Source of the DNA: Mobula hypostoma
Taxonomy: Eukaryota
Reading direction: 5' to 3'
Length of the DNA: 64,000 nt
Assembly (NCBI RefSeq): GCF_963921235.1
Contig: NC_086108.1
Coordinates: 18,042,001-18,106,000 of the forward strand
Part shown: piece after piece, positions 1-64,000 of the stretch
How positions within the stretch are numbered: position 1 is the stretch's first letter
Layout of the letters: every line of letters begins with the position of its first letter
Position numbers and translations under genes: made by a program
The notes under the pieces: generated by a model
Told to the model about the DNA's origin: nothing
Database searches by the model: none
What the model saw: only the letters and a program-made list of their open reading frames with translations

Positions 1-307
1 GCAGGCTGAACATCAACAAGTTCTTGTATGATCTTAGTAGAGATAATGGGAAATTCATGACTGTCACATTCAAAGGCCTCTGTGGGACATGTGTGCACAT
101 GTATGCATGTTTGTAAATCCTTAGTGTGTTTGTATAATTGTGTGCCAGTGCATGCATATGCTTCCATGTATGTGCAAGTGAGTACATTCATTGCAGATGT
201 AGCTATTGAGTTTATTGTCATGTGTCATATAGTGAGGTACAAGTATCATTACAAACTAACCTTGCTTGCAGCAGCATCACAGGCAGTTTCAGACAACCAC
301 AAAATAT

Positions 308-866
308 GTTCGTCCATCGTCGACATCGATGAAGACCTTGACACCATTATTGATGGTGTCGAGACTAGCGCTTGATTTGGATTTAAGTGAGGGAGAGTTG
401 CACAGCATCAGCCTCACTCTCTCTTCCCAATTCCCATCTGGGTCCAGTGGCAAGACAGAGTCAAGACAGCTGGAGATGGGACTAGGCGCAGTGGATGACC
501 AGGATGTCTTCTGTGTCTTGTCCTGCTCTACACGTTCCACGACGCCTGCAGAGACCGCCTTCTTGACCGTTGGACCTTCCATTGGTCTCGTCCGCTCAAT
601 CCGCCGGAGCCTTCTTCACATGCTGGGATAGACAACTCCCTATCTCACCGAGGGTTTGAGACCTGTCGGCTACCCTCACCTGGTTTAGCCGGCTTGTCGA
701 AGCCGTTGCCCGGGGTGTGGCCGCTGTCACATGTAAACAGCTACGGGGAGCCACAGGTGAGAGCTGAGTGCCAGGTGGGGACCAAAGGTGGACTAACCGC
801 CTTGAAAAGGACGCGGCATGTTACCCCACCAGAGGTGCTACCCCTCCCTGACACCGCATACACCCC
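308..866 (-). mobile_element. Non-autonomous, non-coding RTE-like retroelement (559 bp)
   Basis: GC-rich block flanked by a perfect 12-bp direct repeat ACCACAAAATAT (296-307, 867-878). The minus-strand 5' end folds as an HDV-like ribozyme and the 3' end has the hairpin GACACCAT-CAATA-ATGGTGTC. No RT ORF. RTE assignment is by resemblance to RTE 5' UTRs. Confidence 0.75.
675..866 (-). ncRNA. HDV-like self-cleaving ribozyme (predicted)
   Basis: Minus strand: P1 GGGGTGT(866-860)/ACACCCC(718-712); P2 CTCACCTG(761-754)/CAGGTGAG(682-675); P3 GGC/GCC; L3 starting TCC with GG after P1 for P1.1; P4 CGGCTT-CGAC-AAGCCG; J4/2 GCTAA with candidate catalytic C at 688. Confidence 0.75.
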
Positions 867-925
867 ACCACAAAATATAAATTATATGTGATTTATACAA
901 AAGAGTGAAGACAAATAAGGTTAAG

Positions 926-927
<2 letters not shown>

Positions 928-974
<47 letters not shown>
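928..974. repeat. (TG)n microsatellite
   Basis: Pure TG run. Confidence 0.98.
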
Positions 975-976
<2 letters not shown>

Positions 977-1599
977 GCGTCTGCATGTCTGTATATGTAT
1001 TCCTGTATTAGCTGCATTAGCATGTGCATATACTGCGCCATATTTGTGTGTACATGAGTGTAAGAGAGAGAAGAAAGAGGGGAACGAAGAAGATGGAAAC
1101 AATTCAAGCATAGGAAGGGAGCCCAAACAGGTGAAGGGGGGGGGGGGGAGAGAGAAAAAGAAATGACAAACTGAAATCAATGGGGAAATCAGACTGAATT
1201 GAGAATTAGACCAGAATTTTAAAAAATGAGAGCACAGAAATAATAAGTGAAGGGAGGAAAAGAAAGAGAAAGGTGCATAGCAGAGAGAGGGAAGATTTAA
1301 CTGGAAGTCAATCAAACTGGAGCAATTTGGACCCTGCCTATCACAAACAATGAACCACACACACGGATAAAAAATCAACACAGTCTGAAACAGATAAAGA
1401 TTTCAGCAGCATGAATATTCCATCATATCTTTTCCAAACAGTACTGGACCCTTACCATGGTGAGGAGTCACAGACACAAAAGTTAGCATGGGACAGCATA
1501 CTGTGATCTCTCTAACAATGCACTCTGCACAGTATGAATGGCCTGAATCTCACTCTCACCTTTGTTTAGCACAGGCTTTGCATTATATCTACTGTCTAC

Positions 1600-1715
1600 A
1601 TCTACCTGACTATCTCCCTCACCTGGTGACTTTCCAGTGAGATGATGCTCAGAACTATTGTCCACCTTGACCATCTTCCTCACCTGGTGACTTTACAGTG
1701 AGCTGACGCTCAGAC
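1600..1715. repeat. Tandem dimer of a 61-bp unit
   Basis: CCTCACCTGGTGACTTT(C/A)CAGTGAG..GA.GCTCAGA starts at 1617 and 1678. Confidence 0.85.
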
Positions 1716-1781
1716 CTTTCAAAATTCAGGCTGCAGAATTTCCAGTGTCCAATTGAATTATGCTTTGACCAACTTCAGAAG

Positions 1782-2100
1782 TAGAATTGGATTTTAATAT
1801 CACTGTATTTTCTGACAAGGGATTTGTTATTTTGCAGCAGCAGTGCAGTGCAAAGACAAAGTCAAAGACATAAAAATTATAAAATAAATAAATAGCACAG
1901 AAATAAGAGGAATAATGAAATGGTGTTCATGAGCTCATGGACCATTCAGAAATTTAATGGTGGAGGGGAAGAAGCTGTTCCTGTTATTAAATATGGGTCT
2001 TCAGGCTCTGTTCCCCCTCTTTGATGATAGTAATGAGAAAAGGGCATGGTCCTAGATGGTGAGGCTCATTAATAATGGAAGCACCACCTTCTGAAGATGA
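1782..2100 (-). mobile_element. Decayed Rex1/Babar-like LINE 3' end
   Basis: Resembles the reverse complement of the Rex-type 3' region at 31070-31200 (GGGGAAGAAGCTGTTCCTG...TGGGTCTTCAG). Confidence 0.5.
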
Positions 2101-2178
2101 AGATGAAGCTAGCCTGTGTATAAACACAAACTTAGCATCAAAGATGCAACAAAGTCCACAGAGACTTGTTATTTGCAG

Positions 2179-2229
2179 GAGTTAAGAAAGATGCTGGGTC
2201 AAACCCAAAGCTTTGCACTTACAATCCAA
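2179..2229 (+). CDS. Weak candidate host-gene exon (ELRKMLGQTQSFALTIQ)
   Basis: Acceptor TTGTTATTTGCAG, 51 nt open in phase 0, weak donor CAA|GTACTG, in non-repeat sequence. Protein not recognised. Confidence 0.3.
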
Positions 2230-2759
2230 GTACTGGTCATGGGGCTGAGGATGAAATCTTACTGGCTTTCTCGATTCTATATGTGATATGTTTACCACAA
2301 AATATCTACAGCACAAATCCATTGTTGCTCCAATATCTTTCCCAAACGTTGAATTTGTGACTGATATGATAATGGGCTTGAGGAGAAAATATTAGTCAAA
2401 AATATTCCTGGGACTCTCGAGAATTGTACTTGGACAAAGATGACTTGGTTTAATGACCCATCTGAATGTCAGTGCAACATAGTTCTATCCTGGAAGCATC
2501 AGCCAAGATTAGGTTTGAACTCACAAGCTTTTAACCAGTGGCAAAATGTTTCTTGCTGAGACACATTATTAGCATCAGCCACACTGTGGTTATGGTGTTT
2601 AAAGCACTTTGTGATACATAGAGGTGCTTTGATTTTCTGACACATATAATGAGTTGCAGATTCTTGTTCAGTTCCAACAGTGGTCAAGAGTTAAATTGTT
2701 TGAGCAAGAGCGCTCCAAGCTGAATGTTTGACTAGGTCTAATTTTATCTCATTAGGCCT

Positions 2760-3000
2760 GACCTGTTATTGACCGCCATTATTCTTTTTCCCTCTATTAT
2801 TGATCAATTATTCATTCTCTCACCATTACTTACCGTGATCATACCATTCCTGACCATTACTAGATTTCTCCATCCCTCTCATACCATTACTGACTGTAAC
2901 CCTCCCTTCCCTCACCATTACTGCCCAATCCCTCTCCTATCATTATTGACTGCAAACATTTCTTCTTCCACCATTACTGGCTGTGGTTTTCCTGTTATTC
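2760..3000. repeat. Degenerate ~30-bp minisatellite (CCATTACTGAC core)
   Basis: CCATTAC at 2823, 2854, 2884, 2915 and 2971, with variant cores near 2764, 2794 and 2940. Confidence 0.7.
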
Positions 3001-3477
3001 CGCACATTATATCTTGCTACTTTTTGAGACATGGCACAACACAGCCCTTTGTGAGCAGACCATAGCAAAGGTTTTCCCCCTTCTCCTGGGAATCTGTAAC
3101 TCCTGCCCATTGTATAGTTGCTGGCAGTTCTATCCCAACATTCTGGCCACATGGTTCCCCTTCCCTGTTAGCTGGTGACTGGAACAGAATGTAAAGAGGT
3201 TGTGACAGTGTGATCAGTCCAGCACTTTCTCTCACTTCACTAAATTCTAGTTGATCTGTTTTTGTATCTTAATACCAGCTGGATCACTATTTCATTAGGA
3301 TGTTATGATACATACTTCTTTGGAGATGAGAGTTCAAATCCAACTAGCTGCTAGGATAGTTTAGTTGCTTTGATTAAAGAAATCAGTAATAAAGAAATAT
3401 TTTGAATAAAATTTCTGAGTCCTAGAACACTGTCCTTATGTCCCTATAGCTTGTTCCTGGGTTTATTGTAGTCTCTT

Positions 3478-4260
3478 ATACTGAGATACAGTGAAAAACT
3501 TTGTTTTGCTTACTATCCATGCAAATTATTTCATGACATGAGTACATTGAAGTAGTGTAAGGGAAAAGTAATAATGGAATGCAGAATAATTGTTACCATT
3601 ACAGAGAAAGTGCAGTACAGGTGGATACAAGCCCACGGCGATCTAGATTATGAGGGCAAGAGTCCATCTCATCATGCAAGAGGACCTTATAACAGCAGGG
3701 TAGAAGCTGTCCTCGAGCCTGGGGGTATGTACTTGCATATCAGGTATATCTTCTCTCCAGTGGGAGGGGGAAGAAGATAGAATGTTTAGGGTGGGTGGGG
3801 TCTGTGATTATGTTGGTTATTTTATCAAGGTAGCAGGAAGTATAACAGAGTCCATGGAGGAGAGTCTGGTTTCTGTGATGTACTGAGTTGTGTCACAGTT
3901 CTTTGTAGTTTCTTGTGGTGTTGGGAAGAGCAGTTGCCATTCCAAGCCATGATCCATCTTGAAAGGATGCTTTTGATGTTCATCTGCAAACATTGGTGAT
4001 GGTCAATAGGGACATGCTGAATTTCTATAGACTCCTGAGGAAATGTGCTTTCTTGACCTTGATAGCCATATGCGTAGACCAGTTCAGGCTGTTAGGGATG
4101 TTCACCCATAAGACTTTAAAACTCTCCACCCTCTTGACCTCAACATTTAACAGGGCTCTCTATTTCTATCCTGTTTCAAAGTCAGAGCCACAACAGTGCT
4201 GTCAGCCTCCAACTTGTAGATGGAGTTAGAGCAGAATTTGACCATATGATCACGAGAATA
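3478..4260 (-). mobile_element. Decayed Rex1/Babar-like LINE 3' portion
   Basis: Similar to 40400-40900 (e.g. CAGTTGCCATTCCAAG, AGGATGCTTT); no intact ORF. Confidence 0.55.
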
Positions 4261-4544
4261 TAGGGATGAAGATGGGGGTAGGGGAAGGTGAGTTAACATT
4301 TCATCTCACCTGTCCCCAGCTCACAGTGTTCCCGGTTAAATTTCCTGAAGGAATATTCAATGGCAGTCCATTCCCATGAGTTGTTGGGAGTGGAAGAGGA
4401 GGAATTTTTAATCCCTTGCATACTGAGCATAAACCTGCGCAAAATTAATCAAAAAGGACATAATTTTATTCCAACCATTGGCATTCTGGGTGTCAGAAAC
4501 TCAGCTGTGCCAGCACAAGGGCAGATCAACAGCTAGATATTCTG

Positions 4545-4972
4545 TGGTAAAGATAACTATAGATAGGTATGGTCCTCATGGGAGAGTTTTAAATTGAGAA
4601 TAGGGCAAATTATGAGGGCATTAAGCAAGAACTAAGAAGCGTTAATTGGGAACATCTTTTTGTCTGGCAAGTCCACATCAGACATGTGGAGTGTGTTTAA
4701 AGATCAATTGCACAGAGTACAGGAAAGGTATGTTCCTGTTAGAAGAAACAACAGGGATGGAAAGGTAAGAGAACCCTTGATGTCCAGAGAGGCAATGAAT
4801 TTAGTCAAGAAGGAAAAGGAAAAGTATGTAAAGCTTCGGAAGTTAGGATCGAACGAAGCACATGAGGAGAATAAACAAGCCAGAAAATAAGTAAAGAAGA
4901 GAATTAGGAAAGCCAAGAGAGGCCATGAAGTGTCCTTGGCAAGTAGGAATTAAGGTGAATCCTAAAGCATTA
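4545..4972 (+). mobile_element. CR1 ORF2 fragment (endonuclease-RT linker)
   Basis: Translation GKSTSDMWSVFKDQL...YVPVR...EPLMSRE is homologous to ORF2 at 14440-14720. Confidence 0.8.
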
Positions 4973-5394
4973 TTTAAATGGGGAGAGAATTCAAAGTTCT
5001 GAGATGCAACGGGACTTGGGAGTCCTTGTGCAGGATACCCTTAAGGTTAACCTCCAGGTTGTGTCGGTGGTGAAGAAGGCGAATGCAATGTTGGTATTCA
5101 CTTCTAGAGGAATAGAGTATAGGAGCAGGGATATGATGTTGAGCCTCTATAAGGCGCTGGTAAGACCTCACTTGAGTACTGTGGGCAGTTTTGGGCTCCT
5201 TATTTAAGAAAGGATGTGCTGACGTTGGAGAGGGTACAGAGAAGATGCACTGGAATGATTCCGGGAATGAGAGGGTTAACATATGAGGAACGTTTGTCCG
5301 CTCTTGGGCTGTATTCCTTGGAGTTTAGAAGAATGAGGGGGGACCTTATAGAAGCATTTCGAATGTTGAAATGCATGGACAGAGTGGATGTGGC
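4973..5394 (+). mobile_element. CR1 RT C-terminal fragment
   Basis: RDLGVLV...[10 protein letters not shown]...LGLYSLEFRRMRGDLIE; inverted homolog of 5616-6046. Confidence 0.9.
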
Positions 5395-6487
5395 CTTTTC
5401 ACCATAACCTTTGATGCCCTGGCTTCTCAGATACCTATCAACATCTGCCTTAAATACACCCGATGACTTGACCTCCACTGCCGCCCGTGGCAACAAATTC
5501 CACAGATTCACCACCCTCTGGCTAAAAAAATTTCTTCGCATCTCTGTTCTGAATGGGCGCCCTTCAATCCTTAAGTCACGCCCTCTCATACTAGACTCCC
5601 CCACCATGGGAAACAACTTTGCCACATCCACCCTGTCCATGCCCTTCAACATTCGAAATGTTTCTATGAGGTCCCCCCTCATTCTTCTAAACTCTAAGGA
5701 GTACAGTCCAAGAGCGGTCAAACATTCCTCATATGTTAACCCTCTCATTCCAGGAATTATTCTAGTGAATCTTCTGTGAACCCTCTCCAACGTTCAGCAC
5801 ATCCTTTCTTAAATAAGGAGACCAAAACTGCACACAGTACTCCAAGTGAGGTCTTACCAGCGCCTTTTAGAGCCTCAACATCACATCCCTGCTCCTATAC
5901 TCTATTCCTCTAGAAATGAATGCCAACACTGCATTCGCCTTCTTCACCACCGACTCAACCTGGAGGTTAACCTTAAGGGTATCCTGTATGAGGACTCCCA
6001 AGTCCCATTGCATCTCAGAACTTTGAATTCTCTCCCCATTTAAATAATAGTCTGCCCGTTTATTTCTTCTGCCAAAGTGTATAACCATGCAGTTTCCCAC
6101 ATTGTATTTCATTTGCCGCTATTTTGCCCATTCTCCCAATCTATCCAAGTCCCTCTGCAGACTCTGTTTCCTCAGCACTACCGGACCCTCCACTTATCTT
6201 TGTATCATCAGCAAACTTAGCCACAAAGCCATCTATTCCATAATCCAAATCGTTGATGTACAACGTAAAAAGAAGCAGCCCCAACACGGACCCCTGTGGA
6301 ACACCACTGGTAACCGGCAGCCAACCAGAATGGGATCCCTTTATTCCCACTCTCTGTTTCCTGCCAATTAGCCAATGCTCTATCCACGTATGTAACTTTC
6401 CTGTAATTCCATGGGCTCTTATCTTGTTTAGCAGCCTCATACGTGGCACTTTGTCAAAGACCTTCTGAAAATTCAAATACACAACAT
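5394..6487 (-). mobile_element. CR1 RT and 3' region
   Basis: FDKVP, SGVPQGSVLG, KFADDTK and RRMRGDLIETF motifs in frameshifted minus-strand ORFs. Confidence 0.92.
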
Positions 6488-6935
6488 TTAGAGGTCATGT
6501 TCTATCACAAGCGACTGGGTAAACTTGAGTTGTTTTCTGTGGAATGCCAGAGGGTGAGAGGAGATCTGATAGAAGTTTAAAAGATTATGAGAGGCATAGA
6601 TAGAGTGTACAGGGTTGAAATGTCTAATAACAAAGGGAATTCATTGAAGGTTAGAGGGAGTAGGTTCAAAGGCGATATGAGGGGTAACTTTTTTACTCAG
6701 ATAGTTATGGATGCCTGAAATTCACTCTCGGGTATGGTGATAGAGGCAAATACACTTGAGACTTTTAAGAGATGTTTGGATAGACACATGGATAAAAGGA
6801 AAATGGAGGGATACATGGCGTAGGTAGGAGGGATTATTGTTCGGGTGTTCTTGATTTGCTTTTTAGCTGGTTTGGCACAACATTGTGGGGCGAATAGCCT
6901 GTTCCTGTGTTGTACTTTTCTACGTCTATGCCTGT
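6488..6935 (+). mobile_element. CR1 3' end with tail
   Basis: GGAGATCTGATAGAAGT...GGCACAACATTGTGGGGCGAATAGCCTGTTCCTGTGTTGTAC, the same type of end as 32075-32128. Confidence 0.85.
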
Positions 6936-7039
6936 CTATGACTTGCCCCTGACATCTCAAAGCTTTCTATCATCTATAATAAACATCCAAAGTGAGATGG
7001 AACACTCTGGACATACTTCAAGAACTCAAGAAGGCCGAC

Positions 7040-7430
7040 AATGTCCACAACAAAGCCGCCTGCCCTATTGGCATCTTGTCCAGCACGCTGAGTATTCATT
7101 CTTTCCACTGCAGTGTGCAGTAGCAACAATGTGTAGTACCTATAAAAGTAGTTACTCACCCAGGCTACTCTGCAGTACTTGCCCAACCCAATACCCCTAC
7201 CACCAAGAGGGACAAGTGCAGCAGGAGCTGGGAAACAATGGTTCCTCTCCAAGTTGGACACCACCCTGAAATGTTAGTACTTCATTGTTGTTGGGTCTAA
7301 ATCATGGAACTCCCTTTCCAACAGCACCATGGGAGGACCTTCACCAGAAAGACCACAGAGGTTCATGATGGCAGTCCACCACCACCTCCTCAAGGGCAGT
7401 TCTGGCTAGATGCCAACAAATGAATACATT
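7040..7430 (+). mobile_element. 3' end of an older CR1/L2-group LINE
   Basis: Shares TGGAACTCCCT...CACCACCACCT.CTCAAGGGCA with the minus-strand copy at 43182-43710. Confidence 0.6.
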
Positions 7431-8365
7431 AACAAAGGTTGAGATAAATCACATTCAATTTTTACAATGTAGAACATAAAAGAGTACAGCACAGTGGCCC
7501 ACGCTGTTGAACCAATCCTTTAACCTACTCTTAAGATCAATCTAACCTATCTCTCCATTTTTCTTTCATCCATGTGCCTATCTCAGAACCTCTTAAATAT
7601 CTCTAGTTTATCTGCCTCTACTACCACCCCTGGCAGCATGTTCCTTGCATCCACCAGTCTATTCTACCTAAAAATCCTACCTCTGACATTCACACTTACT
7701 TTCTTCCAATTACCTTAAAATTATGGCCCCTCATATTAGCCATTTTCCATCCTGGGAAAAGGTCTCTGGCTGTCCACTCTATTTATGCCTCATTATCTTT
7801 TACAGCTCTATCGAGTCATTTCTCATTCTCCTTTGATCCAAAGAAGAAAATCCTAGCTCACTGAACCTACCCTCATCAGACATGCTCTCTGATCCAGGCA
7901 TCATCCTGGTAAATCTCCTCTCTGTAAAGCTTCCGCATCCTTCTATAATGAGGGAACCAGAACTGAACACAATATTGCAAGTGTGGTCTAACCAGTATTT
8001 TATAATACTGCAGTATTACCTCATGGCTCTTGAACTTAATCTGTTAATTTATGAAGACCAACACACAATACACCTTAACAGCCCTATCAACTTGTGCGGC
8101 CACATTGAGGGACCTATGGATGTGGACCCCAAGATCTCTCTATTCCTCCACATTACTAAGAATTTCTGTATTCTACCTTGTTAAATGAATCATTTCACAC
8201 TTTTCCAGGTTGAACTCCATCTGCCACTTCTCAGTCCAGCTCTGTATCCTGTCAATGTCATGTTGCAACCTACGACAACCTACTCCATCCACAACACCAC
8301 GAACCTTCATGACATCTGCAAACTTACTAACTCACCCTTCCACTTCCTCATCCAAGTTATTTATA

Positions 8366-8636
8366 AGATAGATAGATAGACAGATAGATAGATATACTTT
8401 ATTAATCCCGAGGGAAATTTGGTTTCGTTACAGCCGCACCAACCAAGAATAGAGTGTAAATATAGCAATACAAAAACCACAAACAATCAAACAACACAAT
8501 GCAAACTATGCCAGATAGAAAATAAGTCCAGGACCAGTCTATTGGCTTAGGGTGTTTGACCCTCTACGGGAGGAGCTGCACATTCGATGGCCACAAGCAG
8601 GAACGACCTCCCGTGCCGCCAAGTGTTGTATCACGG
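8366..8636 (-). mobile_element. Rex1/Babar-type 3' terminus with (TATC)n tail
   Basis: (GATA)n at 8366-8394 followed by sequence nearly identical to 58735-58967. Confidence 0.65.
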
Positions 8637-8769
8637 TATAATTGTATCATAATTATAAGGAGTGGGATCCCAGATAGGATCCCTGCGGAACACCACTAGT
8701 CACTGACCTCCAGGCTGAATATGCTCCATCGTCTGCCTTCTATGGCCACATCAATTATGAATTCATGCA

Positions 8770-10848
8770 CCTTGGATACCTCTTCTTATTTACCCCTCGA
8801 TCGTGACACCACTAAGGAGCACCAGGCCATTGTCTCCCACACCATCACTGACTTTATCCGCTCAGGGGATCTCCCATCCACTGCTACCAACCTCGCACTT
8901 CCTGTTTCTACCTCCTACCCAAGATCCACAAACCTGCCTGTCCTGGCAGACCTATTGTCTCAGCTTGCTCCTGCCCCACCAAACTCGTTTCTGCACACCC
9001 CCTTGTTCAATCCCTTCCTACCTATGTTTGTGACACTTCTCATGCTCTTAAACTTTTCGATGATTTTAAGTTCCTGGCCCCCACCGCTTTATTTTCACCA
9101 TGGATGTCCAGTCCCTATATACTTCCATTCCCCCATCAGGAAAGTCTCAAAGCTCTCCGCTACTTTTTGGATTCCAGACCTAATCAGTTCCCCTCTACCA
9201 TCACTCTGCTCCGTCTAGCAGAATTAGTCCTAACTCTTAATAATTTCTCCTTTGGCTCCTTCCACTTCTTCCAAAACTAAAGGTGTAGCTATGGGCACCC
9301 GTATGGGTCCTAGCTATGCCTGTCTTTTTGTTGGCTTTGTGGAACAATCTATGTTCCAAACCTATTCTGATATCTGTCCCCCACTTTTCCTTCGCTACAT
9401 CAACGACTGCATTGGCGCTGCTTCCTGCACGCATACTGAGCTCGTTGACTTCATTAACTTTGCCTCCAACTTTCACCCTGCCCTCAAGTTTACCTGGTCT
9501 ATTTCTGACACCTCCCTCCCCTTTCTAGATCTTTCTGTCTCTATTTCTGGAGACAGCTTATCTACTGATATCTACTATAAGCCTACTGACTCTCACAGCT
9601 ATCTGGACTATTCCTCTTCTTACCCTGTCTCTTGCAAAAATGCCATCCACTTCTCGTAATTCCTCCGTCTCCGCCGCATCTGCTCTCAGGATGAGGCTTT
9701 TCATTCCAGGAAGAGGGAGATGTCCTCCTTTTTTAAAGAAAGGGGCTTCCCTTCCTCCACCATCAACTCTGCTCTCAAACGCATCTCCCCTATTTCACAC
9801 ACATCTGCTCTCATTCCATCCTCCCGTCACCCCACTAGGAATAGGGTTCCCCTGGTCCTCACCTACCACTCCACCAGCCTCCGGGTTCAACATATTATTC
9901 TCTGTAACTTCCGCCACCTCCAACGGGATCCCACCACTAAGCACATCTTTCCCTCTCCCCCCTCTGCTTTCTGCAGGGATCACTCCCTACGCGACTCCCT
10001 TGTCCATTTGTCTCCCCCATCCCTCCCCACTGATCTCCATCCTGGCACTTATCCTTGTAAGCGGAACAAGTGCTACACATGCCCTTACACTTCCTCCCTT
10101 ACCACCATTCAGGGCCCCAGACAGTCCTTCCAGGAGAGGCAACACTTCACCTGTGAGTCGGCTGGGGTGATATACTGCGTCCGGTGCTCCCGATGTGGCC
10201 TTCTATATATTGGCGAGACCCGGCTCAGACTGGGAGATCATTTTGCTGAACACCTATGCTCTGTCCGCCAGAGAAAGCAGGATCTCCCAGCGACCACACA
10301 TTTTAATTCCACATTCCATTCCGATATGTCTATCCATGGCCTCCTCTACTGTAAAGATAAAGCCACACTCAGGTTGGAGGAACAACACCTTATATTCCGT
10401 TTGGGTAGCCTCCAACCTGATGGCATGAACATTGACTTCTCTAACCTCTGCTAATGCCCCACCTCCCCCTCGTACCCCATCCGTTATTTATTTATATACA
10501 CACATTCTTTCTCTCCCTTTCCTTTTTCTCCCTCTGACTATACCCCTTGCCCATCCTCTGGGTTCTCCCCCGCTCCCCCTTTTCCTTCTCCCTGGGCCTC
10601 CTGTCCCATGATCCTCTCATATCCCTTTTGCCTGTCCAGTACCTGTCCAGCTCTTGGCTCCATCCCTCCCCCTCCTGTCTTCTCCTATCATTTTGGATTT
10701 CCCCCTCCCCCTCCCACTTTCAAATCTCTTACTAACTCTTCCTTCAGTTAGTCCTGACGAAGGGTCTCGGCCCGAAACGTGGAGTATACCTTTTCCTAGA
10801 GATACTGCCTGGCCTGCTGCGTTCACCAGCAACATTGATGTGTGTTGC
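8770..10848 (+). mobile_element. Penelope-like element, 5'-truncated (RT + GIY-YIG, frameshifted)
   Basis: KGVAMGTRMGPSYACLFVG, FLRYIND (YxDD position), LPFLD; GIY-YIG VIYCVRCSRCGLLYIGET. 13-bp TSD ATGAATTCATGCA at 8757-8769 and 10849-10861. Confidence 0.93.
10749..10783 (+). ncRNA. Minimal hammerhead ribozyme core in the Penelope terminus, probably inactive
   Basis: GTC-CTGACGA-AGGGTCTCGGCCC-GAAAC-GTG; the cleavage triplet reads GTG rather than GTC as at 53630-53663. Confidence 0.7.
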
Positions 10849-11280
10849 ATGAATTCATGCAGGCAGGTTTCTCTGGATCCCATGCCTCCTGACTTTCTGT
10901 CTGAGCCTACCATTGGGAACCTTATCAAATACTTTACATCCACTGCTCTACCTTCATCAATATGTCTGTTCACATCCTCAAAGAAGTCAATCAGGCTTGT
11001 GAGGCATGACTTGCCCCTCACAAAGCCATGCTGAATATCTTTATTCGGCTATGCTTTTCCAAATAATTCTTGTCTCTAAGAATCTTCTCCAATTATTTGC
11101 CAACCATTGAATTAAGACTCACTGATCTATATTTCCCAGGGTTATACCTACTCTATACCTTTCTTGAACAAAGGAATAATATTTGCATAAAACACAATTA
11201 CTGTCAATTTCACCTGCAGAATTTCCACCTCAGAGTCTGTGATCACAGTTGTGCTAAAGAATTTCAATCCTTTCCTGCAG

Positions 11281-11352
11281 TTTGGTGAAGTCTCTATAGA
11301 GTGCTCCAGTCTGGGCAAGCTCCAGTCAAAGATGACCTTTCTTCCACATGAG
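11281..11352 (+). CDS. Candidate internal host-gene exon (FGEVSIECSSLGKLQSKMTFLPHE)
   Basis: Polypyrimidine acceptor TTTCAATCCTTTCCTGCAG, branch-like GCTAAA ~25 nt upstream, donor GAG|GTTAGT. 72 nt, with only the phase-0 frame stop-free. Protein not recognised. Confidence 0.55.
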
Positions 11353-12608
11353 GTTAGTATCTGTGCTAACTGTTGCTCCGTGAAATAAACTGAACTGGCT
11401 GGCCACAGTGAAAGCACTGATTTCTTTTGATACCACCGAAATGTCTCTGACATCACAGCAACTCCTTGACATCATAAAGCACCTCAAAGCTCAGGTACTA
11501 AGTGCTGCAGGGCTCCCAGTAGTATAGTCTTCAGGAAATTATTCCAGAAACTTTTACTCATTTGTTGCTAAATAAAGTGGTGATGTAAAATGCCTCAGAG
11601 CATACTGATGCTACACGTGCATACATCATCATAATGAAAATTATCCAAGTTTTATCTGCTCTCTTCCTTTCGCGAATAAAAATAAAGTTTTTCAACTAAT
11701 TTTGTGTTTATGTATATACTGCATAGGGTCCCAATAGTGGATTCATTTGCAGCTTTATGTGTGCTCCTAAAATTCCTCATTGCTTCAATGCAGAAAGTGA
11801 GAGGTTCAAGTGGAGAGAAGATAAGTAGGACAAATTTGATCTCTCTCTCAACAGTCTGGCACAGTTCTAGTAAAGGAATTGGCCCAGTTTTGTTTAATAT
11901 TGCTCCTTGCTCCTCTCCTGTTTATTCAATGGGCAATCAATGCATCTGTGAAAAGAGTGCTGAGTGGAATTTGTTACGGCCTGAATACAGAAAATGTCTG
12001 CCACTACTGGACTTTCCATGTAAAGGAGACAGTCACAGACCAAAGATGCTGTAAATCTAAAACAAAAACTACAGAGAAATCCTCAGCAAGTTTGGTCTCA
12101 TGTGTGGAAAGAAAAATAGATTTCATGCTTCAGCTCATTTGCTTTTCACCAAAATGAAGAAGACATTTATTTGTAATGCCTATTATCAATGGTTTTGTTG
12201 TGGGAAAGAATAAGGCCAGGTGTGGTCTTTAGGTAAAGCAATGTTAAATGCTGAATACAGAAGTGAAGCGTGACTGCATAGGCGCGAGACGTCAGCCAAT
12301 AGAGCGCAAAAGGTTTAAAAAGGCAAGGAATCTTCAATAGTTTTTGATTCGGAGCAAGAAGGTTGTAAGTGAACGGCTGATTTTTCAGAGCGAATGGAGT
12401 TTTTTACTACTCGGGGTAAAAGAGAGGCGAGACTGCACAGGCATGTGACGTCAGCCAGTAGAGCGCAAAAGGTTTAAAAAGACCACCATATCTAGCGGGT
12501 AGCGGAGTGGGAGGCAGTAGAGTGATAGGGCTTTGGCTCAATGGGCTTAGGCAGTAACAGGACGAGTCCAGGAAGGTCGACCTGTGTTATTTGTGGAAAG
12601 GAGGAAGC

Positions 12609-13560
12609 ATGTGTGTGAGGCCAGTTTTCTGTGCTCGGTGTCAGATGTGGGAGGTCCTGGGGTCTCCCAGCCTCCTGGATGGCCATATCTGCACCAGGTG
12701 TGTTGAGCTGCAGCTCCTAAGGGACCGAGTTAGGAAACTGGAGATGCAGCTCGATGACCTTCGCCTGGTCAGGGAGAGCGAGGAGGTGATAGAAAGGAGT
12801 TATAAACAGGTGGTCACACCAGAGACATGGGAGACAGACAAGTGGGTCACAGTCAGGAGGGGGAAGGGGAAGAGTCAGGTACTAGAGGGTACTCCTGTGG
12901 CTGTACCTCTTGACAATAAGCACTCCTGTTTAAGTACTGTTGGGGGGGACAGCCTACCTGGGGAAAGCAACAGTAGCTGTGCCTCTGCACAGAGTCTGGC
13001 CCTGTGGCTCAGAAGGGTAGGGAAAGGAAGAGGATGGCAGCTGTGATAGGGGACTTTATAGTTAGGAGGTCAGACAGGTGATTCTGTGGACGCAGGAAAG
13101 AAACTCAGATGGTAGTTTGCCTCCCAGGTGCCAGGGTCCAGGATGTTTCAGATCGCGTCCAAGATATCCTGCAGTGGGAGGGAGAACAGCCAGAGATCGT
13201 GGTACATTATTGGTACAATGACATAGGTAGGGAAAGGGAAAAAAAACCTGAAAAAAAACTACAGGAAGTTAGGAAAGAAGTTGAGAAGCAGGACCACAAA
13301 GGTAGTAATCTCAGGATTACTGCCTGTGCCACATGACAGTGAGAATAGGAATAGAATCAGGTGGAGGATAAATGCGTGGCAGAGGGATTAGAGCAAAGGG
13401 CAGGGACTCAGTTTTCTGGATCATTGGGACCTCTTTTGAGGCAGGTGTGATCTGTACAAAAAGGACGGGTTGCACTTGAATCCCGGGGGACCAATATCCT
13501 GGCGGTGAAGTTTGCTAAGGCTACTGGGGAGAGTTTAAACTAGAACTGTTGGGGGGTGGG
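12609..13560 (+). pseudogene. CR1 ORF1 (zf/lz + esterase), disrupted
   Basis: CARCQMWE...HICTRCVELQLLRDRVRKLEMQLDDL; VVCLPGARVQDV; frameshifts and stops. Confidence 0.85.
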
Positions 13561-13644
13561 AACTGAACTGAAGAGACTGGGGAAGAGGAGGTCAGTTTAC
13601 AAATAGAGAAAGCTTGTAGACAGTGCGAGAGGGAGGATAGGCAG

Positions 13645-16395
13645 GTGATAGAGAAGGGATGCGCTCAGATCGAAGGTTTGAGATGTGTCTATTTTAATGC
13701 AGGGAGTGCTGTGAACAAAGCAAATGAGTTTAGAGCGTGGATCAGTACTTGGAGATATGATGTGGTGGCTATTACAGAGACTTGGATGGCTCAGGGACAG
13801 GAATGTTTACTTCAAATGCTGGGTTTTAGATGTTTCAGAAAGGACAGGGAGGGAGGCAAAAGAGGTGGGGGTGTGGCACTGTTGATCAGAGATAGTGTCA
13901 TGGCTGCAGAAAAGGTGGACGCCATGGAGGGATTGTCTACAGAGTCTCTATGGGTGGAGGTTAGGAACAGGAAGGGGTCAATAATTTTACTGGATGTATT
14001 TTATAGGTCGCCCAATAGTAACAGGGATATCGAGGAGCAAATAGGGAAACAGATCCTGGAAAGGTGTAATAATAACAAAGTTGTCATGATGGGAGATTTT
14101 AATTTCCCAAGTATCGATTGGCATCTCTCTAGAGCAAGGGGTTTAGATGGGGTAGAGTTTGTTAGGTATGTTCAGGAAAGTTTCTTGACACAATATGTAG
14201 ATAAGCCTACAAGAGGAGAGGCTGTACTTGATTTGGTATTGGGAAATGAACCTAGTCAGGTGTCAGATCTCCAAGTGGGACAGCATTTTGGAGATAGTGA
14301 TCATAATTCTATCTCCTTTACAATAGCATTGGAGAGAGATAGGAACAGAGTAGTTAGAAAAGCATTTAATTGGTATAAGGGGAATTATGAGGCTATCAGA
14401 CAGGAAATTGGAGGCTTAAATTGGAAACAGATGTTCTCAGGGAAAAGTACGGAAGAAATGTGGCAAATATTCAGGGGATATTTGTGTGGAGTTCTGCATA
14501 GGTAATGAGACAGGGACGTTTACAGGAACCGTGGTGTACAAAGCCTGTAATAAATCTAGTCAAGAAGAAAAGAAAAGCTTACAAAAGGTTCCGAGAGCTA
14601 GGTAATGTAAGAGATCCAGAAGATTAAAAGGCTACTAGGAAGGAGCTTAAGAAGGAAATTAGGAGAGCCAGAAGGGGCTATGAGAAGGTCTTGGCAGGCA
14701 GGATTAAGGGAAATCCCAAGGCATTCTATAAATATGTGAAGAGCAAGAGGATAAGACGTGAAAGAATAGGACCTATCAAGTGTGACAGTGGGAAAGTGTG
14801 TATGGAAACGGAGGAAATAGCAGAGGTACTTAATGAATACTTTACTTCAGTATTCACTATGGAAAAGGATCTTGGTGATTGTAGTGATGACTTGCAGCAG
14901 ACTGAAAAGCTTGAGCACGTAGATGTTAAGAAAAAGGATGTGCTGGAGCTTTTGGAAAGCATCAAGTTGGATAAGTCGCCGGGACCGGATGAGATGTACC
15001 CCAAGCTACTGTGGGAGGCGAGAGAGGAGATTGCTGAGCCTCTGACAATGATCATTGCATCATCAATGGGGACAGGAGAGTTTCCAGAGGATTGGTGGGT
15101 TGCGAGTGTTGTTCCTTTATTCAAGAAAGGGAGTAGAGATAGCCCAGGAAATTATAGACCAGTGAGTCTATAATCTGATGGAGAAGATCCTGAGACGCAG
15201 GAGTTATGAACATTTGGAGAGGTATAATATGATTAGGAGTAGTCCGCATGGCTTTGTCAAGGGCAGGTCATGCCTTACGAGCCTGATTGAATTTTTTGGG
15301 GATGTAACTAAACACATTGATGAAGGAAGAGCAGTAGATGTAGTGTATATGGATTTCAGCAAGGCATTTGTTAAGGTACCCCATTCAAGGCTTATTGAGA
15401 AAGTAAGGAGGCATGGGATCCAAGGGGACATTGCTTTGTGGATCCAGAACTGGCTTGCCCACAGAAGGCGAAGAGTGGTTGTAGACAGGTCATATTCCGC
15501 ATGGAGGTCAGTCACCAGTGGAGTGCCTCAGGGATCTGTTCTGGGACCCTTACTCTTCGTGATTTTTATAAATGACCTGGATGAGGAAGTGGAGGGATGG
15601 GTTAGTAAGTTTGCTGATGACAGAAAGGTTGGAGGCGTTGTGGATAGTGTGGAGGGCTGTCAGAGGTTACAGTGGGACATTAATAGGATGCAAAACTGGA
15701 CTGAGAAGTGGCAGATGGAGTTCAACCCAGATAAGTGTGAAGTGGTTCATTTTGGTCGGTCAAATATGATGCCAGAATGTAGTATTAATGGTAAGACTCT
15801 TGGCAGTATGGAGGATCAGAGGGATCTTGGGGTCCGAGTCCTTAGGACACTCAAAGCAGCTGTGCAGGTTGTCTCTGTGGTTAAGAAGGCGTACGGTGTA
15901 TTGGCCTTCATCAATCGTGAAATTGAATTTAGGAGTCAAGAGGTAATCTTGCAGCTGTGTAGGACCCTTGTCAGACCACACTTGGAGTACTGTGCTCAAT
16001 TCTGGTTGCCTCACTACAGGAAGGATGTGGACGTCATAGAAAGGGTGAAGGATGTTGCCTGGATTAGGGAGCATGCCTTCTGAGAATAGGTTGAGTGAAC
16101 TCGGCCTTTTTTCCTTGGAGTGACAGAGGATGAGAGGTGACCTGATAGGGGTGTATAAGATGATGAGAGACATTGATCGTGTGGATAATAAGAGACTTTT
16201 TCCCCAGGGCTGAAATGGTTGCCACAAGGGGACACAGGTTTAAGGTGCTGGGGTTGAGGTACAGAGGAGATGTCAGGGGTAAATTTTTTTACTCAGAGTG
16301 GTGAGTGCGTGGAATGGGCTGCCGGCAACGGTGGTGGAGGTGAATACGATAGGGTCTTTTAAGAGACTTTTAGACAGGTACATGGAGCTTAGTAA
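13645..16395 (+). pseudogene. CR1 ORF2 (APE endonuclease + reverse transcriptase), disrupted
   Basis: VVAITETW, MGDFNFP, GDSDHN; PGNYRPVSL, YMDFSKAF, SGVPQGSVLGP, KFADD. Split into ORFs 13645-14505, 14691-15173 and 15178-16083. Confidence 0.93.
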
Positions 16396-16436
16396 AACAG
16401 TAAAACAAAGCCTAGTAATTTCTAAGGTAGGAACAT

Positions 16437-17837
16437 ATTTTTTTTTGATCGGGACAAACAGAGCAGCGTGGGAGCTGAATTTTGAAGGAATGTAGTTTTT
16501 TTAAAAACTTCTTCGAGTGCAAAAAGGACGAGACTGCGCAGGCACGTGACGTAGACAGGACAGCACGGAGAGTTTAAAAAGGAGACCACCCTATCCAGCG
16601 GGCAGCTGAGTGAGTGGCAGCAGTGTGTAGGGCTTTGGCTTCAATGGGCTTCGGCGGTAACGGGAAAAGGCGAGAGCGAGGCACCAACTCTTTTTCTTTT
16701 CCCCCTTGGTGAATCGGCCCGGACAGACAGGAACAGCAGGGCTCACACAGCTAATGGTACAAGCTAACGGTTTAAAAAGTTCGTCTGTTTGGCGAGGTAA
16801 GTGGGTGAGTAGACTTACTTTTCCTATTTCATTCCTGTAGAATTTGATAGCATGCCTGCAGGGTTAGTGCTTTGTTCAGGGTGTCAGATGTAGGAATCCT
16901 GGGAGACCTCCAGCCTCCCTGATGGCCACATCTGCGCCAGGTGCACCGAGATGCAGCTCCTCAGAGACCGTGTTAGGGATCTGGAGCTTCAGCTTGATGA
17001 CCTACTGCTTATTAGGGAAAGTGAAGAGGTGATAGACAGGAGCTACAGGGAGGTAGTCATCCCTAGGCTACAGGGGCCAGAAAACTGGGTGACTGTTAGG
17101 AGAGGGAAGGAAAATGCTCGGATAATGGAGAGCACCCCAGTGGCTGTCCCCCTCAGCAACAAGCATCTTGTTCTGGATGCTGTTGAGGGGGATGACCTGA
17201 CAGGGGACAGCCATGGTGACCAGGTCTCTGGCACTGAGCCTGGCGCTGTTGTGCAGGAGGGAAGGAGGGAGAAGAGGAATGCGGTAGTCATAGGGGATTC
17301 CATAGTCAGGGGAACTGACAAGAGATTCTGTGAGCCGGATAGAGATACCCGCATGGTGTGTTGCCTCCCAGTTGCTAGGGTACAGGATGTCTCAGATTGT
17401 GTCCAGAATATTCTGAAGGGAGAGGGTGAGCAGCCAGTTGTCTTGGTACATGTTGGTACCAATGACATAGATAGGACAAAGGAGGGGGTCCTGAAGAGAG
17501 ATTTCCAGGAGAAACAGGATCTCCAGGGTAGTAATCTCCAGGTTGTTACCTGTGCCATGTGCTAGTGAGGGCAAGAACAGTAGGATCAGGCAGATGAATG
17601 CATGGCTGAGAGACTGGTGCAGGGGGCAGGGCTTCAGATTCCTGGATCATTGGGATCTCTTCTAGGGGAAGTATGACATGTTCAAAAAGGACAGGTTACA
17701 CCTGAACCCAAAGGGGACCAATATCCTGGCAGGAAAGTTTAATAGAGCTGTTAGGGAGGGTTTAAACTAATTTGGCAGGGGGATGGGAACTGGAACGACA
17801 GAGTGGAGGAAGGGGAAAACAGAAATAAATCTAAGAT
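16437..17837 (+). mobile_element. CR1 5' portion (5' UTR + ORF1), 3'-truncated
   Basis: ORF 16951-17565 has LLRDRVRDLELQLDDL, VVIGDSIVRG and VHVGTNDI (SGNH esterase). Confidence 0.9.
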
Positions 17838-18272
17838 ACACATCAAAGTTGCTGGTGAACGCAGCAGGCCAGGCAGCATCTCTAGGAAGAGGTACAGTCA
17901 ACATTTTGAGCAGAGACCCTTCATCAGGACTAACTGAAGGAAGAGCTAGTAAGAGATTCGAAAGTGGGAGGGGGAGGGGAAGATCCAAAATGATAGGAGA
18001 AGACAGGAGGGGGAGGGATGGAGCCAAGAGCTGGACAGGTGATTGGTAAAAGGGATATGAGAGGATCATGGGACAGGAGGCCCAGGGAGAAGGAAAAGGG
18101 GGAGGGGGAAAAATCCAGAGGATGGGCAAGGGGTATAGTCAGAGGGATAGAGAGAGAAAAAAATAGAGAGAGAGAAAGAATGTGTGTATATATAAATAAT
18201 GGATGGGGTACAAGGAGGAGGTGGGGCATTAGCAGAAGTTAGAGAAGTCGATGTTTATGCCATCAGGTTGGA
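17838..18272 (-). mobile_element. Penelope 3' terminus fragment
   Basis: Reverse complement of 10410-10845, with a decayed hammerhead at 17897-17935. Confidence 0.9.
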
Positions 18273-18874
18273 GCCTCCAAGCCCAGGCAACAGCAAGACA
18301 GCCTAGCTTACCTGGGCAGAGGCAAGGGACAGGAAGGGAGCCAGGCACAGGGTAGCTCCAGGACAAGACTGCAGGCAAGACAAGGCAAGGCTAGGCCTCC
18401 GGCAAAGCAAGGCAGGACGAGAACTCCAGGCAAGGCAAGAGTTACCAGCAAGACAAGGCAGGGCTCCAGGCAAGGAAACAGAAGGCAGAGCAAAGGATAC
18501 AAGGAGTAAGGACAAGAACAATCCAGCAGCCATGTCTCTCTCTCTCTCTCTGTATCTTGTTTTACGGCAGTTGGCATCCAGCTTAATGGTGCATTACCAC
18601 CACCCTCTGCTCCAGAATGTGCACTAGACATACATTCTAAATCCCTTCACCCAATCTCGCTCACGCACGCACACATATATACAAACCTACACTTCACCCT
18701 CCCATCTTTGACCATCCTAGTATCCTATTCCTGTTTATTCATCATATTCTATAAAAAAAACCCTGTACCCCTTAAAAACACTAAAAATACCCAGACTTGT
18801 GCTCTCTCACCCATGCCCAGCAACCCTTTTAATGTAAATTCCTCTCTCTCTCTATCTATCTCTCTATCTCTATC

Positions 18875-18940
<66 letters not shown>

Positions 18941-19129
18941 CCATACTTCCTACAACAAGCAGCCATGGCCTCGTGTCTGGAGGTATTTATGTAGCCAACC
19001 CCAACTAGCATCAGCTGGCTCAATTAGAGCTCAACAAGACAGAAACAGGGTAGATAGGAAACCCTGGAGCAAGGGTCGATGGATCTGACCGTGAACCGGA
19101 ATATGGACTTCATGGACCGGACTATGACA
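18273..19129 (-). mobile_element. LTR-like remnant with (GGCAA)n-rich tract
   Basis: Minus strand begins TGTCATAGTCCGG at 19129 and has an ATAAATA box near 18985. Degenerate 5-bp repeats span 18275-18520. No internal genes seen. Confidence 0.45.
18535..18957 (-). mobile_element. 5'-truncated copy of the I/Nimb LINE
   Basis: Reverse complement of 29545-29920; 10-bp TSD AGCAGCCATG at 18525-18534 and 18958-18967; internal (TC)n/(TATC)n tract at 18842-18940. Confidence 0.9.
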
Positions 19130-19947
19130 AGGGCATGGTTCTCAGCCAACAGTCAGGCTGTGCAGAAGCAACAGACTCCTCACCCTGAGGATCTTGTACA
19201 GTTAACATACTGTGTCCCATGTCTGAAACCTATGGATGGGCAGCCCAGCTTGACCATGCCCATATCACAGTCTACTGACCACCTCTTCTTCCATGGTTCC
19301 CGGGATCAAACCGCACTGCTTACAATCACATTCAGAGGAGGAGGGCTGCAGATGGCAAGGTGTTTGAGGAGATGCACACCATACCATTCTTAACTGTGTT
19401 TAATCCCAGCACAAGATCCTTTGTGGTCCAGACTGACAGAGTGGAAAAGGTCAGTAAGCTTGTAGAGGGCAAAGTGTTATTTGTTTCCAGTTACGGACTG
19501 CAGAAGGCATCCCATACTTCCATTGCCTGTCCACTATCCACATAACCTTCCTCACCTTCAGAATTCCACAAAACCTCTGTGCAACCAACCAGACCTGGTG
19601 GGATCTTCAAGGCAATGATGTCATAGATACTTGTCTTGACTAAAAGAATAAATAATATTGGACTGTAGGTTCAGTATTGTTGAAAAATTTGAAAAGTGAT
19701 GGGCAGAACCATTCATCACTCTGAATTCTTGCCACTACAAACTGCATCAACATAATTATTAATTTGAATAGATATTGACCTTTCATTGGTTTTATTATTG
19801 GACAATAGTATGATTCATTCATCTAATTTTTGCCCAAAAAAAGTCATCTATTTCCAGCTATTTTCAGTGGATTTTTTTCTCCAGTAAAATATTTGGGTTC
19901 TATCACTTCCCATAGATTCACACACCAAAGAAAAAGAGCCTTTAGCG

Positions 19948-21443
19948 CAGTGGTCCCCAACCACTGGGCCGTGGACCGGTACTGGGCCGCAAAGCATGTT
20001 CATACTGTCATTCACCTACACATCCCAGGCTCTGTGTCCAGTGGACAATTAACCCGCCAGCCTGATTATCTTTGGGATGTGAGAGGAAACTGGATCACAC
20101 AAGGGAAACCTATGGAGTGAATTCAGGATACTAGACCTATGAAGCAGTGAAACAATATGATTTGGCGATATGAGTCAGCTGAACCTTTCCTCATTCCCTG
20201 TCACGCCCACTGTCGAACTTGAACACACGCGAGGTCATTACATACGCGTCATCCATGTCAACGCGGGATGAAGAGCAATTCCTTGAGCTTGGAAATGAGG
20301 GCGGGCTGAAAAGTATGCTTGACATAATATCTCTGCCGACATTCCGAATCAAAGTCAAGGCTAAATATCCTGAGATAGCCACGAAAGCACTGAAAATGTT
20401 GCTTCCTTTTCCAACATATCTCTGCGAAGCGGGTTTTTCTGCAATGAATGCAACGAAAACTAAATTGTGGAATAGACTGGACATAAGGAACCCCCTTCGA
20501 GTATCGCTGTCTCCCATCACCCCTCGATGGGACCGTCTTGTTGCAGGGAAACAAACCCAGGGCTCCCACTGATTCAGCGATATTGGTGTGTTGCAATGAT
20601 TTTACATGTTCATACAGGGAAGATATGTGCTATGTGTTTAATATCCAAACATTATTTAAAATGTTATGATGCTATTGACTTATAAGTGACTTATCACTAC
20701 ATTCATGTGAGGAAAATATGCGCTATGTGTTTAATATTAAATTTGTTAGATAAACCCTTTTAGAAACGAAATTGAGTGTATTAGCCACTTGTAAGTGACT
20801 TATAGTTGACTTATCACCCATATTCTGGTCGTGATTAACACCCCCCCCCCCCCGCCAGGGTTGCCAACTGTCCCGTATTAGCCGGGACATCCTGTATATT
20901 GGGCTAAATTGGCTTGTTCCATACGGGACTGCCCTTGTCCCGTATTTCCCCCACTAAGGTAAAGTGTTCCTATGAAACTTTTCGTGCTGAAATGGCATAA
21001 AGTGAAGAAGCAATTACCATTAATTTATATGGGAAAAATTGCTGAGCGTTCCCAGATCCAAAAAATAACCTATCTAATCATACCATATAACACATAAAAC
21101 CTGAAATAACACGAACATATAGTAAAAGCAGGAATGATATGATATATACACCGCCTATATAAAGTAGAAATAATGTACGTACAGTTTACTTTCACTGAAC
21201 AGAATCGCCAAAAACGATTTGTAGCAAAAATTTGGCACATAAACGCATGCGCACACAGGTGCCCGTGCAAGGCTTCATGGTCATGGTTGTCTTTCTTGGG
21301 GTAAGCACAAGTGTCCCATACTTGACTGCTACTCTTGTCCGTTGGCAACCCAACCACCCCACCCCGCAACCCGGTCGGCCGGTCCGCAAAAATATTGTCA
21401 ATATTAAACAGATCCGCGGTGCAAAAAATGTTGGGGACCCCTG
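19948..21443 (+). mobile_element. Non-autonomous hAT (Buster/Charlie-type) element with a transposase C-terminal remnant
   Basis: TIRs CAGTGGTCCCCAAC / GTTGGGGACCCCTG; perfect 8-bp TSD CTTTAGCG (19940-19947, 21444-21451) with central TA. 20255-20572 encodes YPEIATKALKMLLPFPTYLCEAGFS...KQTQGSH (hAT dimerisation region). Confidence 0.93.
20858..21351. mobile_element. Nested MITE with GGGTTGCCAAC terminal inverted repeats (possibly PIF/Harbinger-derived)
   Basis: GGGTTGCCAAC at 20858 and GTTGGCAACCC ending at 21351, with subterminal GTCCCG repeats. No clean TSD. Confidence 0.65.
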
Positions 21444-21451
21444 CTTTAGCG

Positions 21452-21682
21452 CACTGACTGTCAACTGTACATATACACTAATCCTACATTAATTCCATTT
21501 TATTCTCCCCCCATTCCCATCAGCACTTCACACATACTGTCATTCACCTACACATCCCAGGCTCTGTGTCCAGTGGACAATTAACCCGCCAGCCTGATTA
21601 TCTTTGGGATGTGAGAGGAAACTGGATCACACAAGGGAAACCTATGGAGTGAATTCAGGATACTAGACCTATGAAGCAGTGA
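21452..21682 (-). mobile_element. Decayed V-domain tRNA SINE (tail portion at 19910-19947, split by the hAT element)
   Basis: TTTGGGATGTGAGAGGAAACTGGATCAC resembles the reverse complement of the V-SINE core at 63500-63540. Confidence 0.6.
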
Positions 21683-23384
21683 TTATACGACTACTGAACA
21701 GACCTCATCTACCAATATAATAGACCCTTGACCTCACAGTGTATTCATTATCGTCTTGCCACTTATTTTATGCCTGCACTGCACTTTTTCTATAACTGTA
21801 ATAAAATATTTTGTGTTCTGTTAGTACTTTTCATTTGTACAATGATGGATTGTTGTGATAAAAAGATCTGTATGGATCTGTATCTCAGTACATGTAACAA
21901 TAATGAATAAATTTACCTCTACTAGTTACACCACTGTGTATTCATCTCAATATTTATTTACTAAAATAATTCAACTGTTTCACTATTATTTAGTAGATAG
22001 GAACATAGGTCAATAAAATCACTCTCTGTTGGAATAATGATCAATTGTATTTTTTGCCATTGGGCATTTTTTCACAGTAGAATCATTCATTGACTCAAGA
22101 ATTGGTTAAAAGTATCATTGATTAATGCTGTGATTTATTGATGGCATCATTCATCACTTTGACTGTTCTCCAGGAGAATCATTAACCTGATCTAATTCAT
22201 TCATCGACCGGATAGGTTTATATCTTGAACCAATTATTGAACAGTTGAATGTTATAAGTCAGGAAAATCATTAATGAACTAGTTTAACATTCAGTGAATT
22301 AATTGATCCAAAATTGGATACAGTATTAGATTAATTTATTGACCTGATCGTTAGGTATTGATTGACGATACAATCATGTATTTTCATGCTTATTGCTATC
22401 TTTGTTAATTCACTGGTGTACATATCAGACAATAAAATTGTATTTCAATATGGTTATTGATCAATGATTACATTGATTAAATGATATAGCTGCACCGTTG
22501 TTGAGTTAATAAAGGTGTCTGCATTTATAGTGTTAAGACCAGAATTCAAGTTCCAACTATAGCAATTTAAATTCACTTAGTTACATAAATTCACTTAGTT
22601 AGATACATTTATTTTATGCAATGAGTAATTATAATGGTGATAATGACACTGTCAATTTTTCATGTTAATCCTGCCTTGTCGTTTATGAAGGAGATAATTC
22701 TTTTTACCACTCTGGCCTATATGTGGCTCTAAATACACGGAAAGGTGATTGACTCTTAATTGCCCTCTTAGTTGACAGATGGGCAAAGAGTTTTGGCTTA
22801 GGCATGAAAGGTTAAAGAGAAGCATTCATCAGTCTGATTCTTGTTCAGTAATGGAAAAGTGAAATATCACAGGTGCTGAAATCAGAAATAAAAACCAGAG
22901 ATTGCTGGGAAATACCAACAAGTCAAGGAGGGTCTGCAGAGTGAAACAGAGTTAATGTTTCAGGTTGATAACCTTTCATTGGAAGGGAGTTATTAATTCT
23001 GTTTTCCTCTCCACAGCTGACAGCTGATGTGCTGACCTTTCCCAGTTCATGTTTTACAATCAATCAGGAATCTGATCTTTGGCCACACTGGTATTGGATA
23101 ATGAAGTAATTTATTGATATTCTAGTTGATCAATGGACTAATTCTCGTATATTCCCTGTTCAGTGAAATTTGTGATCAAACAAATAATTAACCCTAAGAA
23201 TTCACCATTTATCATGGAGCTCAGTTATTCAATGTTCTGCAAATAGAATCATTCATCATTTGGTCAACAGGAGTATTTATTGATCATAATTCTGATCAAT
23301 AAAATCAATGATAAATCTGATTATTGTTCAACAGAGAATAAAGTAATAAGTAATCCTGATAATTGCTCAGTTGGAATAAATCAT

Positions 23385-24210
23385 TCTGAAGAGTGCAGGG
23401 AAGTGGGCTTGGGAATGGCAACTGGATTTCAATACAGATAGGTGTGAGATCTTGCCTTTTGGAAAATCAAACCAGTATACAAATTGTATGATGAATGGTG
23501 GGGCAGTAGGAGGTATAATGGAATAGAGCAACCTAAAAGTACAAGTGCATAGTTAATTGGAAGCAGCGTTGCAGACAGACAGTGTGATGGAAAAGGCGTT
23601 TAGCATGATGGTTTTTATCAGTTGGGGTACTGAGTTCAGGAGTTGGGACATTATGTTACAGTTAAACAGCTTTGAGAGAGGCTGCTCTTGGAGTACTGTC
23701 TACAGTTTTGGTTGACCTGTGGTTAAACTGGTAAGAATGCAGAAAAGATTAGAAGAATATTGCCTGGATTAAAGGGCCAAGTTATAGAGAGAGGTTAGCC
23801 AGGCTAGGTCTTTATTCCTTGGAACATGAGACAATGAGGGACTACCTTATAGAAGTGTTTAATATTATGAAAGGTATAGATATAGATGACTCTCTTTCCT
23901 CCAGAATAGGGTGAGACCTAAGCTGGGGGGCTAAGTTCAGAGTGAGAGGGGACAGATTTGGAAAGGACTTGAGGAGCAACTTCTTCATGTAGATGGTGGT
24001 GAATTTATAAAAGTATAGTATGTTAAACTGCCAGAGAATGTGTTTAAAGCAGGTACAATAGTATCATTTAAACACTTAGGTGAGTATATGGAGGGGCGAA
24101 GCTTGGAGGGATAGTGGCTGACTGCAGGACATTGGGATTAACTAGGTGGACCACATGGTGGTTATGGTTTGGTTGGGTCTGTATCAATATAGTATTGCTC
24201 CATTACTCTG
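23385..24210 (+). mobile_element. Old CR1 3' fragment
   Basis: Collinear with 32420-33250 (AAGTGGGC...TTCAATACAGATAGGTGTGAG...CTTTATTCCTTGGAAC). Confidence 0.8.
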
Positions 24211-24652
24211 AGTTGAGTCTCTTCAAACTTAATATCATTTAATAGAGCTGGCAATTATGCTGTTCAGTGGTTAACTGATCTGGTGATCTATCAGTAGGGC
24301 CATGTACTGCCCTGGTTATTCCTCAATGGAACAATTTTCTGGTGAGTGAAATCATTCAACTGATTACTGGTCAAATGGATGCTGGAAATATTTATTAATC
24401 TTGATTTTGGACTGAATTAACTTGCATTGGCCTGATTAATTTTGGGGAAATTGACCTGATTATTGGTAGCTGGAAACATTGATTCTCTTTTAATAATCAG
24501 TGTAATCATGAGTCACATTGATCAGATTAAGCAATTATTGATCTAATTATTATTCAATTGATTCATTCATCAATTTCAGCATTATAACGGTAAATGTTTA
24601 TCAATGATTGTTGATGAGTCCTGAGTTGGCTTGACTGGAAGCTGGCTGTGTT

Positions 24653-25924
24653 TTGGAACCTGTTGAGGGAAAGAGAGTGGGGAAGGAACGGAAATTGCTG
24701 GGAGGGGGTCGTGTGGGTCTGGTAATGGTGGACAAGATAAGAGGTGGGGTTGAGGGAAAGAAAGTGGAGAAGGAGAGGGATAGAGACTTGGGACCAGAGG
24801 TAGGCAGCTGGAGAGAGGTGGATTATTGTGAAGGGAGAAATAAAGGGAATGAGGAGGTAGTGAGGGGTTGGATGAATAAAAACCAAGACAAAGGGAATAA
24901 AAGAATAAGAAATGATAGTGGAGAAAGCTCTGAAAGTGAGGAAGATGAACAAGCTCAGAGAGGAGGTGTTGTCATAATTAGGTTTAATGAGAAGGCTCAG
25001 GGACATATGAAGAAAATTAACCCGTTTGTGCTAACAACAACTCTGACAAATAAGATAGGAGAAATAGTATTTGCAAAAGTCCTTAATGATGGCAACTTAC
25101 TGGTAAGATGTGCGAATGAGGAACAACTTGAGAAAGCACTCAAGCTAAAAGAGATAGGAAAATGCAAGGTGGAATACACTGGGAGGGTGGGAGCACAAAA
25201 CAGTGGTTGTAAAGGAGTGATTACGGGGATACCAATGAGTATAAATATGGAGGAGATAAAGAGGAATATCAAAGGAGGGAAAGTAATGAATGTTCAAAGA
25301 CTGAAAACAACAAAGGAGGGAGTGAAAAAGGAAAGTGAATCTGTATTGATTGATTTTGAAGAAGAAAGAGTGCCAAGGAAGGTGTTCCTGGGTTTCATGA
25401 GTTACCCAGTAAGGGTGTATGTGCCAAAGCCATTGAGGTGCTATAATTGTCAAAGGTTTGGACACGTGGCTAAAAACTGTAAAAGGCAGAGGAGATGTGC
25501 TAGATGTGGGGGTGATCATGAATATGGAAAGTGCAGAACAGGAGTTCAACCAAAATGCTGCAATTGTGGAGGAGCTCATAATGTTGCATATAGTGGGTGT
25601 GAGGTTGTGAGACGGGAGACTAAAATTCAAGAAATAAGAGTGAAAAGAAAGATCACTTATGCAGAAGGTGTAAGAATATCAAGAGAACAGAATAATGTTC
25701 CTAATGAACAGGGAGCAATAGGGATACGAGAGATGCAACAAAGAACAAATGACAGGATTTATGTAGACAAAAGGGCTCTAGTAACATTCATTGCAGGAGT
25801 GATTAATAGTACTGCTGAGGTAAAGTCAAAAAGTGACAAAATTCAGCTGGTGGTAAAAGCAGCAGTTAAACCATTTAGGGTTAGTAGGACTGACATGGGA
25901 GGAAGTGAGGGAGAACCTCAGTAA
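24653..25924 (+). CDS. LINE ORF1 gag-like protein with three zinc knuckles
   Basis: 423-codon ORF with CYNCQRFGHVAKNC, CARCGGDHEYGKC and CCNCGGAHNVAYSGC. The true start is uncertain, and a frameshift near the C-terminus is possible. Confidence 0.88.
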   Translation: MEPVEGKRVGKERKLLGGGRVGLVMVDKIRGGVEGKKVEKERDRDLGPEVGSWREVDYCEGRNKGNEEVVRGWMNKNQDKGNKRIRNDSGESSESEEDEQAQRGGVVIIRFNEKAQGHMKKINPFVLTTTLTNKIGEIVFAKVLNDGNLLVRCANEEQLEKALKLKEIGKCKVEYTGRVGAQNSGCKGVITGIPMSINMEEIKRNIKGGKVMNVQRLKTTKEGVKKESESVLIDFEEERVPRKVFLGFMSYPVRVYVPKPLRCYNCQRFGHVAKNCKRQRRCARCGGDHEYGKCRTGVQPKCCNCGGAHNVAYSGCEVVRRETKIQEIRVKRKITYAEGVRISREQNNVPNEQGAIGIREMQQRTNDRIYVDKRALVTFIAGVINSTAEVKSKSDKIQLVVKAAVKPFRVSRTDMGGSEGEPQ

Positions 25925-25966
25925 TCAGTCAAGCGAGGAAGTGTCTTGAGTTGGTTAATACTAATT

Positions 25967-28900
25967 ATGGTGATTCTTTTACAATGGAATGCAAGGAGCT
26001 TACTGGCCAATAGCCAGGAATTCAAGCACTTTATTAAAGAAATGGTTGTAAAACCGGATGTAGTGTGTATTCAGGAAACTTGGTTGAAACCAACTTTAGA
26101 CTTTGTGGTATATGGGTATACAATGATAAGGAAAGATAGAAATCTAGGGGGAGGAGGGGGTTGTGCTATGTTAATCAAGCAAGGTATACCATATAGGGTA
26201 CTGGAAAAAGGAGATGATCAGGAATACATAGTGGTGGAAGTGTGGGAGAGAGGGGAAGGAGTGGTTATAATTAACTACTACAATCCATGTAAAAGGTTGG
26301 ATTTGGACAGCCTATTAAAGATACAAGGACAAAACAGACATAAAGTAGTGTGGTGTGCAGATTTCAATGCTCATAGCACAATATGGGGGGATCAGATTAC
26401 AGATCCAAATGGGAAGGTAATTGAAGATTTGATGGAAGAAAGGGATTTGGTGTGTATGAATGATGGTAGCGGCACAAGGATAGATATAACAACAGGAACT
26501 GAGTCAGTGTTAGATATTACGTTAGTGTCTAATACCTTGGCTGGCGTTAGGAACTGGGGAGTTTGGACTGCTTCAACAGTAGGCAGTGATCACTACCCAG
26601 TTTTGTGTTCAGTGGGTGAAAGAGTTGAGGTAAGACCAGGTGGCGGAACCCCAAAGTGGGTGTTTGAAAAAGCTGATTGGGGAAAGTTCCAGAAGTTGAG
26701 TGAAGAAGGGTTGACAAAGATTGATATTTCTGGAAATGTAGATGAATTAAACAGTCAGGTGACTTCAGCAATTATGGCAGCAGAAGGATCTATACCTAGG
26801 AGTAAAAATAGGATGAATAGAAAACTGGTACCATGGTGGACAGAGGAATGTTGTCAGGCTGTAAAAAACAGAAATAGAGCATTCAGGCTAGTTAAAAGAA
26901 CCCATAATATGCAGCATTTGGTTCAATATAAGAAAGCACAGGCAGTGGTGAGAAGAACTATACATCAAGCTAAAAGGGCAAGTTGGAGGAGTTTTTGCGA
27001 CAAGGTAGGAAGAACAACACCTGTGGGAGAGATATGGGGAATGATTAAGAGGATGGGAGGAGATAGAAGGGAATGGGAATATCCAGTAATGATATCTGAG
27101 GAGGAAACTGCAGTCTCCAGTAGGGATAAGGCTGAGGTCATGGCCAAATCATTTGTACTGATACACAGTTCAGAAAATTTGTCTGAAGAAGGGAGAAGAA
27201 GAAGGGAAAGAATAATGAGCCAACACCCAGGTGTGTTAAGCAGGAGGGAAGGAACAGATGATATAATTGATGATCCATTTACATTAGCAGAAATGGTGAG
27301 AGCAATAAAGAGATCGAGACCAACCTCCCCAGGGAAAGATCTGATATGCTCTGTGATGCTAAAAAATCTGGGAGAAGGAGCGCTCCTGAAGTTGCTGCAT
27401 TTTTATAACAGAGTGTGGGAGGAGGGAAGATTACCAAGTGCATTACCAGTAATTCCAATAAGGAAGCTGGCAAGGATCTGTCAAAACCCACTAGCTACAG
27501 ACCAATTACATTAACATCAAGTATATGTAAGATAATGGAAAGGATGATAACAGAAAGGTTATCATATGAGCTTGAGAAAAGGGGAATGCTGGCAAGTTAT
27601 CAGAGTGGTTTTAGAAAGGGAAGGAATTCCATGGACTCAGTGATTATGTTAGAGACTGAAATAAGGAAGGCCCAGGCAAATAGAGAGTCAGTAGTGGCAG
27701 TGTTCTTTGACATTGAAAAAGCCTATGATATGATGTGGAAGGAAGGATTATTAATTAAACTGCACAAGATGGGGGTTGGTGGGAGAGTTTTTAATTGGAT
27801 TAAAGATTTTTTGTTTGGTAGAAAAATTCAAGTTCGGATTGGATCAGAATTATCAAAACAGTACATAGTGGAAAATGGCACACCTCAAGGTAGTGTGATT
27901 AGCCCATTACTTTTCATGATTATGATCAATGATGTCTTCACAAAGGTACCAGTGGATATAGGTAGGTCACTGTTTGCGGATGATGGGGCCTTGTGGAAAA
28001 GAGGCAGGAACATGGACCATATAATCAGGAAACTACAAGAAGCAATTGATGAAGTGGTGGAGTGGGGTTATGATTGGGGATGTAGATTTTCAGTAGACAA
28101 AACTCAAACTGTATTTTTTTTACCAGGAAAAGGGTCGAGGTAGGGAAGAAGTTAAGGATGTATGGGGTTGAATTAGAAAGGGTTGCATCATTTAAATTTC
28201 TGGGAGTTATATTTGATTCACAATTAACATGGGCAGACCATATCAGGAAAGTTGAGGAGAAATGTAAAAAAGTAACAAATGTGATGAGATGTTTGACTGG
28301 TAGGGAATGGGGAGCAAGTTGTTCAGCTTTGAAGAGAATGTATGTGGCTTTAGTAAGATCTGTACTGGATTATGGAAATATAGTATATGGATCAGCAGCT
28401 AGGTCTCTTATAAGGAAACTGGATGTGATTCAGGGTCAGGCCTTGAGAGTGTGCAGTGGAGCTTTTAAAACGTCACCAGTGTCAGCCCTACAGGTAGAAA
28501 TGGGAATAATCCCTTTGGAACTAAGAAGGATGCAACTGATGGCAAACTACTGGGCTAACTTGCAGGGGCACAATGATTCTCACCCTACTAAAGGAGTGTT
28601 GCAGGACTGCTGGGAAAATGGGAGGTTTCAGAGAGATACCTTTAGTCGGGTAGGGAATGATATCGCGAAAGAATGTGGAGTATTTGATCTGAGGATAAGT
28701 CCTTCAGTAGTTTATCTGGTTGTAGCTCCATGGAAGCTTGTATGGTCTGACATAGACTGGCATTTGTTAAAGGTAAAAAGGAAAGAAAGATATAAAACAG
28801 ATTTGGTAAATGCATTTAACTGTCATGTGATGGAAAAGTATAGTGATTATACTCACATTTATACGGATGGTGCGAAGGAACCTGAAACAGAAGTGACAGG

Positions 28901-29709
28901 GTTTGGGGTGGTAATACCAGCAAAAGAAATTGGAATCAGCAGAAGAACATCTAATAAGTTAGGGGTGTTTACAGTGGAGATGCTGGTGGTGTTGGTTGCG
29001 TTGCAATGGGTGCAGAAAGCCAGACAAGCCAAAGCATTGATATGTTCAGATTCATCCTCAGTTCTAGCAAGTTTAAGGTCTTTTCACACAAACAGTCGGC
29101 AAGATGTACTTTGTGAAGTCCTTCAGTTAGTTACAAGAATTGCAAATCAGGGAGGTCAGGTAAAATTTCTATGGGTTCCAGCACATGTAGGGGTGAAGGG
29201 GAATGAGAGGGTGGATGAGTTGGCAAAGAGGGCGTTAAAGAAAGAAAATGTGGAAATGCACATTAGTATCAGTAAAGCAGAGGTTAAGTGTGTAATCTGG
29301 GAAAAAGTCAACCGAATATGGCAAGAAAGATGGGACAGGGAGGGGAAAGGGAGGCATTTATATCAAATACAAAAGAATGTTGCAGTTACTAGGGTAGGTA
29401 ATGGAAACAGAAGAGAGGAAATTGTGTGGACTAGGTTAAGGCTGGGGCACTGTGCATTAAACAAAACTGAAAATGATAGGGAAACACCAGACAGGATTGT
29501 GTGAGGAATGTCAGGAAGATGAGTCAGGAGAACATGTAGTTTTGTGTTGCAGGAAGTATGGGATACAGAGAGAGATGATGAGAAATAAATTAAGGGAGTT
29601 GGGGATGCAGGAATTCACATTAAAAGGGTTGCTGGGCGTGGGTGAGAGAGCACAAGTCCGGGTATTTTTAGCGTTTTTAAGGGGTACAGGGGTTTTTCAT
29701 AGAATATGA
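25967..29709 (+). pseudogene. LINE ORF2: APE + RT + RNase H + CCHC, three frameshifts
   Basis: LQWNARS, CIQETW, DFNAH, GSDHYP; FFDIEKAYD, GTPQGSVISP, LFADD; IYTDG, SDS, WVPAHVGVKGNERVDELAK; CEECQEDESGEHVVLCC. Breaks near 27470, 28130 and 29470. Confidence 0.93.
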
Positions 29710-29764
29710 CGAATAAACAGGAATAGGATACTAGGATGGTCAAAGATGGGAGGGTGAAGTTTAG

Positions 29765-29812
<48 letters not shown>

Positions 29813-31214
29813 TTGGGTGAAGGGATTTAGAATGTATGTCTAGTGCACACTCTGGAGCAGAGGGTGGCGGTAATGCACCATTAAGCTGGATGCCAACCGC
29901 CGTAAAACAAGATACAGACAGACAGATCAATGATTGTTGGTCAGGAGACTTATTATGGATGAGGCCAATGGGGATATTCTGAAGTCTGACTATTTATCAA
30001 TAGGATTCTGATTATTGACAAACACAATAATTCATTAAATTTGTTAACCTATCTGAATAATAGTGTTTATCAGCAGTTTAATATATCATCAATCATATTG
30101 GTGCTGAAGGGTGATAGATCTCACAAACTTTTGCTTGGTAGAAATCACACTTGCAGTAGTGAAGTGCTTTCAGAGGTTGGTCATGGATAGAATTAACTTC
30201 TACCTGAGCAAGGATCTGGACCTGCCTACTGCAATTTGCCTACAGCCACAATGTCTATATCAGATCAAATCTCATTGGCTCTCCATTTGGCCTTGAACCA
30301 CCAGGACAACGGCAATACCTACATCAGGCTTCTGTTTACTGATTACAGCTCACTGGTCAATACCATCATCTCCTCAGAACTAATCAAAAAGTTTCAAAAA
30401 TTGGGCCTCTGTGCCACCCGCTGCAGGAACCACAATCAGTGTGGATCAGACAAAGCATCTCCTTGCTGACAATCAACGCAGGCACACCTCGAGGATGAGT
30501 GCTTAGCTTGCTGCACTACCCTCTCTACATTCATAATTGTGTGGTTAGACACAGCTGAAACATGCCACAGCCACAGTTGTTATTGGCAGAATCTCAGATG
30601 TCAATGAAGAGAAGACAAACAGGTGTGAGATAGATTAGCTGGTTGAGTGACGTCACAACGACAATCAAAATCGTACACAGTAAATTCATTAGCTGAATTT
30701 CAGGAAGGCAAAGTTGGGAAAACACAAATCAGTCCTCATTGAAGGGTCATGAGTGGAAAGGGTGAGCAGTTTCATGTTCCTGGCGGTCAACATCTCTGAA
30801 GATCTATCCTAGACCCAATATATTAATGCAATTATGAGGAAGGGATGCCGATGGTTATATTTCTTCAGGAGTTTGAGAAGATTTGGTATGGTACCAAAGA
30901 TTCTAGCAAATTTCTACAAATGTACTGTAGAGAGCATTCTAACTGCTTACATCTGTCTGAAATGGGGGTGCCAATGCACAGGAAGAGAAAAATTGCAGGG
31001 AGTTGCAAACTTCCCCAACTCCATCATGGGTACTAGCCTCCCCACCATTAAGGACATCTTTAAAAGATGCCTCAAAAAGGTGACATCCATTATCAAAGAC
31101 CCTCACCATTGAAAACATGAGACTGAAGACCCACACTCAATGTTTTAGGAACTGCTTCTCCTCTACCATCAGATTTCTGAACAGTTTATGAACACATGAA
31201 CACAACACTCGGCA

Positions 31215-32128
31215 TGGGGGTAGAAGGGTGGGTTGAAATATTTGCAGACGACACAAAGGTTGGTGGTGTTGTAGATAGTGTAGAGGATTGTCGAAGATTG
31301 CAGAGAGACATTGATAGGATGCAGAAGTGGGCTGAGAAGTGGCGGATGGAGTTCAACCCGGAGAAGTGTGAGGTGGTACACTTTGGAAGGATGAACTCCA
31401 AGGCAGAGTATAAAGTAAATGGCAGGATACTTGGTAGTGTGGAGGAGCAGAGGGATCTGGGGGTACATGTCCACAGATCCCTGAAAGTTGCCTCACAGGT
31501 AGATAGGGTAGTTAAGAAAGCTTATAGGGTGTTAGTTTTCATAAGTCAAGGGATAGAGTTTAAAAGTCGCGATGTGACTATGCAGCTTTATAAAACTCTT
31601 GGTTAGGCCACACTTGGAGTACTGTGTCCAGTTCTGGTCACCTCACTATAGGAAGGATGTGGAAGCACTGGAAAGGGTACAGAGGAGATTTACCAGGATG
31701 CTGCCTGGTTTAGAGTGTATGCATTATGATCAGAGATTAAGGGAGCTAGGGCTTTACTCTTGGAGAGAAGGAGGATGAGAGGAGACATGATAGAGGTGTA
31801 CAAGATAATAATAGGAATAGATAGAGTGGAAAGCCAGCACCTCTTCCCAGGGCACCACTGCTCAATACGAGAGGACATGGCTTTAAGGTAAGGGGTGGGA
31901 AGTTCAAGGGGGATATTAGAGGAAGGTTTTTTACTCAGAGTGGTTGGTGCGTGGAATGCACTACCTGAGTCAGTGGTGGAGGCAGATACACTAGTGAAGT
32001 TTAAGAGACTACTAGACAGGTATATGGAGGAATTTATGGTGGGGGGTTATATGGGAGGCAGGGTTTGAGGGTTGGCACAACATTGTGGGCCGAAGGGCCT
32101 GTACTGTGCTGTACTATTCTATGTTCTA
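31215..32128 (+). mobile_element. CR1 3' fragment
   Basis: FADDTKVGG...EFNPEKCEVVHFG; TTCTATGTTCTA tail. Confidence 0.92.
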
Positions 32129-32240
32129 CCTCACTATTTTGTTCTCTTTTTGCACGTTTGTTTTGTATTTCTAATGTAACATAGTATTTTTAAGGTACTG
32201 CACTGTATAGTACCATAAAATGACAACATTTCACAAAATG

Positions 32241-33257
32241 TGACTAGTGGTGTGCCACAGGGATTAGTGCTGGGTCCATTGTTATTTGTCATCTATATCA
32301 ATGATCTGGATGGTAATGTGGTAAATTGGATCAGCAAATTTGCTGATGATTCAAACATTGGAGGTGTAGTAGACAGTGAGGAAGGTTTTCAGAGCCTGCA
32401 GAGGGACTTGGACCAGCTGGAAAAATGGGCTGAAAAATGGCTGATGGAGTTTAATACAGACAAGTGTGAGGTATTGCACGTTGGAAGGACAAACCAAGGT
32501 AGGACATACAGGGTTAATGGTAAGGCACTGAGGAGTGCAGTGGAACAGAGGGATCTGGGAATATAGATACAAAATTCCCTAAAAGTGGCATCACAGGTAG
32601 ATAGGGTTGTAAAGAGAGCTTTTGGCACATTGGTCTTTATTAATCAAAGTATTGAGTATAAGAGCTGGAATGTTATGATGAGGTTGTATACGGCATTGGT
32701 GAGGCCGAATCTGGAGTCTTGTGTTCAGTTTTGGTCACCAAATTACAGGAAGGATATAAATAAGGTTGAAGGAGTGCAGAGAAGGTTTACAAGGATGTTG
32801 CCAGGACTTGAGCAACTCAGTTACAGAGAAAGGTTGAATAGGTTAGGACTTTATTCCCTGGAGCGTAGAAGAATGAGGGGAGATTTGATAGAGGTATATA
32901 AAATTATGATGGGTATAGATAGAGTGAATGCAAGCAGGCTTTTTCTACTGAAGCAAGGGGAGAAAAAAACCAGAGGACATGGGTTGAGGGTGAGAGGGGA
33001 AAAGCTTAAAGGGAACATTGCGGGGGGGCTTCAGACAGAGAGTGATGGGAGTATGGAATGAGCTGCCAGATGAGGTAGTAAATGCGGGTTCTTCTTTAAC
33101 ATTTAAGAATAAATTGGACAGATACATGGATGGGAGGTGTATGGAGGGATATGGTCTGAGTGCAGGTCAGTGGGACTAGGTAGAAAATGGTTCGGCACAG
33201 CCAAGAACGGCCAAAAGGCCTGTTTCTGTGCTGTAGTTTCTATGGTTCTATGGTTCT
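32241..33257 (+). mobile_element. CR1 3' fragment
   Basis: SGVPQGLVLGP, KFADD, RRMRGDLIEVYK; (TTCTATGG)n tail; possible TSD AAAATG (32235-32240, 33258-33263). Confidence 0.92.
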
Positions 33258-33595
33258 AAAATGCATCAGTCGTAATAAACATGATTCTGATTTTGAACCT
33301 AATCATTAGTTATCACAATGGCATTTTAACTAATTAGACTAAATAATGGTCAGTAGAACTAATTGAGTTGATTATTAATAAAATGTATCCATTTTGATAC
33401 TACCTTTCACAATCTTAACACACTTTATTTTATAATCAACAATTTAATTTAGCAACATCATTAGTGCTTTAATACAGAAAAGACCTTTGTTTTATGATGC
33501 TAGTTGAAATATATATTTGACCATCAATTGGAATAGAAAAGTCACTAATTGAACTGATTAATATTCATTAAATTATTAACCAGTAATAAGGCATG

Positions 33596-33822
33596 CAACA
33601 CATAAAAAAAATACAGGAGGAATTCAGTAAGCCAGATAGCATCTATGGAAATTTCTGTTAATGTTTTGGGCTGAAACCCTTCAGTAGGACTTGCTGAAGA
33701 GTTTCAGCTTGAAACATCAACAATACTCTTTTCCTTAGATGCTGCTTGGCCTGCTGTGTTCCTCCAGCATTTTGTGTGTGTTGCTTGGATTTTCAGCATC
33801 TGCAGATTTTCTCTTGTTTGTG
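33596..33822. mobile_element. Fold-back Penelope-terminus element (old)
   Basis: Left arm CAACAC...GAATTCAGTAAGCCAGATAGCATCTATGG mirrors right arm AGATGCTGCTTGGCCTGCTG...GTGTTG. Two opposed decayed hammerhead cores at the centre. Confidence 0.75.
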
Positions 33823-33824
33823 AT

Positions 33825-34795
33825 TAGACCATTGGACAGAGGAGCTAAATTAGGCCACCCATCCCATTGAGTCTGCTCCACCATGCTATCATGGCTGATT
33901 TATTATCCCTCTCAACACTGCCTTCTCTCTGTAACCTTTGCACTGACTAATTATATTAACTTTGACTAATCAACCTATCAACCTCCACTTTAAATATGCT
34001 CAATGATTTGGTCTCCACAGCCATCTATGGCAGTGAATTCCACAGACACACCACCTCTGGCTAACAAAATTTCTCCTCTTCTCTGTTGAAAATGGACATC
34101 CTTCTATTCTGAAGCTGTGTGTTTTGGTCCTAGACTCACCCACTGGGAAACATCTTCTCTACATCCACTCTATCTAGGCCAATCAGTATTTGATAGGTTT
34201 CAGTGAAACCCATCCTCGTTTTCCTAAACTTCTTTGAGTATAGGCCCAGAGCCATCAAATACTCATCATGCATTAACCCTTTCATTCCTGGAATCATTCT
34301 CGTGACCCTACTCTGGACCCTTGTCAAATGCAAGCAGATCTTTTCTTGGATAAGGGGTTCAAAACTGCCTACAATACTCAATGTGTGGTCTGATCAATGC
34401 CTTATAAAGTCTTATCATCACATCCTTGATCTTGTATTCGAGTCTTCTCAAAATGAATGCTTAAGATCAGATTTGCCTTCTGACTTGTCCTGCAATTTAA
34501 CCAAAGAACTCCCAAGTCCCTTTGCACCTCTTATTTTTGGATTTTTTTCCCCATTTAGTGCATGACCATACAATTCTCTACACTGCCACTTCTTTGCCTA
34601 TTTTCTCAGTCTAAGTCCTTCTGTAGACAGCCTGCTTCCTCAACACCACCTGCCCCTCTCGCCCATCTTTCTCATGTGTGCAAATTTGGCCACAAAAGCA
34701 TCAATTCTGGCATCCAAATCATTGACACATAATATAAAAAAGCGGTCCCAACACTGACCACTGCAGAACACCATAGTCACTGCCAGGCAATCAGA
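33825..34795 (-). mobile_element. CR1 3' fragment
   Basis: RVTRMIPGMKGL...LGLYS; similar to 5394-6330. Confidence 0.85.
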
Positions 34796-36324
34796 ATTAA
34801 TTAGTCGAATCCAGCGGTGAGATTACTTTAAAATCTGATTATTCTCCATTGATCTATTTATTGTCAGCAGAAGTATTCATCAGTGTGATTAATGGCACAG
34901 AATCAGTATACGCCCCAGTTATTGGTCAGTGGAATTATTCATTGATTTGATCATTGTCACTAGAATCAATCAACAATGTTTTAATTTATCAGCAGAATTA
35001 TTTGTCAACCCAGTCATAACAGTAGTGTTATAAATAAATGTTTTTTTTGTTTCATGAATAATAAGTCTGTTCTTTACTATTTATTGACGTTATTGTAGAT
35101 TGTAGCATGTGGTTATTGGTCAGTACAATCAACAGTCTGAGTACTCATTGATCTGTTTATTAACCAGAATGATTCATTGATATAATAATTGGACTGTGAA
35201 AATGTTTATTGATTTTTGTCATTCTGACCAGAATCAGTAAATGATAATCATTTTAAAGGCGTTCATTGATATCTTTATTAGTTAAGTTATTGACCTATCA
35301 GTTTCTGATTGCTACTTACTGATCTAAATGGTCAGACAAATCCTTCTAAGAAGAATTGTCAGCAGAATCAGAGGTTGGCATAATTATTAATCAGTTATAT
35401 CATTCATGGATGTGAATATTATCAGCATAATTCTTGGTTTATTTCCACCAGAATCTCAAATCGGCATTCATGCTCTATGGACTTGATCTGATTGTTATCA
35501 ATAGAATTATTCATTGATTTGATTATTAGCTAATTTGTATATTTTCAGTAGAATTATACATTCATCTATTACTAGTCTGGAAAAGCCATTGAGATACCTG
35601 AAATACATTAATCTCATCATTAGTTAATATGATTGCTAGTTGGAATGACTGAAAGCTCTAATTCCTGTGACTGCAACAATATTATCAGTCTGATGAATGA
35701 TTTTATTCTCAGTGATCAAGCTTATAAATTATTCTGTTGACTAGAAATCAGACCATTCCACAATTTCACTGATACTTGCAGTTTTTTTTAGTAGTTTGAT
35801 TATAGGTTGCAGAATCTTTAATAGCTGTGTTGATTTTGTTATTGATAGGTCGATCCTTCTTTAGTTCATTGATGAGTCACTATGGACCAATAATCTGATT
35901 TATTAAAGAATGTTTGCTAATCAGCAGAAATATTCCTTGATTTGACTGTTGCTCAATAGATTTATCTTGCACTATTATTTTTCTCTGTAGAATGGTGTGT
36001 AACGTTCTAAATATTGGACCATTAGTTAATCAATGATCATCAAGAGTAAAGTCCTTCAGCAATCTGTTTACTGATATAGCTCAGAAATTATTCATTACTT
36101 TCTCTTTATTGTAATTGGGATCATTCATCCATCTGAATATTGATCAGGAGAATGATTTGTTGTACAATTGGACAATGAACTGATGTGACAGATGATGGTC
36201 CTTCATTGATCCCTTTACTGACAGCAGAAAACATTCATTGCCCTGACCATTAGGCTAGTGCAGTCATTTATTGATTAGATTATTGATTAGGTGAATCACA
36301 TAGGATTGCAGCACAATCAATAGT

Positions 36325-36957
36325 ATCCTGACTAACTGCATTACCATCTAGTATGGGAATCGCAATACATCAGTTCACTAGATGCTGCAATGGATAATGA
36401 GGACAGCTGAAAACATCAGGGTCTTTCTCCACCACCCCCCAACCAGGATATATATCAGAAGTTTCATACATATATATATCTCACACACATATATATATAG
36501 TGCCTCCAGCATTGTCAAACACTTTTCCCATAATCTTTTTGACCTCCTGCTGTCAGGCAGAAGGTACCACAGCATAAGAACCAGAACTGTCAGGCTGGGT
36601 TACAGCTTCTTCCCTCGACTGTTTCCCTTACTCACAGACACACTCTCAAACTGCACTGGTCACTTTTCATCTTTTATTGTTGCTGTTTCACATGTTTACT
36701 TGACTGCTTGTATTTTTGTAATAGTGTCAGGAACATTTTACTGTCTCACATAAGCATGAACCTCACACTTTGTCGGCTTTTCAGTCTTCAGGCCATTCCA
36801 CTCAGGGACTTGTGCTAACATTAATTTGTGACTGTGCTAGAATTAACTAAATGTGCTGTATGTGACTGTATGTACTATGTTTTGCACCTTGGCTCCAGAG
36901 GAACAATGGTTCATTTATCTGTATACAGGTATATAGTCAAGTGAAGTTGAACTTGAA
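36325..36957 (+). mobile_element. Rex1/Babar 3' fragment
   Basis: LFDLLLSGRRYHSIRTRTVRLGYSFFP; (AACTTG)n-like tail. Confidence 0.8.
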
Positions 36958-38204
36958 AGAGGCCATTTAACATTTGTTTTATTTTTTTCTCATCCTTTCT
37001 CATCTAAATGTATTGGCATTGTTGTCTACTTGCCATAAAGCTTTACACCCCAACCCTTTTTTCTGGCAATGAGTCACCACTCCTGAGTGAGAGAGTCGAT
37101 CTGAACTCCTTTTGAATTTGTTGCTGATTGCTCCAGTAATATTTCTTCATGCACGTGAAACCATTCTTTCTATATTCATGATCAAAAGTGTTAAAAAAAT
37201 TAAAAGGCCTCGGTAAGGCCATTCCTCAGACCGCTTTTCTTTTCATCCTTTCCTGAAGCGTATACTGTTCCATTTCCTTTATCACTCTTGTAAGTCATCT
37301 CTCCATTCTCTCCAGTGACTTTGCATCCTAATGCTAACCTGGCAACAAGAACTGCAGTTTGGTCCAAATATAATTTGATATAATTAACATAACTAGCTCT
37401 TTACAATTCCACCCTCTTGAAATAAATCCTAGTGACTACTCTGATTTTTAATGGTGTTGCTAACCTGCGATTAAACCTTTGTGGCTTCTATTGTATTCCA
37501 AGGTCCTTTTGTTCTTCCAGCTTTCTTGGACCCATAACCACCAGGGAATGAGCCAGCACTCTGCTTTTCCTACTAGGCAGTTATCTTTGTTGAATTTCCA
37601 CTTCAGTTTTAATAAATGCTAATTATTTGCCTATTTCATTGTTCTTCTGTAGTTTGTTGCAGTTCTCCCTAATATTGACTCTGACTAATTAACCACGTAG
37701 AAATTTAGAAGCTCAAAACTGATTTTGCTGTTTATTTTCCAAGCTAGGACACTTGCTCCTCTCCACTGTCTTTATTCCATTACTTTAGGGTTACCCTACC
37801 TTCTATTCTGTCCATATTTTTTAAAAGTCAGTCAAAATGTTCATTCATCTGATTATTGACCTATTATCCTATCCATTGTTCTGATCACCAGTTTAAAAAA
37901 TATTTAACTTTCCTTGTTCTAGAATAGTAGTTGCATTGATCTGACTTTTATCAGAATCATTTTTGTTAACATGCTTATTGAAATGTAGTAAGAAGGATTG
38001 TGATTATTTGTTAATGTGATCAATCTTTGGTCTTATTATTAGTTGGTAGAATAACAGTTCTATATTATGATCATTGACTTGATTATCAATCAATGGTTTC
38101 ATTCATTGGTTCAGTTATCGATCAGTAAATATTGATAGTAAATGTATTCATTGGTCTGATTATTGGCCAGTAGAATATAGAATATTCATTGTTCCTTGAA
38201 CAGA

Positions 38205-38565
38205 TTAGAATATAGAAGAGTACAGCACAGGAACAGGCCTTTAAGCCCACCATGTCTGCACCAAACTTAATGCCCAATTACTTAAAATCTCTTCTGCCTG
38301 CACAGGATCAATATTCCTCTATTCCCTGCATATCCATGTATCTATCTAAAATTAACTTAACTACCACTTTTATACATTCTTCCACTACCCCACTTCGAAG
38401 CCCATTCCTGGCATGTACCACTATCTGTGTAAAGAGAAAAACTTGCCTCAACCATCTCCTTTAGACTTTTCCCCTGTCACTTAAATGTATGTTTGACATT
38501 TCTACCCTGGGGATAACATTCTGACCATCTCCCTGTCTATGCCTCTCATAATTGCATAAATCTTT
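38205..38565 (-). mobile_element. CR1 3' end
   Basis: TAGAATATAGAAGAGTACAGCACAGGAACAGGCC tail signature. Confidence 0.8.
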
Positions 38566-39529
38566 CAGACTTATCTGTAGAATCATTTATTATCATTATT
38601 AGTCTGTAAAACCATTCTTTGGTTTAATAATTGGTTGTAGGACAAGAAAAATCCTATTGATCTGATTTATGACATAAAATCAGTTACTCTACTGCTGATG
38701 AGCTGATAAAATCATTCACAATGTGAAGAAATCATTCAGTGGTATTGTTTTAGCCCAGTTCATTCAACAAATGGTTTATTCAACAGCAGAATATTTTTTA
38801 CTGGTTTAAATAGATCAATGCAATCATTGGTCATTCTAATTACTAGTTAATGAAGTTATTCATTGGTTTGACCTGATCATTTTTCTGATTATTCTGTAGT
38901 TGAATCATTCATTGATCTGAATAGTAGCTTTGTGCATTGATCAGTTTCATATTTGGAGTATTAATTTTAACATAATTAGAAAACAGTAGAATAAATCTAA
39001 ATATTCACATGTAGTATTTTTCATTGACCCGATTAAACACAACTGTTATTTATCAATAAGTTATTAAACTTTAAAAGTAATTATCAATTTACTACATAGA
39101 ACAATTTAATGTTCTAATTATTGACCAAAAATCGGATTATGTGCACAGGCATTGTCAGTAGGCTCATTAATCAATTGCATAATTGAAAAGTAAAGTAATT
39201 TGCAGATTAGTCATTTTGATTATTAGAGGTAGAATCATTACCCATTCTGATAATTTTCAGTAGAATCATACAACTTTTTTGTTATTGTCAGAATCATTTA
39301 TTGGTCTGAATATTGCTGGTGTAATTGTGAAATAATTGAATTATTGGTTGGGAAAATTCTTCATCACTTTGATTATTGTTCTGTCAGTGCTTGGTCTGAT
39401 TATTCATTTGTTGCCTTATACTTTTAATCCATTCATTCATTGATCTGTTGAATGAACCATCATTCTAATCATTGCTCAGTAGAAATCCGCTTCTACTGAT
39501 TATTTGCTCACATCATTCATGAGCTGGAT

Positions 39530-39762
39530 TAGACTATAAAACATAGGAGCAGAATTTAAGCCATTTAGTCTATTGAGCCTGGTCCGCCATTCTGTCATGG
39601 CTTATCCCAGATCCCACTCAACCCTGTACACCTGCCTTCTCACCATATGCTTTGATGCCCTGCCGATCAGGAAACAATCAACTTCTGCCTTAAGTATGCC
39701 CATGGACTTGGTCTCCACTGCAGTCTATGGCAGAGCATTCCACAGATTCACTACTCAGTGGT
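39530..39762 (-). mobile_element. CR1 3' end
   Basis: Similar to 54720-54960. Confidence 0.8.
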
Positions 39763-40154
39763 AATAGAATTCTGCATTCATTAACTTGTCAATCAATGGA
39801 TTCATTCGTTGATCTGTATATGGTCGGTGTGGTCATTGGTTAGCAGATCCATTCAAAAGTCATTGGAAGTACTCGGCTATCTGAAGGCAAAACTCAGGCA
39901 CCATCTATGGAACTACATAAACAATCGATGTTTTGGGCCGAGACCCTTCAGGACAGCTTCTCAATACTGGTCAATAGAATCACTTGTTCTGATTATTAGT
40001 TGGCAATCATCTGTTAATGAATCAGTAGAAATATTCACCTGTGGAATGATTCATCACTCAGTTTGATTTTTAGTTAGGAACATTATTTTCTCTAAGTATT
40101 GGGCAGCAGAATAAATATTCCTATTATCAATAGAATCATATATTTTATTAGCAC

Positions 40155-42117
40155 AAACTTTATACTTTATTGTCGCCAAACAATTGATACTAGAACGTAC
40201 AATCATGACAGCGACATTTGATCCTACACTTCCTGCTTCCTGGATTACAAATATTAAATATTAAAAATATTAAAATAGTAAAAATTAGTAAATATTAAAA
40301 ATTTAAATTATAAATAATAAATAGAAAATAGAAAAATGGAAAGTAAGGTAGTGCAAAAAAACCAAGAGGCAGGTCTGGATATTTGGAGGGTATGGCCCAG
40401 ATCCGGGTCAGGATCCATTCAGCAGTCTTATCACAGTTGGAAAGAAGCTATTCCCAAATCTGGATGTACGAGTCTTCAAGCTCTTGAGCCTTCTCCCGTA
40501 GGGAAGAGGGACGAAAATTGTGTTGGCTGGGTGGGTCGTGTCCTTGATTATCCTGGCAGCACTGCTCCGACAGCATGTGGTGTAAAGTGAGTCCAAGGAC
40601 AGAAGATTGGTTTGTGTGATGAGCTGTGCCGTGTTCATGATCTTCTGCAGCTTCTTTCGGTCTTGGACAGGACAACTTCCATACCAGGTTGTGACGCACC
40701 CTAGAAGAATGCTTTCTACGGTGCATCTATAAAAAATAGTGAGGGTTTTAGGGGACAGGCCAAATTTCTTTAGTTTTCTCATGAAGTAAAGGGGCTGGTG
40801 GGCCTTCTTGGCAGTGAACTCTGCTTGGTTGGACCAAGTCAGGTCATTTGTGATATTGACCCCGAGGAACTTAAATCTTTTGACCTGTTCCACTAGCGCA
40901 CCACCGATGTAAATTGGGTTGGGCGGTCCGCTACTCCTTCTGAAGTCAACAACCAATTCCTTCGTCTTGCTGATGTTGAAGGATGGGTTATTGTCTTCGC
41001 ACCATGCCATCAGGTTCTTAACTTCTTCTCTGTACTCATACTCATCATTACCCGAGATATGGCCTACAATTGTTGTGTCATCAGCAAACTTATATATTGA
41101 GTTTGATGGAAACTTGGCTGCATAATCATGGGTGTACAGTGAGTACAGCAGAGGGCTGAGTACACAGCCTTGTGGGGCACCGGTGCTCAGAGTGATTGTA
41201 GAGGAGAGCTTGTCCCCTATTTTTACAGCCTGGGTCCTGTCTGTGAGGAAGTTGAAGATCCAGCTGCAGATCTGAGTGCTAAGGCCCAGGTTCCGGAGCT
41301 TAGGAATCAGTTTATTTGGAATGATGGTATTAAAGGCAGAGCTGTAGTCAATAAAAAGGAGCCTTACGTATGCGTCTTTATTCTCCAGGTGTTCTAAGGA
41401 GGAATGTAGGGCCAGAGAGATGGCATCTGCCATTGACCTGTTGCTCCGGTAGGTGAATTGCAAAGCGTCGAGGTTGACCGTTAGGCTGTGGTTGATGTGT
41501 GCCATAACCAATCTCTCGAAGCACTTCATAGCAATTAATGTCAGAGCCACAGTCATTCAGGCATGCCACCTTGCTCTTTTTCTGCACTGGGATTATCGTT
41601 GCCTTCTTAAAACATGAGGAGATCTTAGACCGAAGCAAGGAGCAGATGAAGATGTCAGCAAACACTCCAGCTAGCTTGCTTGCACAGGCCCAGAGAACCC
41701 GTCCTGGGACGCCATCTGGGCCAGTTGCCTTCCTTGGATTTATCTTCAGGAAGGCCCTTCTAACATCCTCCTCGGTGATGATGAATCTCGATGCCACCAG
41801 GTCCGGTTCATCTGGAGGGAGTGGGACGCTCCTCTTCTGTTCGAATTTTGCGTAGAATACGTTAAGTTTGTCAGGAAAAGAAGCGCCACAGTTATTGATA
41901 TTCCTAGCCTTTGCACCCAGTGATCTCATTTAGACCCTGCCATAGTCTACTGGCATCCCTCTGGTTCGATATTGCCTCTTGGCACCCTTAATGGCTTTCC
42001 GGAGTTCACGCCTGGATTCCGTGTAGCGACTGGTATCCCCGGACCTAAAAGCCGCAGTTCTAGCCTTTAAAAGGGACTTGACCTCATAATTCATCCAAGG
42101 TTTTCGGTTAGGGAATA
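40155..42117 (-). mobile_element. Rex1/Babar LINE, 5'-truncated
   Basis: [36 protein letters not shown]; (ATAAAGT)n tail near 40157-40172. Confidence 0.9.
40408..41556 (-). CDS. Rex1/Babar reverse transcriptase (uninterrupted 382-codon segment)
   Basis: [52 protein letters not shown]. Confidence 0.9.
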
Positions 42118-42342
42118 CAACAAGAGAAAATCTGCAGATGCTGGAAATCCAAGCAATGCACACCAAATTCTGGAGGAACTCAGCAGGCCAGCATCGATGG
42201 AAAAGAGTAAACAATCATTATTTTAGCCTGAGACTCTTCACCAGTCCTGATGAAGGGTCTTGGCTAAATGGTCAACTGTTTACCCTTTTCCATAGATACT
42301 GTCTGGACTGCTCAGTTCCTCCAGCATTTGGTGTGTGTTGCA
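42118..42342. mobile_element. Fold-back Penelope-terminus element
   Basis: GCACACCAAATTCTGGAGGAACTCAGCAG mirrors CTGCTCAGTTCCTCCAGCATTTGGTGTG; central GTCCTGATGAAGGGTC hammerhead remnant. Confidence 0.8.
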
Positions 42343-43181
42343 TTTATTTTATTGTTGCCTTGGTAGTATTATTAATATGTCTGAGTATTGACTCGCTGAC
42401 CTGTTTAAAGACTAATGAAATTGATTTATTTGACTATTGACTGGATTATTGTCAGCAGGATAATGCACCAAACTGATTATATATTAGCTTTAATGGTGAA
42501 AGGATCCATTTATTGTCAGATCATTGAAAAAAAATCATTCATTGATCTAATTTCTGAATGATTGAACCATTCACTGACCTGATTATAGTCAACTGAATCA
42601 TTCACCTGACTAATGCTGGTTGACTTGTGTATTAGTATGATTTTTGGTCAATATAATAATTTTTTTCTAACTATAAGTCTGTTGTTTTATTCATAGAGCT
42701 GAACAATTGCAGTAGTTGTTAATAGTTGTGTTCATTGATCAATAGAATCAACATATTGAGTATTGTTTAGGAGCAACCTGCATCAATCTCATTATTTTCA
42801 TTCAAATTGCAAGGGTCATTTGGTGTGATTATTGGTCATTGGAATCTCTTTCACCCAGTTAATGCTTAAATAGAGCCATTTGAAGGCTGGGTTTTCAGAC
42901 AGTGAAGTAATTTTAGTCTGAAGATACTTGTCCATATGATTGCTGCCCTGGGGAAGTGTATCTTGAAATATTTACTTGTGAGTAGAATTGTTCACCAGTC
43001 TGATTATTGGTCAGTAGAGGAAGTCTTAATCTGGACTTTGACATGCAGAATCATTCAATGATCAGATAATTGTCAGTAGAATCATCCATTAACTTTTTTT
43101 ATTAGTCAGCATGAGAATTCAGTTGATTTTGATTATTTATTGATATGATTGTTTGTCAGATTATTGATTAGCCTGGTATTT

Positions 43182-43710
43182 TTAAATATGGGCTTCACAG
43201 GCAGAGCCAATGTTTAATTGCCCATGCCTTAGTTGCCCTTGAGAAGGTGGTGGTGAACAACTGCAGCCCTTGAAGTTAGGGTTACCCTCAATACTATGAG
43301 GAAGAGATTTCCAGGATCTTAACCCAGTGATGGTGAAGGAAGAATGATACTTTATACAGTAAAGATGGTGCATGGCTTGGAGGCAACTTCAAAGTGATGG
43401 TGTCTACATGTCCTTGTCCTTCTAGATGATGAACATCATGGGTTTGGAAGATGCTGTCTAAGGATTCTTTGTGATCTGGTGCAGTGTGTCCTACAGGTGG
43501 TAGAAACTGCTCTTTATGTTGGTGATGGGAGTGAGTGAATGGTTATGGATAGGGTGCTTATCGAGCAGGCTGATATGTCCTGTATGATGTCAATCTTCTT
43601 TAATGTAGTTGAACCTACACTCATCCAAGTAAGTAGGGAGTAGTCCGTCAGAGTTGTGACCTGAGTCTTGTAGAAGACGGACAAGCTTTTGAGAGTTACT
43701 CCCCACAGTA
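43182..43710 (-). mobile_element. 3' end of an older CR1/L2-group LINE
   Basis: Same family as 7040-7430. Confidence 0.6.
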
Positions 43711-44349
43711 TACTTATTGACAGTGGAATCATTCTTTGATCTGATTTTTTTTGTCAATGTATTTAATAAATTTGTTCAGTGATCTTGTTGCTGTCAATGG
43801 AATCTTTGAATGGTCTCATTATTGGTCAGAAGAAATATTCTTCAGTTAACAATTGGTTAGTGACCTATTCTGATAATTCATGTGGAGTACGATTCACTTT
43901 TTGCAATAATTCAGCAGAATCATCCATTGATCTTTGTTTTGACTTGTACCAGATTGAATATTTTCATCATTTAAGAGTCTGGTTATTGTCCAGCGGATCT
44001 TTTGTTGTGTTTAACTACCAATCAGTGGTATAATTCATGTGTGGAGGAACCATTCATTGATTGAACTATTGCCAATAGAATCGTTCATTAATCTTTTTAT
44101 AACCTTAAACTATTAATCAGTTCAGTTACAGTTGGCAGATTTTAAGCCATCCTTCATAAAATAGCCAGAAAATAGTTCATCAGCCTGATTTTTTTTTTTT
44201 TTTTTGGTCAATTTATGTGAATATTGCTCAGCAGATTAGTTCACAAACCTGACTGGTGTTCTGTAGAAGCAAAGGGAACACAGGTAAATTGAAAGCTGTA
44301 TTGCTGAGGCTGGCTATACATAACATGGGGAGACCTTGCTCTGTATGCT

Positions 44350-46480
44350 TGCAGCCCAGATAACAAAGGAGGATGGTAGACAGTGGGGTTCCTAGAGGGC
44401 AATTGCTCTTTTTGATACCTTCATATAAAATTATCTTCATGTCAGAATATCAGGTAAAAATTCAATACTTGCTATGGACACCAGACTTGGAAGTATGGAA
44501 ATCTGAGGTTATTATCAACCATCTGCAATAAATCACTGATTAGCTGGACAGACAGCAGGCAGGTAGTATTTGATATTGAGAAGTATAACGTGATGTCATT
44601 TTTGGAAGAAGGAATGGGAAGAGCTATACAGAATTAATGGCACAGATCTAAAGTGTGATAGGACAGTAGAGTTGTGGCTCTCATCTATATATGTACTTCT
44701 TTGAAGCAGGCAAAATGCATTGTACCAAATCCCACATGAATCTGTTTCATGTTGAATAAAAGCATTCATGAGACGGTGGAATCATTTGCCATTCCAAACA
44801 TTTGACAATAAAATCAACTACAGATTGATTTATTGTCAATAGATTAATTAATTAGACTGATTATTAGTTATATTATTCTTGGAGTAGAGAAATCATACTG
44901 TTCTAAACCTCCCAACTAGGGAAATGTCCCCCACTACCCCATGCAGTCTGTGTAATCCTATTAGAACTTAGTACATTCAAAGAGATCCTTTCTCTCCCTG
45001 GCTCTTCCAAATTGTATTAAATACAGCCCTAGCACTTCAATCTTCCCCCCTCCACCAGCACCCATATGATGTTTCAAGAAACTGTCCGATAAACCTTGCA
45101 CTTCTCAAAATAAGTGTGATCAATACTCCAGAGCAGTCTCACCAAAGCTCTTTTTAATTACCGTCAGCTATCTTTACTGAAAATGTCTTGCAGTGGGGAC
45201 AGCATACATTTGCTGCATTTGCATGCTTGCTTTTAGTGACCAAGGACACATAGTTCCCTTTGTTCATCAACACTTCCCATTCTCTCTCAATTTAAATAAC
45301 TCTCTGCCATCCTGCTTTACCCAGCAATGCAATAACTGTTGTTCCATATGATCACACATATAATTCAGTAAATTTAAAATATCTTGAGTCCTCTTTGTAT
45401 CTGATCCACATCTTGTTATAACCATCCAGTTTCATACCATCAGCAAACTTAAAAATACACGTTCAGAGTATAGAAAGAGGCCGTTTGGCTCAGCTTGTCC
45501 ACTCTAAATGAATACGCTTCTAAGCTAGGCCCATTGCCTGTATTGGATTGGCTATATCCTTCTTAAACCATTCTTACTGGCTTTTAAAACCTATTATTGT
45601 AACTGGCTTAGTTTTTCCTTCTAGCAGCTCATTCCATACAACAGACCACCCTCTTTAAATAAAGAATGTTGCCACTCCAGTTCCTATTAATTCCTTCCCC
45701 TCTGCCTTAAATGTATGCCCTCTAGTTCTTGATACCTCAAACCTAGAAAAGATTGTGTGCTTTCTCTCTGTCTATGGCCCTCATGATTTTATACACCTCT
45801 ACAACTTCACCTCTCATTCTCTGCACCAAGGAAAAAGTCCTAGTCTGTCCAACCTCTCTGTCTAACTCAGTCCCACATGTTCTGGCAACATTCTTGAAAA
45901 TCTTTTATGTATTTTTACCAGTTTAGTAACATCTCTCCCTTTTAGCAGGGTGACCAAAATGAACACATTACTCCCAAGTCTAGGCTCACTAGTATCCTAT
46001 ACAACTGCAGCATAACCTCACAGTCTCTGTACTGAGTGCCTTGACTGACAAAGGCAGAGTACCAAAATCTATCTTAATCACCGTGTCTATCTGTGACCCT
46101 ATTTTTGGGGGACTATGTACTTGAACTCCAAGAGACCCCAATTGCATATCCAAAATCTCATCCATAATCTTGATATGTTTTGTGAACAGTTGTAGCTCAA
46201 GCACTGATTCCTATGGTATCTCACTAATCACCCCAAAAAAACATATTTATTCCTCTTCTGTGTATTCCCCTGCGCTCAAAAGAGAATAGAGAAAGCTTTA
46301 CCTGTCTGACTTGTGCCCAGAACCATCTGAGTGAGAGTACACTCTCTAGGATCTTCCTGTTCTAAATCTAGGAGACCAGAATAGGATGCAATATTCTGGT
46401 TGTGATCTAATTAGTGTTACATGAGTTCAACAAAATAGCCCTGCTTTTGTACCCTGTGCCTTTGTTGGTGAATCACAGAA
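44350..46480. mobile_element. Cluster of old CR1 fragments (plus strand 44350-44790; minus strand 44890-46480)
   Basis: CCATCAGCAAACTT (KFADG), TACACCTCTA..ACTTCACCTCTCATTCT and CR1 tail signatures; heavily decayed. Confidence 0.7.
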
Positions 46481-46769
46481 TTTTATTTTCAAATATTTTT
46501 TATTATTATTATCAATCCAAAATGAACAAGAGTACATTGAAGTAAACATCAATTACAATGCCTCAAAGAGAAGAGAAAAAAAAAAGACATTCATATTAAA
46601 AGATTGAAAACTTTTTGGTGACAAAAAGGAAAAAACCTTACTGAAGGAAAAAAAAGGAAAAAAAAAAAGAATTTCATATGTTATTAACCACTCTCTCACC
46701 ATGCTCTGTCACTCTGGTAAGTCACTGGATATATAGATATGGGTTCTACTGTTCCTGCAAGCTGCTTGT

Positions 46770-47030
46770 TTTTTTTATTATTGAGATACAGTGCAGAATA
46801 GGCCCTTCAAGCCATGCCGTCCAGCATTCCCCTGATTTAATCTGCCTAATCACGGGACAATTTACAATAACTTACCAACTGGTACATTTTTGGATTGCGG
46901 GAGGAAACCAGAGCACCCAGAGGAAAGCCATGCTGTCATAGGGAGAAAGTACAGACTCCTTACAGGCAGCAGAAGCAATTGAACCCAATTCACCTGTATT
47001 GTCACCACTATGCTACCATGTCATCCCACA
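46770..47030 (-). mobile_element. V-domain tRNA SINE (HE1-like)
   Basis: GGGAGGAAACCAGAGCACCCAGAGGAAAGCCA (reverse-complement V core) and ATTGAACCC (reverse-complement B box). Confidence 0.75.
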
Positions 47031-47301
47031 CTATTGCTTGATATTGCACTATTTAGGTTGTGCTTGCTCTTATTCTTTCTGCCATAATCCTTGCATTATT
47101 CAGCATCGGCTGCTTGTCTACACACTAGTTAGCCATCAACGCTTTGAGACATCAAGAGTTCATTTCATATGCCAATGATAAATTCTCAATCTCTGTCTAC
47201 GTCATAATGACCATTAAACTTTATTTTTTTGCGCCTGGACTGCACTTTCTCTGCAACTAGAACACTACTTTCTGCATCCTAATTTTTGTATGCCTAAGCT
47301 G

Positions 47302-47906
47302 AGGTTTATTGGTTGTCAAGCTGAGGAGTGGTAGTGGGAACAAGCTCCCACTACCTAAAAGTGCTCCTCACAGCATGCACCTCAAATAGCCTCTGACAAC
47401 CAAGTCCAACTCCTGGCCTTCTCATGTGGCTTAGCCTCTAAACCCGGCGGAACTGTTTCTACTGACAGGAGAAGGGGTGAAGGCGGGTCCTGGCACCTTA
47501 AAACCAGTGCTTCAGGTAGATGGAGCTCGTCAGCCTAGGAAGGCAGTCCATCTAAGAGAGGGAAAACTCTGATTCCAAAACTTTGCTGCCTTGCGGCCAC
47601 ACCCACTCTTGAGAAAGGCTTCGGGAGTAAACCCTGAGGACAAATTCGGATCGGGAGTCCCGAAGGCAGTCTGACGTTGCCTTCAACCTTGTTCTGGCAA
47701 CTTCTGCGACGACACTGGTGCCAAGCTGTATCAGCCTTTGCCCTTCCCTTGGACAACATCGATGTCATGGAGAGGGGAAACTTACAGCATGGAAAACTGC
47801 CAGTCTTCCATACAACCTTGCCCAGGCCTGTGCCCTGGAAAGGACACTCCAGTGGACTTCCCAGGCGCAGATCCATGGTCTCGCGAGACTAACGGATGCC
47901 ACCACC
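47302..47906 (+). mobile_element. Second non-coding RTE-like element with a 5' HDV-like fold
   Basis: 5' nested hairpins and HDV-type pairings at 47303-47471; RTE-like 3' end ATCCATGGTCTCGCGAGACTAACGGATGCC. No clean TSD. Confidence 0.6.
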
Positions 47907-48684
47907 GTTTGTGTATGGGAAGATCTGTCTGGATGGCATGCAAACAAACCTTTTCATGATATCTTAATATAAGTCAATAAAAAACCAATGATTAATTTTC
48001 CTTCAGTATGTTTCTGTCCTCGCTGTTGATCACTTTCTGTGAAGTTAGAAAGTTAGTGAAGTTTGAAGGTTAGAAATCTTACCCTGTGTGAACCTGACTA
48101 TTGTTTTAAGAAAAAACACAACTCTTCCTGGGGTATGTTGTTGTCTCCATCCCCTGAATCAAAACGTCCATTGTTCTCTATTTTCTACACTTGAACCAAT
48201 TTCCTGTCAATATTGCTTTTAACTGTTTAATTCTGTGGTCTTTGATTTTCCTAGCTAGTCTTTAGTATGGGCTTTACCCAAGACTGTCTGAAAATGCACA
48301 TGCAAGTTTGCATCCTTCTATTCAAGAACCCTCATCAAAAATTTTACCAGGTTATTCAAGCACAATTTTCTTTTTATGAATCTATCCTGGTTTTCTTTCA
48401 TTAACCAAAACTTCTGCTTTTTGCTACTTAATTTTTACTTGGTTATTGCTTCCAATACTTGGTCGATTCAAGTCATTCTTTGAACATGTTGATTGTCTAT
48501 TGTAGTGATCGCCAACTGGTCGATCTTTAAGACTTTCCCAGTAGATCCCCAAAAAAATGATAAATAGACAAATACTGTTGTAATGTGAGCATTATAAAAA
48601 TAAGTAATACTAATTAGGATAATGGTAATACAGCAATACTCCCGCTACTGAAAGCTGTTTGTAAAGAGAGATTGTTTCCGGGTT

Positions 48685-51600
48685 AACCATATAACAATTA
48701 CAACATGGAAACAGGCCATCTCTGCCCCTCTAGTCCGTGCCGAACACTTACCCTCACCTAGTCCCACTGACCTACCTCAGCCTATAACCCTCCATTCCCT
48801 TCCTGTCCATATAGCTATCAAATTTTACTTTAAATGACAATATTGAACCTGCCTCTAACACTTCTGCTGGAAGCTCATTCCACACAGCTACCACTCTCTG
48901 AGTAAAGACATTCCCCCTCATGTTACCCCTAAATATTTGCCCCCTAACTCTCAACTCATATCCTCTTGTTTGAATCTCCTCTACTCTCAATGGAAAAAGC
49001 TTATCCACATCAACTCTATCTATCCCCCTTATAATTTTAAATACCTCTATCAAGTGCCCCCTCAACCTTCTATGGTCCAAAGAATAAAGACCCAACTTGT
49101 TCAACCTTTCTCTGTAACTTAGGTGCTGAAATCCAGGTAACATTCTAGTAAATCTTCTCTGTACTCTCTCTATTTTGTTGACATCTTTCCTATAATTCGG
49201 TGACCAGAACTGTACACAATACTCCAAATTTGGCCTTATCAATGCCTTGTACAATTTCAACATTACATCTCAACTCCTATACTCAATGCTCTGATTTATA
49301 AAGGCCAGCATACCAAAAGCTTTCTTCACCACCCCATCCATATGAGATTCCACCTTCAGGGAACTAGGCACCATTATTCCTAGATCCCTCTGTTCTACAG
49401 CATTCTTCAATGTCATACCATTTACCATGTATGTCCTATTTTGATTAGTCCTACCAAAATGTAGCACCTCACATTTTTCAGCATTAAACTCCATCTGCCA
49501 TCTTTCAGCCCACTCTTCTAACTGGCCTAAATCTCTCTGCAAGCTTTGAAAACCTACTTCATTATCCACAACGCCACCTATCTTAGTATCATCTGCATAC
49601 TTACTAATCCAATTTACCACCCCATCATCCAGATTATTAATGTATATGACAAACAACATTGGACCCAGTACAGATCCCTGAGGCACACCACTAGTCACTG
49701 GCCTCCAACCTGCCACACAGTTATCCATCACTACTCTCTGGTGTCTCCCATCCAGCCACTGCTGAATCCATTTTACTACTTCAATATTAATACCTAATGA
49801 TTGAACCTTCCTAAGTAATCTTCCGTGTGGAACCTTGTCAAAGGCCTTACTGTAAGTCCATATAGACAACATCCACTGCTTTACCCTCATCAACTTTCCT
49901 AGCAACCTCTTCAAAAAATTCAATAAGATTTGTCAAACATGACCTTCCATGCACAAATCCATGTTGACTGTTTCTAATCAGACCCTGTCTATCCAGATAA
50001 TTATATATACCATCTCTAAGAATACTTTCCTTCAATTTACCCACCACTGATGTCAAACTCACAGGCCGATAATTGCTTGGTTTACTCTTAGAACCCTTTT
50101 TATACAATGGAACAACATGAGTAATACGCCAATCTTCCGGCACCATCCCCGTTTCTAATGACATATGAAATATTTCTGTCAGAGCCCCTACTATTTCCAC
50201 ACTAACTTTTCTCAAGGTCCTAGGGAATATCCTGTCAGGACCTGGAGACTTATCCACTTTTATATTCCTTAAAAGCGCCAGTACTTCCTGTTCTTTAATC
50301 ATCATAGTTTCCCTAACTTCCCTACCTGTTTCCCTTACCTTACACAATTCAATATCCTTCTCCTTAGTGAATACCGAAGGAAAGAAATTGTTCAAAATCT
50401 CCCCCATCTCTTTTGGTTCCACACATAGCTGTCCATTCTGATTCTCTAAGGGACCAATTTTATCCCTCACTATCCTTTTGCTATTAATATAACTGTAGTA
50501 ACTTTGGATTTATTTTCACCTTACTTGCCAAAGCAAACTCATATCTTTTAGCTTTTCTAATTTCTTTAAGATTCTTTTTACATTCTTTATATTCTTCGAG
50601 AATCTCATTTACTCCATGCTGCTTATATTCCTCGAGCACCTCATTTACTCCATGCTGCCTATATTTATTGAAGATCCCTCTCTTTTTCTGAATCAAGTTT
50701 CCAATATCCCTTGAAAACAATGGCTCTTTCAAACTTTTAACCTTTCCTTTCAACCTAACAGGAACATAAAGATTCTGTACCCTCAAAATTTCACCTTTAA
50801 ATGACCTCCATTTCTCTATTACATCCTTCCCATAAAACAAATTGTCCCAATCCACTCCTTCTAAATCCTTTTGCATATTCTCAAAGTTAGCCTTTCTCCA
50901 ATCAAAAATCTCATCCCTGGGTCCAGACCTATCCTTCTCCATAATTATATTGAAACTAATGGCATTGTGATCACTGGACCCGAAGTGCTCCCCAACACTA
51001 TCTCATTCCCTAACAGGAGATTTAACACTGTCCCTTCTCTCGTTGGTACCTCTATGTATTGCTGCAAAAAACTATCCTGCACACATTTTACAAACTCCAA
51101 ACCATCCAGCCCTTTTACAGAATGGGCTTCCCAGTCTATGTGTGGAAAATTAAAATCTCCCACAATCACAACCTTGTGCTTACTACAAATATCTGCTATT
51201 TCCTTACAAATTTGCTCCTCTGGTTCTCAGTCCCCATTAGGTGGTCTATTATACACCCCTATAAGCATCACTACACCTTTCCTATTCCTCAATTCCACCC
51301 AAATAGCCTTCCTAGACGAGCCCCCTAATCTATCCTGCCAGAGCACCACTGTAATATTTTCTCCGACAAGCAATGCAACCCCCCCCCCCCGCCTTGTCCC
51401 TCTGATTCTATCATACCTGAAGCAACGAAATCCAGGATATTTAGTTGCCAATCACACCCGTCCTGCAACCATGTTTCACTAATAACTACCACAACATACT
51501 TCCAGGTATCAATCCATGCTCTAAGCTCATCCATCTTTCTTACAATGCTCCTAGCATTAAAATAAATGTATTTAAGAAATTTTCCACCTCCTTAATCTGT

Positions 51601-52825
51601 TTATCACTAACGGTGCAAACAACTTTACTATTTTCTTTTTCTTCCTTCTCCCCTACATCTGTTCCTACACTCTGGTTCCCCTCCCCCCCTTGTATCTATT
51701 TAAATCCACTGGAGCCTCTCTAGCAAGCCTACCTGCAAGAATATTTGTCCCCCTCCAGTTCAGATGTAAACCATCCTGCCAGAACAGGTCCCAAATTTCC
51801 CTGGAAAAATGTCCAATTATCTATAAATCTGAAGCCCTCCCTCCTGCACCATGTCTTCAGCCACGTGTTGATCTGCACTATCTTACTGTTTCTAAACCTG
51901 CCTGCACATGGCACTGGTAACAATCCTGAGATTGCTATCCTGGAAGTCCTGTCCTTTAACTTGGTACCTAATTCCCTAAACTCACCTTTCAGGACCTCCT
52001 CACTCTTCCTACCCACATCATTGGTCCCTACATGGATCACGACATCTGGCTGCTCACCCTCCCTCTTGAGAATAGATCTTGATCCGAGATATTGCGAAAC
52101 TTGGCACCAGGGAGGCAACAGACCATCCAGGATTCTCGATCTCTTCCACAGAACCTCTTATCTGTCCCCCTAACTATCGAATCACCTATCACTACTGCTT
52201 ATCTTTTCCCTCCTTCCCTTCTGAGCTGAGGGTCCTGTCTCGGTGCCAGAGACGCAACCACTGCAACTTGTCCCTGGTAGGTCGTCCCCATCAACAGTAT
52301 CCAAAATGATATACTTATTATTGGTGGGAACAGCCACAGGAGTGCTCTGCTCATTCTGTCTATTCCCCTTCCCTCTCCTGACAGTCACCCAGCTACCTGT
52401 CTCCTGACCCTTAGGGGTGACTATCTCCCTGTAACTCCTGCTTATTTCTGCCTGTGCCTCATGAATGATCTGAAGTTCATCCAGCTGCAGCTCCAGCTCC
52501 AGTTCCCTGGCTCAGTTTGTCAGCTGGATGCACCTTTTACAGGTGTAGTCATCAGGGTGTGCTCGCCCTGACTTCCCATGTACTGCAAACGGAGCACTCA
52601 ACTGCCCTAACTGCTGCCTCCATTACCTACTCTTAAAGTAATTAAATTAATTAAAGTAACTTACTTGGCCTTACCGCACTTGGAGTGAAGCTCATCCTCA
52701 GCCTCTGCTCGCCAAAGCCTTCCTACTCTGTCTCCCACTACTCCGTCACCCGCTCCAACATCACCTGCTTTGTTAATCTGCTCGCTTTTAAACTCTCCCG
52801 CTGTCTCACGGACTTTTGCTCACTT
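48685..52825 (-). mobile_element. Full-length CR1 LINE (ORF1 ~52620-51700, ORF2 ~51600-48770; frameshifted)
   Basis: VIHVGTNDV; VISETW, VGDFNFP, NYRPVSLTSVVGK, SGVPQGSVLGP, KYADDTK; tail at 48685; internal 36-bp duplication at 50587/50623. Confidence 0.95.
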
Positions 52826-53532
52826 GTGGTTTTAGTTCCATTCTTTCTGCACCGCAGTAGAAAAGACCGGAAGTAAAACCTGCAACCCGGAAGCAACCTC
52901 TCTCTACAAACAGCTTTCCGTAGTGGGAGTATTGCTATATTACCATTATCCTAATTCGTATTAACTTATCTTTAAGATGTCCACATTACAACACTTCTCC
53001 CCCTTTAAATTCCAACATTTCGCAAATGTAAATTACTGGTAAATAAAAAAAAACAGTGGTGTCATTATCTTGCGCACCTCTGAAACTTATACTAGTGTCT
53101 CAGTAACAGCTTACCAATACAAAACACCTGAAAAACGTGGCAGATTCAACATTCAGTCTAACAAAGGAAACTGTCCATTCAAATATTCAGCCTGTCAGGT
53201 GGTTTGCAAGGGCACTGTGCTGCAACAGATGAAAATTATGGAATCTAACTACAGGAGCTGTCTTACTGACAGTAACCTCACAGACTGTCTCAGACTGTCT
53301 GTCTGTAGTTAGGAGCCAAATTTCAGGGAACTAGCAGAAAGTATTCAGCCCCAGTCATCATACTGAGTGCAACAGTCAATTTTTATTCATTTATTTTTCA
53401 TGTTGAAATAAAATTAAATAATTAAACATAGACAAAGGTGTTCTAATGTGAGTATTATAAAAATAAGTAATACTAATTAAGATAATGGTAATATAGCAAT
53501 ACTCCTGCTACGGAAAGCTGTTTGTAAAGAGA

Positions 53533-53849
53533 ACAACAGGAATTCTGCAGATGCTGGAAATTCAAGCAACACACATCAAAGTTGCTGGTGAACGCAGCAG
53601 GCCAGGCAGCATCTGTAGGAAGAGGTGCAGTCGACGTTTCAGGCCGAGACCCTTCGTCAGGACTAACTGAAGGAAGAGTGAGTAAGGGATTTGAAAGCTG
53701 GAGGGGGAGGGGGAGATGCAAAATGATAGGAGAAGACAGGAGGGGGAGGGATAGAGCCGAGAGCTGACAGGTGATAGGCAAAAGGGGATACGCCTCTTCC
53801 TATAGATGCTGCTTGGCCTGCTGCGTTCACCAGCAACTTTGATGTGTGT
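53533..53849 (-). mobile_element. Fold-back Penelope-terminus element
   Basis: 14-bp TSD TGTTTGTAAAGAGA (53519-53532, 53850-53863); 53567-53625 is repeated inverted at 53793-53851. Confidence 0.9.
53630..53663 (-). ncRNA. Minimal type I hammerhead ribozyme (intact core)
   Basis: Minus strand GTC-CTGACGA-AGGGTCTCGGCCT-GAAAC-GTC-GAC: full catalytic core, GTC cleavage triplet and palindromic minimal stem III. Confidence 0.8.
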
Positions 53850-54719
53850 TGTTTGTAAAGAGAGATTGTTTCCGGGTTGCGGGGTTTTACTTCCAGTTTT
53901 TTCTGCCTGGTGCGCATGTGTGTGACTAAATGATTTAGTAGGTCGATCTTGCCTTTCACTAAGGCCGAGGTAGGGGATATTGGGCTTAAAAAGGTTGGTG
54001 ACCACTAGCCTATTGAATTATTTTCTGATTGGTTTATTAGTCTGTTGGTTCACTTATTGGTCTGTTTACTAGTGCAGTGATCCATTGATTTGACCATTGA
54101 CTCATTCACTGATCTGGTTATTTGCCTGTGATAATTTTATTGACCTGATTATTGGCCCAGTTGAATTCTTCACTTGCTGGTTATTTTTCAGTCCAATTAC
54201 TGCCAGATCTGATTATCTGTCTTTGAAAGCAATGTTCATCATTGAAATAATTGTTGATTTATTGAAATACACATTGGCAATATTATCAGTTTGAATCATT
54301 CATTGAACTGAATCTTGGGTGTGGGATGATGAATGATCTGATTTTTGGTCTGTTGATTTATTTCTTGATTTGATTTTGGGTTCTGAATCATTCATTGGTA
54401 TGTTTGTGGCCCTATTAAATCTTAAGAATGTGGATATGTGTAATACAAGCAGAAATTAAAACCATATTGGGCTTTGAGCTGCTCTTTCATGCAATAAATG
54501 ATATATGGTTATTGGTCATAATGCTACTTTCTTGCCTGAAACTCTGGTCTTTGATTCCCTTGTAATTCAAAAGAAAAAAGAAATCTGTCAACTATTATGG
54601 CTTAAGTAAGGAGATTCCCTCTCATTTCATTCCTAAGTGTTTGGTCTTTACCTAAAGACTCTGCACCCTGACTTTAGTTCACCTATTAGTTGAGACATCC
54701 ACAGAATATCTACCCTTCA

Positions 54720-55262
54720 AAACATAAGACCATAAGACAAAGGAGCAGAAGTAGGCCATTCGGCCCATCGAGTCTGCTCCACCATTTTATCATGAGCTGA
54801 TCCATTCTCCTATTTAGTCCCACTCCCCCGCCTTCTCACCATAACTTTTGATGCCCTGGCTACTCAGATACCTATCAATCTCCGCCTTAAATACACCCAA
54901 TGACTTGGCCTCCACTGCTGCCCGTGGCAACAAATTCCATAGATTCACCACCCTCTAACTAAAAAAATTTCTTCACATTTCTGTTCTGAAAGGGCGCCCT
55001 GCAATCCTTAAGTCATGTCCTCTCGTACTAGACTCCCCCATCATGGGAAACAACTTTGCCACATCCACTCTGTCCATGCCTCTTAACATTCAAAATGTTT
55101 CTATGAGATCTCCCCTCATTCTTCTAAACTCCAAGGAATACAGTCCAAGAGCGGACAAACGTTCCTCATATGTTAATCCTCTCATTCCCGGAATCATTCT
55201 AGTGAATCTTCTCTGTACCCTCTCCAACGTCAGCACATCCTTTCTTAAATAAGGAGACCATC
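54720..55262 (-). mobile_element. Young CR1 3' fragment
   Basis: Nearly identical to 5395-5823; (CATAAGAC)n tail. Confidence 0.92.
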
Positions 55263-57964
55263 TCATGTCAGCATCACAAGCCCCCACACTTGTATCATAT
55301 CTTTCAATAGGTTCACTTCTCATCTCCAGATCACATAAACCCATTCTATTCAATCTTTCATTGCAAGGTGACACCTTGAACTCAATCAAGCAATTTTTGT
55401 CCATATCTTCCAGGTGGGTATACCATTCCTTAACTGAAACCTGTATATTATTACAAGATTTCCTACTTTAGTATTCCATACCTTTTGGAATAAAGGTATT
55501 CAATAAGTTCATGATTGATACAATCACTGTCTCTGTTGACTGACTAGCTCATAGAGCCAATTGTGGATATGATTATTGTTCCATTGAATTATTGACTGAT
55601 CTCATTACTTACACTATTAACTATATCAATAGAATTGAAGCTTTTGTTGATCGGTTCACTTACCTGCTTAATTATTCACCAACCATTCGTATGATCATGA
55701 TCTAATTATGTCTTCATTAACTCCATTGCTAATCTGTTTATTGGTACTTTGAATAATTCATAATGCAATTGCTGTTCTACTGAGTTGACCTTTTATCTGG
55801 TTATTGATGCAGTGAATTATTAATGACCACATTGAATATTGATAGGTGTGATCATTGCTTTATTTTACTATTTAGTGACCGTGGCATTGGTTTAGTGGAT
55901 TATTCAATACATCAATCAATAATCATTCTTTGAGCAAATAATTAGTTGATCTCACTATTAACTTAGTCCATGATCTGGGTATTTACAGACTGTGTTCTGT
56001 TGAACCACTCCCTGACACTATTACCCATCTGTTGAAGCACTGAATGATTTAGTTATTATCCTTTTTGAATTATTGACTGATTAGAGGATGGAACTACCAT
56101 GTGAATAATTATTTTAATTATTGCTCTGCTTGTTCTTTGTTGTTGAATTATTCTGATTTGATTGATTTATTCTATCATTAGTCTCTATTGATACTTGAAT
56201 CATGTAGCCTGTTATGTCAATATGATGAATCATTAATTATTACCAATATCAATCAGTTCAATTATTCCTTCTGTCATTTGTTTCAATCTAGTTATTGAGG
56301 TTCTGCTTGATTCTTTGATTATTGTTCTGTTCAATTAATCATTAGCCTTAATGAATATTGGTCTGTTGTATTCACTGTCATAGTATGCTTTATCAAATCA
56401 CTTAATCTGATTAGTAGCCTTTTCAAATAAACTAAAATGGTTATTGGTTTGTAAAATTGTTAACTAAACTGAATATCAGTATGGTTAATTAAATCATTTG
56501 CTCTGAGTCACAACTTAATCTAGTGATTGGTTTGTTGAATCGTGCTTTATTTATTGTTGGTAGGTTGCTTAGTCAATTGGCTTATTTGTTAAACTACTGC
56601 ATTCCTTTGATCTGTGGCATCAATCATTGATGTATCTGTTTCATGGATTTGGTTATTGATTTGTCAAATTATTCACTCATTCAATCAATTGGCTATCATA
56701 TCAGTGATGTGACTACTGGTCAATTGTATCATTTGTTTAACTGATCAGTCTGTTAAAGTATTTATGAATCTGACAATTTGCCAAGGGCTTTATCTGGTTT
56801 CTGCTCTGTTGAATCACTCGCCATTCATATTGTTCACATAATGATGGATAATTCCACTGTTGTGTCATTTACTGAGTTGAGAGTTTTATTATGTGTGTGA
56901 ATTTTAGTTATTGATAAGTTGATGCACTGAGTTATCTGATTATCAAATTATTGAATTATTCATAGATCTATGGAGTGCTCTGGAAACAATTAACCTAATT
57001 ATTGGCCTTCTGAATCTTAACAGGAATATTGCTTTCAACGATTCATTAAAACAATCAAAAATTAATCAATTTTGATATTATTGATCATTATTCATTAAAA
57101 TGTTTAACTGTTGGTACATCTGTCCATGAGTCCACAACTTTGACCCATTAGTTCAATTATTGGTTAGTTGCATTATTTTCTGATTAAAACACATGACCCT
57201 GGTTACTGTTCTGTTTCATCATTGACTGAATTTGGCATTGTTCATCTTAATAATTCTAAGATTAGGACAGTTGATTAATTCATTGGTTTGCTTATGGTCT
57301 GAGTAGTTCATCATTTACAAGTATGAATATTAGCCATTTGATTGGTCATTGACCAGAGGTTTGTTTATCAAATCAGTGTTTTATGTATTTGACCCCAGAT
57401 TCACCCAATTAACAACATAGGGGCCATCTGTTCATGCATTTTATCCATTAAATCATTGAGTGGCCTGGTTATTGATTTGTTGAATAAGCATATGAATTAG
57501 AAATTTGTCCCTTGAAGTCTTCTTTGTATTAATCATAGGTCTGCTTTATTACTTATTGATCTGGTATTGCATTTTGAATTCTACAATGATTCTATTATTC
57601 AGTAGTGTGGCTTTTCATTTAAGAAATAGTCTGCAGAGTAATTTATTGAATGAATCATTGATCTATTGAAACATTCACTAATCCAGTATTTTTCTGTCAA
57701 ATTGCACACTGATCATTGCACTATTTAGTCATCATTGATTTAATTAATAGTATGTTTAATCAATCACTTATTGGACCAATGAATTGTACTAATTATTTTC
57801 ATCTGAGTAACACATTCTCACTATTGATCTGTTAAAACATTAATTGGTTTTATTTGTCAAATTTGTTTGACCAATGTATTAGCCTAAAATTATTCAACAA
57901 TACAATTAGTCAATTAGATCATTTATAAATTATGTAATTGTACTCAATCATTCAATTGGGTTCC

Positions 57965-58190
57965 GTGCACAAGTTTGACCTCTGCTTTCAGTTGCTTCTC
58001 ACTCCATCTCCATGACCTTGCTCAAACTCTTATCTTTCTGTTGCCTCAAACACTTTTCGAACAAACCCCAATGCAAACATAAGGATCTTGTCTTCTGTCA
58101 GGGATCATTACAACTTCTGGGCTCAATATTGAATTCTAGGCTTTCAAATAATTAACCTTGTCTGTTTGGCTGGTTATACTGTTGGTCATC
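57965..58190 (+). mobile_element. Decayed Penelope GIY-YIG C-terminal remnant
   Basis: Collinear with 10260-10445 (ATCTTGTCTTCTGTCAGGGATCATTACAAC...CTCAATATTGAATTCT). Confidence 0.5.
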
Positions 58191-58199
58191 CCATGTAAT

Positions 58200-58490
58200 T
58201 AGTGATTAGCTTTTATTTGCCACATATGCATGGAAACAAACAATCAAGTACATCATTTTGTATCAATGAACATGTGCAAGAGTTGCAAAGCTTCTGGTAC
58301 AAACCTAGCATATCCCCAATTTACTTACTCTAATCCTTTTTTTTGGAATGTGGGATGAAACTGGAGCACCCTATGTGGTCATGGGAAGAACATACAAAGA
58401 GTTTACAGACAGCAGTGGGAATTGAACCATGATCATCTGATCACTGACGTTGTGAAGTGTTTGGCTATCTGCTACACTACTGTTGTCTCT
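58200..58490 (-). mobile_element. V-domain tRNA SINE
   Basis: TTTGGAATGTGGGATGAAACTGGAGCACCC and GGGAATTGAACC. Confidence 0.7.
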
Positions 58491-58734
58491 CTTCAGACAC
58501 TGGCTGATCTGTTGGTCATTTCCAGCATTTGGTTTCTGGTTTCAGCAACAGCTCAGATTTGCATTTCAAAGCAGTTCATGTTTCCCCATCTTTTCTTTCT
58601 TTTCTTACTAAAGACCAATTTTGGCCAAACACAAACTCAGAGCATCACCATTAATCCAACCTGCTCATATGCTTTCCCATCTTTTATTGCCCTTTATCTG
58701 CCCATCAGCTCCCACCTTAATTCTCTAACCATCC

Positions 58735-59045
58735 ACCGAGGGAAATTTGGTTTCATTACAGCCGCATCAACCAAGAATAGAGTGTAGATATAGCAATACA
58801 AAAAAAATCCCAACAATCAAACACCAAAATGCAAATTATGCCAGATGGAAAATAAGTCCAGGACCAGTCTATTGGCTGAGGGTGTCTGACCCTCCATGGG
58901 AGGAGCTGCACGTTCGATGGCCACAGGCAGGAACGACCTCCCGTGCCGCCAAGTGTTGTATCACGGTGGAATGTGGTCGAAGTCCAACAGTGAAAAGTTC
59001 AATATTCAGTCTGCAAACACGTTCCTTGATCGTAATATACCGAAT
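58735..59045 (-). mobile_element. Rex1/Babar-type 3' fragment
   Basis: Near-identical to 8407-8636. Confidence 0.65.
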
Positions 59046-59237
59046 ATTAAGATGAGTTAATGATGCAATAGATTCTCAGTGAATGCTGTAACCACAGTGA
59101 CTGAATCTTCTGAATGCTGATCATTAATGTGTACGCTACTGGTCAGAAACCAGATGCTTAAATTGATTCTGTAATCCTATAACGAAAACAATGAATAACT
59201 TAGTTGATGAAAATGATAGTAATGAATGGATTAATAG

Positions 59238-59395
59238 CAAACAACAGGAATTCTGCAGATGCTGGAAATTCAAGCAACACACATCAAAGTTGCTGGTGAA
59301 CGCAGCAGGCCAAGCAGCATCTATAGGAAGAGGCGCAGTCGACGTTTCAGGCCGAGACCTTCGTCAGTGCGTTCACCAGCAACTTTGATGTGTGT
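59238..59395 (-). mobile_element. Minimal fold-back Penelope-terminus element (158 bp)
   Basis: 15-bp TSD TGAATGGATTAATAG (59223-59237, 59396-59410); hammerhead core at 59338-59367; inverted terminal copy at 59368-59397. Confidence 0.9.
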
Positions 59396-59464
59396 TGAAT
59401 GGATTAATAGAACTGATTTCAACTAATAAAAGTATCTAAGATTAAATGAATCCATGTTTCAGCA

Positions 59465-60210
59465 AGTTCATAACAGTCAGAGAATTGTACACCATAGCAA
59501 CAGGCCCTTCAGTCCAACTCATCCATGCTGACCAAGATGTCTTCCTGAGCTAATCCCATTTGCCAGTGTTTTGTCCATATCCCTCTACCTTTCCTCTTCA
59601 CATACTTGTCAGGTATCTTTTAAATGTTATAACTGTACCTGCCTCTACCACTTCCTCTGGCAACTGATTCTACACAGCTCCACCTTCTATATGGAAATCC
59701 TGTGCCTCCTTTCCCTTTCAAGCCTTTTCCCCCTCACCTTTGACCTATGCTCTCTAGTTTTGGACGCTCCTGTCCTGGAGAAAAGACTTTGGGCATCCAC
59801 TTTATGTCCCTCATGAAATTATAACACTATATCCTTCAGCCTCCTCCACTTCACAGAGATTAGCCTCAGCTCTCTTCATAAGCCCTATAGTCCTTGGTAA
59901 TCTTTTTTGCACTACTTCCTGGTTAATGGCATCCTTGCCCTAGCTCGGTAAACAGAACGGCACGCAAACTCCAAGTGTGCTCTCACCAATGACTTGTACA
60001 GTTACAATATGAGATACCATCTCCTGTACTTAGTACCCCGATCAATGAAGGCAAATGTGCTGAACAGCTTCTTTACCACTCTGTCTATCTGTGTCATCAA
60101 CACATTCAACGAACTATATAGTTGTACCCCAAGTTCTCCCTTGTATAATATTTCCCAGGGCCTTATGACCTACCCCGGTTTAACTTGCCAAAATGTGTCA
60201 CTTCACTCAA
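59465..60210 (-). mobile_element. Old CR1 3' fragment
   Basis: CAACAGGCCCTTCAGTCCAACTCATCCATGCTGACC tail signature and RT C-terminal homology. Confidence 0.8.
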
Positions 60211-62669
60211 TAACCAAGCTTATAACCAAGTCAATGAATAAATATTGTATTTTTTAGTTATTTAAATTAACTTTGAATATTCATAAGGAGTTACAACATG
60301 CAGAAACACTTAAGTTTTGAGGAGGTAAAAGGGTAAAGTGGACATAGGGGCCTCTGCGAGCAGTGGATTAGAGCCAGTGTGATCTAGCTACTGAGCGAAT
60401 AATTGGCTCAGTACGGTGGGTTTCACAAACCAGTAATTAGATCAGTGACTAATAATTTGTGTAGGGTTGCAAGTGAGTGACAAAATGCTAGCTACCTACA
60501 ATCAATGAATGAAACAACTAACCCATAATGTGTCAGTGATTGAATAGGCCAATGTACAGATTAATAAATAAGGTATTGGCCAATTAATTGGATCAATGCT
60601 GACCAATAATTGTATTTGTTCATTGAGCTGATTGACTCATGAATGTCTCAATCTCAACATTACTGAACAGACCATAATCAGATCATTGAGTAATTCATGA
60701 GAAACAATTAGATTTAATATTGTAATTATGCAGTAACCATGTGAATAAATAAATCAATAGACCATTAATTAATTCAATGAAAGAATCAGCAGATTAATAT
60801 TCTAATCAATGAACGACTTCAAACAAATTAGTTCTCAGACCAATGAATAAATCTGACCTACGAGTAACTGAACCTACCACCAATGAGATTACTGATAGAT
60901 ATGCAGTACAACTATCAGATTGCTGAGCCATTCATCTCAACAATGGTTATATCAGTTAATAACAGTTGGCCAACATCAGAATCGCTGAGATGATGGGTCA
61001 GTAATTGGAAAAAGCATAACTCTACAATCCATTAGAAATGTTAGTAAACAGTTGTACTGAATGATAATCAGATCCGCAGTCACTTAAATGAAATTATCAA
61101 AAGATAATCAGATCAGTAGATCATTCTATAGATCAGTGAATGATGCAAGCATAAAATAATTATTAACACATAAATAATTGCAGCAGAGAACCACTAATCA
61201 AATAATTATTTTACAGACTAATAGCCAACAGTTAATCATTCAATAGACCAAAAATCAAATTAATAAATGCAAGAAGTAAATAAACTAATAATGCAATCGG
61301 ATTGATTAACAGGTCAGTCACAAAACATGGGTGAATCGTTCAACAAACCAATCATCTCACCATTAAAATACAGCAGAGCATTAATTGGTGAATGATTTAA
61401 CAAAGCTATGATGAAACAAATGAAGCTTCAACAAGCCAATAATCAGATCATCGAATGATTCAAGTATTTTTATGTTCAGTCATTAACTGAACTGATTATT
61501 CATTTGATTGTCTGCTAAGTCTTTAAAATCTCGAGTTACTGGAATATTGGGTATTCTACTTTGTGGTTCCATTGAATCATTCAGTAACCTGTTTGTTAAG
61601 AGTATTGATTTCACTGGCCAAGTTATTTTCCTGTTGAATCATTCACTGGAATGGTGGTGTTAAGTGACTCACAGATCTAATTAGCAGGCTGTTGAATCAT
61701 TGAATGTTCTGATTATCAGTCAGGTCAAATGTTCAATGATAACTTTATTATTATCTCCGGCACTTCACTCGTCTGATTATTGGGATGGGGGATCATTAAT
61801 AATCTGAATTAGTCACTGATTTGATTATTAGCCAGTTAAACAATTTCCTGAGAAAGTAACTGATTTCTATGTCATGCATAGATCTGATTGTGCATCTTCT
61901 GTACCATTCCCTGATATTTGTTTTATAGAATGTCTGATAAGAATAGAATGTGGATTATCTGATTTAGTCTATTAGGTTATTGAATAATCTGATTGCTGAT
62001 TTAATGATTTACTCATATGTAATCATAGAATTATACTCCGAATTATACCGCAATCTGGTTAATTGGGTTCATCAACACAATTATTGCACTATTGAAAGCT
62101 TCATTGAGTAGATTATTGGTATATTTATTCATTCTCTGATCTAACCAGTCATCTTTCTCATTGTTTTTTAACAGACATCTGATAACTATGAATCATTTAC
62201 TGACCTGATGATTGAACTGGTTAGTCATTGATAGATGTCATTAATTCTTGGAAAGTTGTCAATGGACTGTGTTAACACAGCAAATGATATGATTATTGGT
62301 TGTGGCATTACTTGGTCTGTTATTGGGTTGCTCAATCTGATTCCTCTTTTACCATGATCACTGATTGTATTATTGGTGCGTTGAATATTTAATCACCTTG
62401 ATTATTCGGCTATTCAGTAATTTCAATGTCAAATCATTTGTTGATTCATTCATTTGGGTACTTGTGACTAATCATTGTTACAGTTCTGAAACATCCACTG
62501 AACTTGTTGCTTTATTCATTGTTAACCCTCCACTGTCAGAAGAATCATTTTATCTGTTTGCACATGTGCAGAGAGGGCCTTTGTGTGACTGTACTTGAAA
62601 CATTGTGTACAGTTTTCATTTTCTTACCATGCAATGAAGAATTACCAGCTGGTGGATTTGCAAAGGTGG

Positions 62670-63100
62670 AGAGACTGAGTCAACTTGTACTGTGAAGAGT
62701 TAAGAAATAGAGTGGGGGGGGGGGTGTAATCTCTAAGATTTACAAAATTCTCATAGGGATTGTCAGAAGATACTGGGAGAGTGCTTACCTTGGCCAAGGA
62801 CTCTAAGACTAGAGGTAGGGGATATTTTGAAAATTAGGGCAGCCATTGTGGACTGGGGTGCAAAGAAATGTCTTCACTCAGAGGTTGGTGAATGTTTGGT
62901 ATTCTTTGTCCATGAGGATCATTGAGGTTTAATAACTGAGGTTCAGTTTTGTAATAGTGAATGATAGATTTCTGGGACTTGGGGAAATCAGGGTTGTGGA
63001 AATAATGAAAAAAATATTGCTGAAATGAAAGATTAGCTGAGATTTTGAGTGCTGGGACAACTTGAAGGGCTAAATGGCCTACTGCTGCTGTTATTTCTTG
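62670..63100 (+). mobile_element. Old CR1 3' fragment
   Basis: TTCACTCAGAGGTTGGTGAATGTTTGG; GAAGGGCTAAATGGCCTACT tail. Confidence 0.75.
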
Positions 63101-63399
63101 TAGCTCATTGACTGGAAGTTTGGTTTGCTGTATTGTTTGAATCATTGAGTAGCTAGTGAATAATTGTTCTATGGTATAAATCACTGATATAATTGTTTGT
63201 CCACAAATCCATTATAAAGCATCCTCTAGGGAAGAGTGATCACAAGATTGAATTTCACAACTGATTTGAGAACAAAACTAACTTAGTTAAAGATAATGAC
63301 AAAAATTTGCAGGCATCATTAGCTGAAGTATTTCGGGAAGTTAGATTAGAAGGTAAAATGGTAGATGTGAAATGGCAGATGCTAATGGAAATATGTGAA

Positions 63400-63730
63400 C
63401 ATTGTCAACAGGGGTTTAGCTTCCAGATCCAGGGTGTCAAATTCAATCCTGACATTGAGTGCTGTCATTGTGGAGTAGGAGCATTCTCCTTGTGACAATG
63501 TTTCCCCCAGATGCTCTGGTTTCCTCCCACACTGAAAGTAGTAATGTAGATTATTTTGCCAATATAGGTTGCTGTATGTTAACAGAGGGAGGAGAAGAAT
63601 CAAAGGAGCCTTTCTAAGGTGGCATGATAGAGAATGGATTGCAGAACCTACGGGAAACAAACAGGAATAGCTTGGATGGCATTGATCTGGGAGATGTTAT
63701 GGATCCAAAGGGCAGCTTGGTTTTCAGGAG
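63400..63730 (+). mobile_element. V-domain tRNA SINE
   Basis: TTCAATCCTGAC B-box-like motif, then GTGGAG...GATGCTCTGGTTTCCTCCCACA. Confidence 0.7.
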
Positions 63731-63750
63731 GTGTTATACGCTCTTTCCCT

Positions 63751-64000
63751 CTGTTAGCCTGGAAGTCACCCTTGGGTAAGATGTGGCAGCTGCTTAGCAG
63801 CCACCACCCCACCACCCCACCACCCCACCAGCTGATCAGGGTCATGTGAAGCTGTGGGAGCAGCTGGTGTATTTCACAAATCCTGGTTATGCGACCTCTG
63901 ACAGCAGGCAGACAGTCTTTATAGAGTACTGATATTGGCTTGCGGGGGGTGGGGGGAGGCGGGGAATCACCTATCTTGTAAAGACACTGCCCATAAGAAG
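63751..64000 (+). mobile_element. Possible third RTE-derived non-coding element (runs off the window)
   Basis: CTGTTAG(63751) can pair with CTGACAG(63898); TCCTGGTTATGCGACC motif; decayed. Confidence 0.4.

What the first reader, a model, noticed from the sequence alone, without database searches (positions are those of the whole stretch)
308..866. Ribozyme-headed non-coding retroelement whose HDV-like cleavage site coincides with the insertion boundary
Seen: a 559-bp insert between perfect 12-bp TSDs. On the minus strand the first base after the TSD is G1 of P1 (GGGGTGT/ACACCCC), and P2, P3, P1.1, P4 and J4/2 (GCTAA, C at 688) follow in HDV order. It has a ~100-nt J1/2 and an unusual extra hairpin in L3 (GCTGT...ACAGC). 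Established: HDV-like ribozymes process the 5' ends of R2, RTE and related non-LTR elements. Inference: this is a complete SINE-like parasite with no Pol III head that cuts itself out of read-through transcripts and borrows an RTE enzyme.
Basis: partly seen in the sequence, partly recalled or inferred. Interest (0 to 1): 0.7.

Follow-up and report, generated by a model that had tools for sequence, protein, structure and literature searches.

The report
Ribozyme-headed mini RTE retrotransposon copy
This 559-base insert is one of thousands of copies of a short jumping element made from the two ends of a 4-kb RTE retrotransposon of the same genome; its first 194 bases are predicted to fold as a hepatitis-delta-type self-cutting RNA with an unusual extra hairpin, which likely cuts the element free at its first base, a known arrangement with an unusual build.

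Summary
Observation confirmed. Window 308-866 (minus strand) lies between exact 12-bp target duplications. Bases 866-673 parse as a complete HDV-like fold: G1 = 866, catalytic C = 688, 19-nt hairpin in L3; 0 of 5000 shuffles match. The family is abundant (2005 exact core matches, autonomous relatives included). 30 of 42 copies picked by their 3' end start at positions 1-3. The autonomous partner exists: a 4,099-bp single-ORF RTE (L358) matching element bases 1-516 at 93% and the last 42 at 88%. So this is a bipartite non-autonomous RTE like MAR4_MD, a known kind; ribozyme-headed deletion derivatives are known too (R2 SIDEs, NARTc). Two features were not found in the papers I could search. The L3 hairpin is kept in seven lineages, with compensatory changes from one distant lineage. 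A predicted helix between the parent's 5' UTR and 3' tail contains the deletion junction. Cleavage, read-through transcription and that helix are untested, and Ruminski 2011 could not be read. This scan has already reported the same family many times, in this genome and others.

The parts
867..878 (.). Target-site duplication, copy at the element's 5' side
   Evidence: exact 12-nt direct repeat with 296-307
296..307 (.). Target-site duplication, copy at the element's 3' side
   Evidence: family TSDs are 8-15 bp
308..866 (-). Bipartite non-autonomous RTE element, 559 bp, full length
   Evidence: 40 of 40 scored hits are near full length at 95-100%; matches both ends of the autonomous L358
673..866 (-). 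Predicted HDV-like ribozyme, 194 nt; predicted cleavage between 867 and 866
   Evidence: descriptor hit, 0/5000 shuffles; pair counts; same parse in seven lineages
860..866 (-). P1 5' strand (G1 = 866); pairs with 718-712
   Evidence: 7/7 pairs; two-sided change at pair 2 in L252; G-U at pair 1 in families E and mg2
764..859 (-). J1/2, 96 nt, predicted long P1.2 domain; it sequesters the second copy of the P1 5' strand (857-851)
   Evidence: similar predicted fold in six lineage sequences, five of them majorities
753..763 (-). P2 5' strand; pairs with 684-673
   Evidence: 11 pairs, 99% of cells paired, 3 pairs with two-sided change
722..749 (-). L3: 8 HDV-like nucleotides (P1.1 CC at 748-747, conserved G at 744), then a hairpin at 741-723 and one G
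   Evidence: 4 counted pairs 100% paired, 3 with two-sided change; present in all seven lineages
685..705 (-). P4 (705-690) and J4/2 (689-685) with the predicted catalytic C688
351..672 (-). Remainder of the RTE 5' UTR
   Evidence: 93% identity to L358 over element 1-516; by eye like RTE-11_PSi 370-529 and MAR4_MD 346-552 in the PMC5786205 supplement
337..363 (-). Junction hairpin: 5' UTR arm 363-353 and tail arm 347-337; the internal-deletion junction (about 350/349) lies in its loop
   Evidence: inverted repeat I6; the arms are about 3.6 kb apart in the parent
308..349 (-). RTE 3' tail, 42 nt, with a predicted terminal hairpin; this copy has no (AAC)n run beyond it
   Evidence: 37/42 identity to the L358 3' end; fold; (AAC)n-type tails in other copies

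Best explanation
This is a full-length copy of a non-coding element made of the first ~517 and last ~42 bases of a 4.1-kb RTE retrotransposon of the same genome, whose first 194 bases are predicted to form an HDV-like ribozyme that likely cuts the RNA at the element's first base, after which the parent's protein likely copies it into new sites. SHOWN: the boundaries, TSDs, high copy number, 5' ends at G1, absence of an ORF-bearing middle and of Pol III boxes, and a parent sharing both ends. INFERRED: (1) a host read-through transcript or a promoter upstream supplies the RNA; (2) the double pseudoknot folds, with the 96-nt J1/2 forming a P1.2 domain and the extra L3 hairpin projecting from the end of L3, and C688 catalyses cleavage 5' of G866; (3) the RTE endonuclease/reverse transcriptase binds the 3' structure (junction helix plus terminal hairpin) and primes reverse transcription at a T/A nick, giving 8-15 bp TSDs; (4) the element arose by deletion or template jump inside a helix that joins the parent's 5' UTR to its 3' tail.
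For: TSD and parse. Abundance: 5035 first-look candidates (not a copy number); 2005 exact core-pattern matches versus 1 in the reversed control (includes autonomous relatives). 5' ends: of 42 unique copies chosen by their 3' end only, 30 start at 1-3, 5 at 4-9 and 7 are truncated further. In 57 of 80 near-full copies a TSD of 8 nt or more was found, ending within -3..+2 of G1 in 48. Parent L358: 4,099 bp, starts at G1, one 1109-codon frame with endonuclease and RT domains, 93% over 1-516 and 88% over the tail; L355 and L357 also match both ends. Structure: 97.7% of cells paired over 26 pairs, 7 pairs with two-sided changes, slid controls 27-50%. Seven lineages share the parse and begin at the P1 G. 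Family A core is 98% identical while its flanks are 74-77%. Contrast: RTE family C lacks this head and has ragged, GC-rich 5' leaders. Literature: RTE elements carry 5' HDV-like ribozymes and make bipartite derivatives (PMC5786205, PMC6765202, PMC3774820).
Against: No cleavage assay and no usable RNA data. Rfam finds nothing and a canonical-L3 descriptor fails; the effect of a 20-nt L3 insertion on catalysis is unknown. All two-sided changes counted come from one lineage (three near-identical rows); P3 never varies; P1 was not in that count; two of five measures were not above shuffles (53/500 and 437/500). In family D the core (82%) is no better conserved than J1/2 (88%). A sharp 5' end is also what an internal promoter gives. 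Family C spread without this head, so it is not required for RTE mobility. The TSD search had no random control. Whether L358 itself is a working copy was not tested, and it is only 94.6% identical to the family majority.
Confidence: 0.78

Rival explanations
1. The 5' UTR holds an internal Pol II promoter that starts at G1; the HDV-like fold is kept for RNA stability or translation of the parent and cleaves little or not at all.
For: 5' pile-up alone does not separate the two. L1Tc/NARTc carry promoter and ribozyme in the same 77 nt (abstract start, PMC3383444). The L3 is atypical.
Against: The start coincides with the P1 G in seven lineages, including one with a compensatory P1 change. The catalytic C, J4/2, P1.1 and the L3 G are kept in all of them. 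In family A, 7 of 20 copies start at the second P1-strand repeat, which a register shift of P1 explains simply.
Confidence: 0.13
2. The ribozyme was functional in the ancestral RTE but the L3 insertion or later drift made it inactive; ends at G1 come from the reverse transcriptase stopping at the base of the stable P1 helix.
For: L3 is part of the catalytic core (PMC4908430, part 1). An R2 ribozyme with odd L3 spacing is described as deviating from most HDV-like ribozymes (PMC3774820).
Against: The hairpin is in every lineage found, including the autonomous parent, and shows compensatory changes, so it is old and maintained. That jewel-wasp ribozyme still cleaved up to 32%.
Confidence: 0.06
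3. The element derives from family P but was spread mainly by another RTE of this genome, such as family C.
For: Family C has a related terminal hairpin, the same kind of (AAC)n tail and many young copies.
Against: The tail matches family P at 87-91% over about 45 nt, junction-helix arm included; family C tails gave no listed match at E<=1e-3.
Confidence: 0.05

Closest known systems
Bipartite non-autonomous RTE elements: MAR4_MD (opossum), RTESINE1/2, WALLSI3, RTE-N2_Lch (Kojima 2018, PMC5786205; parts 1-3 of 5, passages and supplement passages read)
   Same: 5' end plus 3' end of an RTE, no ORF, no small-RNA head. MAR4_MD 346-552 and RTE-11_PSi 370-529 resemble the 3' half of this element in nearly the same register, and the RTE-1_PSi tail resembles its tail (by eye). 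The paper itself links retention of the 5' end to a predicted ribozyme.
   Different: In the parts read, no ribozyme structure is drawn for these elements and no 5'-3' pairing is mentioned; the paper calls the reason for RTE's bias towards bipartite derivatives unknown.
R2 SIDEs of Drosophila (PMC3414825, abstract read) and NARTc of Trypanosoma cruzi (PMC3383444, search listing only)
   Same: Internally deleted non-LTR elements that keep a 5' HDV-like ribozyme and the 3' recognition end and borrow the parent's protein.
   Different: Different clades (R2; L1Tc/Ingi); SIDEs are rare and rDNA-specific, while this family is dispersed in thousands of copies.
drz-Agam-2-1 HDV-like ribozyme (PMC4908430, part 1 of 4 read); RTE ribozymes of Ruminski 2011 (not readable, known through citing papers)
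   Same: Large structured J1/2 (P1.2) with an extended P2 (12 bp there, 11 here), a combination shown there to speed cleavage strongly.
   Different: The variable domains discussed in the part read are in J1/2; here L3 also carries a 17-20 nt hairpin.

Membership tests
Bipartite non-autonomous LINE (RTE clade) | 5' part matches the 5' end of an autonomous LINE | tested here: met
   480/518 identity to L358 from its first base
Bipartite non-autonomous LINE (RTE clade) | 3' part matches the 3' end of the same LINE | tested here: met
   37/42 identity; five more family-P tails at 87-91%
Bipartite non-autonomous LINE (RTE clade) | Coding region absent; multicopy with one junction, TSDs and microsatellite tails | tested here: met
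Bipartite non-autonomous LINE (RTE clade) | Partner belongs to the RTE clade | tested here: inconclusive
   Single frame with endonuclease + RT and no ORF1, and UTRs like Repbase RTE entries by eye. No tree against labelled RTE proteins was built; homolog names were uninformative.
SINE with Pol III head (SINE1/2/3) | tRNA, 7SL or 5S-derived head with internal Pol III boxes | tested here: not met
   no tRNA, no A or B box, no Rfam match to these RNAs
HDV-like ribozyme | P1, P1.1, P2, P3, P4 in nested double-pseudoknot order | tested here: met
HDV-like ribozyme | Catalytic C in J4/2; U-C-C start and conserved G in L3; G at position 1 (HDV numbering recalled) | tested here: met
   C688, 749-747, G744, G866; kept in all seven lineage parses
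HDV-like ribozyme | Short L3 of about 7-8 nt | tested here: not met
   L3 is 28 nt with a hairpin; the canonical descriptor and Rfam fail. Filed as a predicted variant.
HDV-like ribozyme | Mg-dependent self-cleavage 5' of G1 | not testable with these tools
   needs an in vitro assay

The most novel reading that the evidence does not exclude
RTE elements of this lineage use an undescribed subclass of active HDV-like ribozyme with a helix grafted into L3, and their RNAs are clasped by a conserved helix between the 5' UTR and the 3' tail, 3.5 kb apart, that forms part of the protein's recognition signal. Deletions and template jumps inside that helix would explain why RTE parasites and RTE-dependent SINEs keep a 5' UTR piece plus the tail, the question left open in Kojima 2018.
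Probability: 0.4. Interest if true: 0.68.

Novelty: new variant of a known kind. Interest (0 to 1): 0.42.

Why it matters
The element type is known, so the finding as first stated is not new in kind. It matters in two narrower ways. First, an L3-inserted HDV-like fold is missed by Rfam and by a canonical descriptor, so such ribozymes may be undercounted, and it tests how much the catalytic loop tolerates. Second, the predicted 5' UTR-3' tail helix offers a testable reason for the bipartite structure of RTE-dependent elements. It also bears on template design for RTE-based gene writers, which use both cognate UTRs (PMC13708176, passages).

Tried and rejected
Rfam scan: no ribozyme family. RVT_1 search returned one abundant long-ORF LINE type unrelated in its ends. 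DUF6451 loci (family chosen from recall) did not share the ends, apart from a 30-nt tail match in L120. A negative-IUPAC junction pattern returned junction variants and truncated copies, not the parent. Viral contigs: no relative. Of 107 metagenome pattern hits only 4 were relatives. Unanchored test of 5'-3' pairing (first 900 nt against last 60 nt) was mostly not significant: 65/300 shuffles for L358, 173/300 for L357, 208/300 for L188 and 7-57/300 for family C, and several best hits fell elsewhere. The T-stretch insertion signature of PMC6007223 was not clearly seen: T 0.49 at -13, 0.30-0.38 around -10. Sequencing runs: no RNA holder listed; the four runs laid are contigs and say nothing on expression or RNA ends. 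Covariation among the family's own copies: none usable, they are ~97% identical to the majority and differ mostly by scattered transitions. Ruminski 2011 is not held. Family A was considered as the partner and rejected because its tail differs.

Full report
OBSERVATION. The insert is 308-866 between exact 12-nt direct repeats at 296-307 and 867-878. Read on the minus strand, base 866 starts a 7-bp P1 whose partner is 718-712. P2, P3, P1.1, P4 and J4/2 follow in HDV order with C at 688. A descriptor that allows an L3 insertion hits G1 = 866 / C = 688 with no mismatch, plus a weaker register at 857. It does not hit with a canonical L3, anywhere in window 1001-64000, or in 5000 dinucleotide shuffles. 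I wrote the descriptor after seeing the fold, so the control shows specificity, not discovery. Rfam gives nothing relevant.

A MULTICOPY FAMILY WITH A SHARP 5' END. The genome is 3.5 Gb. The full element has 5035 first-look candidates, of which 40 were scored, all near full length at 95-100%. An exact pattern for the ribozyme's 3' core matches 2005 times against 1 in the control; this includes autonomous relatives. Forty-nine aligned copies average 97% identity to their majority. To avoid selecting for complete copies I searched with the last 93 and last 60 bases (30 loci of 40 scored each). Among 42 unique copies, self removed, 30 begin at positions 1-3, 3 at 4-7, 2 at 8-9 and 7 are truncated further. 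Of 80 near-full copies, 57 have a TSD of 8-15 nt (one mismatch allowed, no random control), and 48 of these end within -3..+2 of G1. Of 47 TSDs of 9 nt or more, 77% start with A and 77% are preceded by T. Bov-B LINE TSDs also start with A and its tails are (CAA)n (PMC13295347, one passage). Contigs of run X19, of another coded organism, show loose ends at 307 and 867, the same boundaries.

THE PARENT. Passages of the PMC5786205 supplement showed, by eye, that the 3' half resembles RTE-11_PSi, RTE-2_CPB and MAR4_MD and that the tail resembles RTE-1_PSi. A degenerate tail pattern found five loci of an RT-coding family (P) whose last ~45 nt match at 87-91%. Of 20 fetched family-P loci, L358 is full length: 4,099 bp, starting at the same G1, with a ~12-bp TSD and one 1109-codon open frame with endonuclease and RVT_1 domains. 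The window copy matches it at 480/518 over bases 1-516 and 37/42 over 518-559. L355 and L357 also match both ends, and L360 the 5' end. Closest proteins are 72-77% identical, from a frog, a turtle, a shark and a ray. The RTE assignment rests on architecture and UTR likeness, not on a labelled tree. No tRNA or Pol III box is present. The element is therefore a bipartite non-autonomous RTE.

IS THE FOLD REAL? Seven lineages give the same parse: this family, its parent P, autonomous family A, non-autonomous families D and E of the same genome, and two metagenome lineages (L252; L302/L309/L320, 4 relatives among 107 pattern hits). On a 10-row alignment, 97.7% of cells pair over 26 pairs (P1 left out because MAFFT misaligned it). 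Seven pairs change on both sides: 3 in P2, 3 in the L3 hairpin, 1 in P4. Slid controls give 27-50%. Limits: these changes come from one lineage, P3 never varies, and two measures were not above shuffles (53/500, 437/500). P1 has one further two-sided change in L252 and a G-U first pair in E and mg2. Core identity to this family exceeds the flanks in A (98 vs 77/74%), E (89 vs 81/76) and L252 (90 vs 78/74) but not D (82 vs 88/79). J1/2 is predicted to form a long P1.2 domain in all six lineages folded. With the 11-bp P2 this is the combination that speeds drz-Agam-2-1 (PMC4908430, part 1 of 4). The P1 5' strand occurs twice in tandem; the second copy is predicted to be paired in P1.2. A few copies start there (L039, L048, L011), and 7 of 20 family-A loci do, against 13 in the first repeat (selected by a 5' query). 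The window copy keeps every core pair and has lost the second register. Family C, an RTE with a 76% identical downstream UTR, lacks this head and has ragged GC-rich leaders: a natural contrast, but also proof that the head is dispensable for RTE spread.

THE JUNCTION HELIX. The junction lies in the loop of an 11-bp hairpin whose arms are about 3,575 nt apart in the parent. At the homologous positions, families A and C have different sequences that are also complementary. Mean duplex energies within families are -17.9 (P, n=1), -13.5 (A) and -10.6 (C) kcal/mol, against -4.7 to -9.7 across families. Shuffles reached the observed value in 4/1000 (P), 0-26/1000 (A, 5 copies) and 26, 31 and 174/1000 (C) (9 of 17 loci tried matched the anchors). 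The windows were chosen after I saw the pairing, and the unanchored test was mostly not significant. By eye, RTE-1_PSi and RTE-3_AMi in the Kojima supplement show 9-bp complementarity at the same places. Other derivatives of P and A keep both arms with a tRNA-SINE-like piece between them. I rate the helix plausible, not established.

MECHANISM. Shown: structure of the insertion, family, parent, ends. Inferred: transcription from upstream; folding and C688-dependent cleavage at G1; recognition of the 3' structure by the family-P protein; target-primed reverse transcription. Rivals are an internal promoter (0.13), a dead ribozyme with RT stalling (0.06) and another RTE as helper (0.05).

COMPARISON WITH WHAT IS KNOWN. 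Kojima 2018 (PMC5786205, parts 1-3 of 5) lists bipartite non-autonomous RTEs, notes that they usually keep the LINE's 5' end, and connects this to predicted ribozymes. R2 SIDEs (PMC3414825, abstract) and NARTc (listing only) are ribozyme-headed deletion derivatives. PMC6765202 and PMC3774820 (passages, one section) state that RTE elements carry 5' HDV-like ribozymes. AviRTE SINEs have bipartite tails (PMC4844689, passages). A terminal hairpin with compensatory changes is described for plant RTE tails (PMC6007223, passages). Nine literature searches listed no paper that, from titles, abstract starts and the passages read, describes a hairpin in L3 or a 5' UTR-tail helix; the nearest is unusual L3 spacing in a jewel-wasp R2 ribozyme. 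Ruminski 2011 could not be read, and Webb 2009, Webb & Luptak 2011 and Repbase entries were not seen; any of them or their supplements may already show these features. The scan's own notes, read after this analysis (one search found nothing), report the same family, hairpin, parent and helix many times; they agree but are not independent evidence.

VERDICT. Real, well supported, a known kind of element with a variant ribozyme build. Novelty: new variant of a known kind. Interest 0.42.

Noticed in passing
L371, L372, L373, L375, L379, L380, L221 (family C RTE, 5' ends): This young RTE family has no HDV-like head. Its 5' leader is a GC-rich sequence with ragged starts that looks host-derived; a stretch in L221 reads like the first exon of a host gene (OTUD5-like, from recall, not tested).
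   Followed up: partly
L227, L239 (P-derived); L392, L398, L400, L404, L406 (A-derived): Bipartite derivatives with a ~150-nt tRNA-SINE-like piece (A- and B-box-like motifs in those printed) inserted between the two arms of the 5' UTR-tail helix; ARAGORN calls no tRNA in the five tested.
   Followed up: partly
L415, L417-L419, L423, L427, L429 (family D): A second ribozyme-headed non-autonomous family of ~520 nt whose last ~160 nt differ from the RTE tails seen here; possibly a hybrid using another LINE's tail, like R2/R1 SIDEs. L422 shares its head and continues into an RTE frame.
   Followed up: partly
L411-L414, L416, L420, L421, L424-L426, L428, L430 (family E): An older (about 70-79% pairwise) ribozyme-headed non-autonomous family of ~500 nt, so at least three waves of such elements occurred in this genome.
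   Followed up: partly
L198 and L123, about 200 nt upstream of their ORFs: Another RTE-like family begins with a different sequence that by eye might be an HDV-like ribozyme; not parsed.
   Followed up: no
L191:1030-1095 and 4880-4950: A family-A copy is flanked by an unusually long (~60 bp) imperfect direct repeat.
   Followed up: no
window 24635-29504 (+): A nearly complete two-ORF LINE in several frames (gag-like CCHC ORF1, endonuclease, RT, RNase H-like end; I-group-like by recall). The rest of the window is mostly broken CR1/L2-like and GIY-YIG-type retroelement pieces.
   Followed up: no

What the first reader, a model, noticed from the sequence alone, without database searches (positions are those of the whole stretch)
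19640..63210. Hidden 32-bp degenerate tandem array forming the backbone of about 44 kb
Seen: the AT-rich sequence between transposons is periodic. ATCATT recurs at exactly 22082/22114/22146/22178, and a unit of about TGATTATTGGTCAGTAGAATCATTCATTGATC can be read in nearly every inter-TE gap from 19.6 to 63.2 kb. Summing those gaps by eye gives about 12 kb, i.e. a few hundred units. Units are very divergent but keep a 31-32 bp period. The TSDs of the Nimb LINE, the hAT element at 48503 and the Penelope insert at 59238 are pieces of the array, so it predates them. Each unit has a TGATT...AATCA inverted pair, an ATTGG (CCAAT) box and an ATTGAT (CUT-homeodomain-like) site, and 32 bp is about three helical turns. 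Inference: either a fossil satellite no longer homogenised, or a long, phased protein-binding or chromatin array whose spacing is conserved more than its sequence. Standard repeat finders could miss it.
Basis: partly seen in the sequence, partly recalled or inferred. Interest (0 to 1): 0.75.

Follow-up and report, generated by a model that had tools for sequence, protein, structure and literature searches.

The report
Fossil satellite inside a ray PBX1 intron
A worn-down array of roughly 550 copies of a 32-base repeat, broken up by transposons, runs for 147 kb through the second intron of a PBX homeobox gene (likely PBX1) in a ray; it is most likely an ancient satellite that stopped being refreshed and now decays like unconstrained DNA.

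Summary
The array is real and larger than reported. A circular profile HMM.6–9.8 kb in the window (~310 units, 65% identity to consensus) and 0 bp in 6 of 6 shuffles; lag 32 has z=13.4 without any consensus. It continues to window coordinate ~167 kb (147 kb span, 17.4 kb called, ~550 units), inside the 397-kb intron 2 of a PBX gene, likely PBX1, of a devil ray. No second array was found in the genome or in the three paralogue introns. Three TSD claims hold. The functional reading is not supported: units are equally alike at all distances (0.51); substitutions are strand-symmetric and AT-biased; neutral simulation reproduces position profile, indels and spacing; divergence in four other organisms is 0.87–0.96 of neighbouring, mostly transposon-derived DNA (0.94 expected from composition); CCAAT and CUT motifs are not preferentially kept. 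Residual: intact 8-mers are 1.38x expectation, and PBX/HOX-type octamers are 10x denser than elsewhere in the intron. Verdict: an old, frozen satellite. No earlier scan note on it.

The parts
19656..45000 (+). Left domain of the array, subtype A (unit positions 13/16 = A/A); 16 HMM segments between transposon insertions
53999..64000 (+). Start of the central domain, subtype T (positions 13/16 = T/T); continues beyond the window to ~123.8 kb, where subtype A resumes and runs to ~167.1 kb (G000:C50 ~18.209 Mb)
55552..57854 (+). Longest insertion-free run of the array in the window (2.3 kb); held by DNA runs of 9 coded organisms (A-I)
60501..61463 (-). Inverted block of the array (units read on the minus strand); 59095-59237 is also minus-strand
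35684..35772 (-). Small inverted block of the array
24614..29925 (+).
   Evidence: Pfam hits; TSD
24600..24613 (+). Left copy of the 14-bp TSD of that LINE (right copy 29926-29939), a piece of the array
48503..54007 (.). hAT-like element with short terminal inverted repeats and 8-bp TSD (48495-48502 / 54008-54015, 7/8 match), carrying nested LINE pieces; inserted in a T-type unit
59238..59395 (.). Short insert with 15-bp TSD (59223-59237 / 59396-59410) in the inverted part of the array
1..64000 (+). The whole window lies in intron 2 (~397 kb) of a PBX gene on the + strand: exons 1-2 at G000:C50:17,905,850-17,906,266, exon 3 at 18,303,296-18,303,547

Best explanation
This is a single-locus array of about 550 recognisable copies of a 32-bp unit in intron 2 of a PBX gene (likely PBX1) that is most likely a fossil satellite: inferred to have grown by tandem amplification, then stopped being homogenised, and to have decayed since by ordinary mutation. 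Shown: the array, its extent, its intronic position, two subtype domains (A-T-A), local inversions, insertions by later transposons, and star-like divergence of ~0.44 substitutions per site from the consensus. Inferred: (1) the 32-mer arose as a diverged dimer of a 16-mer; (2) unequal crossing-over or slippage built an ~18-20 kb, nearly uniform array with a block of one variant in the middle; (3) homogenisation ended long ago and across the whole array at about the same time, probably helped by accumulating divergence and insertions; (4) ~130 kb of transposons then inflated it to 147 kb; (5) it stays readable because cartilaginous fish evolve slowly. Its age would be roughly 13-20 times the age of the split from organisms C, E and G (0.44 versus half of 4.4-6.8% pairwise difference), so probably a few hundred million years; that figure is rough.
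For: Pairwise unit identity is flat at 0.49-0.51 from neighbour to >100 kb apart, so no recent local homogenisation. The substitution matrix is strand-symmetric, G/C lost twice as fast as A/T, equilibrium GC ~29%. Apart from the subtype pair 13/16 (and 12-13, which partly reflects it), the strongest column couplings are neighbouring TG/CA dinucleotides (28-29, 1-2, 21-22, 25-26, 8-9), as expected from passage through methyl-CpG (mechanism from established knowledge). Neutral simulations give per-position retention correlated 0.83-0.89 with the data, and matching indel density and unit-length share. Cross-species: 31 of 32 contig pieces from four runs give array/non-array substitution ratio 0.915 (95% CI 0.785-1.07); 0.87-0.96 over four variants of boundaries and rows; 0.94 is expected from GC content alone. 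Inversions and many insertions are tolerated. Old LINE fragments inside the array are 69-78% identical to their best relatives among the fetched loci, i.e. younger than the array. The same gene holds younger tandem arrays (52-bp, 76-81% matches; 37-bp, 71-77%), so such expansions recur here. RNA-like runs show only short contigs at depth ~2-6 over the array, which shows no abundant transcript but is weak evidence.
Against: Retained positions cluster at short range (residual autocorrelation 0.05, 0.03, 0.02, 0.02 at lags 1-4) and intact 8-mers are 1.38x independence, versus 1.00-1.02 in three simulations; BLAST alignments of old TE pairs do not show this clustering beyond lag 1 (a different aligner). 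Some same-context positions differ more than sampling allows (T8 0.86 vs T28 0.70; A3 0.70 vs A30 0.59). TGATNNAT, TGAT, CCAAT and CIC-type motifs each run about 2 SD above simulation, TGACAG about 3 SD on small counts (11 vs 5.4±1.8, still below the intron background of 13). The cross-species interval reaches down to 0.75-0.80, the four runs share the reference branch, and the comparator is assumed, not shown, to be neutral. The host gene is a developmental regulator. No shark, skate or chimaera orthologue could be examined.
Confidence: 0.82

Rival explanations
1. A dead satellite that was partly co-opted: a long low-affinity cluster of homeodomain/TALE sites in the PBX gene's own intron, weakly selected, which could bind PBX-HOX complexes and tune the gene's transcription (feedback) or chromatin.
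For: It sits in a PBX intron. The unit has three TGAT cores (two forward, one reverse; read from the consensus). The array holds 132 TGATNNAT octamers in 17.4 kb versus 13 expected from the rest of the intron; TGATNNAT is the PBX/HOX motif and clustered low-affinity sites are a known mode for Hox-Exd (PMC6411007, passages). Unexplained 1.38x excess of intact 8-mers.
Against: The consensus itself contains no perfect TGATNNAT; the 132 sites arise by drift and neutral simulation gives 110±11. The intact-8-mer excess is spread over most phases of the unit, not centred on one motif. No rate reduction across species beyond composition. No such array in the other three PBX genes' intron 2.
Confidence: 0.11
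2. Relic of a former centromere or other heterochromatin block, whose satellite froze when the centromere moved.
For: AT-rich single-locus array with symmetric A-T-A domains, reminiscent of the layered structure of centromeric satellites (recalled).
Against: The central T domain is not younger: retention 0.670±0.006 versus 0.684 and 0.702 in the flanks, the opposite of layered expansion. The original array was only ~20 kb and lies inside an intact essential gene. No relatives found elsewhere in the genome.
Confidence: 0.03
3. Repeat core of a long non-coding RNA (Xist/Rsx-like) transcribed from within the intron.
For: Four RNA-like runs from two organisms hold pieces of the array.
Against: Pieces are 190-270 bp at depth ~2-6, as expected of intronic pre-mRNA or DNA carry-over; none of the joints shown links array segments (15 of 328 shown). 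No Rfam match at gathering score in the window. Inversions break strand consistency. Rate is near neutral.
Confidence: 0.04

Closest known systems
Degenerating satellite DNA in the amplification-degeneration model (Camacho et al. 2022, PMC8822648; abstract and passages read; author name recalled)
   Same: Tandem units amplified, then left to point mutation; high divergence from consensus marks the time since the last amplification; short units can build longer ones.
   Different: That study scores divergence on a 0-40% scale with family peaks at 0-27%; this array is ~35% raw (0.44 corrected), single-locus, intronic, fragmented by ~130 kb of insertions and still in register.
Highly divergent tandem repeats / latent periodicity missed by TRF (PMC8064497, PMC4038257, PMC12418385; search listing and start of abstracts only)
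   Same: Statistically clear period that TRF does not report; found by profile methods.
   Different: The listings I saw do not concern cartilaginous fish; I did not read them to compare array sizes.
Layered dead alpha-satellite flanking primate centromeres (recalled, not read here)
   Same: Frozen monomeric array with star-like divergence, positional subtypes in symmetric domains, dated by inserted transposons.
   Different: No live core, centre not younger than flanks, 32-bp unit, no centromeric context known.
Homotypic clusters of low-affinity HOX/PBX sites (PMC6411007, passages)
   Same: Dense TGAT-containing sites near a developmental gene.
   Different: Known clusters are short enhancers under constraint (recalled); here ~17 kb of sites with no measurable constraint.

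Membership tests
Satellite/minisatellite DNA (fossil) | Head-to-tail tandem units with a common consensus | tested here: met
Satellite/minisatellite DNA (fossil) | No ongoing homogenisation (identity independent of distance, no young subfamily) | tested here: met
   identity 0.49-0.51 at all distances; no near-consensus copy in the genome
Satellite/minisatellite DNA (fossil) | Neutral substitution and indel rates | tested here: met
   ratio 0.87-0.96 vs 0.94 expected, intervals 0.75-1.15; simulation match; small unexplained clustering
Live satellite under concerted evolution | High within-array identity, neighbours more alike | tested here: not met
Centromeric satellite | Multi-locus or megabase array with younger core | tested here: not met
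   single locus; centre not younger
Centromeric satellite | CENP-A occupancy | not testable with these tools
   no chromatin data available
Homotypic transcription-factor site cluster | High density of one factor's sites | tested here: met
   TGATNNAT 132 vs 13 expected from the rest of the intron
Homotypic transcription-factor site cluster | Sites or spacing conserved above neutral expectation | tested here: inconclusive
   spacing: not conserved; motif counts 0 to +3 SD, not motif-specific
Homotypic transcription-factor site cluster | Factor binding and effect on expression | not testable with these tools
   needs ChIP/ATAC/reporter
Repeat-rich lncRNA | Abundant, processed transcript over the repeat | tested here: inconclusive
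   only low-depth contigs in 4 RNA-like runs of unknown tissue
PBX1 (host gene) | Orthology to PBX1 rather than PBX2/3/4 | tested here: inconclusive
   nearest proteins named PBX1 or PBX1-like; the C67 gene lies between SIN1-family and MVB12-family genes and the C81 gene near a second MVB12, matching recalled PBX3 and PBX4 neighbourhoods; C12 has recalled PBX2-type residues; the NUF2 neighbour search was uninformative; no tree built

The most novel reading that the evidence does not exclude
An ancient satellite, perhaps older than the shark-ray split, was captured in the PBX1 intron and, because its unit is one or two changes away from PBX/HOX sites, became a ~17-kb low-affinity sponge or feedback enhancer for PBX's own complexes, kept by weak diffuse selection that leaves only a faint excess of intact words.
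Probability: 0.1. Interest if true: 0.75.

Novelty: new member of a known kind. Interest (0 to 1): 0.33.

Why it matters
As a fossil it is an unusually clean natural experiment: ~550 once near-identical copies with a reconstructable ancestor give a deep neutral substitution and indel spectrum for a ray (G/C lost twice as fast as A/T, deletions outnumbering insertions 304 to 166), a time-ordered record of transposon insertions, and an account of how a developmental gene's intron swelled to 397 kb. It also shows that TRF leaves large ancient arrays unannotated in slow-evolving genomes. If the co-option reading held, it would be a new route from satellite DNA to transcription-factor autoregulation.

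Tried and rejected
TRF at score 30 does not report the array. Genome pattern search with the 30-mer consensus at ≤2 mismatches: 0 hits, but the array itself holds 0 such matches, so it only excludes a young copy. The 25-mer at ≤3 mismatches gave 21 hits, 13 in this locus and 8 elsewhere, control 0; that excess looked like further arrays, but the HMM found none in the 19.5-20 kb fetched around each of the 8. Short, more decayed relatives elsewhere cannot be excluded. BLAST-type search of one 501-bp piece found only itself. Paralogue introns (C12 40 kb, C67 170 kb, C81 350 kb) and the first 40 kb of this gene: no HMM call. Pfam scans of 247 of the 263 unmasked ORFs ≥80 aa in 464 kb (the 16 left out overlap transposon ORFs or frames scanned or lie opposite them) found no credible host exon other than PBX exon 3; weak hits below curated cut-off (Apc4 WD40, LITAF-like, DUF5134, DUF4278) were not followed. 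Rfam: none. Exact 24-mer in metagenome and viral contigs: 0 and 0. NUF2 synteny search rang nowhere. Layered-expansion (young centre) idea rejected. 'Three helical turns' not needed. One contig piece (X20, 36656-36835, 15% different, likely a paralogous TE copy) was left out; putting it back moves the ratio from 0.915 to 0.87. Array boundaries were set by eye; HMM boundaries give 0.96/0.90. Literature: searches listed no paper that by title or abstract start describes this array; a 2026 mobulid genome preprint (10.64898/2026.10.27.761883, term search only) has no 'PBX' in its main text and gives only bulk repeat classes; its supplements are closed and could hold a repeat library with this family. 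Earlier scan notes: empty; one search returned one unrelated note.
Full report
Observation. It called nothing in 6 of 6 shuffles of that DNA and nothing in 100 kb upstream, but 31 segments in the next 100 kb downstream, which it had not seen. A test that uses no consensus gives lag 32 as the top lag (z=13.4) in unmasked DNA of 19640-63210; in two control sets it is not the top lag. TRF does not report the array.

Extent and anatomy. The window is G000:C50:18,042,001-18,106,000 of a 3.48-Gb genome. The array ends at window coordinate ~167 kb; the next ~197 kb hold no call. Retraining on the whole span gives 63 segments, 17,374 bp, 560 units of at least half length. Positions 13 and 16 covary (p=3e-12) and define domains: A/A at 19.6-45 kb, T/T at 54-123.8 kb, A/A at 123.9-167 kb. 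Five blocks, 1,469 bp in all, read on the minus strand. The LINE at 24.6-29.9 kb (zinc knuckle, endonuclease, RT, RNase H) has a 14-bp TSD, the 59238 insert a 15-bp TSD and the hAT-like element at 48503-54007 an 8-bp TSD with one mismatch; after excision the unit register reads through the first and third.

Context. Pfam scans of 247 ORFs around the array found one host-gene exon, a PBC domain. A genome search placed four PBX genes and showed exon 2 of this one 136 kb upstream of the window. tblastn of the nearest protein confirms exons 1-2 at 17,905,850-17,906,266 and exon 3 at 18,303,296: intron 2 is ~397 kb and contains the whole array. Nearest named proteins are 'PBX1-like' from devil rays (99%), then other rays, skate and sharks. 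SIN1- and MVB12-family genes flank the C67 paralogue and a second MVB12 lies near the C81 paralogue, which by recalled synteny makes those PBX3 and PBX4; this gene is likely PBX1. Human PBX1 intron 2 is also long, 229 kb (PMC10499895, passages).

Copy number. A 20-mer at ≤1 mismatch has 3 of 3 genome hits in this locus. A 25-mer at ≤3 mismatches has 13 of 21 here; the other 8 are lone matches with no array around them. The three paralogue introns have none. It is a single-locus array at this sensitivity.

Other organisms. A 2.5-kb pure-array stretch is held by runs of nine coded organisms: 1.00 of words in A (possible source), ~0.56 in B, 0.05-0.15 in C-I. Contigs of C, E, G and I laid on 33200-46700 cover the array at single-copy depth and differ by about 4-9% per piece. 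Poisson regression on 31 of 32 listed pieces gives an array/non-array substitution ratio of 0.915 (95% CI 0.785-1.07); with the dropped piece or HMM boundaries it is 0.87-0.96. GC content (0.31 vs 0.40) alone predicts 0.94. Gap letters per base were higher in the array in three of four runs. The runs share the reference branch, so they are not independent, and table 8 lists only the longest pieces.

Mode of decay. Pairwise identity is 0.49-0.51 for neighbours and for units >100 kb apart: a star phylogeny. The substitution matrix is strand-symmetric with equilibrium GC ~29%, distance 0.44 per site. Column couplings other than 13/16 are mostly TG/CA neighbours. Neutral simulations passed through the same HMM reproduce the per-position profile (r=0.83-0.89), the share of exactly 32-bp units (0.28-0.39 in the three best-matched settings vs 0.33) and indel density. 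The centre is not younger than the flanks. The halves of the unit match at 13/16 purine/pyrimidine states (p≈0.02 over all lags), suggesting a 16-bp ancestor.

Results against a purely neutral reading. Intact 8-mers are 1.38x independence against 1.00-1.02 in simulations, with positive autocorrelation at lags 1-4. The excess covers most phases and is lowest over ATTGG. Counts of TGATNNAT (132 vs 110±11), TGAT, CCAAT and the CIC-type octamer are about 2 SD above simulation, TGACAG about 3 SD on small counts, ATCRAT equal, TAAT well below (663 vs 788±21). My simulation has only base- and CpG-dependent rates, so clustered mutation or a non-uniform ancestor could explain this; weak selection could too. 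Separately, the array has ten times the intron's density of TGATNNAT, the PBX/HOX octamer (PMC6411007, passages), inside a PBX gene. This is the basis of the novel case, put at 10%.

Transcription. Four RNA-like runs (two of A, two of D; RNA status is a guess) give 190-270-bp contigs at depth ~2-6 over the array while transposon parts reach thousands. This fits intronic background and shows no abundant RNA; tissues are unknown. Rfam has no match.

Age. 0.44 per site is 13-20 times half the pairwise difference to C, E and G. Their identities are coded, so no calibration is possible; sharks have a low mutation rate, 7e-10 per base per generation (PMC10587355, abstract and passages), and a preprint puts one split within mobulids at ~20 Mya (passage). 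If C, E or G lie at about that depth the array froze some 250-400 million years ago; this is inference, and an upper bound if the array was not uniform when it froze.

Comparison and verdict. It works like, and meets the tested features of, a degenerating satellite in the amplification-degeneration model (PMC8822648, passages). It fails the tests for a live or centromeric satellite. Eight paper searches and four look-ups in earlier scan notes showed no description of this array. It is a new member of a known kind: a good catch, unusually old and large, useful as a neutral clock, with a small open door to co-option. Interest 0.33.

Noticed in passing
L025:~3750 to L028:~6000 (window-equivalent ~197-230 kb) and L013:4162-5671: A GT-rich 52-bp tandem array of ~33 kb (76% matches in L026) in the same PBX intron, with a second 1.5-kb array of the same unit (81% matches) about 210 kb upstream; a younger counterpart of the fossil array.
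   Followed up: partly
L038:2530-4942: 37-bp degenerate tandem array (71-77% matches) in a later intron of the same gene; also a ~50-bp periodic patch in L030 and a 45-bp one in L064 near the C12 paralogue.
   Followed up: no
window 19947-21444: DNA-transposon-like insertion with terminal inverted repeats near the left end of the array, containing a nested element; my TSD check there did not give a clean 8-bp match.
   Followed up: partly
window 53523-53850, 59238-59395: Short inserts of one very highly represented family, each flanked by a duplication; RNA-like runs lay 60,000-118,000-fold summed contig depth on the 53.3-54 kb bin.
   Followed up: no
L031:7299-7547 (PBX exon 3): This PBX paralogue has changes at otherwise invariant PBC positions (L for M in QLMRL, T for S in EHSDY) relative to the other three paralogues of the genome.
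   Followed up: no
unit positions 28-30 in window-equivalent 123.9-167 kb: The right A domain shows a shifted variant at positions 28-30 (CAG commonest), hinting at a third old subtype, perhaps with an ancestral CpG.
   Followed up: partly
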